NCBI RefSeq assembly: GCF_964188315.1
Contig: NC_135667.1
Span: forward strand, 12,152,001 to 12,216,000
Length of the DNA: 64,000 nt
Origin: Podarcis muralis
Taxonomy: Eukaryota
Direction of reading: 5' to 3'
A program made the position numbers and the translations under genes. Shown in pieces: positions 1 to 64,000 of the stretch. Each line of letters starts with the position of its first letter. Within the stretch, counting starts at the first letter, position 1. The notes under the pieces were generated by a model. It did no database searches. It saw only the letters and a list, made by a program, of their open reading frames with translations, and was not told the origin of the DNA.

Positions 1-2787
1 CCTGGAATGTAAGAACCATGAACCTGGGTAAGTTGGAGGTGGTCAAAAATGAGATGGCAAGAATAAATATTGACATCCTGGGCATCAGTGAACTAAAATG
101 GACGGGAATGGGTGAATTCAGTTGGGATGACCATCATATCTACTACTGTGGGCAAGAAACCCGTAAAAGAAATGGAGTGGCCCTCATAGTCAACAAAAGA
201 GTGGCGAAAGCTGTACTGGGATGCAATCTCAAAAATGATAGAATGATCTCGATACGAATCCAAGGCAGACCTTTTAACATCACAGTAATCCAAGTTTATG
301 CACCAACTACTGGTGCTGAAGAAACTGAAATTGACCAATTCTATGAAGACTTACAACACCGTATAGAAGTGACACCAAAGAAGGATGTTCTTCTCATTAT
401 AGGGGATTGGAATGCTAAAGTAGGGAATCAAGAGATAAAAGGAACAACTGGCAAGTTTGGCCTTGGAGATCAAAACGAAGCAGGGCAAAGGCTAATAGAG
501 TTCTGTCAAGAGAACAAGCTGGTCATCACAAACACGCTTTTCCAACAACACAAGAGACGACTCTACACATGGAAATCACCAGATGGGCAGCATCGAAATC
601 AGATTGATTATATTCTCTGCAGCCAAAGATGGAGAAGCTCTATACAGTCAGCAAAAACAAGACCTGGAGCTGACTGTGGCTCAGATCATCAGCTTCTTAT
701 AGCAAAATTCAAGCTTAAACTGAAGAAAGTAGGAAAAACCACTGGGCCGGTAAGATACAATCTAAGTCAAATCCCTTATGAATACACAGTGGAAGTGAGG
801 AACAGGTTTAAGGATTTAGATTTGGTGGACAGAGTGCCTGAAGAACTATGGATGGAGGCTCGTAACATTATACAGGAGGCAGCAACGAAAACCATCCCAA
901 TGAAAAGGAAATGCAAGAAAGCAAAGTGGCTGTCCAATGAGGCCTTACAAATAGCGGGGGAGAGAAGGCAAGCAAAATGCGAGGGAGATAGTGAAAGGTA
1001 CAGGAAATTGAATGCAGATTTCCAAAAAATAGCAAGGAGAGACAAGAAGACCTTCTTAAACGAGCAATGCAAAGAAATAGAGGAAAGCAATAGAATGGGA
1101 AGAACCAGAGATCTGTTCAAGAAAATTGGAGATATGAAAGAAACATTTCGTACAAAGATTTCCATAATAAAGGACAAAAGTGGAAAGGACCTAACAGAAG
1201 CAGAAGACATCAAGAAGAGGTGGCAAGAATACACAGAGGAATTATACCAGAAAGAAATGGATGTCTCGTATACCCCAGGTAGTGTGGACCTTGAGCCAGA
1301 CATCCTGGAGAGTGAAGTCAAATGGGCCTTAGAAAGCATTGCAAATAACAAGGCCAGTGGAAGTGATGGTATTCCAGCTGAACTATTTAAAATTTTAAAA
1401 GATGATGCTGTTAAGGTGCTACACTCAATATGCCAGCAAGTTTGGAAAACACAGCAGTGGCCAGAAGATTGGAGAAGATCAGTCTACATCCCAATCCCAA
1501 AGAAGGGCAGTGCCAAAGAATGCTCCAACTACCGCACAATTGCACTCATTTCACACGCTAGCAAGGTTATGCTTAAAATTCTACAAGGAAGGCTCAAGCA
1601 GTATGTGGACCGAGAACTCCCAGAAGTGCAAGCTGGATTTAGAAGAGGCAGAGGAACCAGAGACCAAATTGCAAACATGCGCTGGATTATGGAGAAAGCT
1701 AGAGAGTTCCAGAAAGACATCTACTTCTGCTTCATTGACTATGCAAAAGCCTTTGACTGTGTCGACCACGGCAAACTATGGCATGTTCTTAAAGAAATGG
1801 GAGTGCCTGATCACCTCGTCTGTCTCCTGAGAACTGGATATGGAACAACTGATTGGTTCAAAATTGGGAAAGGAGTACGACAAGGCTGTATTTTGTCTCC
1901 CTGCTTATTTAACTTATATGCAGAATTCATCATGCGAAAGGCTGGGCTGGATGAATCCCTAGCCGGAATTAAGATTGCCGGAAGAAATATCAACAACCTC
2001 AGATATGCAGATGACACAACCTTGATGGCAGAAAGTGAGGAGGAATTAAAGAACCTTTTAATGAGGGTGAAAGAGGAGAGCGCAAAATATGGTCTGAAGC
2101 TCAACATCAAAAAAATGAAGATCATGGCCACTGGTCCCATCACCTCCTGGCAAATAGAAGGGGAAGAAATGGAGGCAGTGAGAGATTTTACTTTCTTGGG
2201 CTCCATGCTCACTGCAGATGGTGACAGCAGCCACGAAATTAAAAGACGCCTGCTTCTTGGGAGAAGGGCAATGACAGGCCTAGACAGCATCTTGAGAAGT
2301 AGAGACATCACCTTGCCAACAAAGGTTCGTATAGTTAAAGTTATGGTTTTCCCAGTAGTGATGTATGGAAGTGAGAGCTGGACCATAAAGAAGGCTGATT
2401 GCCGAAGAATTGATGCTTTTGAATTATGGTGCTGGAGGAGACTATTGAGAGTCCCATGGACTGCAAGAAGATCAAACCTCTCCATTCTGAAGGAAATCAG
2501 CCCTGAGTGCTCACTGGAAGGACAGATCATGAAGCTGAGGCTCCAGTACTTTGGCCACCTCATGAGAAGAGAAGACTCCCTGGAAAAGACCCTGATGTTG
2601 GGAAAGATGGAGGGCACAAGGAGAAGGGGGCGACAGAGGATGAGATGGTTGGATAGTGTTTTCGAGGTTACCAGCATGAGTTTGACCAAACTGTGGGAGG
2701 CAGTGGAGGACAGAGGTGCCTGGCATTCTCTGGTCCATGGGGTCACGAAGAGTCGGACACGACTAAACGACTAAACAACAACAAGAA
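1..2787 (+). mobile_element. Bov-B (RTE clade) LINE, 5' end outside window, in intron 4 of V2R gene A (antisense)
   Basis: Single long APE-RT ORF, 3' end GAGTCGGACACGACTAAACGACTAAAC followed by (CAA)n tail; host intron resumes at ~2788 and matches gene B intron 4 (~15310). Confidence 0.95.
18..2774 (+). CDS. Bov-B endonuclease/reverse transcriptase ORF (918 aa, open from window start)
   Basis: APE motifs (WNVRTM, ILGISE, GDWNA, RNQIDY, SDH) and RT motifs (DYAKAFD, GVRQGCILSP, YADD, FLGS); no stop codons. Confidence 0.95.
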   Translation: MNLGKLEVVKNEMARINIDILGISELKWTGMGEFSWDDHHIYYCGQETRKRNGVALIVNKRVAKAVLGCNLKNDRMISIRIQGRPFNITVIQVYAPTTGAEETEIDQFYEDLQHRIEVTPKKDVLLIIGDWNAKVGNQEIKGTTGKFGLGDQNEAGQRLIEFCQENKLVITNTLFQQHKRRLYTWKSPDGQHRNQIDYILCSQRWRSSIQSAKTRPGADCGSDHQLLIAKFKLKLKKVGKTTGPVRYNLSQIPYEYTVEVRNRFKDLDLVDRVPEELWMEARNIIQEAATKTIPMKRKCKKAKWLSNEALQIAGERRQAKCEGDSERYRKLNADFQKIARRDKKTFLNEQCKEIEESNRMGRTRDLFKKIGDMKETFRTKISIIKDKSGKDLTEAEDIKKRWQEYTEELYQKEMDVSYTPGSVDLEPDILESEVKWALESIANNKASGSDGIPAELFKILKDDAVKVLHSICQQVWKTQQWPEDWRRSVYIPIPKKGSAKECSNYRTIALISHASKVMLKILQGRLKQYVDRELPEVQAGFRRGRGTRDQIANMRWIMEKAREFQKDIYFCFIDYAKAFDCVDHGKLWHVLKEMGVPDHLVCLLRTGYGTTDWFKIGKGVRQGCILSPCLFNLYAEFIMRKAGLDESLAGIKIAGRNINNLRYADDTTLMAESEEELKNLLMRVKEESAKYGLKLNIKKMKIMATGPITSWQIEGEEMEAVRDFTFLGSMLTADGDSSHEIKRRLLLGRRAMTGLDSILRSRDITLPTKVRIVKVMVFPVVMYGSESWTIKKADCRRIDAFELWCWRRLLRVPWTARRSNLSILKEISPECSLEGQIMKLRLQYFGHLMRREDSLEKTLMLGKMEGTRRRGRQRMRWLDSVFEVTSMSLTKLWEAVEDRGAWHSLVHGVTKSRTRLND

Positions 2788-3359
2788 GAAGAGGCAAGAG
2801 ACAAGTAGGAAGGGGCAATCAAGGGCTACTTGCCCTGATGGCTTTGGTTCTTCTCCACAGTTGGAGGCAACTGTTTTTGTTATTGTCATCCAATGTAGTG
2901 CACCTCTGGGGGAGAAGTTGAACTGCTGCATTAGCAGTACGAAACCTGGGCAGTGTGCATCGAGCACTGGGTTTCCAAGACAAAAAGACACCCTTGCCGA
3001 CCTCATTGATGTGGTCCAAAGGAAAGCAGAGCCATATTTTACAATTTTGGGTAGGGAAAGGAAACATGCAAGCCCCATCGTGATAGAAGGAACCCTTATG
3101 CTGCCTTCCCCTACATGAATATGACCCTCTGTAAATTTATCAAGTTTTATTTTTTTCCAAGTAGTAAATTTGGTGGTAGTAGTGCAATAGTGGATGTAAT
3201 GAGTGTCACTTAACTGGCAAAACATGGAAGATCTCTACAGCCATGCCCTCACTCCTACACTGAGCACATGGATGAACATAGCACAGAACTAGGTCAGTAT
3301 CTGAACTGCAAATCATTGTAGAAGTGATGGATAGGCTACAAAATATGAATTTATCTCAC

Positions 3360-6300
3360 CTGGTTAAACCTGCTGGGCCACACAATGGCTTCTTCACAAA
3401 TGCTAAATGCTTCTTCTTTGGGAGCCATGGGGTCGATCTTTCCAACTTTCACTCTCCGAAAGGACTGGTTTGGAAATGTGACCCAGTTTATAATATCAAA
3501 TCCAGACTCTAACTCTCCATTTTGGTTGAAGGAAACTTTTCCCCCAGCACTATTATTAAATGAGATGCTTTTAACAAAGTGGTTGAGCTGTTTATGAAAA
3601 AAAATGGATAGAACCACAGAGAAAATAAAAGAAAGCCAATTCATAAGGATATACAAAAAACTGATCATCATTCCCACTTGTTTACTGAACTGTATAAAAG
3701 CTTTATACCAAATAAAAATAGATATGGAGAGGGAAAGAGCCCTGTAGGCCACATTGAGCTTCTTGCAGGAACGGTGGGAGATACATACAACAATCAACAG
3801 ATACAGTAATATACCAAAACAATAAAATATAACAGTGGTAATAATGAAGGAAGTGACTGGGCAGCAGTGGAACAGGTCAGAATGGTAAAGCCACAACTAC
3901 ATTTATAACTGTGATGTGGTGGAAGGTAGAAGCAGAAAAAAATCCTGCGCCATGCTTATCATTATCACCTTTTGGACTCTACAAAGACTCTAAATTCTCT
4001 GTTTATTCCTTTGCATCTGATGAGCAGTGGAGATTAGACAAAGTCATGGAAGAATTTGGATATCTATGGCTATTAGCCACAATGACTATATAGCTGCTCC
4101 AGAAAAAGGGGCATCGTTGCTCTGAACACCAGACTGTTGGGAGTGGCCTATTGCCATAATGTCCTGATTGAGCACTTCCCACAGGTATCAGGTTGGCTGC
4201 CTTGGGAAACCTTTGTACTGACCCATCACCATTTCTACTCCACTTTTAGCATGCTCAGGACATTACCTTCCATAACTGTTCATTCTTGAATTTTACTCCT
4301 TCATCCACTTTCATTCTTTTTTTGAAGCTAGTTGAATGCATGGCATGCAAAGCATGTGCGACCACATAGGCAGCTGTGAAGACACTGTAGCTGTGGCCAG
4401 TCATGCTCATTTCAAAAACAGTGGCAGGCAGAGTCTCCAGCTTCTCCTCTCCACTGCAGAGGTCTTCATCCTGTAGGTCTAACATGGAGTTGGGGAACAA
4501 ACACCCAAAGACCTGTTCCCAGAAGACTCTAACAAAGCCATCTGCTATCTCTGAGGTGGGGTTCCTCCCCTGAAGAAATTTATGGAATCCTACAACCTCA
4601 CTGGAGTGAATGGCAAAGGATATAGAACCATGGAGGAAGTCTATGTCCCAATCTCTTTGAAGGGGAATGGAAATGAAATCCATCTGAGCCGTCATGATCC
4701 AGACCTTACTATTTCTCTTTATTGGTATATCCTCATGTTCTGAAACCTTGTAGAACATTATCAGAATGATCATGCTATCAATTTCACCATAAATAACCAA
4801 TGTATTTACTGTGCTTTGCATAAGAACTTTGTTTATTTCAAATCCCTCTTCCACCATGTCACCAATTTCACTGGAATATGACATTTTGGGGATTCTCATT
4901 ATGAAATCAAAACAGACACCTCTCTGGGCAAAAATGGGGATCACATTCTGTTCAAACCTCTCTCCATTGTCATCTTGCCCAGATATCACACCAATCCATG
5001 TCCACTTGAAATATAGCAGTATCTGGAGAATTGCCTCATATTGATGCTCCAAATTTGGGAACATTTGGTGATAGAAAGCAGCTTGGGTTTTTTTATCTAT
5101 CACTGGAGCAGAACCATATATGAACTAAAGGAAATGATTAAAAATTAAATGAGGGGGGGGAAAGATCATTCTTTTATCATTACTCCAGGGAAGACATAGG
5201 TTGATTCCATTAACCATCAGTGTAGCGGGCAAGTGGTATTCACCTGACTGCCCTGCACTGAAGACTCTGTGGTGCATCATGAAGGCAAGTGGTAGGTGTG
5301 AGTCAGCTGTGAGCTTAGTGTAATATACTGCAAATATACTGTTGGAGTCAATCTGGCCCTTCCATAGGTGCTGCTACCTACCCCCTCTCTTACCTGGTGC
5401 ACTGAAGTGACTCCAGTCTGGCAAGGTCAGGTAAAGACTACATCCCCCCTAACCAATATTATTTGGTGTTCTAGAAGCAGAGATACCTCAGCAGAATAGA
5501 TATGACGACAGAATGTTGACCTAGAGTTTAGAACCTACTTCATTCATTAATTTTTCTTTGTCTATTAATGTTTTCCATCCAACTAGTCAAGATCGAGTCT
5601 CAGGAGTGGTTGGGAGGTGATCCAGCAGGTTCTCCTTATGTTCTTTATTTAGCAAGGGATCAACTGATCAAACCCTTACTGGCAAATTTGCCAGGAAAAT
5701 CTGAAGCCTCCCATATTAAATAACTTTTGGAAGGCAGGTCAAATGATATTACACTGGCCGTGGCAAAGTTTCTTTCAGAGGTTATTAGAAACAAAGATCA
5801 TTGTGCCCTAGATAAAACCAAAGGACTGCCTTGGTTTTTCCAATCTGTATGTCTGGTCATTTTAAATGTATCTAGTTTTGAAATTGTTTTGTAGGTCTTT
5901 GGACCACAATTAAAGTATTGCTGTATGTTCTTTTGTAAACAGGCAGGAACTCTAAAATTTAGAAAACTCTTGAGTGAAAGGTGTACCCTCGGCTTAAGCC
6001 TTAAACTTCTACAAGACAGCAGCCTATGCTGATCACCAGAACACAGACCATTATGTATAAGCAGGAAGCATTTTGAATTAGATACTGAATACCAATTGCT
6101 GGGTGTTACAAGTGCAGGGAGTGATGCTGTGCTCATGTCCTGCTTGAGGAATCCCCAAAGGCTTTGGGTTGGCCACTTTGAGAACAGAATGAAGGACTAG
6201 GCAGGCTTTTGGTGCATATATATATATATATATATATATTCTCTCATTCTTACTTCTGGAAGCCTCAAAGGTGCAGACATTGCAAATGCAACTTTTAAAA

Positions 6301-7478
6301 ACAGTTAAAAAGGAGAGAGATGAGCAAATGCTTGTTAACCTTTCCCACTGCATGCATACATCATACCTGTGGAATCTTATAAATGGACAGGATATCTGCC
6401 ATGTAGAGACAGACTTCAGAGATAGGTCCCCCAATGACTGCTACTAGATTGTTCTGACTATCACATTTATAGTTGGGGGTGAATCTGCCCTGTGTAGAGA
6501 AGAGTTCCAATGAGGCATGATAAGTCCATTTTGGAGTGAAATAGCTATTATAGATATGGAAGCCCAGAGTGACATTAGGTAAGATCTGGGGATTTTCATT
6601 GATCTCCTTTATAGCAAATATCAAGGCCAGAATATGCTGGTAGATCTGGGTCATCACCCTGTAATTAGAGTGACATGCAGTGTGACAGTGCATTTGCTAC
6701 AAAATATGACATATACTTCCATGCAGTTCAAAGCATTCATGAAAAACACATGATCTAGGTAAGAACGATGAAATATTGTTACGCAGAGTTTTGTCCTCTG
6801 TGCTCACCAGCACAGTACTGATACAGTATTCAGTACGTCTCTGAAATACTCCTCACCCCAACTTCTCTCTAAGATTTTGGAGGAGTCAGAGATTAAACCT
6901 AGGACTCTCTGCATTAAAACCAGATCCTCTACCCCTAAACTACAGCCCTTCTCATTATCAATACATGTTGAGAACATATGGCCAGGGGGAGCAGGAACTA
7001 CTGAAAGAAAGCAATAAACATAGTACCGTAATCCAAAAGTCATTGAGGACTAAAATGACAAATGATTTTCCCTGCTACAATCCCTGCTATATTTGTTACA
7101 ACCAGGAAAGTCTTAAATATTTAAGAGTCTTAAAATGAGAACATTATCATGATCACAATGCTGAAGGGTAGAGTAAGAGAGGACAGATAGATAACATTTT
7201 TACAAAAAAGAAGAACTTTACACAGTATCTTCAAAGAGGTCATTGGAAGGGCATTTTGTGAAAGCCATTGGACTGCAGAATATATATATCTGTGATATAA
7301 TGCCAGCAATGATGAGGTCTCCAGGCTGATGAAACTTGTGAAGAATGGGAAGTGAGTTGCATTTGATGTCAGGAATCTTGCATGCCATATGAGTCAAAAA
7401 GACTAGAAGCAGGACTATAAATGCAACCAATTTCCCTGAGAGAATTCTGTCTCTACACCCATTCACTTGTCCCCACAT
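3360..7478 (-). CDS. Vmn2r: Vomeronasal type-2 receptor gene A, exons 1-4 (exons 5-6 expected left of window)
   Basis: Exons 7478-7222 (257 nt), 6658-6367 (292), 5124-4267 (858), 3587-3360 (228), all GT-AG and in phase. V2R motifs: [58 protein letters not shown]. Symbol is family-level only. Confidence 0.9.
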
Positions 7479-8587
7479 CCTCCGTCGCTGAATTTTGTGA
7501 TGACCAGAACAGCTTGATTTGAAGGGCTGCACACTGCTGTATGATGTGTGTCTCACACTGTGTGCAATAGATGTGCATGATCAGACTGACAGAGCCCTCA
7601 CTGTCTTCAGCTCCATGTAAGAAGAGCAAAGAGCATAGTAATAGCATCCTTTTGCCTTGTAGTTTTGCTGGTGGTTACTACAGCTCCCTTGAAACATGAA
7701 GAAGTAGTAGGGTAATCATGACTAATTATTTAATTACAAGGGAGATAATCACCAATTTGGAAATACACACTTACTCTGAGACATTGCAGAAATAACAGTG
7801 TTTATCACATCTGCTTCTAGATCACCTAAATTGGATGGCAAGAGATTCAGAGCCTTACAACAAATGACTTTTTAAAAAAGCCTTCAGAATAGTGAGAAGC
7901 TAAGAAGAAAAAGTACCACAAAAGAAGTCTGCATTTGCCTTAAAAGTTGCCAATTTATTTACTTTTAATTATATACCGCTTAAATGCCAAAATGGCTTCC
8001 AAGTGGTTTAAAACTTTAAAATCAATTCATAATAATACTACAGAGCAACACTAGAACATTCTTAATGAAAGTATGATAATTAAAATAGTTTTAAAACAGT
8101 TAAAACCACAAATTCACAAATTCAATTCAGGGAGTGCTTGCCTAACAATATGAATTACTTAGGTCCATATATTTTTGTGGTTCCACTCTGAGCAGGACTA
8201 AGATGTATATCACCCAATGAATGTGGAAATGCATAAACCAGACTTTTTAAGAAAGCTGTTTTCCATATTGCTTTTGGTGGAAGCTGAAATACTCTGAAGA
8301 ATATTTATGACAATTCAAACAGAATTTAAGAAAGAATTTAAAAACATACTTGTAAGCATAGAAATAGAATCCCGAAAGTTTTCAGCATTTGGTACATTGC
8401 ATATTTATCATGTTTGCATTATTTCATTTCTATTCCTCTTTTCCTGTAAGGAGCTCAAGGTGGCTTACATGATTCTCCTGGTTCCCATTTTATTCTCACA
8501 GCAACCCTGGGTTGTACAATAGACTGAGCAGTAATTACTGGATTATCGTGACATAGGCTGCATCTAGACACATACTGGTTCCACATA

Positions 8588-8822
8588 CAGTGGAACCTTG
8601 GGTTGCAGATGCAATGCGTTTACGTGACGGAGGCATGTCTACAACCCGTAATGTTTGCATCCTAAAGTGCCGCATCTGCGCAGGCACCGGCGCGATTTGG
8701 CACTTCTGCACATGCGCGAGCGGCAAAACCCGGAAGTAACCCGTTAAGGTACTTATGGGTGTCCCCTGGTCCGCAACCTGAAAACACATAACCTGAAGTG
8801 GCCGTAACCTGAGGTATGACTG
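8588..8822. mobile_element. Tc1/mariner-Tigger-type MITE
   Basis: TA|CAGTGGAACC...GGTATGACTG|TA: imperfect terminal inverted repeats and TA duplication. Confidence 0.7.
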
Positions 8823-9424
8823 TACTCATATTGAGCCTGTTTTCAAACATGAAATACTTCAAAACCTATACAGAAAGTCCATGTCTTATGGAGTAGTTTG
8901 GATAGTGTGAGAACCATATAACACCTTGATGTCAGGTAGCAGAGGAACCAACCCCCATGGCAGGTTTCCAGGAATGGACAGAACAAGAGAAAGTCCTTAC
9001 CATCTGCTTTTATTCAATATTCACACAGAGAGGCTTGGGAACATGGTCTCTCAGAATAATGGGGTTGCTCCGAGTCTCCACCCCCTCCCTTTCTCCCATT
9101 ATGTGTCCTCATTATGGGTACTGACATGTGGCCTCTGTCTCTGAGCTCCCTGCTCTCCTGCTTTCAATGCCCACCAGGTTCTGGGAGAGGAGGGTTCTGG
9201 AATGCTTTCTAAAGACACTGGGTCCGCTAGCTGTCCCCACTCTGGTGCTTCTTCTTCCTCCTCTCCCATTATTTCCCAGCTTTTCCCCTTGTCTGCCTCT
9301 GAGCTATGATCTCCCTCAAACCCCTGTTGCAATTCTGAACTGTCTTCTTCTCTGGAAAGGTCAGGCTGGGAAGAGGGTCTCCACCATTCCTCTTCTGCCC
9401 AGTCCCTGACACTTGATCACCAAA

Positions 9425-9515
9425 GATGTAGCTGCAGACACATGTAATGTTCTGCAGACACTTGTAATATGTTCACATGTAATATGTTCTGCAGACACAT
9501 GTAATATGTTCACTC
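9425..9515. repeat. Short degenerate minisatellite (~22-bp unit GCAGACACATGTAATATGTTCT)
   Basis: Three to four imperfect tandem units seen directly. Confidence 0.7.
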
Positions 9516-9606
9516 TCCTTACATTCACACCATATTTGTAAAGCACTCTTATGCCACTTTAACCCATCACATAATGTTACTTTTTTGTAAAAAAAATATA
9601 TACAAC

Positions 9607-11132
9607 ATGTGAGCCAGTTTATAATATCAAATCCGGTCTCTAGCTTTCCTTTTCCATTGAAGGAAACCTTTCCCCCACCACTATTATTAAATACAATCAT
9701 CTTAACAAAGTGGTTGAGCTAAAGAAAAGGGGATGGGGATAAATAAAATTAAGCAAAGGCAATTCTTAATGATATGTTAAAAGGTTGGTGATTGTTGGTG
9801 AACTTGGTTACAGAACCCTTGCAAAGCTTTATGCCTGGTAATCATGGATATAGAGAGTGGAAGATGTGCATTTGCCACATTGAGCTAGTAATTAGTAAAG
9901 CAATCTTAACCCTGGCAGGCCAGCAGCTGAATAAGACAGGGAAGAATAGCCGCCACTGCATCCACAGCTGTATCATTCCACCCCTGGTGGAAGGCAGAGA
10001 CATCAAAAAATAAAATAAAATACTCCCTGCTCATCATCACGTCCTTTGGAACTTCCACAGAGTCCTTTTTCTACTCATTTCTATCTGCTGAGCCCTGGGG
10101 CTTGGACAAATTCATGGAGACATAACGAAATCTAGTATTCAAGGCAGTTATATTCATTCCCCAGAAACAGAGACATCATGCCTCTGAATACCAGGCATTG
10201 GGGGGGGGGGAGAAGGATATTGCAAGAAAACTCTACTTCCGGGTGTCCCAAAGCTATATTCAAGACATTACCTTCCACAACTCTTGATTTGAAAGTTTTA
10301 CTCCTTCATCCACTATCATTCTGCCTTTGCGTCTAGTTGAATGCATGGCATGCAAAGCATGTGCGACCACATAGGCAGCTGTGAAGACACTGTAGCTGTT
10401 TCCAGTCATGCTCATTTCAAAAACAGAGGCAGGAAGAGTCTCCAGCTTCTCCTCTCCACTGCAGAGGTCTTCACCCTGTTGGACTTCATCCAAGGACTTG
10501 GGGAAGAAACATCCAAATACCTGTTCCCAGAAGACTTTAACAAAACCATCTGCTTTCTCCGAGGTGGGATTTCTCACCTGAAGAAATTTAAGGAATCCTA
10601 CAACCTCACTGGAGTGAATGGCAAAGGATATAGCACCATGGAGGAAGTCTATGTCCTAATCTCTTTGAAGAGGAATGGAAGTGAAATCTATCTCGCCTGT
10701 CAAAATCCACACTTTACCAGTTCTCTTTGTTGATATAAGCTCATATGCTGAAGCCCTGGAAAATATCCTCAGGATGATCATGGTCTCGATCTCACCATGA
10801 ATGACCAATGCATTGACAGTGCTCCCCATAATAATTTCATTCATTTCAAATACCTCTCCCATCACGTCATCAAAATCATTTGTAAAAGACATTTTGGGAA
10901 TTCTCATTATGAAATCAAAGCAGATACCTCTCTGGGCAAACATGGGAATAATATTATGTTCAAACTTCTCTCCATTATCATCTTGCCCAGAAATAATCCC
11001 AATGCATGTCCACTTGAAATATAGCAGTATCCAGAGAATTGCTTTATATTGAAGCTTCAAATCTGGGAACACTTGTTAATAGAAAGCCGCTTGGGTTTTC
11101 TTATCTAGGGCCGCAGCAGAGCAATATATGAT
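9607..11132 (-). pseudogene. V2R pseudogene fragment (exon 3 plus 5' half of exon 4)
   Basis: Exon 3 at 11132-10272 has TGG>TAG at 10658-10656. Exon 4 remnant 9718-~9607 breaks after IINW. Exons 1-2 are deleted at 12050/12051. Confidence 0.9.
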
Positions 11133-13477
11133 CTAATGGAAATTTTAAAAAGTTAAGTGGGGGAAGGGACCGATCCCATATAATTTCTCTAGGGAAGACA
11201 TATGATGGTGCCAGTAGTGGCCAGCAGGGTAGAGCAAGTGTCTTCAGAGATTCATTGATGTTTTGGAAAGGTGAGTGGAAGGGGTGAGGCAGCAGTGAGG
11301 TCTGTACACTGCAAATACCCTGGTGGAATCAATATGACACTCCCACCATTGCTTTTGTAGCAGACTGGCTTCACTGACACTCCCCACCTGAAACACTGCA
11401 ATGTCTTCAGTTCAGTAAGCACCTCTTTCTGACCCTACTGTTACCGGTTGCTGCTCTACCAGCCCACAGAGCGTACACTTAGCGTTGAGAAAATACTTTA
11501 ATATTAGCACTTTCTTTCCAAGCTGCAAATTTAAGTAGCTTTTGTAATAAAAGGGAAAAGTCTGCCATGTGGTTTCTCCCTAATCAGATGACACAATCTG
11601 TTCCCGTGCTCTCTTTAATGCTTTAGTTTTGCCTTGATTTAATTTCTCTTCTGTATTTTGAGTTCTTGAATGGCATATATTAATGTTCAACAAGCTGTCT
11701 GATAGGAAAAGAATTCCTTCTCCTTTGCTCTCCTGCTTAATTTAAATCTAGTACTACCAGTCTTTGGCTAAGTAGCTCTGACTCCTGTCTTTATAACTGA
11801 TTTCATCAAATGAAACAAAACTTTAACTGTTTCTAAGGATTTATTTGTTCTTGCCAACCAATACATCAAACATCAAAAATATGAGTCTCCTCTTCCTGTA
11901 AGTTTTGCTATAATCTTATACAGAGAAATAGATTGTGAACAATGTGCACAAAATGGTCGCCAAGGAAGAGAAAGCTGAACACAGATCACTTCTGCAACAA
12001 CAATGATGCAAGCAGTTAATGGCAAAGTACAAAATCCACACTTCTTATTTGCCCAGGGGGTAGTTATAGAATCACACTGTCTTGTAGTTTTGCTCATGAT
12101 TACTTGGGACTTGAAAAAGAAATAGCATGTAATCACAGTTAATTGGATAATTATAAGGGAAATAATCACCTATTCAGAATTACACTTGCTGTGAGACATT
12201 GCAGAAGAAACCATAATCCAGCTCACTGGAATAGCAGGTGATACCAATGTTTTTACGGACTGACAGATTCCTGCATTACAGATGACTCCTGGGGTCCCTT
12301 CCCAGTGTACAATTGTATGATTCTGTGACATCAAGAGTAATGGACTTCAGTATAATGAGATATTCAGAAGAAAAGAGTACCACAATAGAAACCGCATTTG
12401 GCTTGAAAGTTTTTGTTTTGTTTATTTATTTCTTTATTCATTCGTTCATTCATTCATTTATTCATGAATTCATTCATTAATAGTATTGCATTTTTATTTT
12501 GGTGTGTCAAGAAGGAATGGAGAGTTAAAAGTTAGGCCCTTACAGTTAAACCGTCAAATAGGAATTGGAAAGCCCTTAGATAGGTCTTAAGTGCTAGATA
12601 TGACTCAGACAGGGATTACCTTAGGACCTGAAAAGGGCTTTATTAGGGGTTAGCTAGGCAGGACAACCTATATTATGAAAGTTCCTGGAAGGGGCTGGGA
12701 GTGGGTTTCTGGTTTAAGAAAAAAGAATAGCCATTCTATGGGGAATCAGTTTATTCCGCTGTGTGTTGAAGTGAAAGTTTTATCACCCCTCTGTAAAGAG
12801 TTTTTGGCTGAAACCAAGTCTTGTGCCATATCAGAATAACAATTAAGCTATAAGCCTCATCAAGTGTATTTCAATAAAATTATTAAGTCTTAACATTACT
12901 TTGATACTCTGTTTGAGGCAGGGCCAGCCCACCCATGAGGCAAGGTGAGGCAAGTGCTTCGAAAGCCAGAATTCACAGGGGAAGCAGAATTGGAACCCAA
13001 AGAATGCATCACCTGCCGCTGCTGCCACAGTGGCAGCAATGGCTGCGGCACACTCCTTAGAGGTCAGATCTTCCACCTCTCTCACAGCAACCACCTCACC
13101 TTACAAAAGTGTGATGATAAGGGGGAACTGGAGTCTACTTACGTGGCAATTTTTGCTGGCATGAGTTTCATGAGTTTACCAGCTCATGTAACTAATCAAG
13201 AGGCATGAAATAGGTGTGTCCCTCCTGGCCTCACCTCGTGCCGCCACACTCTGGAATGCCCCTTTTAAGAGATGTACACCTCCCCTCTTTGCATTTCATT
13301 TGGAGAGGAGAATTGAACAAGAATATATCACAGATTTGAAAAGGATTACTCCAAAATGGCACTGACAGTTTAAATTACATTTGCATTTTGATGAAGAAAG
13401 GAAAAACACAAAAGTACCATAGAACACATTTCTAATTAAAATATGATATGGATGAGGGACCCTGAATTTTAGATATG

Positions 13478-16400
13478 TCAATTCTTCCTTCTGAGTTGCT
13501 CCTTGCTATTCAATTCAGGCTTCACTACAATAATATAACATTTTGGTGAAAAAATACAGCCTAGTAAACCAGCACTGGAGGCCAAGATGGAGAAGATCTC
13601 CACAGCCACCATATATTTTCCTTTTGTGCTTAAGTAAGTTGGAACAAAGGACAGCCACACACTGCAAAATACCAGCATGCTGAAGGTGATAAACTTGGCT
13701 TCATTAAAGCTATCAGGTAGCTTCCTGGCTAGGAAGGCTACAGAGAAGCTGACAATGGCCAGCAAGCCCATAAACCCCAAGACACAGTAGAACATGGTGA
13801 CTGACCCTTCATTACATTGCAGAACCATTTCTTTACTCATTGAGTGCATGTCTAAATCTGGGAATGGGGGAGAAGTTGCCAGCCACACAGTACAAAGAGC
13901 AGCTTGAATCAAGGAGCAGGAGAGGACAATGGAAATGGCCTGCTGTTTCCCCACCCATTTCCTCATGCTGGACCCTGGTTTGGTGACCATGAAAGCAAGG
14001 ATCACAGTGATTGTCTTAGACAACACACAAGAAACGGCCACTGAAAAGATGATGCCAAAAGCTGTTTGTCGAAGGAGACAGGTCACTTTCTCAGGTCGAC
14101 CGATGAATAGCAAAGCACAAAGGAAGGAGAACAAGAGGGAGGTGAGGAGAGTATAGGAGAGGTTGCGGTTGTTGGCTTTGACTATGGGAGTGTCCCGGTG
14201 CCTAATGAAAATCCAAAGCACCAAAGCTGTAAGGAAGGACAAGGAAAGAGCAAAACAGGCCAAAGAGATCCCCAGGGGTTCCCCATAAGACAAGAATTGT
14301 ATGTTCTTTGGCAGACAAGAATCCTTTTCCACATTTGGGTAATGATTTTGTGGGCACTCAAAGCATTCATCCATGTCTGAAAAAGAAATGCCGTAGGAGC
14401 ATCACTACATGCATAATACTAAAATGATCAAAATGAAAATTAAACCTTAGATAAGGGTTTGCCAAGTTGAAATCTGAAAAAACCATTTGGCACACTTCTC
14501 ATGTAATTATATTATTAGCAACATGCCGTATTCAATTGCCACCCACCCCCAGATGTTAGGACCTAACTCGACCTCTGAAGCTCAATGTTATCATTTACCG
14601 TCAGGATTCTAGCAGATTTTACTTGTTCACATTTTTTAACATCCCAACATGATTTGAACTTCCCATTCTAATATGTTGACTGGAAGAAGGTTGCATTTCC
14701 GTTTTAGCGCTTCTCTGAATTTGGAAACATGGTTCTTGGGTCTTGCATTTAAGAAAGGCTGTTGCAACCTTAGCTTTCTCCCTGAGGTTCTTTCGTATCT
14801 CTGAAGGTTTCTGTTTTTTCAACTTTTGATACCTCCATCATCTGAGTGGTGATTCATTTCATATATATATATATAGTGTACATAATTACCAGTTGTCAAT
14901 GGATTGGACTGATATTATTGAATATATCATGCTGTATCCTCATATCAGGAACCACAACCTTCACTGAATTCTGAACAACTTTCATGAATTGTCTGAACAA
15001 CTGAAAACCACAAGGGATGGGAGTGTCAGAATATATTAGTGTTAGTATGTTTTAAAGGCTCTTTACGTGATGTCTCTTACCTGTCTGGTTGGAAATCTTC
15101 CCTTCTGGACATATAATGCAATCATAGCAGCAAAACGGTTTCCCTTCCTTCTTTGTTTTTTGATAACCCAAAGGACAATTGGCATTACAAAGAGAAAGGG
15201 GCTGTGCCTGTCCAAAAAGGTAAGAGGATAATGTTTTCTATTTTGCAATATTGTGTATCCACAATGTATTATATTCTGTTAACTTGCTGAACTATCTCCT
15301 TTTATGGTGGAAGAGGCAAGAGACAACTAGGAAAGGGCAATCAAGGGCTACTTGCCCTGATGGCTTTGGTTCTTCTCCACAATTGGAGGCAACTGTTTTT
15401 GTTATTGTCATTCAATGTAGTGCACCTCTGGGGGAGAAGTTGAACTGATGCATTAGCAGTACGAAACCTGGGCAGTGTGCATCGAGCACTGGGTTACCAA
15501 GACAAAAAGACACCCTTGCCGACCTCATTGATGTGGTCCAAAGGAAAGCAGAGCCATATTTTACAATTTTGGGTAGGGAAGGAAACAAGCAAGCCCCATC
15601 GTGATAGAAGGAACCCTTATGCTGCCTTCCCCCACATGAATATGACTCTCTGTAAATTTATCAAGTTTTATTTTTTTCCAAGTAGTAAATTTGGTGGTAG
15701 TAGTGCAATAGTGGATGTAATGAGTGTCACTTAACTGGCAAAACATGGAAGATCTGCACACCCATGCCCTCACTCCTACACTGAGCACATGGATGAACAT
15801 AGCACAGAACTAGGTCAGTATCTGAACCGCGAATCATTGTAGAAGTGATGGATAGGCTACAAAATATGAATTTATCTCACCTGGTTAAACCTGCTGGGCC
15901 ACACAATGGCTTCTTCACAAATGCTGAACACTTCTTCTTGGGGAGCCATGGGGTCGATCTTTCCAACTTTCACCCTCCGAAAGGACTGGTTTGGAAATGT
16001 GACCCAGTTTATAATATCAAATCCAGACTCTAACTCTCCATTTTGGTTGAAGGAAACTTTTCCCCCATCACTATTATTAAATGAGATGCTTTTAACAAAG
16101 TGGTTGAGCTGTTTAGGGGGGGGGGGGAGAATGGATAGAACCACAGAGAAAATAAAAGAAAGCCAATGCATAAGGATATACAAAAGACTGATCATCATTC
16201 CCTCTTGTTTACTGAACTGTATAAAAGCTTTATATGAAGTAAATATATATATGGAGAGGAAAGAGCCCTATAGGCCGCCTTGAGCTTCTTGCAGGAACAA
16301 TGAGAGATACGTACAACAATAAACAGATACAGTAATAAACTACAATAATAAAATGTAACAGTGGTAATAATGAAGGAAGTGACTGGGCAGCAGTGGAGCA

Positions 16401-19216
16401 GGTCAGAATGGTATAGCCACTACTACATTTACAACCGTGATGTGGTGGAAGGTAGAAGCAGAAAAACCCCCTGCTCCATGCTTATTATTATCACCTTTTG
16501 AACTTCCAAAGAATCTAGATTCTCTGTTTATTCCTTTGCAACTGGTGAGCAGTGGAGATTAGACAAAGTCAAGGAAGAAATTGGATATCTATATCTATTA
16601 GCCACAATGACTATATACTTGCTCCAGAAAAAGGGCCAGGGTGCCTCTGAACACCAGACTGTTGGGAGTGGCCTATTGCCAAAATGTCATGATTGAACAC
16701 TTCCCACAGGTATCAGGTTGGCTGCCTTGGGTAACCTTTGGACTGATCCATCACCATTTCTACTCCACTTTTAGCATGCTCAGAACATTACCTTCCATAA
16801 ATGTTCATTCTTGAATTTTACTCCTTCGTCCACTTTCATTCGTTTTTTGAAGCTAGTTGAATGCATGGCATGCAAAGCATGTGCAACCACATAGGCAGCT
16901 GTGAAGACACTGTAGCTGTGGCCAGTCATGGTCATTTCAAAAACAGATGCAGGAAGAGTCTCCAGCTTCTCCTCTCCACTGCAGAGGTCTTCATCCTGTA
17001 GGTCTACCATGGAGTTGGGGAACAAACACCCAAAGACCTGTTCCCAGAAGACTCTAACAAAGCCATCAGCTTTCTCCGAGGTGGGGTTTCTCACCTGAAG
17101 AAATTTATGAAATCCTACAACCTCACTGGAATGAATGGCAAAAGATATAGCACCATGGAGGAAGTCTATGTCCCAATCTCTTTGAACAGGAATGGAAGTG
17201 AAATCTATCTCGCCTATCATAATCCACACCTTACTATTTCTCTTTGTTGATATAAGGTCATATGCTGAAGCCCTGGAAAAAATCCTCAGGATGATCATGG
17301 TTTCGATCTCACCATGAATGACCAATGCATTGACAGTGCTGTTCACAATAATTTCATTCATTTCAAATACCTCTCCCAACAAGTCATCAAAATCACTTAA
17401 AAAAGACATTCTGGGAATTCTCACTATGAAATCAAAGCAAATACCTCTCTGGGCAAACATGGAAATAATATTATGTTCAAACCTCTCTCCATTATCATTT
17501 TGCCCAGAAATAATCCCAGTCCATGTCCACTTGAAATATAGCAGTAACCAGAGAATTGCCTTATATTGAAGCTTCAAATCTGGGAACACTTGGTAATAGA
17601 AAGCAGCTTGGGTTTTCTTATCTAGGGCCGCAGCAGAGCAATACATGATCTAATGGAAATAAAAAAAAGTTAAGGGGGGTTGGTACCAATCCCATATAAT
17701 TTCTCTGGGGAAGACATATGATGCTGCCAGTAGTGGCCAGCAGTGTAGAGCAAGTGTGTTCAGAGATTCATTGATGTTTTGGAAAGGTGAGTGGAAGGGG
17801 TGAGGCAGCAGTGAGGTCTGTACGCTGCAAATACCCTGGTGGAATCAATATGATACTCCCACCATTGCTTTTGTAGCAGACTGGCTTCACTGACACTCCC
17901 CACCTGAAACAATGCAATGACTTCAGTTCAGGGAGATCAAGTAAGCACCTCTTTCTGACCCTACTGTTACCGGTTGCTGCTCTACCATCCCACAGAGCGT
18001 ACACTTAGCGTTTAGAAAATACTTTAATATTAGCACTTTCTTTCCAAGCTGCAAATTTAAGTAGCTTTTGTAATAAAAGGGGAAAGTCTGCCATGTGGTT
18101 TCTCCCTAATCAGATGACACAATCTGTTCCCGTGTGCTCTTTAAGGCTTTAGTTTTGCCTTGATTTAATTTCTCTTCTGTATTTTGAGTTCTTGAATGCC
18201 ATATATTAATGTTCAACAAGCTGTCTGATAGGGGTGTGGCAGCAGTAAGGTCTGTACAGTGCACTTTCTTTCCAAGTTGCAAATTTAAGCAGCTTTTGTA
18301 ATAAAAGGGAAAAGTCTGCCATGTCCCTCATCAGATGACACAATCTCTCCCTATGCTCCCTTTAAGGCATTAGTTTTGCTTTGATTTAATTTCTCTTCTG
18401 TATTTTGAGTTCTTGAATGGCATATATTAATGTTCAACAAGCTGTCTGATAGGAAAAGAATTCCTTCTCCTTTGCTCTCCTGCTTAATTTAAATCTAGTA
18501 CTACCAGTCTTTGGCTAAGTAGCTCTGACTCCTGTCTTTATAACTGATTTCATCAAATGAAACAAAACTTTAACTCTTTCTAAGGATTTATTTGTTCTTG
18601 CCAACCAATACATCAAACATCAAAAATATGAGTCTCCTCTTCCTGTAAATTTTGCTATAATCTTATACAGAGAAATAGATTGTGAACAATGTGCACAAAA
18701 TGGTCGCCAAGGAAGAGAAAGCTGAACACAGATCACTTCTGCAACAACAATGATGCAAGCAGATAATGGCAAAGTACAAAATCCACACTTCTTATTTACA
18801 GAGTGAGGAAAAGCCTTTATTGCTATTAAAAATCATCTAGAACAAATAATGCAGAAAACACAAAAAATAGGAAACATTCCAAATGCAGCTACAGAACTGA
18901 GTGTGAAAAAACACACAATCTTCTACAATGTCAGAAACCATTAACTGACTTACTTGATGACAAAGAAAATAGGAGACAACTTTGAATTTAAAATTCTGAG
19001 ACACTGCAGATTTAATAAATGTCTTACTAACCTGACGGACAACAGAAATGCCAGAAGTCCTCCTAATCGTCAGACATAAAAATTGTTCACTGTCATCTAG
19101 CTCCCAACAAAACAAACAAAAATGCAGTATTTTCCCATGATATTATTATTTGCTTTGACAGATTTTTCATTAATGGCAAATTAACGAAAGCCGTCAATGT
19201 GAAAGTGGGGGATGTG

Positions 19217-19268
<52 letters not shown>

Positions 19269-20388
19269 TGATCTTGCTGCAAGATCTAAGTACAGAGACA
19301 CTGAGAAAAAGGCAGGTCCTGAACCTGCTACAGAAAAATCTCAGGAACCTCAAAGACTTTATTGTTGGAGCTTCTGGGGAAAAAAACATTGGAAATAAAA
19401 CTGATAAAAAGAAAAGTTTACCAGGAAAGGGATGAGCAAATGGCTTGTTAACCTCTCTTCCTGCACGCTTACATCTTACCTGTGGAATCTTATAAATGGA
19501 CAGGATATCTGCCATGTAGAGACAGACTTCAGAGACAGGTCCCCCAATGACTGCTCCTGGATTGTTCTGAATATCACATTTGTAGTTGGGGGCTGATTTG
19601 CCCAGTCTAGAGAAGAGTTCCATTGAGGCACGATAGGTCCATTTTGCAGTGAAATAGCTATTATAGATATGGAAACCTAGGGTGACATTAGGTAAAATCT
19701 GGGGGTTTTCATTGATCTCCTTTACAGCAAATATCAAGGCCAGGATATGCTGGTAGATCTGGGTCACCACCCTGCAATTAGAGTTGCATGCAGTATGACA
19801 GTGTATCTGCTACAAAATATGACATATACTTCAATTCAGTTCAATGCATTATTACCGAATACACAATAGTATAATGGTTCTAATCTAGGTAAGCATGATG
19901 AAATATTGTTACATTCCATTGCCTTAAAACCAATACGGACCAAAATTAAAAATTAATCTTCAACTCCGGTCACTGCTCTCTCGCAGTTTCTTCCTTACAA
20001 CCAGGAAACTCTCAAATATTCCTAAGCATAAAAGAGCATGATAATCACAAGACTGAAGGGTAATGTGGTGTAGCTAGGGCAAATATATGACATTGCAAAA
20101 TATCTTTTTTTAAAAAGAAAGAAAGCCTTACACCATGTCTTCAAAGATGTCATTAGAAGGGCGCTTTGCGAAACTTAGTGGAGTATAAACTCTATATATC
20201 TGAGCTATAATGCTGTCAATGATGAAGTCTCCAGGCTGGTAAAACTTGTGAAGAATAGGAAGAGAGTTGCTGACTTGGCATTTGATATCAGGCGTCTTGA
20301 ATGTCACCAGAGGCAAAAGGACAACTGCAAATGCCACTATCTTCCATGACAGAATTCCTTCTCCACACCTATTCTCTTGCCTCCACAT
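13478..20388 (-). CDS. Vmn2r: Vomeronasal type-2 receptor gene B, complete, 886 aa
   Basis: Exons 20388-20132 (257), 19771-19480 (292), 17649-16792 (858), 16108-15881 (228), 15207-15081 (127, cysteine-rich [14 protein letters not shown]...KPFCCYDC), 14376-13478 (899, 7TM with [17 protein letters not shown]). Total 2661 nt in frame. Symbol is family-level only. Confidence 0.93.
19219..19268. repeat. (AAT)n microsatellite
   Basis: Perfect tandem run. Confidence 0.95.
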
Positions 20389-21887
20389 TATACCTTACTG
20401 GGTTCCGTGCTGAGTCTCACGACTTAATTTGAACGGCCGCACCCAGAATGATATGTGACTCAGACTGTGCCATCTAAAATGTCTACAATCAAAGTTACAA
20501 AGCCCTCACCCTCTTAATTTCCAGCACTGAGTTGCCCAGGGGGTAGTTATAGACTCACACTGTCTTGTAGTTTTACTCATGGTTACTTGGGACTTGAAGA
20601 AGAAATAGCATGTAATCACAGTTAATTGGATAATTATAAGGGAGATAATCACCTATTCAGAATTACACTTGCTGTGAGACATTGCAGAAAAAACTATAAT
20701 CCAGCTCACTTGATTGGCAAGAGATACTGATGCCTCTATGGACTGACAGATTGACCCCTGGGGTCCCTTTCCAGTGTACAATTGTATGATTATGTGACAT
20801 CCAGAGTAAAAGACTTCGGTATAATGAGATATTCAAAAGAAGAGTACCACAATAGAGACCACAGTTGCCTTGAAAGTTTTCATTTTGTTTATTCATGCAT
20901 GCATGCATTCATTAATATTATTGCATTTTTATTTTGGTGTGTCAAGAAGGAATGGAGAGTTAAAAGTTAGACTCTTACAGTTAAACCATCAAATAGGAAT
21001 TGGAAAGCCCTTAGATAGGTCTTAACTGTCAGATATGGCTCAGACAGGGATTACCTTAGGACCTGAAAAGGGCTTTATTATGGGTTAGCTAGGAAGGGCA
21101 ATGTAGATTATGAAAGTTCCTGGAAGGGGCTGGGAGTGGGTTTCTGGTTTAAGAAAAAAGAATAGCCATTCTATGGGGAATCAGTTTATTCCGCTGTGTG
21201 TTGAAGTGAGAGTTTTATCACCTCTCTGTAAAGAGTTTTTGCTGAAACCAAGTCTTGTGCTATATCAGAACAACAATGAAGCTATAATCCTCATTAAGTG
21301 TATTTCAATAAAAGTACTAAGAGCCTTAACCTTACTTTGATGCTCTGGTTGAGTCAGGGCCAGCCCACCCATGAGGCAAGGTGAGGCAAGTGCCTCGAAT
21401 GGCAGGATTCACAGGGGAAGCAGAATTGGAACCCAAAGAGTGCATCACCTGCCGCTGCTGCCACAGTGGCAGCAATGACTGTGGCACACTCCTTAGAAGT
21501 CTTTTGCAGCACCCATCTCCCGTTACAAAAGTGTGATGATAAATGGGGAACATGGCAATTTTTGCTGGCATGAGTTTCATGGGTTTACCAGCTCATGTAA
21601 CTAAACAAGAGGCATGAAACAGGTGTGTCCCTCCTGGCCTCACCCCATGCCGCCACACCCTGGAATACCCCTTTTAAGAGATGCACACCTCCTCTCTTTG
21701 CATTTTATTTGGTGAGCATAATTTAAGAAGAATTTATCACAGATTTTAAAAGGATTACTCCAATATGGCACTGACAGCTTAAATTACATTTGCATTTAGC
21801 TGAGGAAATAAAAAAATACAGAAGTAACATAGACCCCATTTCTAATTAAAATGTGACATGGATGAGGGACCCTGAATTTTAGATATG

Positions 21888-22607
21888 TCAAGTCTTCCTT
21901 CTGAGTTGCTCCTTGCTGTTCAACTCAGGCTTCACCATAATAATATAACATTTAGGTGAAAATATACAGCCTAGTAACCCAGCACTGGAGGCCAAGATGG
22001 AGAAGATCTCCACAGCCACCATATATTTTCCTTTTGTGCTTAAGTTGGAACAAAGGACAGCCACACACTGCAAAATACCAGCATGCTGAAGGTGATAAAC
22101 TTGGCTTCATTAAAGCTGTCGGGTAGCTTCCTGGCTAGGAAGGCTACAGAGAAGCTGACAATGGCCAGCAAGCCCATAAACCCGAAAACACAGTAGAACA
22201 TGGTGACTGACCCTTCATTACATTGCAGAACAATTTCTTTACTCATTGAGTGCATGTCTAAATCTGGGAATGGGGGAGAAGTTGCCAGCCACACAGTACA
22301 AAGAGCAGCTTGAATCAAGGAACAGAAAAGAACAATGGAGGTGGCCTGTTGTTTCCCCACCCATTTCCTCATGCTGGACCCTGGTTTGGTGACCATGAAA
22401 GCAAGGACCACAATGATTGTCTTTGCCAACACACAAGAAACTGCCAATGAAAAGATGATGCCAAAAGCTGTTTGCCGAAGGAGACATGTCACTTTCTCAG
22501 GTCGACCGATGAATAGGAAAGCACAAAGGATGGAGAACAAGAGGGAGATGAGGAGAGTGTATGAGAGGTTGCAATTGTTGGATTTGACTATGGGAGTGTC
22601 CCAGTCA
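21888..22607 (-). pseudogene. V2R gene C exon-6 (7TM) remnant
   Basis: Closely similar to gene B exon 6, but a 4-bp deletion near 22040 (CTTAAGTAAGTTGG>CTTAAGTTGG) shifts the frame; 5' side is replaced by CR1. Confidence 0.9.
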
Positions 22608-22935
22608 TTCAGTCTAACCGCCTGCAATGGAGGAATCTCAACTATAGAATCCATGACAGATGGCCACCCAACCTCTGCTTAAAACCTCCAAGGAAGGAGA
22701 GTCCACAACCTCTCAAGGAAATCAGTTCCATTTTCAAACAGCTCCTACTCTCAGAAAATTCTTCCAGATGTTTATTTCGAATCTCCTTTCTTGTAACTTG
22801 AAGCTATTGTTTCGAGTCCTACCCTCCAGAGCAGGAGAGAACAAGCTTGCTCCAGCTTCCATGTGACAGGCCTCGGGATATTTGAAGATGGCTATCTTCA
22901 TATCTCCTCCCAGTCTCTTCTCCAAGCTAAAAGTG
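22608..22935 (-). mobile_element. CR1 LINE 3' fragment
   Basis: Minus-strand translation FSLEKRLGGDM-IAIFKY...LQERRFEINIWKNFL matches the CR1 ORF2 C-terminus, followed by a CR1-like 3' UTR. Confidence 0.85.
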
Positions 22936-23073
22936 GAGGGAACTATGCAAATATCTGACATTTTGTCATTTCTCCACATTTAAGCATGTAAGAAAAATAA
23001 AACAACAATTTAAAAAGAGGATGGGTTTTTATTTGAATTCCCAGCCTTGTTTAATTCATAGTACACTGCTTTG

Positions 23074-23205
23074 NNNNNNNNNNNNNNNNNNNNNNNNNNN
23101 NNNNNNNNNNNNNNNNNNNNNNNNNNNNNNNNNNNNNNNNNNNNNNNNNNNNNNNNNNNNNNNNNNNNNNNNNNNNNNNNNNNNNNNNNNNNNNNNNNNN
23201 NNNNN
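23074..23205. other. Assembly gap
   Basis: Run of N. Confidence 1.
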
Positions 23206-24587
23206 GGAACACAGGGCAGTTTGCAGTATAGGATTTAGTACAAGATTTAGCAAAACTGTGTGTTCCAAGACCAGATGACAAGGCAGGGTAGTGTCCAGAG
23301 CCACCCTAATAATAGCTTTGCTTACCCTTATCTGGATGATGGTGGGATAGGGCAGAGTATCAGCAAGGTTGCAGCTGCACGGGCAAACTGTCAAGAGTGC
23401 CAGCTTTGCCCTGCCCCATCTCACTACTGCCCTGTCTTGTCCTGCAGCAACACTATTGTTGGGAAGGCCTGTCTTCCACACAACCACATCATGTCAGCCC
23501 CTCCATCAGCATGTTCTCATTACAACTACAGAACGTGGGTGCTTCTCCTTGGCCCCCTGCCTGCCTCTCCCTGATGCTTGCCCACCCCAATGTGGAAGTA
23601 CACCAAACACCACTCCTGGCACTCCCGGCCTCCGATCAAAAAACTGGAAATTTGAATTTGTCAAGTAAGGACGGATAAGTAGGGTTGTCATGAAAAGAGA
23701 CTAGGATAAATGGATTTGGGTATGGATCAAGGGCTGTATAATACTCAAATAATTATGGACTGGTGCTCTAATACATAAACACAGTGAAGAAGTCTTGGAG
23801 TAAATAAGACGGGTTGAATGTTTCCTAATATTGAAGGTAACATTGTGACGCGGGACTAGAGGAGAACTATTGTAGACTATTATAATATTATTTGGAGAAT
23901 TTTACTTAGACTTCACACTGAAAAAGAATAATGAACTGGAGCACCCTGGATCAAAGACTGGGAATTACCTAACAGAGGAGGAGCATCTGAATATTAATTT
24001 GGACTGAACATTTAACTGTTTTGAAGAACTATTGTATATTTAACTAACAGATGGATAGTTGGAAATCCTTTTTACTTTTTTCTTTTATTTCTGTTATTTT
24101 TTCTCCCTTTGTTATCTTATTCATTTCTTCAATGCTTTCTATGGCTCCGTCTTTATTCTTTCCTTCTCTTTAGATTAGGTTGGCCTTTTTTGTATTTTAT
24201 GTTGAAATTTTTTGATAAAAAATGATTTTAAAGGAAAAAAAGAAAAACTGTCTTTCCGCTGTCTCAGCACAAAAGGGTGCCATAGAGGAGGAGGCGGGGG
24301 TTCATCATTGAGTGGCTAAGAGTCAGAGTGGCACAGTTCTGAGCCATAGAGATTCAGAGTCTTTAGCTGTTTACCAGAAGTTTAGGTTGTATTATCACTG
24401 TACACCTTTTCCTATTTTTATATCCATCCCTCTTCTTGACTCTCATCCACCAGTCAGTGTGCTGCTGTCTGCCCCCTGCCCCTCTCAGCACACTGACAAA
24501 ACTTCGGCAGTGTGACACCAAAAGACGCACATCCCAATTTTCCTCTGACATGTTGGAGGGTGTGGTATTTCTATTTAAATCATTGTA

Positions 24588-24825
24588 CAGTCAAACCTTG
24601 GCTCCTGAACGGCTCCGTTTTTTAATGATTCAGTTAGGGAAGTAAAACCCGGAAGTAAATGCTTCAGTTTTCAGATGTTTTTTGGAAGCCTAAGATCCGA
24701 CATGGTTTCTGCTTGAGTGCAGGAAGCTCCTGCAATGAATTAGAAGCAGTGATTCTGTTGTCGAACGTTTTGTAAACCGAATAGGCTTCTGAAACGGATT
24801 ACGTTTGACAACTATGGTTTGACTG
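24588..24825. mobile_element. Tc1/mariner-Tigger-type MITE
   Basis: TA|CAGTCAAACC...GGTTTGACTG|TA; a related copy lies in opposite orientation at 59728-59968. Confidence 0.8.
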
Positions 24826-24940
24826 TATTTTATTATTATTATTATTATGCCACACCCATCTGACTGGGTTGCCAGTCTCGAAACATCTGGAGGGCCAAGT
24901 TTGCCTATGCCTGATCTAAAGCAGTACTACACCACTCGAA

Positions 24941-37783: not shown

Positions 37784-40700
37784 ATGGAAGTTCTTTTTCT
37801 CGTTCCTGTGCTAGGTATGTCTTGCTACTTTCTGATAACCCCAGCCTCTGGTCCTGCTCTGCTCTGTTCTGTCCACTTACCATATCTGAATAGAGAAGCA
37901 TTGGCAAGAATGAGCGATAACAGCAGCAACAAACACACCAGCTGCCTCAGAGGAAAAGGGTGTGGGCAGTGGTGCCTTGTATAGTTGCATGCTTAAAACT
38001 CATCAGTGTGGCCAGGCGAGAGTGTGTGTGTGTAATGTAAATTGATGTATAATTAATCTGAGCTACTGATTTGTGATGCATTTTGTACTTATTTCAGGAA
38101 TGAAATGTTATTGTTGTTTTTTTGTTTTTCACCACTACAATGATTTATTTTCTTTAATGTTGGCTGTATATTATTTTTTTTGGCGAACAAATACATTGCC
38201 CAAGACATGATCTTAAGCAGTGGTCTTCAACTAGTCCAGAAAGAAAAATCCGAGCCAGGAACATGGGGCCAGCTTTCACATGTTCATTTCTTATTTATAC
38301 TTTGTAGTATCCTCTCTTTGATTTCTGGAGGTTTTCTCTTGAATTAACCTGTGGCTTATATAGAGCAAGAGGAAAAGTCATTGTCCGCATTTATGCTTGC
38401 ATTATGTTGTCACTTACGGTCATCTCAACTTTCACAATCTTCCTGTTTCCTCTTCCTCTCCACTCATACTGTTTTCTACATTCTCTCTACCTTCTCAAAC
38501 TTTTCTGTACTTCAGCCTTCTACTTCAATTCACCTGCTCATTGTTGCCTTTTTATCTCCCTCTTCTTCCTTTGCTCACTTTCTTCCATCTTGTGTCATCT
38601 TCAATGCTGCCTTTAATTCACCTCTCTGTCATTTAGGTCCTCTCCTAATATCAGCTTTCTTGAAATAAAAATGCACAGGGTTTCTGGGAAAGTTCATCAC
38701 CCTCAGCACCCAATACAGACGCCAGTTGCTATTTGTTGCTCCTTGGTTGACGTTTGAGGAAACTTCCCAGATTCTGCTATACTGAAGCATCATATTCTTG
38801 TAGTTCCATAACAAACAAACAAAACGCTTTTCTTTCTTTTTTTTTCTTTTTCTATATAATGCCATTTTATAATTCTTTTTAAAAGCAACTAAATAAAACT
38901 AACCTTCATTCCAAATCAACACTGAAATATTAAAGATGCAAACTTACTTGAGAACAGGTCCAATTAAAATAAATGGGCCTTACTTCTGAGTAGACATGCA
39001 TAGGATTTGTATGTTAATTAAATTATGATTAACTAAGGTTCTCTCTCCCTGGTCAGCTGCATTTCCTTTCCCTTTCCTGCAGGTTTTGTTTTCTTCTTGA
39101 CATCTTCTGTGGCTGCCTTTTTCCCCCCTTTCTCACAATTGCCGGTCTGCCTGCCCTCTCCATGTATCAACTTTCCTGAACTCAGATGTACAGAAAATAA
39201 ATCTGATTTTTTCTCTCTCTCAGTACCCTCAGAACGTAATACAGGCAGAAGTGGAGAGGGGAGGAGATATAAAAACCTCCACAGGACTGAACATAGGTAG
39301 AGCTCAGACATAGCTACACAAACCAACAAACACATTTCATCTTATCCAGTATTTTAGGCATGTTTGCCCATTAAGTTCAGCTAGAATCCCCACACCATTT
39401 TCCTCCAGCCCAATCCTTCTGTTCCAAGCAAATAGAAGTCATTGAATAGCAGTCCTTACTGGTGAATAAACCCTCACATCTCTAGACTCGGGGCTGCCTG
39501 GATTCATTCCTCCCTGAGTGTTTCACCACCAACAGCTGCAGCCATTCCAGCGCTTCTTTTCTATGCAGAGGAGTCCAGTGGCTTCCAGGCTTCACAACAC
39601 AACCAGCTTTATGTGATTCAGTGAGGCTGCAATAGTCAGGTAAATAGCCTCTTCTCAAGCCAGGCAGGGTGTTTCCACTATGTGGGAGCATGGCTGGGCT
39701 GGTGCGAAATGAGGAGGGAACTCTCTCACATAACATACCTTCCAAATGCCCTGGAAAAAGAGACACATCCCGTAGTTTCTCACACAACCTCTGCGGCCAT
39801 TTTGGGTGTCGTGATCTGTCATGCTCTCACCTCAAAGAAACACTTTTCCCAGGGCCACGACCCCACACAGCTCCCCAAAACTCATGCTTTGGAGGCACTG
39901 TACAATATCTCACGAGGCGCATGTCATGTGAGTCTCCCAGGAACAGGTCCTGGAAGATGCACATTCCAGTTTTGCATCGGAAGAAGTTGGAAGGTAAGAC
40001 ATAAGAAAGAGGAATAAAAAACTGCAGCCTCCAGGTTGGACTGAAGGGTTTGCGTGGTGATGGCAGTTTTTCTGTGACCCGCCTGGCATGGCCATGCAGC
40101 CAACCTGTGGGTACAGACCCATTGGCTGAAGACCGAAGCCTAAGGTCTTCTTGAAGCTATGCAGGTCTGGGGTCTGGTCAATGCTTGGATGGGAGCCTAC
40201 CTAATACATATGCTCCCTTGAGGCAAATATAACATGTAAATAATCTTCAGATCAAATCAGTTCAAACTTCCAGGCCTATTTAACCAGTTCCATCCCTCCT
40301 TTTTTATTTCTCTCTTTCAGTTTTCCTGCATCTTGTTCCGCAGCCAGCGTCATCTGCAGGTAACATTCCAACTTCTTCCCAGTGAGTTGTTTATGTGGAG
40401 AAGACCAGAGTGTCTGTAGAGAAGAATCCTTGTCTCTTTTGTGCTGTTGTTTAGCAACCCAGCACCCCCTCCAGCTGCTTTGTGGTTCCCCCAAGTATGC
40501 TAGTAACTTCACTCTTATACATGGGTACTTTCCAGGAGCAAACTGTACCACACTTAACAAATCCCAGTGCCACCTCCTTTTGCATCACTACTGCGTATTA
40601 TAAAAGCGAAGTCACCCTCCAAGTGTGAATCCTTATGTAGGTAAAATGAAACATATACCCATGTTTAGGAGCAAAGTTCCTGGCATGCTTGGGGAAAACT

Positions 40701-43700
40701 GCAAGGATTGCAGAACTACAAATATATATATATTTAGGAGGGGAGGGGGTGGAATGAAAAGTCCTCAAACAGAGCTGGGCTGAATAAGACAGTTTGCAGA
40801 AACACAGAGAATAAATTTTAAAAGTATGTGGGGTGGGATGGAGTAACCTGGAACAGGGCAAGGCTAAAACAGAGCACCCCACACTGTGACAGTTCGTTTC
40901 AGGTTCCACTTGTTTGCCTGCCACTGAGATCCCTCTGCTTTTCTTCCAGGATCTCTCCCTCCCCCCAAACTCTCGGTACAGACAAATTATCCTGAATACT
41001 TTGAAGGCGAGAGGGTTGTGCTCATATGCTCAGCTTTCCTAAACAGGACGGTGGAGGGATACAGGTTCTTCAATCAGGATGGGCAACAAATTCTCAAAAT
41101 GGCTGCCGACCCTTATCAAAAGGGCAGACTGTTTTTTAGGGCTGAAATGAGCAAGATGGGAAATTACAGCTGTGATTACTGGATGGGGAAAGCTAATACA
41201 GAGGTCACATCTGCCCGAAGCAACTCCATCTCCCTACAAGTGAAAGGTAGGTTTCTAGTTCCTGGGACGTTGGTGGCCTGTTCCAATGAAAATTTAAGGG
41301 ATTGACTGTCCAATTCATTTTCTTCTCCTCTGCCACTTGCTACATCTGTCACCCCCAATTTGATGTCCTCTGACACCCCTCTTGATGACTGACAAGGGCC
41401 CATGCCCTCCCAGTTTTATCATTCTTTCTTTTTTAAGTGGGTTGTTTGGTTGGGGTGTCCTCATTGCTAGCCGGTGGCCTGTTTCTTTAGTTTGTGCTTT
41501 ATTTGTTTTGGTACATATGTAGATATTTTGCATGGCTTTTTGGGGGGTTATAGAGTTTCTAGACATTGTTCCTCCCCTGGGAAATGTGATTTGCTGTTGT
41601 TGTTGTTGCTCATGACTAAGAAATTGTCATTTCCCAATGTGAGCCTGGACCCAGAAAGTCTGGGGACCCCAGTGTTAGAAATCTACAGCCTTGCTCATGG
41701 CGGAGTAAAGGTAAAGGTAAAGGTACCCCTGACCATTAGGTCCAGTCGCGGACAACTCTGGGGTTGTGCGCTCATCTCGCTCTATAGGCCGAGGGAGCCG
41801 GCATTTGTCCGCAGACAGCTTCTGGGTCATGAGGCCAGCATGACTAAGCTGCTTCTGGAGAACCAGAGCAGTGCACGAAAACACCATTTACATTCCTGCC
41901 AGAGAGGTACCTATTTATCTACTGGCACTTGACATGCGTTTGAACTGCTAGGAGGGCAAGAGCTGGGACTGAACAATGGGAGCTCACCCCGTCGTGGGGA
42001 TTTGAACTGCTGACCTTCCGATCGGCAAGCCCTACCTAGGCTTTGTGGTTTAGACCACAGCGCCATCCTCATCCCAGGGCGGGGTAGGGGTGGATAACTA
42101 TGCAGAATACAAATGACATGATTAGCAAATCACAGCTTTAAAATAAAGAACAAAATAAATGCCTTGGGTGGGAGGTGGCAGCCATCAGCTTAATCTTTCC
42201 CTCCCTAGAAACAATCTCAGCAAAAATCAGGCAAACACACATATAAGGTGCTACTGGAAGGAATTTTTTTTGTTTTGACTATGGCAGACCAACACAGCTA
42301 CCTATCTGTAACACATATACGCTATTAGCTTTCGGGTGGGGGAACCTCTCACTGTTATGTAACACACTATACGGAGGACCCTTTCTGTACTTTTGTAGCC
42401 CCGAAAGTGTAGAATGAACAAACGTATTGCAAATGCACTCATTTGCTGCAATAATAATAATAATAATAACCTTTTGGGAAAATTATAGCTTCAGGTGGCT
42501 ATTTTCAGCAGAAAAAAACAGTGCAGAAGTGTTGTGCCTGCAAGTTGCCCGCATCAATATGATGAAGGGGAGGAAGCTCTGCTGTATATATATCTGCTTC
42601 TCTAACCGGAACAATCTCTCAACAGCTCAATGGCCTTCTGCACACTGAGTATGACTTAGTTGAACATCAGCCCTTTTTTATGTTTTCAATTTTTTTACTG
42701 TAGAGAAGAGAAACCGAGTTTGCAGGAAGTTTCCCAAAGAAAAAATGTTTAGGCAATTACTTTCATTCTTAGTTATCAGTTTTGGGGAAAAGAAACTAAA
42801 CTTGTTGGGAAAATGTGGAAAGGAGCAGCAAAACCACTAAGTGGCAGCAAAGGCTAGGTTATGCAACCTGAACGCTCCTTTTGACTCTTTTCCTGCTAAG
42901 CTTCAAATTCAAATTTCCGGGTTGTTTCCAACTATTTAATGAGCCCAAATGAGCCGTGTTAATTAGCTATTCTGAGTAGTACTAGCGTTGAATAAAACCC
43001 TCAGATCCCTTTCATCGTATGTACAAAGTTGGATAGGAACATTTTAGTGCAACTCTGAGACAGGAGTGAGAACATGTTGGGAATGTGGGCTTGGGAGAAC
43101 ACATCTTTGTTTGGAGTTCTATCCTGGCATGTGATACCCAAAATCCTCCTGACACAGTGCATGTGGAAGGCGTTGTGGCCTTCTGCTGACAGCTGTAAGT
43201 TGCCCATGGCTCACTTCCAAAAAGCACCAAGCCTGATAGACCTTTATCTTGATATTGGATGCTAGCATCACGTTCTCCCATACCCTTTTGGAGAGGTGAG
43301 CCATTGCCAATACACTGATTATGGTGGAACCCAGCACTGTCTACCATCTCAAGTGTGTGGTCACCAGTGCTGATACATGGAGTGCTGGCGACATCCTGAC
43401 CCAAGACATTGGGCTTTATCTGCGTCTTTAGGCACACTTTGTCGTAATCTATGTATTTTTGTGCTTGGGACGCGGATGGCGCTGTGGGTAAAACTGCAGT
43501 GTCTAGGACTTGCCGATCATATGGTCGGCGGTTCGAATCCCCGCGGCGGGGTGAGCTCCCGTCGTTCAGTCCCAGCTCCTGCCCACCTAGCAGTTCGAAA
43601 GCACCCTTAAGTGCAAGTAGATAAATAGGGACCGCTTTATAGCGGGAAGGTAAACGGCGTTTCCGTGAGCTGCGCTGGTGCAGGCTCGCCAGAGCAGCGT

Positions 43701-45855
43701 TGTCACACTAGCCACGTGACCCGGAAGTGTCCTCGGACGGCGCTGGCTCCTGGCCTCTAGAGTGAGATGAGCGCACAACCCCAGAGTCGGACACGACTGG
43801 CCTTCGGGCAGGGGTACCTTTACCTTTACCTTTATGTATTTTTGTACACATCTCTTGGCTACAGAACCGCATTTCAAAATTCAGAGAAGTGTGGCTGTGT
43901 TTTAGTTTTTCTGTCAAATCAGTTAGGTTCACCTTTATTTTTATTTATTTTTTAAAATGTTTTTATTAGCAATTTCAACATAACAACATATCAAAACATA
44001 TCATATTCATTATTTCCCCCTCCCCCCCCGAGACTTACCTCAGCTCCTCTCTCTGATTTCTCAACCCATATTATTCTCTGCATGTTATAAAATTATACAA
44101 ATCCTCACATTATCTATCTACCATGTTATCAATCAATAAATTTGTGTATGTTTATTCAAAACCTGCCAAGGAGTCCAATTCATTTTGTTGTCTTTTTAAG
44201 TAATTTGTGACAAGTTCCCATTCTTCTTTAAAGTCACAGTTGTCCTTATCTCACAGTTTGTATGTCAGTTTGGCCAGTTCTGCATAGTTCATAATTCAGA
44301 GAAGTGTGGCTGTGTTTTAGTTTTTCTGCCATTTTAGAAAGTGCAAATCAGCCAGGTTCGCCTTTAAATGGGAACTAAATCACATTTCTCCTCCATCCTT
44401 CAATTATTTCATTGCAAGCCTAAAATCTGATGTCTAAAAATGCTTCCCTGCCCTCACCCTATCTCTCTCTCTTCCCACCCTCTCTCTCCACCCACCCAAC
44501 CATTGCAAGCATACTTCAGGGTGGAGGAGTTTAGCTAGCCTCTGTCTCTGTGTTACACGAAGCAATCTCAACCCTGGGTGTTTATCTTTCTTTCCCAGAA
44601 GCCCCAGAAGCCCCCTCCCTCTCTTTAAACCCAAGCCTCCTTGAGTACAACCTGGGAGATAATGTCAGCCTTGTGTGCTCAGCTCCGCCTGAAAGAAAGG
44701 AAGTCAAGGAGTTCCAGTTCTATAGCGACAAAGAGGAAATATCAGTTGTGCCTCCATATGGCAACGTCTACACTCACAACATGAGCATCATGGAACCCAA
44801 AGATGTGGGAAGCTTCATGTGTGGTTACGTAGTGGACCTCTCTGGAAGAAAAGTTATTTCAAAGAAGAGTAATTCTGTCACCATTGCTCAAACNNNNNNN
44901 NNNNNNNNNNNNNNNNNNNNNNNNNNNNNNNNNNNNNNNNNNNNNNNNNNNNNNNNNNNNNNNNNNNNNNNNNNNNNNNNNNNNNNNNNNNNNNNNNNNN
45001 NNNNNNNNNNNNNNNNNNNNNNNNNNNNNNNNNNNNNNNNNNNNNCCTTTAGCCAATAAAGGCTCTCAGGGCTGCTGGGGGGGGGGAATCAATATTAAGA
45101 TGGGCCCTGCTCTCAGACTTACAATCCAAAAATAAAAAGAGACAACATGCAAAGAAAAAGGGAGTCAGAGGGAGAAGGAAAATACAAGCTGAAGTAAAGG
45201 TTCTTAAATTTGCAGATCTTATTGCGCAGTTAACAAAAGGAATTCTTCACTGGTGGCTCCTTGTTGTCTTCTCATTGATAAAGAACATGCTTTGTTTTGA
45301 AGCACTCTTCCTCCATAGATCACATGTGAGAGCAGAGTCAATGCCCAGCCAGGAGGGTAGGGCAGCTTCTACCACAGACATGCTGCTTGAGTTGCATCTG
45401 ACAATCCCCACTGGAAATGGTTCCTTCCATCACAGATGCACAAACCTTTGACTGGATTTTTCCAGCTGGCCGTGGGGGAAGCAGGGAGTGGGGCAATGCT
45501 ATCTCTCTTGCAAACCTATCTTCCATAGATTTGGTTGCGAGATCAGGAATTGATAAGAAAGGTAAATCACATGGCGAGATTCTGTAGAAATAACACTCGG
45601 AGAGTCTGTCAAAATGACTAAGAAGCATTAGGTGGTCCAAACCAATATCCACAAACTCTTATCTGATTCTGAATAAGAGAACCCAACTTCGGTGAAATGT
45701 GGCATCTTTTCATTACACTCTGTAACCAGAAACTCTTTTTCTTAGTCAACGGGAACTTAGACAACTTTTCCAGCTGGAAACGGATGGCGGCCATTGGTGG
45801 CTCCTTCTTCACCATCAACAGCCTCATCTTCCTCATCTCCCATTTGTGTTTTTAA
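37784..45855 (+). CDS. Two-Ig-domain, tail-less FcR/LRC-like receptor, copy 1 (~252 aa)
   Basis: Exons 37784-37814 (MEVLFLVPVL), 40321-40359 (39-nt mini-exon VFLHLVPQPASSA), 40950-41246 (Ig D1), 44599-~44895 (Ig D2, last bases in N gap), 45761(or 45746)-45855 (hydrophobic segment plus TAA). All junctions phase 1; visible splice sites are GT-AG and mirrored in copy 2. Confidence 0.82.
41704..42075 (-). mobile_element. Sauria SINE
   Basis: Reverse-complement (ACCTTT)n tail and GGGATGAGGATGGCGCTGTGG 5' end. Confidence 0.9.
43040..43400 (-). mobile_element. Degenerate RTE-clade LINE fragment
   Basis: Translation HNAFHMHCVRRILGITCQDRTPNKDVFSQAHIPNMFSLLSQ resembles the RTE post-RT region. Confidence 0.7.
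43467..43832 (+). mobile_element. Sauria SINE, full length
   Basis: GGGACGCGG..GGCGCTGTGG 5' end, GGTTCGAATCC B box, (ACCTTT)n tail, 13-bp TSD TATGTATTTTTGT at 43450-43462 and 43833-43845. Confidence 0.95.
43938..44292 (-). mobile_element. L1 LINE 3' fragment
   Basis: Minus-strand translation MNYAELAKLT...FKEEWE resembles the squamate L1 ORF2 C-terminus; A-rich tail at ~43938-43960. Confidence 0.7.
44894..45045. other. Assembly gap
   Basis: Run of N covering the D2 splice donor of Ig gene copy 1. Confidence 1.
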
Positions 45856-46288
45856 ACCACAGGTAAGTGAAAAGAGTAAACATTTCCTTTCGAACATGTA
45901 CTTTGGAGCACGTGTGGCCCAATACATTTTTTGGGTTTAAGGGTTTAAGATGATTCAGTTTCACTGAAACCCACTGTGGTGTTAGATGTGTGATGGTGAG
46001 GCTTCCGAGACTTGAGCCTTCCATCATGCAAAGCAGAGATGAGAAACCGTCGCTGGACTATGTCCCCTACCATCCCAGATTATTGGCTTTGCTAGCTGTT
46101 GAAGTCCAGCAACATCTGGGTGGCAACAGGTTATTCATCCCTGATTGAGCCCAGAGTTGTCTTCCTTGATTGGCCATGACATTCCAGATCACTTTCTCAC
46201 CACCTGTGGAGGCTGCGGGGAGTGGGGGCATTGCCTCTGAGGCAAAGGATCAGGATCATGACATAGGGATAGTTATATCTAAACCATT

Positions 46289-46632
46289 GGGACGTGGGTG
46301 GTGCTGTGGGTTAAACCACAGAGCCTAGGACTTGCCAATCAGAAGGTCGCGGTTCGAATCCCCGCGATGGGGTGAGCTCCCGTTTCTCGGTCCCTGCTCC
46401 TGCCCACCTAGCAGTTCGAAAGCATTTCAAAGTGCAAGTAGATAAATAGGTACCGCTCCGGTGGGAAGGTAAACGGCATTTCCGTGTGCTGTTCTGGTTC
46501 ACCAGAAGCGGCTTAGTCCTGCTGGCCACATGACCCGGAAGCTGTACGCCAGCTCCCTCGGCCAATAAAGCAAGATGAGCACCGCAACCCCAGAGTTGGT
46601 CACGACCTAATGGTCAGGGGTCCCTTTACCTT
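46289..46632 (+). mobile_element. Sauria SINE
   Basis: Same hallmarks as the other copies; 5' TSD TATATCTAAACCA at 46274-46286, with the 3' TSD split by the LINE below. Confidence 0.92.
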
Positions 46633-46640
46633 TATATCTA

Positions 46641-49600
46641 CCTTTATATTCACCAGTGGACACCGGAGTGGGTCTTCTACCCCAGGAGAAGAGTTATGTG
46701 GCCTCCACTCCCCTAGCAAAGAACAATGACCAACCGAAAAGTGGCATGACACCACCAGAAGAGATCGAACTCATTGCCTCCTTTGCTGATTTACCAGTGG
46801 TGGAACAAAAAGAAATGATTAATAGACTGGAATCGCTTAAAACCCAACTTATTAGGAAGCTCAGCACCAGAATACTCACGTACAGCGAACATGACTCCCT
46901 AGAAGAACCAGATCATATGGATCTCTCAATAGCTAATGCTAAATGTATGTCGGCAATGGAGGATAAGATACAACCCCAAGAAGCAACTACCAGTCCTTCC
47001 CTCCAAGCAGAACAATCCTCTGTGCTCTTAATAGATTTACATGGCCGTCCATTGAAAAACATACCTGAAGAAAGTAGCACACAACAGGAAAAATCCCCTT
47101 CTACACATTCATCGATGCCAGACCTGGAACCTTCATATAGCACTGACCAATCAAGAGAAGAGGTGCCTTTGCAAACCCTCCCAAATAGCCCTCTCGCCCA
47201 GCCTTACGGATTCAACAGCAAGACCAGTGACGGAACTGATTGAAGACCCGACAGGCCACATAAATCAAGTAGCCCAAAAGACCAGTAGCAGGCTACAGAG
47301 AGACCAAACTCCTGACGAGATAGCTGGTCCATCCCGGGTGGCCCACCAAACTCTTTTGGAAAAGGGGTCCGCCCCTGTTCAAAGTCCTACTCCTAGTAGA
47401 TCGAGGGGCCAAGCTCAACAGTCAGATGACCTTGTAAATCCCACTCAGCCTTTACGAGAGGTTTTTCAACAGAGGAAGATAACTGATTTCTTTATTGGCT
47501 CCCCTCTTCCCGCATTAAAGTTGAGCCAATTTTCCGAATGACAGTCAATTGGAGGAACGGGGAAACCCCAGCCTTCAATATTAAGTTGGAACATTGCTGG
47601 TTGGAAAAGTAAAAAATTAGATCCAGAATTCCAAAAATATATTAATTCCTTTCTTATCATACTATTACAAGAAACTTGGGTGGAGGAGGAAATTGAGTTA
47701 AATGGCTTTGAGTTTATATGTCTGCCTGCTAGCCCGTCAACGAATGGTGGCCGCCCTAAAGGTGGCCTTACAATTGGTATCTCCCTCAAACTTTGGGCTA
47801 AACTTTCACTAGTGCATGCATTTCTGCCTTATGCTATTACCGGACTGATCTCTGGTGGAAACTTCTCTTTATTGGTTACAAATGTCTATTTCCCTCCGGG
47901 AGGGTTAGCAGCTGATCTTACTTCTAGATGGGAATCCCTAGAGGATTTTTTACTTTCTTGTTATCTTAAGTATCCCAATGTTCCCTCCATTACTGGAGGC
48001 GATTTTAACGCTCGGATAGCATCAAGTCGGGAGGCTCTTAAAAAGTCTAAGTGGTGGGTTGACCCCGGCGTTCAAACCAACAATCTAGTATACACCCCCA
48101 CTAGAATATCAAAGGATGTAAAAGTCAACAAGGCGGGAGTGATGCTCTATCAGATGACTCTACGCCTTAATTTAATTATATTAAATGGCAGGTGTCCTCC
48201 AGACATACCAGGAGAGTTCACCCACCTGGGGTTAAAATCAAACAGTGTTCTCAACTATGTATTGGTTTCCCGGGATCTATTCTTGAATGTCACCTCTTTT
48301 AAAATTGATAATGCCCAACTTAGTGACCATCTTCCCCTGACAACCAAGTTATGTGTTGACTGGCAGTTGCTCAACCGCTCCCATCCAATCCCGGTGATTG
48401 TGGAGTCGTCCACTAAAATAAAGGGGACTAGATGGTCCCCTGCCCTCGCTCATAGATATATGGATTTTATCCGAGAAAAGTTTTCTGGTGATCAGATGGA
48501 CGTAGGAATAGTCCTGCGTGATCCTATTACCTGTATGAATTGTTTTTCTCGCCTGATAGAAGTTTTAACTCACTTTTTTACTTCTACAACCTATGGAGCT
48601 AAAAACGATTATTTTAAATTTGGCACCCCTTGGTTCAACTCTGCTTGCAAACTAGCCAGACTCCATCTACATACAATATATAATGACTATAAACTTTCCG
48701 GTGCTCCAGCCTTACCTCCATCTTATTCCCTGGCTAAAAAAGCATACAAACAGGCCCAGAAATCGGCCAAACGGGAGTGGCACTTAAATCGTTGGCAGAC
48801 TATAATTTCTGCCTCAAAATCTCATAACTCCCGGAAATTTTGGTCCTTAATAAAGGGAAGAAACACGAAATATCCCTTAACGATGATCCCGGCCCCTACA
48901 TGGGAGCATTTCTTGAGAAAATATTTCTCAGTGGCAGAAGCTCCGGCCACTCATTGGAGACCTTCTAATCCCCTTCCCGTCTGGCCTAATACCGACCCTG
49001 CTGAAATCCTAGAATTGATAGCTGAGCTGAAAACTGGTAAGGCCCCTGGGCCAGATTTGGTCCCTGTTGAGGCTATAAAGCTTCATTCTGCATGGTGGGC
49101 AGGGATTTTAGCTAAAACGTTCGACGCAATAAATGCCACGGGCTTAATACCAGGAACGTGGAAGGAGGCCATTATAATTCCTATCTACAAAAAAGGCCCT
49201 CCCGGTGACCCAGGGAATTATCGGAATATCAGTCTGCTATCGTCCATTGGGAAAATATATGCCCGTTTTTTGCTGGCAAGGCTGATGAAGTGGTCAGTTG
49301 AGGCTGACCTGATTGGACATGAGCAAGCTGGATTTAGATTAAACCGATCCACAACAGACCAGGCAATTATTCTTTATCACTTAGCCCGGAAATACTCGAC
49401 GCCTCGACGGGGCCAACTCTGCGGACCTTTCATAGATCTGAAAGCTGCGTTTGATAGTATTCCGAGGAAATTACTATGGGATAAACTTGCCTGTTGGGGA
49501 ATAGATAGAAGGCTATTGTGGCTTATCTCCCAACTTCATGCCGGGTCCGTGGCCAGGGTGAGATTATCCCCTGCTGGAGATCTGACTAACCCAGTGCCAG

Positions 49601-51173
49601 TAAATAAGGGTGTACGCCAGGGTTGTATTTTAGCGCCTCTTCTTTTTAACTTATTTATCAGTGATATGAGGAACCCATTAGCCGTCTCACAAAAATTTAT
49701 CCACTCCCCTCGTATAGCAGATTACCGCTGTCCTTTACTTCTCTATGCAGATGATGCAGTACTACTCTCTTACTCCAGAGTGGGTTTAAGGAGGGCACTA
49801 AAGATTTTTGCGACATATTGCCATTCTAATCATCTGTCTATCAACCACACCAAGTCCAAAGTACTGATATTTTCAAGGAGTCGAAAACTTTATTCATGGA
49901 AACTGGAGGGCACGAAATATCGAACAAGTACATAAATTTAAATATTTAGGAATTTATTTTCAATATAATTTAGGGTGGAAAGCGCACGCTGAATATCTTC
50001 AAAACAAGACAAAAGCCCTATCACACTCCCTCCTCCGTTTTTTCTATTCTGAGGGGACCTTATTCATCCCTGCGGCCTTGAAAGTGTATAGCATCAAAGT
50101 GATGGCCACAATGGCCTATGCTGCACCTTTATGGGCTGCCTTTGCAAATCTCTCACCTTTAGAGTCACTTCAAAGCCAATTCTTACGCCGACTTCTAAAA
50201 TTACCAACATGCGTAAGTAATGCGGCTATCCGCTTAGAAATGAAGATCCCCTCAGTGGAGTTAGTTATATGGAAGAGAGTTTTGATTTATTGGATATCCC
50301 TATGGCATAAACTCCCGAACCACTATCTCATTCAATGCATGTGGCGAGATGACTTCACAAATTTGTGGTCAGGAAAAATCCATGCCAAATTGCTGTCCTA
50401 TGAGATCTCGCCCACTGAATTGCTCAAACTGGATCTAAATGTGGCAAAAAGGTGTATAAATCAAAGGCTGGATGATGTGGAGCTATACCAAAATTTCGTA
50501 GCTGGTGGTGGAGTCTGCTCGCCGCTAAATTTCGCATAACCCCTATCTACCGCACTCCGTCCTACTTAACATCGCTTACGGCCGCGTCTCACCGATATGC
50601 CTTCATTAGAGCTAGGTTTAATGTCTTTCCAACAAATGTGCTGAGACATAGATTCACTAAGGGCCAAGTCCCTTCAATGTGTGCGTGTGAAATGAAAACA
50701 TCTGAATCTCTACATCATGTTATGTTTATCTGCCCTTTGTACAGTTCAGCCCGTGCTAGTATACTAAACTCCATAATCCAGCCTATGGCTGACAAATCAG
50801 TAGACCTACAGCTGGCCTGGGTTCTTCAAGATGTGGATCCTTATATTACCCTACAGGTTGCTAAATTCCTAACTGCCGTCCTCTCGTACAAGAGACGGAA
50901 TGGAATGTTAGCTGATTATTGATAGTTATAAGAATTTTCTATAATGACATCAGATATTGATTTTAGTGTAGTGCCTAAATTTTTTAAATCTTAATCTTAA
51001 ACTTTTCTTATGAATGGCTAATATCTGTCCTTGTGAGTTGAGAACTGTGTTATACTACTTGTGGCTTGTACGAGTCCGCTGTTTTATTTGATTTTATTTG
51101 TTTTGATTTGTTTTGTTGTGTTGTGTTTCATGATGGGCGTAAAGCCGAATAAACATTTTGATTGATTGATTGA
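46641..51173 (+). mobile_element. RTEX-like non-LTR retrotransposon, probably 5'-truncated in ORF1, frameshifted
   Basis: ORF1 pieces 46656-47243 and 47227-47541. ORF2 has APE (SWNIAGW, LQETW, GDFNAR, SDH), RT (DLKAAFD, GVRQGCILAP, LLYADD) and C-terminal C-x-C...H...C. 3' AATAAA plus (ATTG)n tail; 8-bp TSD TATATCTA. The clade call is from recalled motif style, not a search. Confidence 0.8.
47542..50922 (+). pseudogene. ORF2 (APE-RT-Zn knuckle) of the RTEX-like LINE, two frameshifts
   Basis: Open 47542-49935; frameshift near 49915 (continues IEQVHKFKYLG in another frame); second frameshift near 50530-50560; ends at 50922. Confidence 0.85.
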
Positions 51174-52077
51174 TATATCTAAACCAGCCTGGGTCCCACC
51201 ACCTCTCTAGCAAGCTTCACATTATTTATTTATTTATTTATCTGAACTGGTCCCATTCCCAAAGCATTCCACCTCAAGCGTCACAACACTGGGAGTTGGG
51301 GAGGGAAATGGTTGGTCTGGGTTGCATCTTTGCCTTGAAGGTATGATCCAGGGAAGCCTCTCATCTCTTGCTATTTTTAAAATCATGTTTAGGACTCCTC
51401 TTCAGGTGACTGTAATAGTCCTCTTTGTCCAACTGATGGCAGTCGGACCTCAGCTCTTCATCAACCCGATTGTGGATTCTATCACCAAATGAGCCAGCTT
51501 CCCCCATAAATCACATAACCAGAATATGGATCCATCTTACACAAAAGAGCACAAACAGAGGGCTGTGGGGTGGAAACCAAGTTCTGGGGCATGACATATG
51601 CAGTGGAAATCTTTTTGATTGCTCTGTCTCTATAGGCTTTATCATATATTATAAGTGACTTGCTGCAGCAATTGTTTCAGGGGAGGGGGGAGAAATTGAT
51701 GGCTTTGAACAATCATTTTGTTGTGTAAACCTGTCACAGGAATGAGGACCTTCTGGCCCTGCAATGTTGCTGAATTTCAATTTCCGTCAGCTTCAGCCAG
51801 TTTCCTGATCCCTGCTCTAACATGCGGCTTCCCCCCTCCTCCTTTTTTTAAATGAAAAAACAAAAATAAAAAACCAATTCATCGAAAGCAACAACGACAG
51901 CAACTCAGGTCCTTCCAACCTTTGGGACAATTGCTTTGAAACTTGTGCTTTTCTTTTCAACATTCTCCTCTCAGTGTTAGTGGCTGTCTGATACGCCTAG
52001 ATCAGCCCTAGCATTTGTAAATATATTTCACTCCCTCAATAAACATGAACAATTTTTATATTATTATTATAATCATT

Positions 52078-52229
52078 NNNNNNNNNNNNNNNNNNNNNNN
52101 NNNNNNNNNNNNNNNNNNNNNNNNNNNNNNNNNNNNNNNNNNNNNNNNNNNNNNNNNNNNNNNNNNNNNNNNNNNNNNNNNNNNNNNNNNNNNNNNNNNN
52201 NNNNNNNNNNNNNNNNNNNNNNNNNNNNN
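52078..52229. other. Assembly gap
   Basis: Run of N between (ATT)n runs. Confidence 1.
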
Positions 52230-52311
52230 TGCAATAAAACTAGACAGAGTGTCACTATGGGAAATGAGCATGCTCTCTATCAATCAAACACATCTCTTTC
52301 TGGATTCTTTC

Positions 52312-52358
<47 letters not shown>

Positions 52359-53138
52359 ATTTGTATACTACCCTTCATCAAAGATCCCAGGGTGGTTTAC
52401 AACGCATACTAATAAATACAGATAGTATTCTGCAATCAGAGACATATTCCTGGCTGCTATTTGGTGCTCCACTCTTCACTCCCCTTTTTCATTGTGTATG
52501 AAAAAGTTTAAAAAGTAATGCCTGTCCTGCCTTCATCACACTCAGTGCTGCTAGCACTCTGCAGAAGTTCACTTTCCACCAAACACTACGTTGTCTGTCT
52601 CACTATTGTCTGCTATACACACACACACTCACTCAAGAAAAATCTGGGAAAATGTGTCATCTGACTGGGGGTTGTGTTCTGGACTGAAACAAGCAAGTTT
52701 GGAAGTGTCAGACTGAGTTAGTCCTCTATCAAAAATGGATCTCCCACTGGATTGATTGGAACTAAGGCAGCAGGCAGGTGGAGCGCGGCTAACAGCAAGG
52801 TAAGTTTGGTGAGGCAGTGACCCATTTGCCCCAATGCACCAGCCTCCACTGGCTCCAATTCTCTCCTGCATTTCTGCTGGCTGGAGCAGAGCATGTGTTG
52901 AGCACACGAACAAAACAGGAATTATCAACGCAGTTAGCAGGTCAAGTGCTGACTCCTCTAGTCTGGCCAGACCTATTTCCATTTTCTATTTTAGGCAGCA
53001 AAGTCCCTCAGTCCAATGGCTCTTTCCCCAATAATGACTGCATTTCCCCTCTGGGCGATTATGCAAATATGGGCTTCACTGATGTTCCTCCGCCCTCCTG
53101 TAAAGACACTTTAAGGGTCTGCCTTGGAGAGGAAGGTG

Positions 53139-53146
53139 ATATAAAA
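53139..53146 (+). promoter_or_regulatory. Candidate TATA box of Ig receptor copy 2
   Basis: ATATAAAA ~60 bp upstream of ATG 53206; degenerate (CATATTCAAA) at the matching site of copy 1. Confidence 0.45.
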
Positions 53147-53205
53147 ACTGGCGATACCAAGTTTCCAAGGAGGTGCAATCCAGGTGGAGAGAGATCCTTC
53201 TCAAC

Positions 53206-56200
53206 ATGGAGGTTATTCTTCTGGTTCCCATGCTAGGTATGTTGCTACTTTCTTTCTCCCCCAACCTCTTCTTCTACCACTCCTTTCTCCTGGGTTTTAA
53301 TTCCTGCTTTGATCCATCATAAAAGAATCATCTGGATAAATTTTTAAACTGGCTTCAGGGCTAGCAATTGCTGAGAACACGCTCTGACCCATACGAGCCA
53401 ACTCCTTGGAGGTGAGGGGTCTTTGGACCCCCCCCAACAAAATATTTGAGGGCGCCACCCCCCAAGTTGATGGGCATTGCCATTCAAGTGCTGTGTGTGC
53501 ACAATATCATGGCGCCAAGTGCCACTACTGGCCAGTTGGCACTGTGCCCAGCGGAATGCCCCCTAAATTCCTGTTCCCTAAATTGGCCATTACGGCAGCA
53601 GGAGGATGATCCAGCCTGCTAGAGGCCAGTTCACAAATGAGATACAGTGCCAGCCAGCCCGAAGAGGGCAAACAGACTTCTCAGTTGCATCCTCACTAGC
53701 GATAGCTGAGAATTTAAATTCAGTTCATGTTAATGGGTGAACCGACCTAATTCACATGTTCCAAAATGAGACATGAAACAGAAACGCAACCGTCCTTCAA
53801 AATTCACATTTTCCAAATTTTGAAGGGCAGTTCTGCAGCCAAGCTACGCGTGCAAAAGTACATGCGTGCAATATGCATGTAAGCATTCTTATGAATGCAT
53901 GTATATAAAAATATACGTGGAGGGGGGAATCATGCAAAGTGCATCATATTATTGAAAATCGTTTTCCACAAAAAGGCATATTAAGTGAATTGGATACAGA
54001 AATTGCTGCATATTAAGAGAAACTAAAATACTGCTGAAATTTCATGAGGATTTTTTTTGGGGCGGGGAGCTAGAAACAGATGTGGAAATGTGTGAAGCAG
54101 AACTTAACAGCTGAGTAATGAAAAGCAGCTAGTAACCACAAATGGTCATCTCTCATCCTGGACTATGTCATGGTGTGTATGCAAATATACAAGTCTGTTA
54201 TTTCGACCCTCGTCATCCTTTCTGTCAGAATAATAAACACACAGAGAAAGAGAGGGGGGCTATGGGGCCTCTTACACTTGACATTCTCTAGGGCTCAGCA
54301 TACCTGGTCCTCCTCTGCCTTGCTATCACTGCCAGCGTTCACCCACTACCTCTGTACAAGCAAGCAACAACAATAGTGAGGGATTGGCAGCGGCGCCTCC
54401 CACCTGCCTGTGCTTCTCCTCTGGGTGGTAGTCTGGATGGGGCTCAGAGGCAACTGGAATGGGCAGCAGTGATTTGGGCAGAGGGAGGATGAGAGCCCAC
54501 TGAGAGACACCCTCTTCCCATACAGGAAGAGACAGAGAGTCCATAAGGGGGCGCTGTGGGAGCTTTGCTCATCCCTCCTAAAGAAAACCGAGAGCCTGGC
54601 TAGAGGTCTCTTCTTTTTTGGAACATCAGAGCAAAAGTGTGTAAGGATTGCCTTGGTGGATAAGACTCGGGTATGTGCTTTAACACTCTTTAATTCGCAA
54701 CACCATAGCCCATATGGTGCAGCCAAAGCCTGCAAAGTTGAACTTCTCAGTCGGACCATTCCTGTATTATGTCCAGTCACTTCAATCCTTTGGAGAGGCC
54801 CTCTTAGTAGTACCTTACGCTCACGAGGTTCATCTTACATGCGCTGAGAAAAGGGCATCTGAGTGTGGTAGCACCTGTCCTTTCGAAGTGCCAGAAAACA
54901 TCAGGCAGACACCTCCAACATCGTCAAAACTCGTCCAGCTTTCCTGGGGGGCTGAGAATGATCCGGCATACTTGACATTCAATTTATCGGACCTACTGAT
55001 TTGTGATGTGTTTTGTACTTATTTCAAGAATGTGATTTTTGTTCATTTTATGCTCTTCACCATAATGATATCCCCCCCCCCCCCCGTAATGTTGACAACA
55101 TAGTTTTGTTTTGTAGGGGCTAAATAATGCATAGGGATTTGATGCTGCAGCCTTCCTGAAGCTATGCAGGTCTCAGAGTCCGGTCAGTGCTTGGATGGGA
55201 GCCTACCAATGAACCTTACATGTGCTCCCTTGAGATAAATATAACATGTAAATAATCTTCAGATCAAATCAGTTCAGACTTCCAGGCCTATTTAACATGC
55301 CTCATCCTTCTTTTTTATTTCTCTCTTTCAGTTTTCCTGCATGTTTTTCTACAGCCAGCATCATCGGCAGGTAACATTCCAACATCTCCACAATGAGTTG
55401 TTGATGTGGAAAAGACAAGAGTGTCTCTAGAGAAGAACACTTTTCTTTTGTTCAACTCTTAGAGCCAACTTCCTCAACCTGGTGCCCTCCAGCTGTTTTA
55501 GACTACAACTTCCATTATCCTCTGCTGATCATACAGCATAAAAGTAGTGAATTTTGACATTTTTATTGCAGAAATCACACTGTGAGGAAAATCAAATTCC
55601 ACTTGTCAAATTTGACCCACAAGGCCGATACTGATAAAAATCTGGCCTGTGACGCCAGAAAGTTTCCCACTGACCCCTGGAGCAGGACTTGTGATATCCA
55701 GGTTCAAATCCCTTCTCCAGCCATGGAGCTCAGTGCGTGATGTTGGGCCAATCACTAACAGACCCTCCAAATGTCCCTATTTTCCAGATATGTCCCTGAT
55801 TCAGAGAAGCCGTCCTGGTTTCTGATTTGATCCTGGAATGTCCCACTTTTCCTTAGGATGTCCCTATTTTCATTGGAGAAATGTTGTGGGGTATGCACTA
55901 ACTCTCAGCCTGACCTACTTTACAAGGTTGTTGTGAGGTGAGGAAAAGTGTGGTGTATGCTCAGTTGGTTTACCACAGTTTCCCCTCTTGTATCCTGGAT
56001 GAGTACATTCAGCGAGTGCTTATAGGGGATATTCCAAAATATGACTGTCTGCACCTGTAGTCTGAAGTGGTACAGTCCCGAATCCCACCACCTCAGTCTT
56101 CCTCCTCATTTTTGTGCAATGTTGCTCCAACTTTCCATGAAGAGACTGTAGAAAGCTTCTAATTCCCAGGATGGCTTATGTATCATAACAGAATTCTATA

Positions 56201-59196
56201 TGCTGACAGTGATCTCACTCTCCACGTGTGGGTCCTAATACAGCGAAAATGATACCATCAGGGCAGGAAAGGGAAGTTACCAGCAGGCATTGGGGGAACC
56301 TCACGTTTGCAGAAGTATAATAAAATATTTCAGGAATAGCATGAGGGGGAGAAATGGAATGGAGCATTCTGTAAGGGATCTGGTCTGTATCTCATGGTCT
56401 GCAGAATTTTTTAGAAGCATGTGGGGGTGGGGTGGAGTAACTTGGAAGAGAACAAGGCTGAAACAGAGCACCTCACACACTGTGACAATTCTTTTCAGGT
56501 TCCCCTTCTGTGCCTGCCACTGAGATCCCTATGCTTTTCTTCCAGGGTCTCTCCAACCCCCCAAACTCTTGGTACAGCCAAATTATCCCGAATACTTTGA
56601 AGGCGAGAGGGTTGTACTCATATGCTCAACTTCCCCAAATGAGACGGTGGAGGGATACAGGTTCTTCAATCAGGACGGGCAACAGATTCTCAAAATGGCT
56701 GCCGACCCTTATCAAAAGGGCAAACTGGTTTTTAGGGCTGAAACGAACAACACAGGAAATTACAGCTGTGGTTCCTGGATGGGGAAAGCTGACACAGAGG
56801 TCACATCTGCCCGAAGCAACTCCATCTCTCTACAAGTGAAGGGTAGGTTTCTAGTCCCTAGGACATCAGTGGTTCTGTGCCAGAAAATCCCTTGGGGCAT
56901 ATAATAGTTTCTGACTTCTACTTTCATCAGGGAAGCAGTACTAGGGAAAGTTTTGGATCTGCATGGTAGATTCAACCTATATTCAGAGGAGGTGCTCTGT
57001 AGGGCCAGCCTATCCATGAGGCAATGTGAGGTGACTCCCTCAGGCAGCAGAATCTACAGGGGCAGCAGATCTGGCCTCCCAAGAATGTGTCAGCCACTGC
57101 TGCCTCCACAATGACAGCTGTGGTGTGCTCCTTGCGGGCTGGATCTGCCCCCTACTTGGCTGCTGCCTCCCAATGCCAACTGTACAGCAGTCTCTTGGTG
57201 AATAGGAGGTGCTGTTCCCATCCATGTTCCCTGTGTAGATCTTCACTAGGGCTAGGGAAATGGACACCATTTTGTGGTTTGCCTCAGGTGCCAAATTGTC
57301 TTGGGCCAGCCTGGATGCTCTGCTATAGCCATTGCATTAACTCTGATCAGCAGAACCGGGCCAGAACTTCCTGGACTACAGCAGCAAATCCTAACCACAC
57401 CAGGTGGCAGAAAATACCAATTTATGCAGTCTCTATGCTTGTTTTGACAGTTCCCTGTCTGCAAAGTTATTTGAGAGGCCTGTTTTTGTGCACGCCGTTA
57501 ACTGAAGGTAGATGGATTATCTGGCTGCAGAATTGCATTGCAAATTTCAAAGGGTGTGAGAGGTTCGGTTAGCATGTGGTTTCAGAAAATGCAACTGGAT
57601 CAGATTTCTTCCCCAACCTTTGCGTCCTTTCACCTTGTCAAAAATTAACCTAAAAACAGACATCTGAATCTGCATCCTCTCTCAATTTCTCTCTTCCCAC
57701 CCAACCATTGCAAGCATATTTCAGGATAGAGGAGTTAGTATAGCTGCTGGCTCTGTTACATAAAGGAATCTCAACCTTGAGTGTTTATCTTTCTTTCCCA
57801 GAAGCCCCGGAAGCCCCAGCCCTCTCTTTGAACCCCAACCTCATCAAAAACAACCTGGGAGATTCGGTCAGCCTTGTGTGCTCAGCTCCACCTGAAACGA
57901 AGAATCTCAAGGAGTTCCAGTTTTATGGCGACTGGATTAGCGTCTCAGCTGTGGCTTCACACGGCAACATCTACATCTACAACATGAGCATCACGAAGCT
58001 CAAGAATGTGGGACTCTTCAGGTGTGGATATGTAGTGCATCTTTCTGGACGGAAAGTTATTTCGAAGAAGAGTAACCCTGTCACTGTCGTTGGACCAGGT
58101 AATCTTTGGGTTTGTTTATTTATTTATGGCATTTACACCCTTTTGCCAATAAACACTCTCAGAGCTGCTTGGAAGGCGGGGGACAGTATTAATACCCTCT
58201 CTGCCCTCAGGCTTACCTATTTAAAAGGGGAGAGGAGTGGGAGGGAGAAGGGAAAAACAAGCTTAAGCAAACGCTCCTAATGTTGCAGCTCTTATAATGT
58301 AGTTTGCCCAATCTACAAGGACTTAAGAGCAGCCTTGTTCAAAAATTTAAATATCCCAGGTGAGAAGTGTTTCATTAGCTGTTTATTAGGGGACAGGTCC
58401 CCCTACACCTCTGAAAAAGTGCTCATTTTGCATTTAGGGTGACAGTTTTAAGGAGAAAAGTTTGTGGGACAGGTAAGCTAAATTCTTCAGGGGAGCAAAA
58501 TCTTATCTGACAGAATGCTTGCCTTTAATAGTTATTTTAACTGTGCAGTGTATTTTATTCTTCGTAATGCATTTGTTTTCTGTATTTTTTCATAATGGCT
58601 TTTACTACACAGATAAATAATAATATTCATATTCATATAATGCATTTACCCTCCTCCATTACTTATGTCAGTGGGGGTTTCGGCCTCCCAAAAAACAATC
58701 TACCCTCCCCAGATCAGACCCAGGAGCAGAGCAGGTGACCATGTTCCATCCAGGAGGACGGAGTAGCTCCTACCAAATCGTAATTCCTCATAAACGCTTC
58801 CCTTCTGCTGCTTGAATTTCTCAGGCAGTCTTTGGGGAAAGCATGCATAATGCTATCTCTCATGCTCATGTAATTCTCAGGTTTTGAGATCAGGATTAGA
58901 TAGGAACAATGAATCACACAGGGCAATTCGATAACAATCTCACTGATAGGAGTCTGCCAAAATGACTAATAGGCATTCTGAGGCCCAAACCGGAATTACG
59001 AAGCCTTATCTGATTCTGAAAAAATGGCACCCGACCTACTCAGCAAAATGTGGCAACTTTTCATTGTACTCTGTAGCCAACAGCTCTTTCCCCCCTTGTC
59101 TACTTAGGCACCAGATGGGAACGGATGTTGGCTATTGGCGGGTCCTTCTTCACCATCAACAGCTTCATCTTCCTCATCTCCCACTATTGTTTTTAA
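53206..59196 (+). CDS. Two-Ig-domain, tail-less FcR/LRC-like receptor, copy 2 (250 aa)
   Basis: Exons 53206-53236, 55332-55370 (39 nt), 56546-56842 (D1), 57802-58098 (D2), 59108-59196 (GTRWERMLAIGGSFFTINSFIFLISHYCF-stop). Total 753 nt in frame, canonical splice sites. Predicted 3' UTR exon from 60214; AATAAA at 60628. Confidence 0.87.
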
Positions 59197-59727
59197 ACCA
59201 CAGGTATGGTAAGTAATGCACTTTCTGCAGAAAATCTCCATGGATTAAAGGATTTCCTTTCCCCCCACACTTTAGGAAGAGTACTTTGGGACAGGTGTGG
59301 CCCAAAACATTTTTTATGGTTGGGGTGGGTGGGGGAGAGAATGGCGTCACTGCCACCCCAGTCCAAACACACACACACACATACGTGGCAACAGTCATTC
59401 AGATCTTTGTAACATCCAGATTATATCACTGTAGCACGTGCTACTGAGTCTGGAAACTGCACTCTGGCTTCCAGGTGTCTGGAACAGTTGCTTCAGAACG
59501 TAGGAGCCAGATTGTTATCTGATAGGAAGGATACAGCGTGGCGTTGTCTTGTCTCCCGTGGCCGCCTCTTCATTTCCAGGGCCATTTCAGAGTGGCGCGG
59601 TCTTGATGCGGAGAGCCCTGAAGCAGGTGCGAGGAACCTGGAATCCCTCCAGATCTAGTTGAACTCCATCTGTCACCAACCCCCAGCCAGCATGGCCAGT
59701 TGTTAGGGCTGATGAAACCCAGTAATA

Positions 59728-59968
59728 CAGTCAAACCTTGGTTGTCAAACGTAATCTGTTCTGGAAGCCCATAGGGCTTCCGAAAAGTTCGACAACTGAG
59801 GCGCGGCTTCCAGTTGCTTGCAGGAGCTTCCTGCACTCAAGCGGAAGCTGCGTCAGACGTTCGGCTTCCAAAAAACGTTCAAAAAACGGAGCATTTACTT
59901 CCGGGATTTTGGCGTTTGGGAGCCAAACTGCTCCAAATTGGAGGTGTTCAGGATCCAAGGTTTGGCTG
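59728..59968. mobile_element. Tc1/mariner-Tigger-type MITE
   Basis: TA|CAGTCAAACC...GGTTTGGCTG|TA. Confidence 0.8.
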
Positions 59969-61291
59969 TAGCTGGAAAACCAGAGGCTCCAAACTAGCAC
60001 CCCCCCTCTCTCTCTCTATCTCACTTCAAGTTATTATTTTTGCTACTGTATGTAGTCAAAATCTGTCTGAATTGGTCCGATTCTGAACTCATTACAAATG
60101 TCACGGGATTTGGAGTCGGGGAAGGAAAGGGTCTTCCTGGTTTGAATTTTTGCTCTGATGTTATCATCCAGGAAAGTCTCTCATCACTTGCTATTTTTAA
60201 AAATCGTTTTCAGGTCTCCTCTGCAGAGGACTGGAATGTCCCCTTTGCCTGGCTGATTGCAGTTCTGCCCTTATCAGCTTCTCTTCAATCAGATTGCGAT
60301 ATATTGCTCCATTCATCAAATGAACTCGCTTCCCCCACAAATCACATTTCACAGAGGGAAAACCCGGATCCTCCCATCATGAAAAGAGATTGTTTTGATT
60401 GTGTTTCATTTTATGGACATTATTACATTTGTAAACACATATTACCGATTCCATTAACTTGAGCAAAACAATTTTAATATTCTTTTAAAAAAGAGAGAGA
60501 AAGGAAAAATCAACAGCACCACAGTAGTTTCAATTAAAATAGATTTTGATCTTTGTTACAGGAAACTAGCATGCTCTCTTTCAATCAAACCCTTCTTTTT
60601 AATGAATTATTTCTAAATCTGCATACTAATAAATACAGTTTGTATTCCACAATCAGAGATACATTCCTGGCTGCCACTGGTGATCCAGTTTTTAACCCCT
60701 TCCCATCACAAGGTGGGTGAAAGAGTGTAAAGTAAACAGACAGATGTCCCACACTTTTGTCAGGATTCCTATTGGGTTCCTCTCTGCCCCTGCAAATCCT
60801 TCACAAGCCAAGGCTGGTGTGTGCCTAAGGGAGAAACTGCTCTGGGCCACTGTATGACTTGCAATGCTGGACACCAAGTCATGTGTTGAAAGTTGTCTCC
60901 AACAAAGGAGTGCTCTGATTAGACCCATTTAATGCAATGGGCTTACATTAGTCATGTTCCTTCTTTGAAATGGGTCTATTCTGAGTCATGGACTTCAGCT
61001 AATGCTGAGTCACAGTGTTTAAACCAGCTGTTTCAGTGCTTTCGCAGAATGATATGGGCTAGAGAATGCCTCTCTGTGACTGAATTAACCTTTGAGGTAG
61101 GCAAATGCCTTCCCCCCACACACACCTTTTCTTGACTTAGCTTAAAGATGCAGTCCATCTTTCTTAAAAACAACTATTTCAAATGCAGGGCCAACCCAAG
61201 ACATTCGGCTGATTGAGGCAAAGGATAAGATGACGCCTCTGTCTCCAGTAGCTGACTGGCGATAGTTTTTTATATTTTATTTTTTCATTTA

Positions 61292-61486
61292 CTGTATTTT
61301 TTGCTCTATAAGACTCACTTTTCCCCCTCCTAAAAAATAAGGGGAAATGTGTGTGCATCCTATGGAGCGAATGCAGGCTGCACAGCGATCCCTCTTGTTG
61401 TTCTGGCTTCTGAGATTCAGAATATTTTTTTTCCCTTGTTTTCCTCCTCCAAAAACTAGGTGCATATTATAGAGCGAAAAATACGG
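61292..61486. mobile_element. Tc1/mariner (Tc2/pogo-like) MITE
   Basis: TA|CTGTATTTTTTGCTCTATAA...TTATAGAGCGAAAAATACGG|TA inverted repeats. Confidence 0.8.
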
Positions 61487-61971
61487 TATATCCCACCTTT
61501 CCTGCAAGGAGCTCAAGGAGACATAAATGTTTCTCACCACAAATGTGTGCAGTAGACTTAGCTGGGAGAATGTGCCTGGCCCAAGGGTCACGCTTCATCG
61601 CCAATCTGGATTCGAACCCTGATCTCCCAGGTCCTAGTCTGACACTAGCCACACTGGAAGTTGCATATGAATTCAACGCAAAAAGCATGCCAGAATATGA
61701 AGTCCAGGTCCAGATGTGTGACAACAGAGAGGAATGGGCAAGGTCTCTGGGGGTGCTGTTGGGGCTGCCCCCACAGACCTGCCATCTGAATTGGCCACCT
61801 ATCTGTGTCCAACGGTAGAACTGTGTCAGTCCAAGTGGCAGTTTGGCTGCTCTGTCCACATTCCTGGGACTGGATGTGTGACTCAGCATCCTTCCCGAGG
61901 GCATTCTGTCCCAAGAATGCGGCCTTCAAGCGGCAGCCAGGTTTTGTTTTGTTTGTCTAGAGAAGGAAAAG

Positions 61972-62042
61972 GAGGAGGAGGAGGAGGAGGAGGAGGAGGA
62001 GGAGGAGGAGGAGGAGAAGGAGAAGGAGAAGGAGAAGGAGAA
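61972..62042. repeat. (GGA)n-(GGAGAA)n compound microsatellite
   Basis: Seen directly. Confidence 0.9.
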
Positions 62043-62126
62043 AGCAGCTTTGGCCACCATGTATTTAAGGTAAAACGAAAATACCTGAAATTTGCTGGCA
62101 TTGCCAAAAGTTGCCACACACATATA

Positions 62127-62378
62127 TAGTGGTACCTTGGTTCTCAAACTGAATCTGTTCCTGGAGTCCGTTCGACTCCCAAAACTGTTCAAAAACCAAG
62201 ATGCAGCTTCCAGTTTGGCTGCAAGAGCTGGAGGAACTTCCTGCACTCAAGCAGAAGCTGCATCGGAAGTTCGGCTTCCAAAACACGTTCACAAACCAGG
62301 ATACTTACTTCCGGGTTTGTGGAGTTTGGGAGCCAGTTTGTTCAGGAGCCAAGACGTTCGAGTACCAAAGTACCACTG
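62127..62378. mobile_element. Tc1/mariner-Tigger-type MITE
   Basis: TA|TAGTGGTACCTT...AAGTACCACTG|TA. Confidence 0.8.
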
Positions 62379-63230
62379 TACACTTTTGAAGTGTCCTCCA
62401 AAAGAAGGGAGAGGGAACTTTGACCCAGCTTCACTTTCAGATGCCCACACAAAAGTGAAACAGACAGCTTTCAACATATTGTAGAGAAAGTACGTCTTGG
62501 GAGGAGTTCACTCCTGTTTTGCTGAAGGGTCTGGCTTCCCCCCATTACCAGTGGCAGAGCCACACTGAGCTAGGTCCACCACCACTGAGAGCTAAGATCT
62601 CAGAGAGGGGAGGGAAATAATAGACTGCTCAGCCAAAATTGACCATCTGGGTGGTATATGTTGAGCGGGTGGCAGATGGATCTACCTGCCTTGAAGGAGA
62701 AGTTGACCTCCAATGCACCCTTTTGCCTTTCAAGCCTGTGATATTTTGGCCGGTCTGCAGACGGACAGCTCACAGTCCTTTTTCTGAGACAGAGATAGAC
62801 AGTGACACTGGAACCAGCCATGTCTCAAGAGTGTGACTAGAGCCATGATGAAGCAGAAAAAGAATCCCCATCCAAGGTCACGCCTTACAGTCATCTCTCT
62901 GATTTCACTAATGCAAATTGTATTGCATAACAAACAGAGCAGGATGCAATCAGGATTGGTGGAGGGAGGGCAGAGAAGAGGAGGCAGTCATCTTCCCAGC
63001 TGGTTCCCCACATAAAGGAGGGTTTATACAGGGGAGAGTGCTACCAATGGTTGATGAGGCTTGAGGTGTAAATGTATTTATTTAGAGGGGGGAAATCACT
63101 AACCCACTTGATCAAAATGTTTCTGAGTGATATACAAAGAAAACTGGAAATAAAGCACAACTAAAACCCACAGCCTGATTAAAACAAATATACATAATGG
63201 TATCATCTTTAAAAACATTATATAAACATA

Positions 63231-63612
63231 GGACGCGGGTGGCGCTGTGGCCTAAACCACTGAGCCATTTGGGTTTGCCGATCACAAGGTCGGCAGTTCG
63301 AATCTGCACAATGGAGCGAGCTCCCATTGCTCTGTCCCAGCTCCTGCCAAGCTAGCAGTTCAAAAGCATGCCAGTGCAAGTAGATAAATAGGTACCGCTG
63401 CAGCGGGAAGGTAAACGGCGTTTCCGTGTGCTCTGGTTTCTGTCACTGGGTCCTGTTGTGTCAGAAGCGGTTAAGTCATGCTGGCCACATGAGCCAGAAA
63501 ACTGTATTTGGACAAACACCAGCTCCCTCGGCCTGAAAGTGAGATGAGCGCCACACCCCATAGTTGCCTTTGACCTGGACTTAACCGTCCAGGGGTCCTT
63601 TACCTTTACCTT
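63231..63612 (+). mobile_element. Sauria SINE
   Basis: GGACGCGGGTGGCGCTGTGG 5' end, (ACCTTT)n tail. Confidence 0.9.
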
Positions 63613-64000
63613 CACACACACACACACACGCAACCTCATTAAAAATATAAATGCAATAAGTAACACATTTGAAACAGATACAGGCAACTAAATGGAACTT
63701 CCATGTTCATAAGCAGTATACCTCTGACCACCAGATGCCGGGGGCAAGGGACAAGCCACAGTGGGTGGGTATCTCCTTCATGCCTGGCTGGTGAGCTTTG
63801 CGGCAGTGTCTGAGTGTCCACTATTGGGAAAAGGATACTGGATTCAATGGACCTTTGATACGAACCGCACGGCACAGCACAGGCCTAGCACTGAGCAGAA
63901 GTCGTCTTGTTTTGCTACCCCATTTGCTGGTGGAGAAACACACACACTTTTCATGCTAGAAACATTACCCAATTCAATGCAAAATGTCAAAAATAGAAAA

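Follow-up and report, generated by a model that had tools for sequence, protein, structure and literature searches.

In the LRC families, the second leader exon measures 36 bp. Genes of the FcR/FCRL family have a split leader that follows a 30/21 rule, with a second exon of 21 bp (PMC2413239). Membrane signatures have been described for the activating forms of both: the motif (M/L)Fxx(D/N)TxL in the classical FcRs and the NxxR membrane module (TM1) in the LRC forms (PMC2413239). Such polar or charged membrane residues are the means by which tail-less FcR and LRC receptors dock with FcRgamma (PMC2413239). Hardly anything is known about reptile Fc and leukocyte receptors, and a survey of 2014 found PIGR as the sole such gene of the green anole (PMC4016189). 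Our search of the literature on reptile FcR, FCRL, LRC and LITR homologues, together with an alligator GenBank entry, retrieved no description of the family reported here.

We analysed a window of 64,000 nucleotides of the Podarcis muralis genome (contig NC_135667.1, positions 12,152,001 to 12,216,000); coordinates below count from its first nucleotide and all genic features lie on the forward strand. The window holds two collinear paralogous genes, at 37.8-45.9 kb (copy 1) and 53.2-59.2 kb (copy 2), with five coding exons apiece, all in phase 1. The order of the exons is the same in both copies: a 31-nt leader exon, a 39-nt second leader exon, two Ig exons (D1 and D2) and a membrane exon with the stop. 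Every internal exon has AG/GT borders, save that the donor of the D2 exon of copy 1 lies in an assembly gap. A preliminary description of this locus had proposed a complete pair of paralogues, each with a split leader, two Ig domains and a membrane segment at its end, and we recovered each of these elements at its position.

Copy 2 comprises the leader exons 1 (53206..53236) and 2 (55332..55370, 39 nt), the D1 (56546..56842) and D2 (57802..58098) exons of 297 nt each (Pfam Ig_2 at 7.9e-8 and 2.7e-5), and the membrane-segment exon (59108..59196), which closes with a TAA stop at 59194-59196. Its four joints (53236>55332, 55370>56546, 56842>57802 and 58098>59108) were all read on RNA contigs from three runs of two studies, the kind of run being labelled 'RNA?' (guessed), and all four are GT..AG. 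This bears out, for copy 2, the junctions proposed earlier. The membrane exon can also be read in another frame, as an open Ser/Pro-rich stalk that continues as far as a CACAG|GT donor; we rejected this for copy 2 because the joint 58098>59108 sets the frame with the helix and the stop. An alternative acceptor within the second leader exon (16 nt) was discarded as well, as it breaks the frame and is contradicted by an RNA joint. A donor-like GT stands at 59204, past the stop. The candidate poly(A) signal is probably the AATAAA at 60628..60633, inside a block common to copy 1.

In copy 1, the first leader exon (37784..37814) begins with the ATG, has 31 coding nucleotides followed by a GT donor, and is the homologue of the RNA-confirmed exon 1 of copy 2. 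The second leader exon (40321..40359, 39 nt, phase 1) has AG/GT borders and matches proteins of Zootoca and P. lilfordi. The D1 exon (40950..41246, 297 nt; Pfam Ig_2 6.5e-7) had 0.73-0.81 of its sampled words present in putative RNA runs. The D2 exon is readable over 295 nt (44599..44893; Pfam Ig_2 4e-8) and runs into an assembly gap (44894..45045), which covers the exon end, its donor and the first part of the intron. The gap takes only the last 2 nt of the exon and some intron, leaving one codon (NTC) undefined and the donor unread. Its flanks align collinearly with the orthologues of Lacerta agilis and Zootoca, where the matching interval spans only 87 and 66 nt, respectively; we therefore regard the flanks as continuous. 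The end of this exon, which had been inferred across the gap in the preliminary description, is thus short of 2 nt. The last exon (45746..45855) encodes the stalk and membrane segment, has its TAA stop at 45853-45855, and its C-terminus matches the Zootoca protein. A donor-like CACAG|GT is found 7 nt past this stop. The candidate poly(A) signal is presumably the AATAAA at 52411..52416, inside the block common to copy 2.

The duplicated units form collinear blocks from 37055/52657 to 52471/60687 and include the shared AATAAA (52411, 60628), in agreement with the duplication outlined before. Unit 1 is longer than unit 2 because of a LINE insertion in the 3' region of copy 1 (46656..49935), with an ORF1-like ORF and a reverse-transcriptase ORF. 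A further assembly gap (52078..52229) lies in the intergenic spacer between the units and touches no exon. Within 10-35 kb, V2R genes are found upstream (in the window, in Zootoca and in a read-through model of Anolis), and an LTB4R-like GPCR gene downstream in Lacerta agilis. The neighbour gene in a shearwater encodes a GH31 maltase-like glucosidase.

The encoded proteins have 257 (copy 1) and 250 (copy 2) residues. Their cysteines, at 50/98 and 149/197, give a Cys-x47-Cys spacing per domain, and the motifs YRFF and FQFY fall where the model predicts the C strands (60-64 and 158-165). There are five N-glycosylation sequons in copy 1 and four in copy 2. These features, as well as the 297-nt Ig exons, agree with the earlier reading of the locus. 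The AF2 model has a pLDDT of 85.6 and predicts one long helix, at residues 224-249.

As judged from their sequences, these proteins belong to the FcR/FCRL-LRC superfamily and do not carry, in literal form, the defining gene and membrane-segment signatures of either family. With leader exons of 31 and 39 nt in both copies, at borders fixed by RNA in copy 2, they depart from the 30/21 rule and from the 36-bp second leader exon of the LRC. A profile of the family matched FCRL5 at 8e-35, and FCRL5 and FCRL4 are the best sequence matches in the PDB. The D1 profile scored 31.7 bits on domain 4 of FCRL5. On LILRB2 it reached 34.6 bits, with the best stretch in D1 of that receptor, and on the whole FcgammaRII chain around 35 bits, with the best stretch in the D2 of the chain. 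The D2 profile gave weak scores, with 26.2 bits on CHIR-AB1, 26.3 on KIR3DL1 (best stretch D0) and 24.6 on OSCAR; these are above those of FcR domains, the best FCRL5 domain reaching only 15.4 bits. Foldseek searches with the AF2 model matched LILRB4, NKp46, FCRL1, GPVI, OSCAR and FcgammaR at 1e-11 to 1e-9, with TARM1 also among the top matches. The best of these are LRC receptors and the FcR matches lie within around 100-fold in E-value. This search does not separate FcR from LRC; its TM-scores (0.3-0.4) are dominated by the hinge angle. Look-alikes in the ESM Atlas were generic Ig clusters only. Together, the profile matches and the structure search uphold the kinship to FcR/FCRL and LILR/CHIR-type families that had been suggested.

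Like FCRL5, FCRL4, FcgammaRII/III and FcepsilonRI alpha, the genes have a leader divided over two exons, a single phase-1 exon for each C2-type Ig domain and an ectodomain of two Ig domains, and they share the Y-R-F-F/Y motif of the C strand with the repeated domains 4-8 of FCRL5. The absence of a tail and a polar residue in mid-membrane are shared with FcgammaRIII and FcepsilonRI alpha. Unlike in FCRL and classical FcR, the second leader exon has 39 instead of 21 nt, the literal membrane motif is missing, D2 appears not to be FcR-like, there is no C-strand Trp, and the sampled flanking genes (V2R, LTB4R-like) are not those of FcR loci. With LRC receptors (LILRA, NKp46, GPVI, OSCAR, FcalphaRI and the chicken CHIR-A/AB) they share two Ig domains, F/Y in place of the C-strand Trp, an Arg near the outer end of the helix, a short or absent tail, the top Foldseek matches and the D2 profile matches to CHIR-AB1, KIR3DL1 and OSCAR. 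They differ from these in the second leader exon (39 vs 36 nt), in having W-x-R and an invariant mid-membrane Asn instead of NxxR, and in their flanks, where the genes sampled are no further Ig-receptor genes of an LRC-type cluster. Their low copy number and species-tree-like evolution are unlike the fast turnover of LILR, KIR and CHIR arrays. The teleost LITRs and the Xenopus XFLs resemble them in mixing FcR-like and LRC-like domain types and in having paired activating and inhibitory forms, here among the turtle relatives. However, LITRs and XFLs form extensive, fast-diversifying arrays whose membrane modules are different (PMC2413239), whereas the gene described here occurs in few copies in squamates and birds and carries a membrane module of its own.

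The membrane segment, W-x-R followed by GGSFFTIN-G/S-LIF, is nearly invariant in the family. Its helix has an Arg at the outer end and an Asn in mid-membrane, within GGSFFTIN(G/S)LIF, and the residues G, F, F, N and I are invariant in an alignment of 23 sequences. We found the module in 54 proteins, 46 of which have the W-x-R upstream and 25 of which end directly after the helix, as do the window copies. Both copies have the stop right after the helix and lack a signalling tail; sauropsids conserve the Arg and the Asn. Basic cytoplasmic residues come after this segment in geckos, snakes, birds and turtles. The turtle relatives also include proteins with uncharged membrane segments and Tyr-motif tails, which shows a paired-receptor family. 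The classical FcR motif occurs in none of the 54 module proteins, the core F-F-T-I-N-(G/S)-L-I sharing only the F and the N with it, and N-x-x-R occurs in three. A membrane-only profile searched against PDB sequences gave chance matches to photosystem II protein T only, and no link to FcepsilonRI alpha or to any other receptor of full length. When the membrane region of the orthologue from a snake was used in a word-based search, snakes alone were returned, so that this search is uninformative on mammals. Being tail-less, with a conserved polar or charged residue in the helix, both products would fall in the ITAM-adaptor-dependent class. The near-invariance of the segment suggests pairing with an ITAM adaptor, probably FcRgamma, so that the activating, adaptor-dependent design suggested in the preliminary description is plausible. 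It is a separate observation, which counts against such pairing, that the helix literally fits neither published docking signature.

Orthologues with 35-66% identity are present in birds, in turtles and in every major group of squamates, with a gene tree that tracks the species tree over these clades. Relatives with the same membrane module were identified in crocodilians, turtles and one caecilian. The locus had been presented as a lineage-specific squamate family, which this distribution contradicts: as far as sequence comparison goes, it is an unstudied receptor lineage common to lizards, snakes, birds, turtles and crocodilians, and the tandem duplication alone is specific to lacertids. Nor are the genes unannotated, as they had looked, since RefSeq already holds predictions of them, under the label "uncharacterized LOC", with 250-256 aa and an identical exon model, for Podarcis muralis, Lacerta agilis, Zootoca and numerous further species. 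Outside sauropsids, multi-Ig proteins of fish and caecilian annotated 'FCRL5-like' come next. A search for contigs encoding the family protein of Hemicordylus returned no record. The gene has a low copy number, its tree tracks that of the species from geckos through birds and turtles, and its helix is nearly invariant; these features suggest that ligand and signalling partner are both conserved.

Taken as a whole, the evidence makes it likely that the window carries tandem functional genes for tail-less sauropsid receptors with an adaptor-paired helix. On this reading, the pair arose by duplication, in lacertids, of a gene that sauropsids as a whole conserve at low copy number. That gene forms a branch of its own within the FcR/FCRL-LRC superfamily; its D1 is FcR/FCRL/LILR-like, whereas its D2 is closer to the LRC type. 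Both products would be type I membrane glycoproteins that lack a cytoplasmic tail; a cleaved split leader precedes two C2-type Ig domains, which a short stalk joins to one membrane helix. The ectodomain would bind a conserved ligand and, because the protein has no tail, the signal would pass via the nearly invariant membrane helix, which may pair with an Asp-bearing dimer of an ITAM adaptor, most likely FcRgamma, as in activating FcR/LRC receptors. That the pair are instead decaying duplicates without protein function is highly improbable. The dN/dS of copy-2 orthologues is fairly high, at 0.6-0.8, and the second copy of Zootoca seemingly lacks both Ig exons, but frames and splice sites are intact in both window copies, copy 2 is correctly spliced in RNA, and the ORF is intact in several species and conserved in dozens. 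Functional constraint shows in the dN/dS as well, which lies at 0.18-0.25 in the D2 of copy-1 orthologues and at 0.4-0.8 in the rest. It is quite unlikely, too, that the protein is GPI-anchored or otherwise non-signalling, its hydrophobic end being a GPI-attachment signal that is cleaved off, as happens in human FcgammaRIIIB, and not a membrane helix. The protein does end right after around 23 hydrophobic residues, without basic stop-transfer residues, and there is a short polar spacer with small residues (G-P-G, or A-Q-T-x-N-G) before it. However, the segment, with its invariant residues, is among the best-conserved parts of the protein over around 300 My, which is unlike cleaved GPI signals; the basic residues that follow it in other sauropsids and the single long helix of the AF2 model also argue against this.

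Two further alternatives would place the gene within a known family. In one, which we judge unlikely, these are true FcR/FCRL orthologues, acting as a reptile IgY/IgM Fc receptor, and the membrane module is ancestral to (M/L)Fxx(D/N)TxL. The PDB matches to FCRL5 and FCRL4, the match of D1 to D2 of FcgammaRII, the 31-nt first leader exon, near the '30' of the FCRL rule (PMC2413239), and the resemblance of the F-F-x-x-N core to F-x-x-(D/N) are in its favour. Against it stand the 39-nt second leader exon, the literal motif found in none of the module proteins, the higher D2 scores of LRC domains, the replacement of the C-strand Trp typical of Fc-binding domains, and the neighbouring V2R and LTB4R-like genes. 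There is, similarly, only a slim chance that the gene corresponds, in sauropsids, to an LRC receptor with a conserved ligand, of the type of OSCAR, GPVI or NKp46, with two Ig domains, a membrane-entry Arg and FcRgamma coupling. The Foldseek ranking (LILRB4, NKp46, GPVI, OSCAR, TARM1), an rmsd of 9-10 A compared with around 16 A for FcgammaR, the D2 matches to OSCAR, CHIR-AB1 and KIR, and the Arg of W-x-R near the membrane entry fit this, and the low copy number and the species-tree-like gene tree fit a conserved ligand. Yet the rmsd depends on the predicted hinge angle, the second leader exon is not of 36 nt, the Asn of NxxR is absent, all matches lie at around 25-35 bits with no specific affinity to any one receptor, and the sampled flanks (V2R, LTB4R-like; the bird GH31 glucosidase) are not Ig-receptor genes of the LRC cluster.

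The tail-less, adaptor-paired receptor that we favour presently has the status of a well-supported gene annotation and a hypothesis, not of a demonstrated new mechanism. The gene is a tractable candidate to study the adaptor coupling of activating receptors outside mammals and how the FcR and LRC families are related. A bolder possibility, which we consider doubtful, is a sauropsid-conserved receptor, absent or unrecognisable in mammals, whose invariant Arg+Asn module is a third, undescribed form of ITAM-adaptor docking or the ancestor of the classical FcR module, and whose conserved ligand is the Fc of IgY/IgM; if true, it would be the Fc receptor outside the LRC that is so far missing in reptiles and birds. 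The two paralogues of the window diverge mainly in D2, and may therefore differ in the fine specificity for their ligands.

We read the exon borders on the DNA and spliced them by script, which gave two five-exon coding models on the forward strand with intact frames and splice borders. This confirms the two gene models of the preliminary description, whose quoted peptides are found in the window where it had placed them. In copy 1, the leader is split between 37784-37814 and 40321-40359 (39 nt), followed by the exons of the first Ig domain (D1, 297 nt, 40950-41246) and of the second (D2, 297 nt, 44599-44893, with an assembly gap thereafter), and by a membrane exon encoding the hydrophobic segment and the stop (45746-45855). 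The corresponding exons of copy 2 are at 53206-53236, 55332-55370 (39 nt), 56546-56842 (297 nt), 57802-58098 (297 nt), and 59108-59196. Every internal exon has AG/GT borders and every junction is in phase 1. The predicted products, of 257 aa (copy 1, one residue undefined) and 250 aa (copy 2), have cysteines at 50/98 and 149/197, carry five and four N-glycosylation sequons, respectively, and end in a hydrophobic C-terminus followed at once by TAA.

Three runs of N interrupt the window (23074-23205, 44894-45045, and 52078-52229), the last of them in the AT-rich stretch that separates the two duplicated units. The second, in copy 1, has flanks that are collinear and in the same orientation with the Lacerta agilis and Zootoca vivipara orthologues, in which the aligned flanks are 87 and 66 nt apart. 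The gap therefore covers the last 2 nt expected of D2, the donor, and a short piece of intron, and no exon is lost to it. The frame is unreadable through the gap; if D2 has the 297 nt found in copy 2 and in the orthologues, the membrane exon of copy 1 reads in frame up to the conserved stop. The codon at the gap reads NTC and its residue was left undefined.

The exons are present in sequencing runs of the same species. Onto positions 53204-59203 we mapped one run of raw reads and three contig runs, the latter taken from two studies. All four joints expected for copy 2 (53236>55332, 55370>56546, 56842>57802, and 58098>59108) were found in RNA contigs, each in one to three of the three contig runs and all GT..AG after the shifts stated with the mapping, and no copy 2 joints were seen over this interval in the raw-read run. 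Depth lies on the exons and most intron bins are at zero. A single 439-nt contig links D1, D2, and the membrane exon, and therefore fixes the frame that gives the membrane helix and the stop. We rejected a second frame of this exon, an open Ser/Pro-rich stalk, as the RNA contig uses the other one. Copy 1 is probably transcribed as well; 0.73-0.81 of the sampled words of its D1 exon occur in RNA-type runs of the same study, as high a level as in DNA runs. Within introns 2 and 3 of copy 2 (55600-56000 and 57204-57403), the contig runs of RNA show very high word depth and many loose ends, the usual mark of dispersed repeats that are transcribed at other sites and not of copy 2 itself. The idea that the copies are pseudogenes is contradicted by the observed splicing, by the intact frames, and by the constraint on the sequence. 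The dN/dS is below 1 throughout (0.18-0.25 for D2 of the copy-1 orthologues, and 0.6-0.8 for the copy-2 orthologues).

Using the D2 reading frame as a query, we retrieved predicted proteins of 250-256 aa from Podarcis muralis (LOC114582364, 96% identical to copy 2 over its full length), Zootoca vivipara (89% identity to copy 1), Lacerta agilis and Hemicordylus capensis (leader, domains, and C-terminus alike), and Podarcis lilfordi (leader and Ig domains alike, with a different predicted C-terminus). On these matches, the window comes from a Podarcis-like lacertid. Hence, too, the genes are not unannotated, as they had seemed: RefSeq already predicts them as uncharacterized proteins in many annotations. 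The general kind of the receptor is likewise well known, but the family itself is uncharacterised; we found no paper on it, and a 2014 survey of Fc receptors gives only PIGR for the green anole (PMC4016189). A profile search found members in amphisbaenians, anguimorphs, iguanians, skinks, geckos, snakes, turtles, and birds (35-38% identity in the latter), so that the proposed squamate-specific family becomes a sauropsid-wide one. The exhaustive HMMER search gave 1322 matches at E <= 0.001, 135 of them at E <= 1e-30. Named samples from the best 150 include turtle and alligator multi-Ig or paired forms, a caecilian, and fish 'FCRL5-like' proteins, and none of the 30 matches looked up among these best 150 of 1322 came from mammals. 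The relatives are called IGSF1-like, alpha-1B-glycoprotein-like, or FCRL5 in their sources, and this disagreement shows that automatic annotation fails to place the family.

Pfam identifies only the generic Ig_2. The top match of the whole-family profile among PDB sequences is FCRL5 (8e-35), with a score that sums many domains. The D1 profile reaches about 35 bits against FcgammaRII (matching best in its D2), 34.6 against LILRB2 and about 28 against FcepsilonRI alpha (both matching best in D1), and 31.7 against FCRL5 domain 4. The D2 profile reaches about 26 bits against CHIR-AB1 and against KIR3DL1 (matching best in D0) and 24.6 against OSCAR, and less against FcepsilonRI alpha (19.6), PirB D6 (17.2), and the best FCRL5 domain (15.4). 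The AlphaFold model (mean pLDDT 85.6) folds into two beta-sandwich domains plus a helix (224-249), and matches LILRB4, NKp46, FCRL1, GPVI, OSCAR, TARM1, FcgammaRII/III, and FcepsilonRI alpha, all at 1e-11 to 1e-9. The second leader exon has 36 nt in LRC genes, whereas it has 39 nt in both window copies. It also differs from the FcR/FCRL length of 21 nt (PMC2413239). The noted resemblance to FcR/FCRL and LILR/CHIR thus stands at the level of the superfamily, of which both copies are members, with D1 equidistant from the two families and D2 slightly LRC-like; the genes themselves fit neither family and sit between them. Orthology with a classical FcR is conceivable, as it is with OSCAR, GPVI, or NKp46, but in each case at least one defining feature is missing.

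In an alignment of 23 C-termini from lizards, snakes, birds, turtles, alligator, and a caecilian, the helix has the consensus W-x-R-x-L-A-V-G-G-S-F-F-T-I-N-G-L-I-F-L-I-S-H, with invariant G, F, F, N, and I. W-x-R precedes this membrane module in 46 of the 54 collected proteins that bear it. The chain stops at one position directly past the helix in 25 of the 54, alligator and turtle forms among them, and in geckos, snakes, and birds it continues for 5-15 mostly basic residues without a tyrosine motif. A tail-less, hydrophobic end makes GPI anchoring possible, but this reading is disfavoured, since the helix is extremely conserved and is followed by basic residues in other lineages. Both copies have a good splice donor 7 nt past the stop (CACAG/GTAAG at 45856-45864, CACAG/GTATG at 59197-59205), where the frame of geckos, snakes, and birds runs on into the short basic tail. 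Because the donor is retained and the frame continues in these clades, the tail-less state looks like an old stop just ahead of a retained exon border. The H-x-C-F near the C-terminus holds a conserved Cys that may be palmitoylated.

A few turtle proteins combine the Asn-type membrane module described above with a longer tail bearing tyrosine motifs. In other turtle relatives, with similar ectodomains, the helix is uncharged and the long tail has several Y-x-x-L/V motifs (P0063, P0104, P0153, and P0036 represent both kinds). Given these relatives, the pattern is that of a paired activating/inhibitory receptor family, expanded in turtles, of which the window genes would be the activating type. 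Two FcRgamma-docking modules have been described (Guselnikov et al., PMC2413239): LRC-type receptors and XFLs carry NxxR, and classical FcRs carry (M/L)Fxx(D/N)TxL. These modules occur literally in 3 and 0 of the 54 proteins, respectively; the Arg at the helix entry and the F-F-x-x-N core echo both and match neither literally. Because of this echo, we propose that the receptor would couple to an ITAM adaptor that bears an Asp, the first candidate being FcRgamma. In sum, the gene models are confirmed, the family assignment is partly corrected, and the signalling mechanism is a reasonable hypothesis.

The maximum-likelihood tree of 33 two-Ig members has starred clades for turtles, birds, and squamates, and inside the latter for geckos, snakes, and iguanians. 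A starred lacertid clade contains both window copies, with Zootoca and P. lilfordi grouped beside copy 1 and P. muralis beside copy 2. Rhineura and Hemicordylus have separate duplicates of their own. The pair is present in unchanged order in Lacerta agilis. The tree pattern indicates that the gene is old and low-copy, and that the tandem pair arose in lacertids. Its low copy number and a history that tracks the species tree speak for a conserved ligand over polymorphic MHC-like or pathogen ligands. Between the paralogues, dS is 0.15 in D1 and 0.56 in D2, and amino-acid identity 84% and 67%; this difference suggests that gene conversion confined to D1 homogenised this exon while D2 was diverging. 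In Lacerta agilis, copy 2 has a D1 exon equally close to both window copies. Downstream of the copy-1 orthologue of Zootoca (locus L001, 22086-27145), only leader-like and membrane-exon-like pieces of a second copy lie near 22086, 24815, and 27060, with no D1 or D2 exons between them; the second copy may have lost these two exons, or the assembly may be wrong here.

Eleven collinear blocks join the two units in blastn, from 37055/52657 to 52471/60687, and direct repeats are also seen. Their identity is 75-89% and they centre on exons, most intron sequence being no longer alignable. The last blocks share an AATAAA (52411 and 60628), a candidate poly(A) signal with which the duplication would take in the 3' UTR, in agreement with the earlier proposal. 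A tblastn search of the window with family proteins found no third copy. Upstream lie three vomeronasal type-2 receptor (V2R, class C GPCR) genes or gene pieces (4255-34526), with domain matches to ANF_receptor exons at 4255-5103 (-), 16780-17646 (-), and 29306-30316 (+), and to 7tm_3 exons at 13478-14374 (-), 22040-22654 (-, truncated, about 400 nt from the N gap at 23074), and 33726-34526 (+). A V2R neighbour is also upstream in Zootoca and is implied in Anolis by a read-through gene model; an LTB4R-like GPCR lies downstream of the receptor genes in L. agilis, and the family gene of a shearwater adjoins a GH31 maltase-like gene. A LINE at 46656-50922 (+), downstream of the copy 1 stop, has a 195-aa ORF1-like ORF, a 751-aa reverse-transcriptase ORF (47680-49935, Pfam RVT_1), and more ORF fragments; its insertion accounts for much of the greater length of unit 1. 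Another LINE, at 18-2774 (+), has an uninterrupted 918-aa ORF2 with endonuclease and reverse-transcriptase domains and may be a young, intact retrotransposon copy.

What the first reader, a model, noticed from the sequence alone, without database searches (positions are those of the whole stretch)
45761..45855. Membrane segment carries an FcRgamma-docking-like motif and ends at the stop codon
Seen: WKRMAAIGGSFFTINSLIFLISHLCF-stop (copy 1) and WERMLAIGGSFFTINSFIFLISHYCF-stop (59108-59196). Knowledge: mammalian activating receptors pair with FcRgamma through FAVDTGLF/Y (FcepsilonRI alpha, FcgammaRIIIA) or FLVNTVLW (FcgammaRI), and FTINSxIF fits F-x-[VI]-[DN]-[TS]-x-[LI]-aromatic. FcgammaRIIIB shows such a segment can become a GPI signal when the tail is lost. 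Inference: either adaptor-dependent activating receptors with a classical-FcR-type motif in a reptile, or GPI-anchored decoys.
Basis: partly seen in the sequence, partly recalled or inferred. Interest (0 to 1): 0.72.

Follow-up and report, generated by a model that had tools for sequence, protein, structure and literature searches.

The report
Tail-less lizard immune receptors, conserved anchor
Two neighbouring wall-lizard genes encode small two-domain immune receptors that end right at their membrane anchor, and that anchor, with a buried asparagine, has been kept almost unchanged across reptiles, a bird and a caecilian, which suggests it docks onto a signalling partner chain.

Summary
Both peptides are in the window and each ends at a TAA placed 7 nt before a splice donor. 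RNA contigs show copy 2 is transcribed and spliced as modelled, and the TM-exon donor joins a downstream 3'UTR exon. The same membrane segment (W-x-R-x-L-A-V-G-G-S-F-F-x-I-N-[GS]-L-I-F-L-x-S-H) occurs in lizards, snakes, turtles, alligator, a crane and a caecilian, on receptors of 2 to 6 Ig domains. The Asn was invariant in 19 representatives. Turtle paralogues carry the same helix followed by a Lys-rich, ITIM-like tail, so it is a true TM helix. The lizard and tail-less turtle stop codons sit where tailed turtles have their first cytoplasmic Lys codon. In squamates the TM core is under stronger purifying selection (pN/pS 0.29) than the Ig exons (0.45-0.56). This argues against a discarded GPI signal. 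The motif only partly matches the classical FcR motif: Phe and Asn fit (CD64 is FxxNT), but Thr is Gly, Ser or Ala. The ectodomain is FCRL/LRC-like, not classical FcR. Adaptor docking, most likely to FcR-gamma, is the best reading but is untested.

The parts
37784..37814 (+). Copy 1, signal-peptide exon 1 (ATG to GT donor, MEVLFLVPVL)
   Evidence: tblastn of P0001/P0005; sequence and donor
40321..40359 (+). Copy 1, signal-peptide mini-exon 2 (39 nt, phase 1)
40950..41246 (+). Copy 1, Ig1 exon (phase 1/1)
   Evidence: Pfam Ig_2 E=6.5e-7
44599..44893 (+). Copy 1, Ig2 exon. Its last bases and donor lie in the N stretch 44894-45045, which was left unfilled
   Evidence: Pfam Ig_2 E=4e-8
45746..45862 (+). 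Copy 1, TM exon. Arg codon 45781-45783, Asn codon 45817-45819, TAA 45853-45855, GT donor at 45863
51393..51516 (+). Copy 1, start of the downstream (3'UTR) exon, homologous to 60214 onward in copy 2. Its 3' end was not determined
   Evidence: blastn between the copies; acceptor; the P. lilfordi model P0005 maps here. No reads were laid on copy 1
53206..53236 (+). Copy 2, signal-peptide exon 1 (MEVILLVPML)
55332..55370 (+). Copy 2, signal-peptide mini-exon 2 (39 nt)
   Evidence: RNA joint 55370>56546
56546..56842 (+). Copy 2, Ig1 exon
   Evidence: RNA joints
57802..58098 (+). Copy 2, Ig2 exon
   Evidence: RNA joints
59108..59203 (+). Copy 2, TM exon. Arg codon 59122-59124, Asn codon 59158-59160, TAA 59194-59196. 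Donors after 59203 and, alternatively, after 59208
   Evidence: RNA joints 58098>59108, 59203>60214 and 59208>60214
60214..60650 (+). Copy 2, terminal 3'UTR exon. AATAAA at 60628-60633. The RNA contig runs about 48 nt past 60600

Best explanation
The window holds two old tandem paralogues of a sauropsid receptor family that lies between FCRL and LRC receptors. Each gene has two signal-peptide exons, two Ig exons and one TM exon. The protein ends at the cytosolic end of the TM helix because a stop codon sits where tailed relatives have the first cytoplasmic Lys codon. The former splice donor is still used, so the next exon is 3'UTR. Because the stop lies only 7-12 nt before the last junction, the mRNA should escape nonsense-mediated decay.

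The TM helix is an ancient, unusually conserved and only marginally hydrophobic module. It has an invariant mid-membrane Asn flanked by Phe at -4 and -3 and Ile/Phe at +3 and +4, and a mostly conserved Arg at the outer boundary.

I infer that the mature receptor stays membrane-spanning and needs a partner helix for stability and signalling. The most likely partner is the FcR-gamma (or zeta) homodimer. In this model the Asn and Phe engage the partner's Y(small)xxxT site, as proposed for CD64 (FxxNT) and shown for CD16A and FcepsilonRI-alpha (FxxDT). The boundary Arg, 12 residues above the Asn, is placed to reach the partner's Asp pair.

Shown here: gene structure, transcription and splicing of copy 2, the stop position, conservation and purifying selection. 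Inferred: that a partner exists, which partner it is, and the signalling output. The ligand is unknown.
For: Structure and frame. Transcription, splicing and the stop 7 nt before the last junction. PolyA signal.

Orthologues in Podarcis muralis, Lacerta, Zootoca, Rhineura, Elgaria, Hemicordylus, Sceloporus, Varanus and Gekko all end within 0-5 residues of the helix. The same module occurs in turtles, alligator, crane, snake and caecilian. The Asn is invariant in 19 representatives, as are G, F, I, I and F.

Tailed paralogues with basic stop-transfer residues and an SDYYSV motif use the same helix, so it is a real TM helix. The stop codon aligns with the first Lys codon of tailed turtles.

TM core pN/pS is 0.29 against 0.56 (Ig1) and 0.45 (Ig2) at similar pS. 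TM core pairwise identity is 78% against 56% for the Ig domains. The helix is less hydrophobic than other TMs of relatives (KD 1.86 vs 2.73). AF2 models residues 222-249 as one helix.

Literature: an FxxDT/FxxNT site in the lower half of the TMD docks the gamma/zeta dimers, and an upper Arg docks the Asp pair in CD89/LRC receptors (PMC13107469). NxxR-TM Xenopus FcR-like receptors need FcR-gamma for surface expression (PMC2413239).
Against: No partner was tested or modelled, and the lizard FCER1G sequence could not be fetched. The Thr of FxxDT/FxxNT, which is proposed to bond the adaptor's Tyr, is Gly, Ser or Ala here. In turtles and the crane the Arg is followed by an acidic residue, so it may sit outside the bilayer. 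It is Gln or Leu in 3 of 19 representatives.

The same helix also occurs with an ITIM-like tail, so it is not a marker of activating forms. Conservation is all round the helix rather than on one face (moment test P=0.28). A TM-only profile finds nothing in the PDB, including full-length FcepsilonRI-alpha chains. Crotalus has Ser for the Asn, and one paralogue (P0102) has Ile.
Confidence: 0.55

Rival explanations
1. GPI-anchored receptor. With no cytosolic residues after it, the hydrophobic C-terminus acts as a GPI attachment signal and is cleaved off. The mature protein would then be a lipid-anchored two-Ig ectodomain, as in human FcgammaRIIIB.
For: The protein ends at the hydrophobic segment with no basic stop-transfer residues. 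Many squamate orthologues have small residues (G-[PT]-G) about 5 residues before the Trp, at a distance that suits an omega site. FcgammaRIII exists in GPI and TM forms that differ by a few substitutions, one of which changes a stop codon (PMC2189395).
Against: A cleaved signal needs only hydrophobicity. Yet in tail-less squamates the helix has pN/pS 0.29, lower than the Ig exons, and keeps its polar Asn, Ser and His. The candidate omega region is not conserved: Pro at +1 in Podarcis and Rhineura, and no G-x-G in Hemicordylus, Sceloporus, Gekko or copy 1. The identical helix is a bona fide TM in tailed paralogues. No GPI predictor was available.
Confidence: 0.17
2. Self-association or pairing with paralogues. 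The mid-membrane Asn drives homo- or hetero-oligomerisation of receptors that carry the same helix. Tail-less forms would then act as non-signalling partners or decoys of tailed forms, with no ITAM adaptor involved.
For: A single Asn in a TM helix is known to drive strong helix-helix association (established biophysics, from memory). The same helix is shared by tail-less and ITIM-like-tailed paralogues in turtles. Conservation covers the whole circumference of the helix.
Against: In squamates no long-tailed partner with this helix was found. Snakes and geckos have only 5-19 residue tails without tyrosine motifs. The searches were limited to the 150 best hits and by protein length.
Confidence: 0.18
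3. Decaying genes. The premature stop marks pseudogenes or non-functional remnants of tailed receptors.
For: The stop lies inside an exon that still has a working donor, and the downstream exon has no conserved reading frame.
Against: The tail-less state is shared by every non-snake squamate sampled and by turtle and alligator paralogues. All exons are intact and under purifying selection. Copy 2 is transcribed and correctly spliced.
Confidence: 0.03

Closest known systems
FcgammaRI (CD64) TM segment, FxxNT variant of the classical FcR docking motif
   Same: Uncharged Asn in the lower-middle of the helix, Phe three residues before it, an aliphatic residue just before it and an aromatic four residues after it. 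The two-Ig lizard receptor also has no signalling motif of its own.
   Different: The Thr after the Asn is Gly, Ser or Ala. There is Phe instead of Met/Leu at -4 and Ile instead of Leu at +3, plus a conserved boundary Arg. The ectodomain is FCRL/LRC-like, the second signal exon is 39 nt rather than 21 nt, and there is no cytoplasmic tail at all. Association with FcR-gamma is untested.
FcgammaRIIIA / FcepsilonRI-alpha (FxxDT) and the GPI-linked FcgammaRIIIB
   Same: Two Ig domains, a polar residue in the helix, and dependence on gamma/zeta dimers in the A form. Loss of the tail is associated with a different mode of anchoring in the B form.
   Different: Those use Asp, this uses Asn. Sequence similarity is weak (FcgammaRII E about 1e-3 on Ig1 only, FcepsilonRI-alpha not significant). 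The lizard helix is conserved over hundreds of millions of years in the tail-less state, unlike a young GPI derivative.
NxxR 'TM1' module of LRC receptors (FcalphaRI, OSCAR, GPVI, NKp46, LILRA) and Xenopus XFLs
   Same: An Arg near the outer end followed by small residues (R-x-x-I-G-G against R-x-L-A-I-G-G), a very short or absent tail, and use on receptors with varying numbers of Ig domains. A true TM1 occurs in a relative found in the same search (P0123).
   Different: No Asn three residues before the Arg, no DYT, no acidic C-terminal end, a one-residue register shift, and a conserved mid-membrane Asn that TM1 lacks.
KIR2DL4 and chicken CHIR-AB1 (bifunctional receptors)
   Same: A polar or charged TM residue combined with an ITIM-like tail, as in the turtle paralogues of this family.
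   Different: Those use Arg within the helix. The lizard genes have lost the tail.
TCR alpha chain
   Same: A type I chain that ends a few residues after a polar, highly conserved and marginally hydrophobic TM helix, and that depends on assembly with signalling dimers.
   Different: Unrelated Ig domains, and Lys/Arg-based assembly.

Membership tests
Classical FcR TM docking motif ((M/L)Fxx(D/N)TxL; FxxDT/FxxNT) | Asp or Asn in the lower half of the TM helix | tested here: met
   Asn is invariant in 19 representatives, 12th of about 19 core residues. Exceptions are Crotalus (Ser) and P0102 (Ile).
Classical FcR TM docking motif ((M/L)Fxx(D/N)TxL; FxxDT/FxxNT) | Phe three residues before the polar residue | tested here: met
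   Phe in 18 of 19, Ile in Sceloporus.
Classical FcR TM docking motif ((M/L)Fxx(D/N)TxL; FxxDT/FxxNT) | Thr immediately after the polar residue | tested here: not met
   Gly 14, Ser 4, Ala 1 of 19. None of 45 module proteins matches the literature pattern.
Classical FcR TM docking motif ((M/L)Fxx(D/N)TxL; FxxDT/FxxNT) | Met/Leu at -4 and Leu at +3 | tested here: not met
   Invariant Phe at -4 and invariant Ile at +3. Both are conservative replacements only.
Classical FcR TM docking motif ((M/L)Fxx(D/N)TxL; FxxDT/FxxNT) | Physical assembly with FcR-gamma or zeta dimers | not testable with these tools
   No complex prediction or wet assay was available, and the lizard FCER1G could not be fetched.
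Classical Fc receptors (FcgammaR / FcepsilonRI-alpha genes) | D1-D2 ectodomain homologous to FcgammaR/FcepsilonRI-alpha | tested here: inconclusive
   Ig1 matches FCRL5 (3.4e-16), FCRL4 (6.8e-10) and FcgammaRII (about 1e-3). Ig2 has no significant match. The profile ranks FCRL5, CEA, FCRL4, PIR-B and LILRB1 above FcgammaRII. Foldseek puts LILRB4, OSCAR, NKp46 and GPVI first.
Classical Fc receptors (FcgammaR / FcepsilonRI-alpha genes) | Signal peptide split 30/21 bp (rule quoted in PMC2413239 for FCRL1-6, FcgammaRI and FCRLB) | tested here: not met
   The exons are 31 nt (coding) and 39 nt.
LRC / XFL NxxR TM1 module | Asn three residues before a TM Arg, with DYT upstream and an acidic C-terminal end | tested here: not met
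   Arg is present in 16 of 19. The -3 position is variable (R, S, F, Q), with no DYT and no acidic end. P0123 in the same search shows a true TM1.
FCRL (Fc receptor-like) family | Ig domains closest to FCRL domain subtypes | tested here: met
   FCRL5 is the top PDB match by sequence and by profile. NCBI names several relatives 'Fc receptor-like protein 5', but others 'alpha-1B-glycoprotein-like' or 'IGSF1-like'.
FCRL (Fc receptor-like) family | Cytoplasmic tail with ITIM/ITAM-like tyrosine motifs | tested here: not met
   The lizard proteins have no tail. Only the turtle paralogues have SDYYSV.
GPI-anchored proteins | C-terminal hydrophobic stretch without a cytosolic tail | tested here: met
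GPI-anchored proteins | Omega site of small residues about 9-12 residues before the hydrophobic stretch | tested here: inconclusive
   G-[PT]-G is present in several squamates but not in copy 1, Zootoca, Hemicordylus, Sceloporus or Gekko. No predictor was available.
GPI-anchored proteins | Signal peptide sequence free to vary, with only hydrophobicity constrained | tested here: not met
   TM core pN/pS is 0.29, below the Ig exons. The polar Asn, Ser and His are conserved.

The most novel reading that the evidence does not exclude
The sauropsid/caecilian helix GGSFFxIN[GS]LIFL would be the non-mammalian counterpart, or the ancestor, of the classical FcR anchor (FxxD/NT). Docking to the Y(small)xxxT site of FcR-gamma would then predate mammals. 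The tail-less two-Ig squamate receptors would be working analogues of FcgammaRIII/FcepsilonRI-alpha, possibly antibody (IgY/IgM/IgA) receptors. This would revise the view that this anchor type and the classical FcRs are mammal-specific (PMC2413239, PMC4016189).
Probability: 0.22. Interest if true: 0.8.

Novelty: new variant of a known kind. Interest (0 to 1): 0.55.

Why it matters
Activating immune receptors are known to dock onto ITAM adaptors in two main ways. One is a basic residue against the adaptor's Asp pair (the NxxR helix of LRC and Xenopus receptors). The other is the FxxD/NT site of the mammalian classical Fc receptors.

The helix described here combines a boundary Arg with a CD64-like Phe-x-x-Asn. 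It is more conserved than the ligand-binding domains and spans sauropsids and a caecilian. I found no description of it in the papers searched. The proteins are listed only as 'uncharacterized', 'FCRL5-like' or 'A1BG-like'.

If it docks FcR-gamma, it gives a third, old docking module and makes the origin of the classical FcR anchor testable. It also offers natural variants (Asn with Gly, Ser or Ala in place of Thr) for the recently proposed docking mechanism. If it does not, it is a well-conserved example of a tail-less single-pass receptor whose anchoring mode needs explaining.

Tried and rejected
(1) My first guess was that the W-x-R-M start makes this an LRC NxxR helix. I rejected this as membership. 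There is no Asn at -3, no DYT and no acidic end, the register differs by one residue, and a true TM1 exists in a relative for comparison.

(2) A TM-only profile (A2) against all PDB sequences at E up to 10 gave no hit, so there is no sequence-level link to FcepsilonRI-alpha or any solved chain.

(3) The helical conservation-moment test for a one-sided interface was not significant (P=0.28). The whole helix is conserved.

(4) A search for relics of the turtle ITIM-like tail in the lizard downstream exons found nothing significant. There was only a 7-residue positional match of the snake tail to the start of the exon at 60214.

(5) Literature searches for the motif strings gave nothing usable, because short strings hit ordinary words. 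No paper on reptile FCRL anchors was found.

(6) The P. lilfordi model that reads past the stop (P0005) needs a non-canonical GA..AG internal intron, so I treated it as an annotation artefact.

(7) The Foldseek search does not separate LRC from FcR folds for this model. TM-scores are low because of the angle between the domains.

(8) The word-based search with the snake TM region found only snakes and turtles among 19 candidates. This says little about mammals or amphibians.

(9) Look-ups of the Alligator and Sceloporus loci failed because there was no exact record.

(10) The hydrophobicity comparison is biased, because the 'other' TMs were selected at KD 1.9 or more.
Full report
**Observation.** In copy 1 the exon is 45746-45862, the peptide WKRMAAIGGSFFTINSLIFLISHLCF runs 45775-45852 and TAA is at 45853-45855. 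In copy 2 the exon is 59108-59203, the peptide WERMLAIGGSFFTINSFIFLISHYCF runs 59116-59193 and TAA is at 59194-59196. Four of the differences between the copies are third-position synonymous changes in this frame. The other two frames give low-complexity Ser/Pro or His/Leu strings. In both copies the stop is followed by ACC ACA G and a GT donor.

**Gene structure.** Each TM exon is the fifth exon of a small gene: signal exon 1 (31 coding nt), a 39-nt signal mini-exon, two Ig exons of 297 nt each, and the TM exon. All junctions from signal exon 1 onward are phase 1. Both Ig exons hit Pfam Ig_2. The two genes are an old tandem duplication. Only the exons and their near flanks still align, at 75-89% identity. 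A LINE reverse-transcriptase ORF sits in the last intron of copy 1, and V2R-type GPCR exons lie upstream. The end of the copy 1 Ig2 exon falls in the N stretch 44894-45045, which I left unfilled. For full-length work I used the Podarcis muralis orthologue P0001 returned by the database. It is 97% identical to copy 2 in the Ig2 search, about 95% over the Ig1 exon and identical over the TM exon.

**Transcription.** I laid four runs on 54700-60600. Two of them, from two samples of one study, gave spliced contigs with GT..AG joints at 55370>56546, 56842>57802 and 58098>59108. From the TM exon there were two further joints, 59203>60214 and the alternative 59208>60214. The TM exon in these contigs is identical to the window. 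Copy 2 is therefore expressed and spliced as modelled. Its stop lies 7 or 12 nt before the last exon junction, which by the usual 50-55 nt rule (established knowledge) spares the mRNA from nonsense-mediated decay. The terminal exon carries AATAAA at 60628, and a contig ends about 20 nt later.

**Homologues.** Word-based searches found full-length predicted proteins of the same architecture in Podarcis muralis, Lacerta agilis, Zootoca, Rhineura (two), Elgaria, Hemicordylus, Sceloporus, Varanus and Gekko. All end within 0-5 residues of the helix. A profile search of 1.8 billion representatives gave 1927 hits at E<=1e-3. The same helix, W-x-R-x-L-A-V-G-G-S-F-F-x-I-N-[GS]-L-I-F-L-x-S-H, appears on proteins of 201-683 residues from turtles (Carettochelys, Pelodiscus, Emydura), Alligator, a crane (Balearica), a snake and the caecilian Rhinatrema. 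A third search added more snakes and turtles. In an alignment of 19 representatives, G10, F13, I16, N17, I20 and F21 are invariant and F14 is nearly so. The Arg is present in 16 of 19.

**The helix is a real membrane span.** Sea-turtle and other turtle paralogues have the identical helix followed by M-K-[GS]-K-G and a tail of about 60 residues containing SDYYSV, which fits the ITIM pattern. The crane, caecilian and Emydura proteins also have basic residues after it. Comparing the DNA at the ends of the TM exons:

- Tailed Dermochelys reads ...TGC ATG AAG AGC AAA G|gt.
- Tail-less Carettochelys reads ...TGC TTC TAG ATC CAA|gt.
- Lacertids and Rhineura read ...TGT TTT TAA ACC ACA [G/A]|gt, and Elgaria reads ...CTT TCT TAA GTC ACA G|gt.

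The stop therefore occupies the position of the first cytoplasmic Lys codon, and the donor is retained. Snakes have one extra T that shifts the frame past the stop into the next exon, giving a 14-19 residue tail. Gekko has no stop and adds a few residues from the same next exon. The start of that exon matches the lizard 3'UTR exon.

**Selection.** Among squamate sequences the TM core has 78% mean pairwise identity, against 56% for each Ig domain. Nei-Gojobori counts on the exon DNA, pooled over pairs of squamate sequences (seven for the TM core; six for the Ig exons, which lack the snake), give pN/pS of 0.29 for the 21 TM-core codons, 0.56 for Ig1 and 0.45 for Ig2. The pS values are similar (0.41, 0.36, 0.49), so the similarity is not due to recent gene conversion. 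The pairs are not independent, so this is a rough measure. The helix is also less hydrophobic than the TM segments of 85 relatives (mean Kyte-Doolittle 1.86 vs 2.73). The comparison set was thresholded, which exaggerates the gap. A test for one-sided conservation was not significant, because nearly every position is conserved.

**What the motif is and is not.** According to PMC13107469, CD16A and FcepsilonRI-alpha bind gamma/zeta dimers through F-x-x-D-T in the lower half of the helix, and CD64 uses F-x-x-N-T. The Asp or Asn bonds the adaptor's Thr, the Thr bonds its Tyr, and the Phe fills the gap that opens in the dimer. PMC2413239 gives the classical motif as (M/L)Fxx(D/N)TxL, reports not finding it in Xenopus, and regards classical FcRs as mammal-specific.

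The reptile helix has the Phe and the Asn at the right spacing, an aliphatic residue before the Asn and an aromatic at +4. The Thr, however, is Gly (14), Ser (4) or Ala (1). Position -4 is Phe and +3 is Ile. No homologue matches the literature pattern, whereas 43 of 45 match FxxN[TSGA] and none of 85 other TMs of relatives does. It is not the NxxR TM1 helix either: there is no Asn at -3, no DYT and no acidic end. A relative (P0123) carries a true TM1 for comparison. The same search also turned up an Asn-less tail-less variant (P0102) and a long-tailed uncharged relative (P0144) with a similar G-G-S-F...I-F-L-I core. This suggests the module arose from an ordinary anchor of this family.

**Family of the ectodomain.** By sequence, Ig1 matches FCRL5 (3.4e-16), FCRL4 and, weakly, FcgammaRII. 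Ig2 has only non-significant CHIR-AB1 and LAIR1 matches. The family profile ranks FCRL5 (3e-43), CEA, FCRL4, PIR-B and LILRB1 ahead of FcgammaRII. An AF2 model (pLDDT 82, helix 222-249) is closest by Foldseek to LILRB4, OSCAR, NKp46 and GPVI, then FcgammaRII. TM-scores are low because of the angle between the domains. NCBI names relatives variously as FCRL5, A1BG-like or IGSF1-like. The 39-nt second signal exon departs from the 21-bp FcR/FCRL rule quoted in PMC2413239. From memory, LRC genes use 36 bp. Earlier notes of this scan place LRC-like clusters about 6 Mb to either side on the same sequence, which I did not check. I file the genes in the FcR/FCRL-LRC superfamily, nearest to FCRL, and not as classical FcRs.

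**Mechanism.** The strong, sequence-specific constraint on a marginally hydrophobic helix is kept for a very long time in proteins that have nothing on the cytosolic side. This is best explained by a helix that stays in the mature protein and packs against a partner.

FcR-gamma (or zeta) is the most likely partner, for three reasons. It is the adaptor used by both known docking modes in this superfamily. The Phe-x-x-Asn spacing copies CD64. And the Arg lies 12 residues above the Asn, while in human FcR-gamma the Asp lies 11 residues above the Thr of the Y(small)xxxT site (my recollection of that sequence; the motif names come). All of this is inference.

The rivals are a GPI anchor, Asn-driven self-association or pairing with paralogues, and decay:

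- The GPI anchor is disfavoured by selection on the helix and by the tailed paralogues, but many orthologues have a plausible G-x-G site.
- Self-association or pairing cannot be excluded.
- Decay is contradicted by conservation and expression.

**Verdict.** The proteins are already predicted in public annotation but uncharacterised. As far as my searches reach, the helix as a conserved module has not been described. I rate it a new variant of a known kind, of moderate interest. Interest would be higher if the link to the classical FcR anchor proves to be common descent.

Noticed in passing
window 29306-30316 and 33726-34526 (+): Exons of a class C GPCR of vomeronasal type-2 / CaSR kind (ANF_receptor 2e-28, 7tm_3 1e-82) lie just upstream of the receptor pair.
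   Followed up: partly
window 46656-50922 (+): A LINE-type retroelement with a 751-aa reverse-transcriptase ORF (RVT_1 5e-33) sits in the last intron of copy 1, between the TM exon and its 3'UTR exon.
   Followed up: partly
window 56629-56789 and 57837-57994: RNA contigs from two samples differ from the window at 3 sites in Ig1 and 7-8 listed sites in Ig2. Eight of the 11 listed changes are non-synonymous (e.g. N>D, N>Y, T>M, H>Y), while the TM exon is identical. The ligand-binding domains look polymorphic.
   Followed up: partly
window 45760-45821; protein P0005 (Podarcis lilfordi): A public gene model of the copy 1 orthologue avoids the TAA by a non-canonical GA..AG internal intron and reads on into the exon at 51393. 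This looks like an annotation artefact.
   Followed up: yes
L004:15413 (Erythrolamprus), L003:15622 (Gekko): Snakes carry one extra T before the ancestral stop (TCT TTA AGA AAC AG|gt). This shifts the frame and gives a 14-19 residue tail from the next exon. Gekko lacks the stop and appears to use a GC donor.
   Followed up: partly
proteins P0181-P0186 (turtles): Turtle paralogues with the identical helix have a tail of about 60 residues with SDYYSV (ITIM-like) and a C-terminal NEYQEEV. A polar-TM receptor with an inhibitory-type tail recalls KIR2DL4 and CHIR-AB1.
   Followed up: no
proteins P0123, P0102, P0144: The same profile search returned three related anchors: a true NxxR TM1 (DYTQGNIIRFSIGG...LDQSF-stop), an Asn-less tail-less variant (WIVDAAIGGSFFLIIILIFLITHVFL-stop) and a long-tailed uncharged relative (AAVGGSFCLLFIIFLILLWRYK...). 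This is useful material for tracing how the module arose.
   Followed up: no
window 45847-45849 and 59188-59190 (Cys codon two residues before the stop): A Cys at the cytosolic end of the helix (H-x-C-F) is common across the family. It could be a palmitoylation site that helps hold a tail-less helix in the membrane. This is speculation.
   Followed up: no
window 59204-59208: Two alternative donors 5 nt apart (ACAG|gtatg|gtaagt) are both used in RNA contigs. Both lie after the stop, so they change only the 3'UTR.
   Followed up: yes
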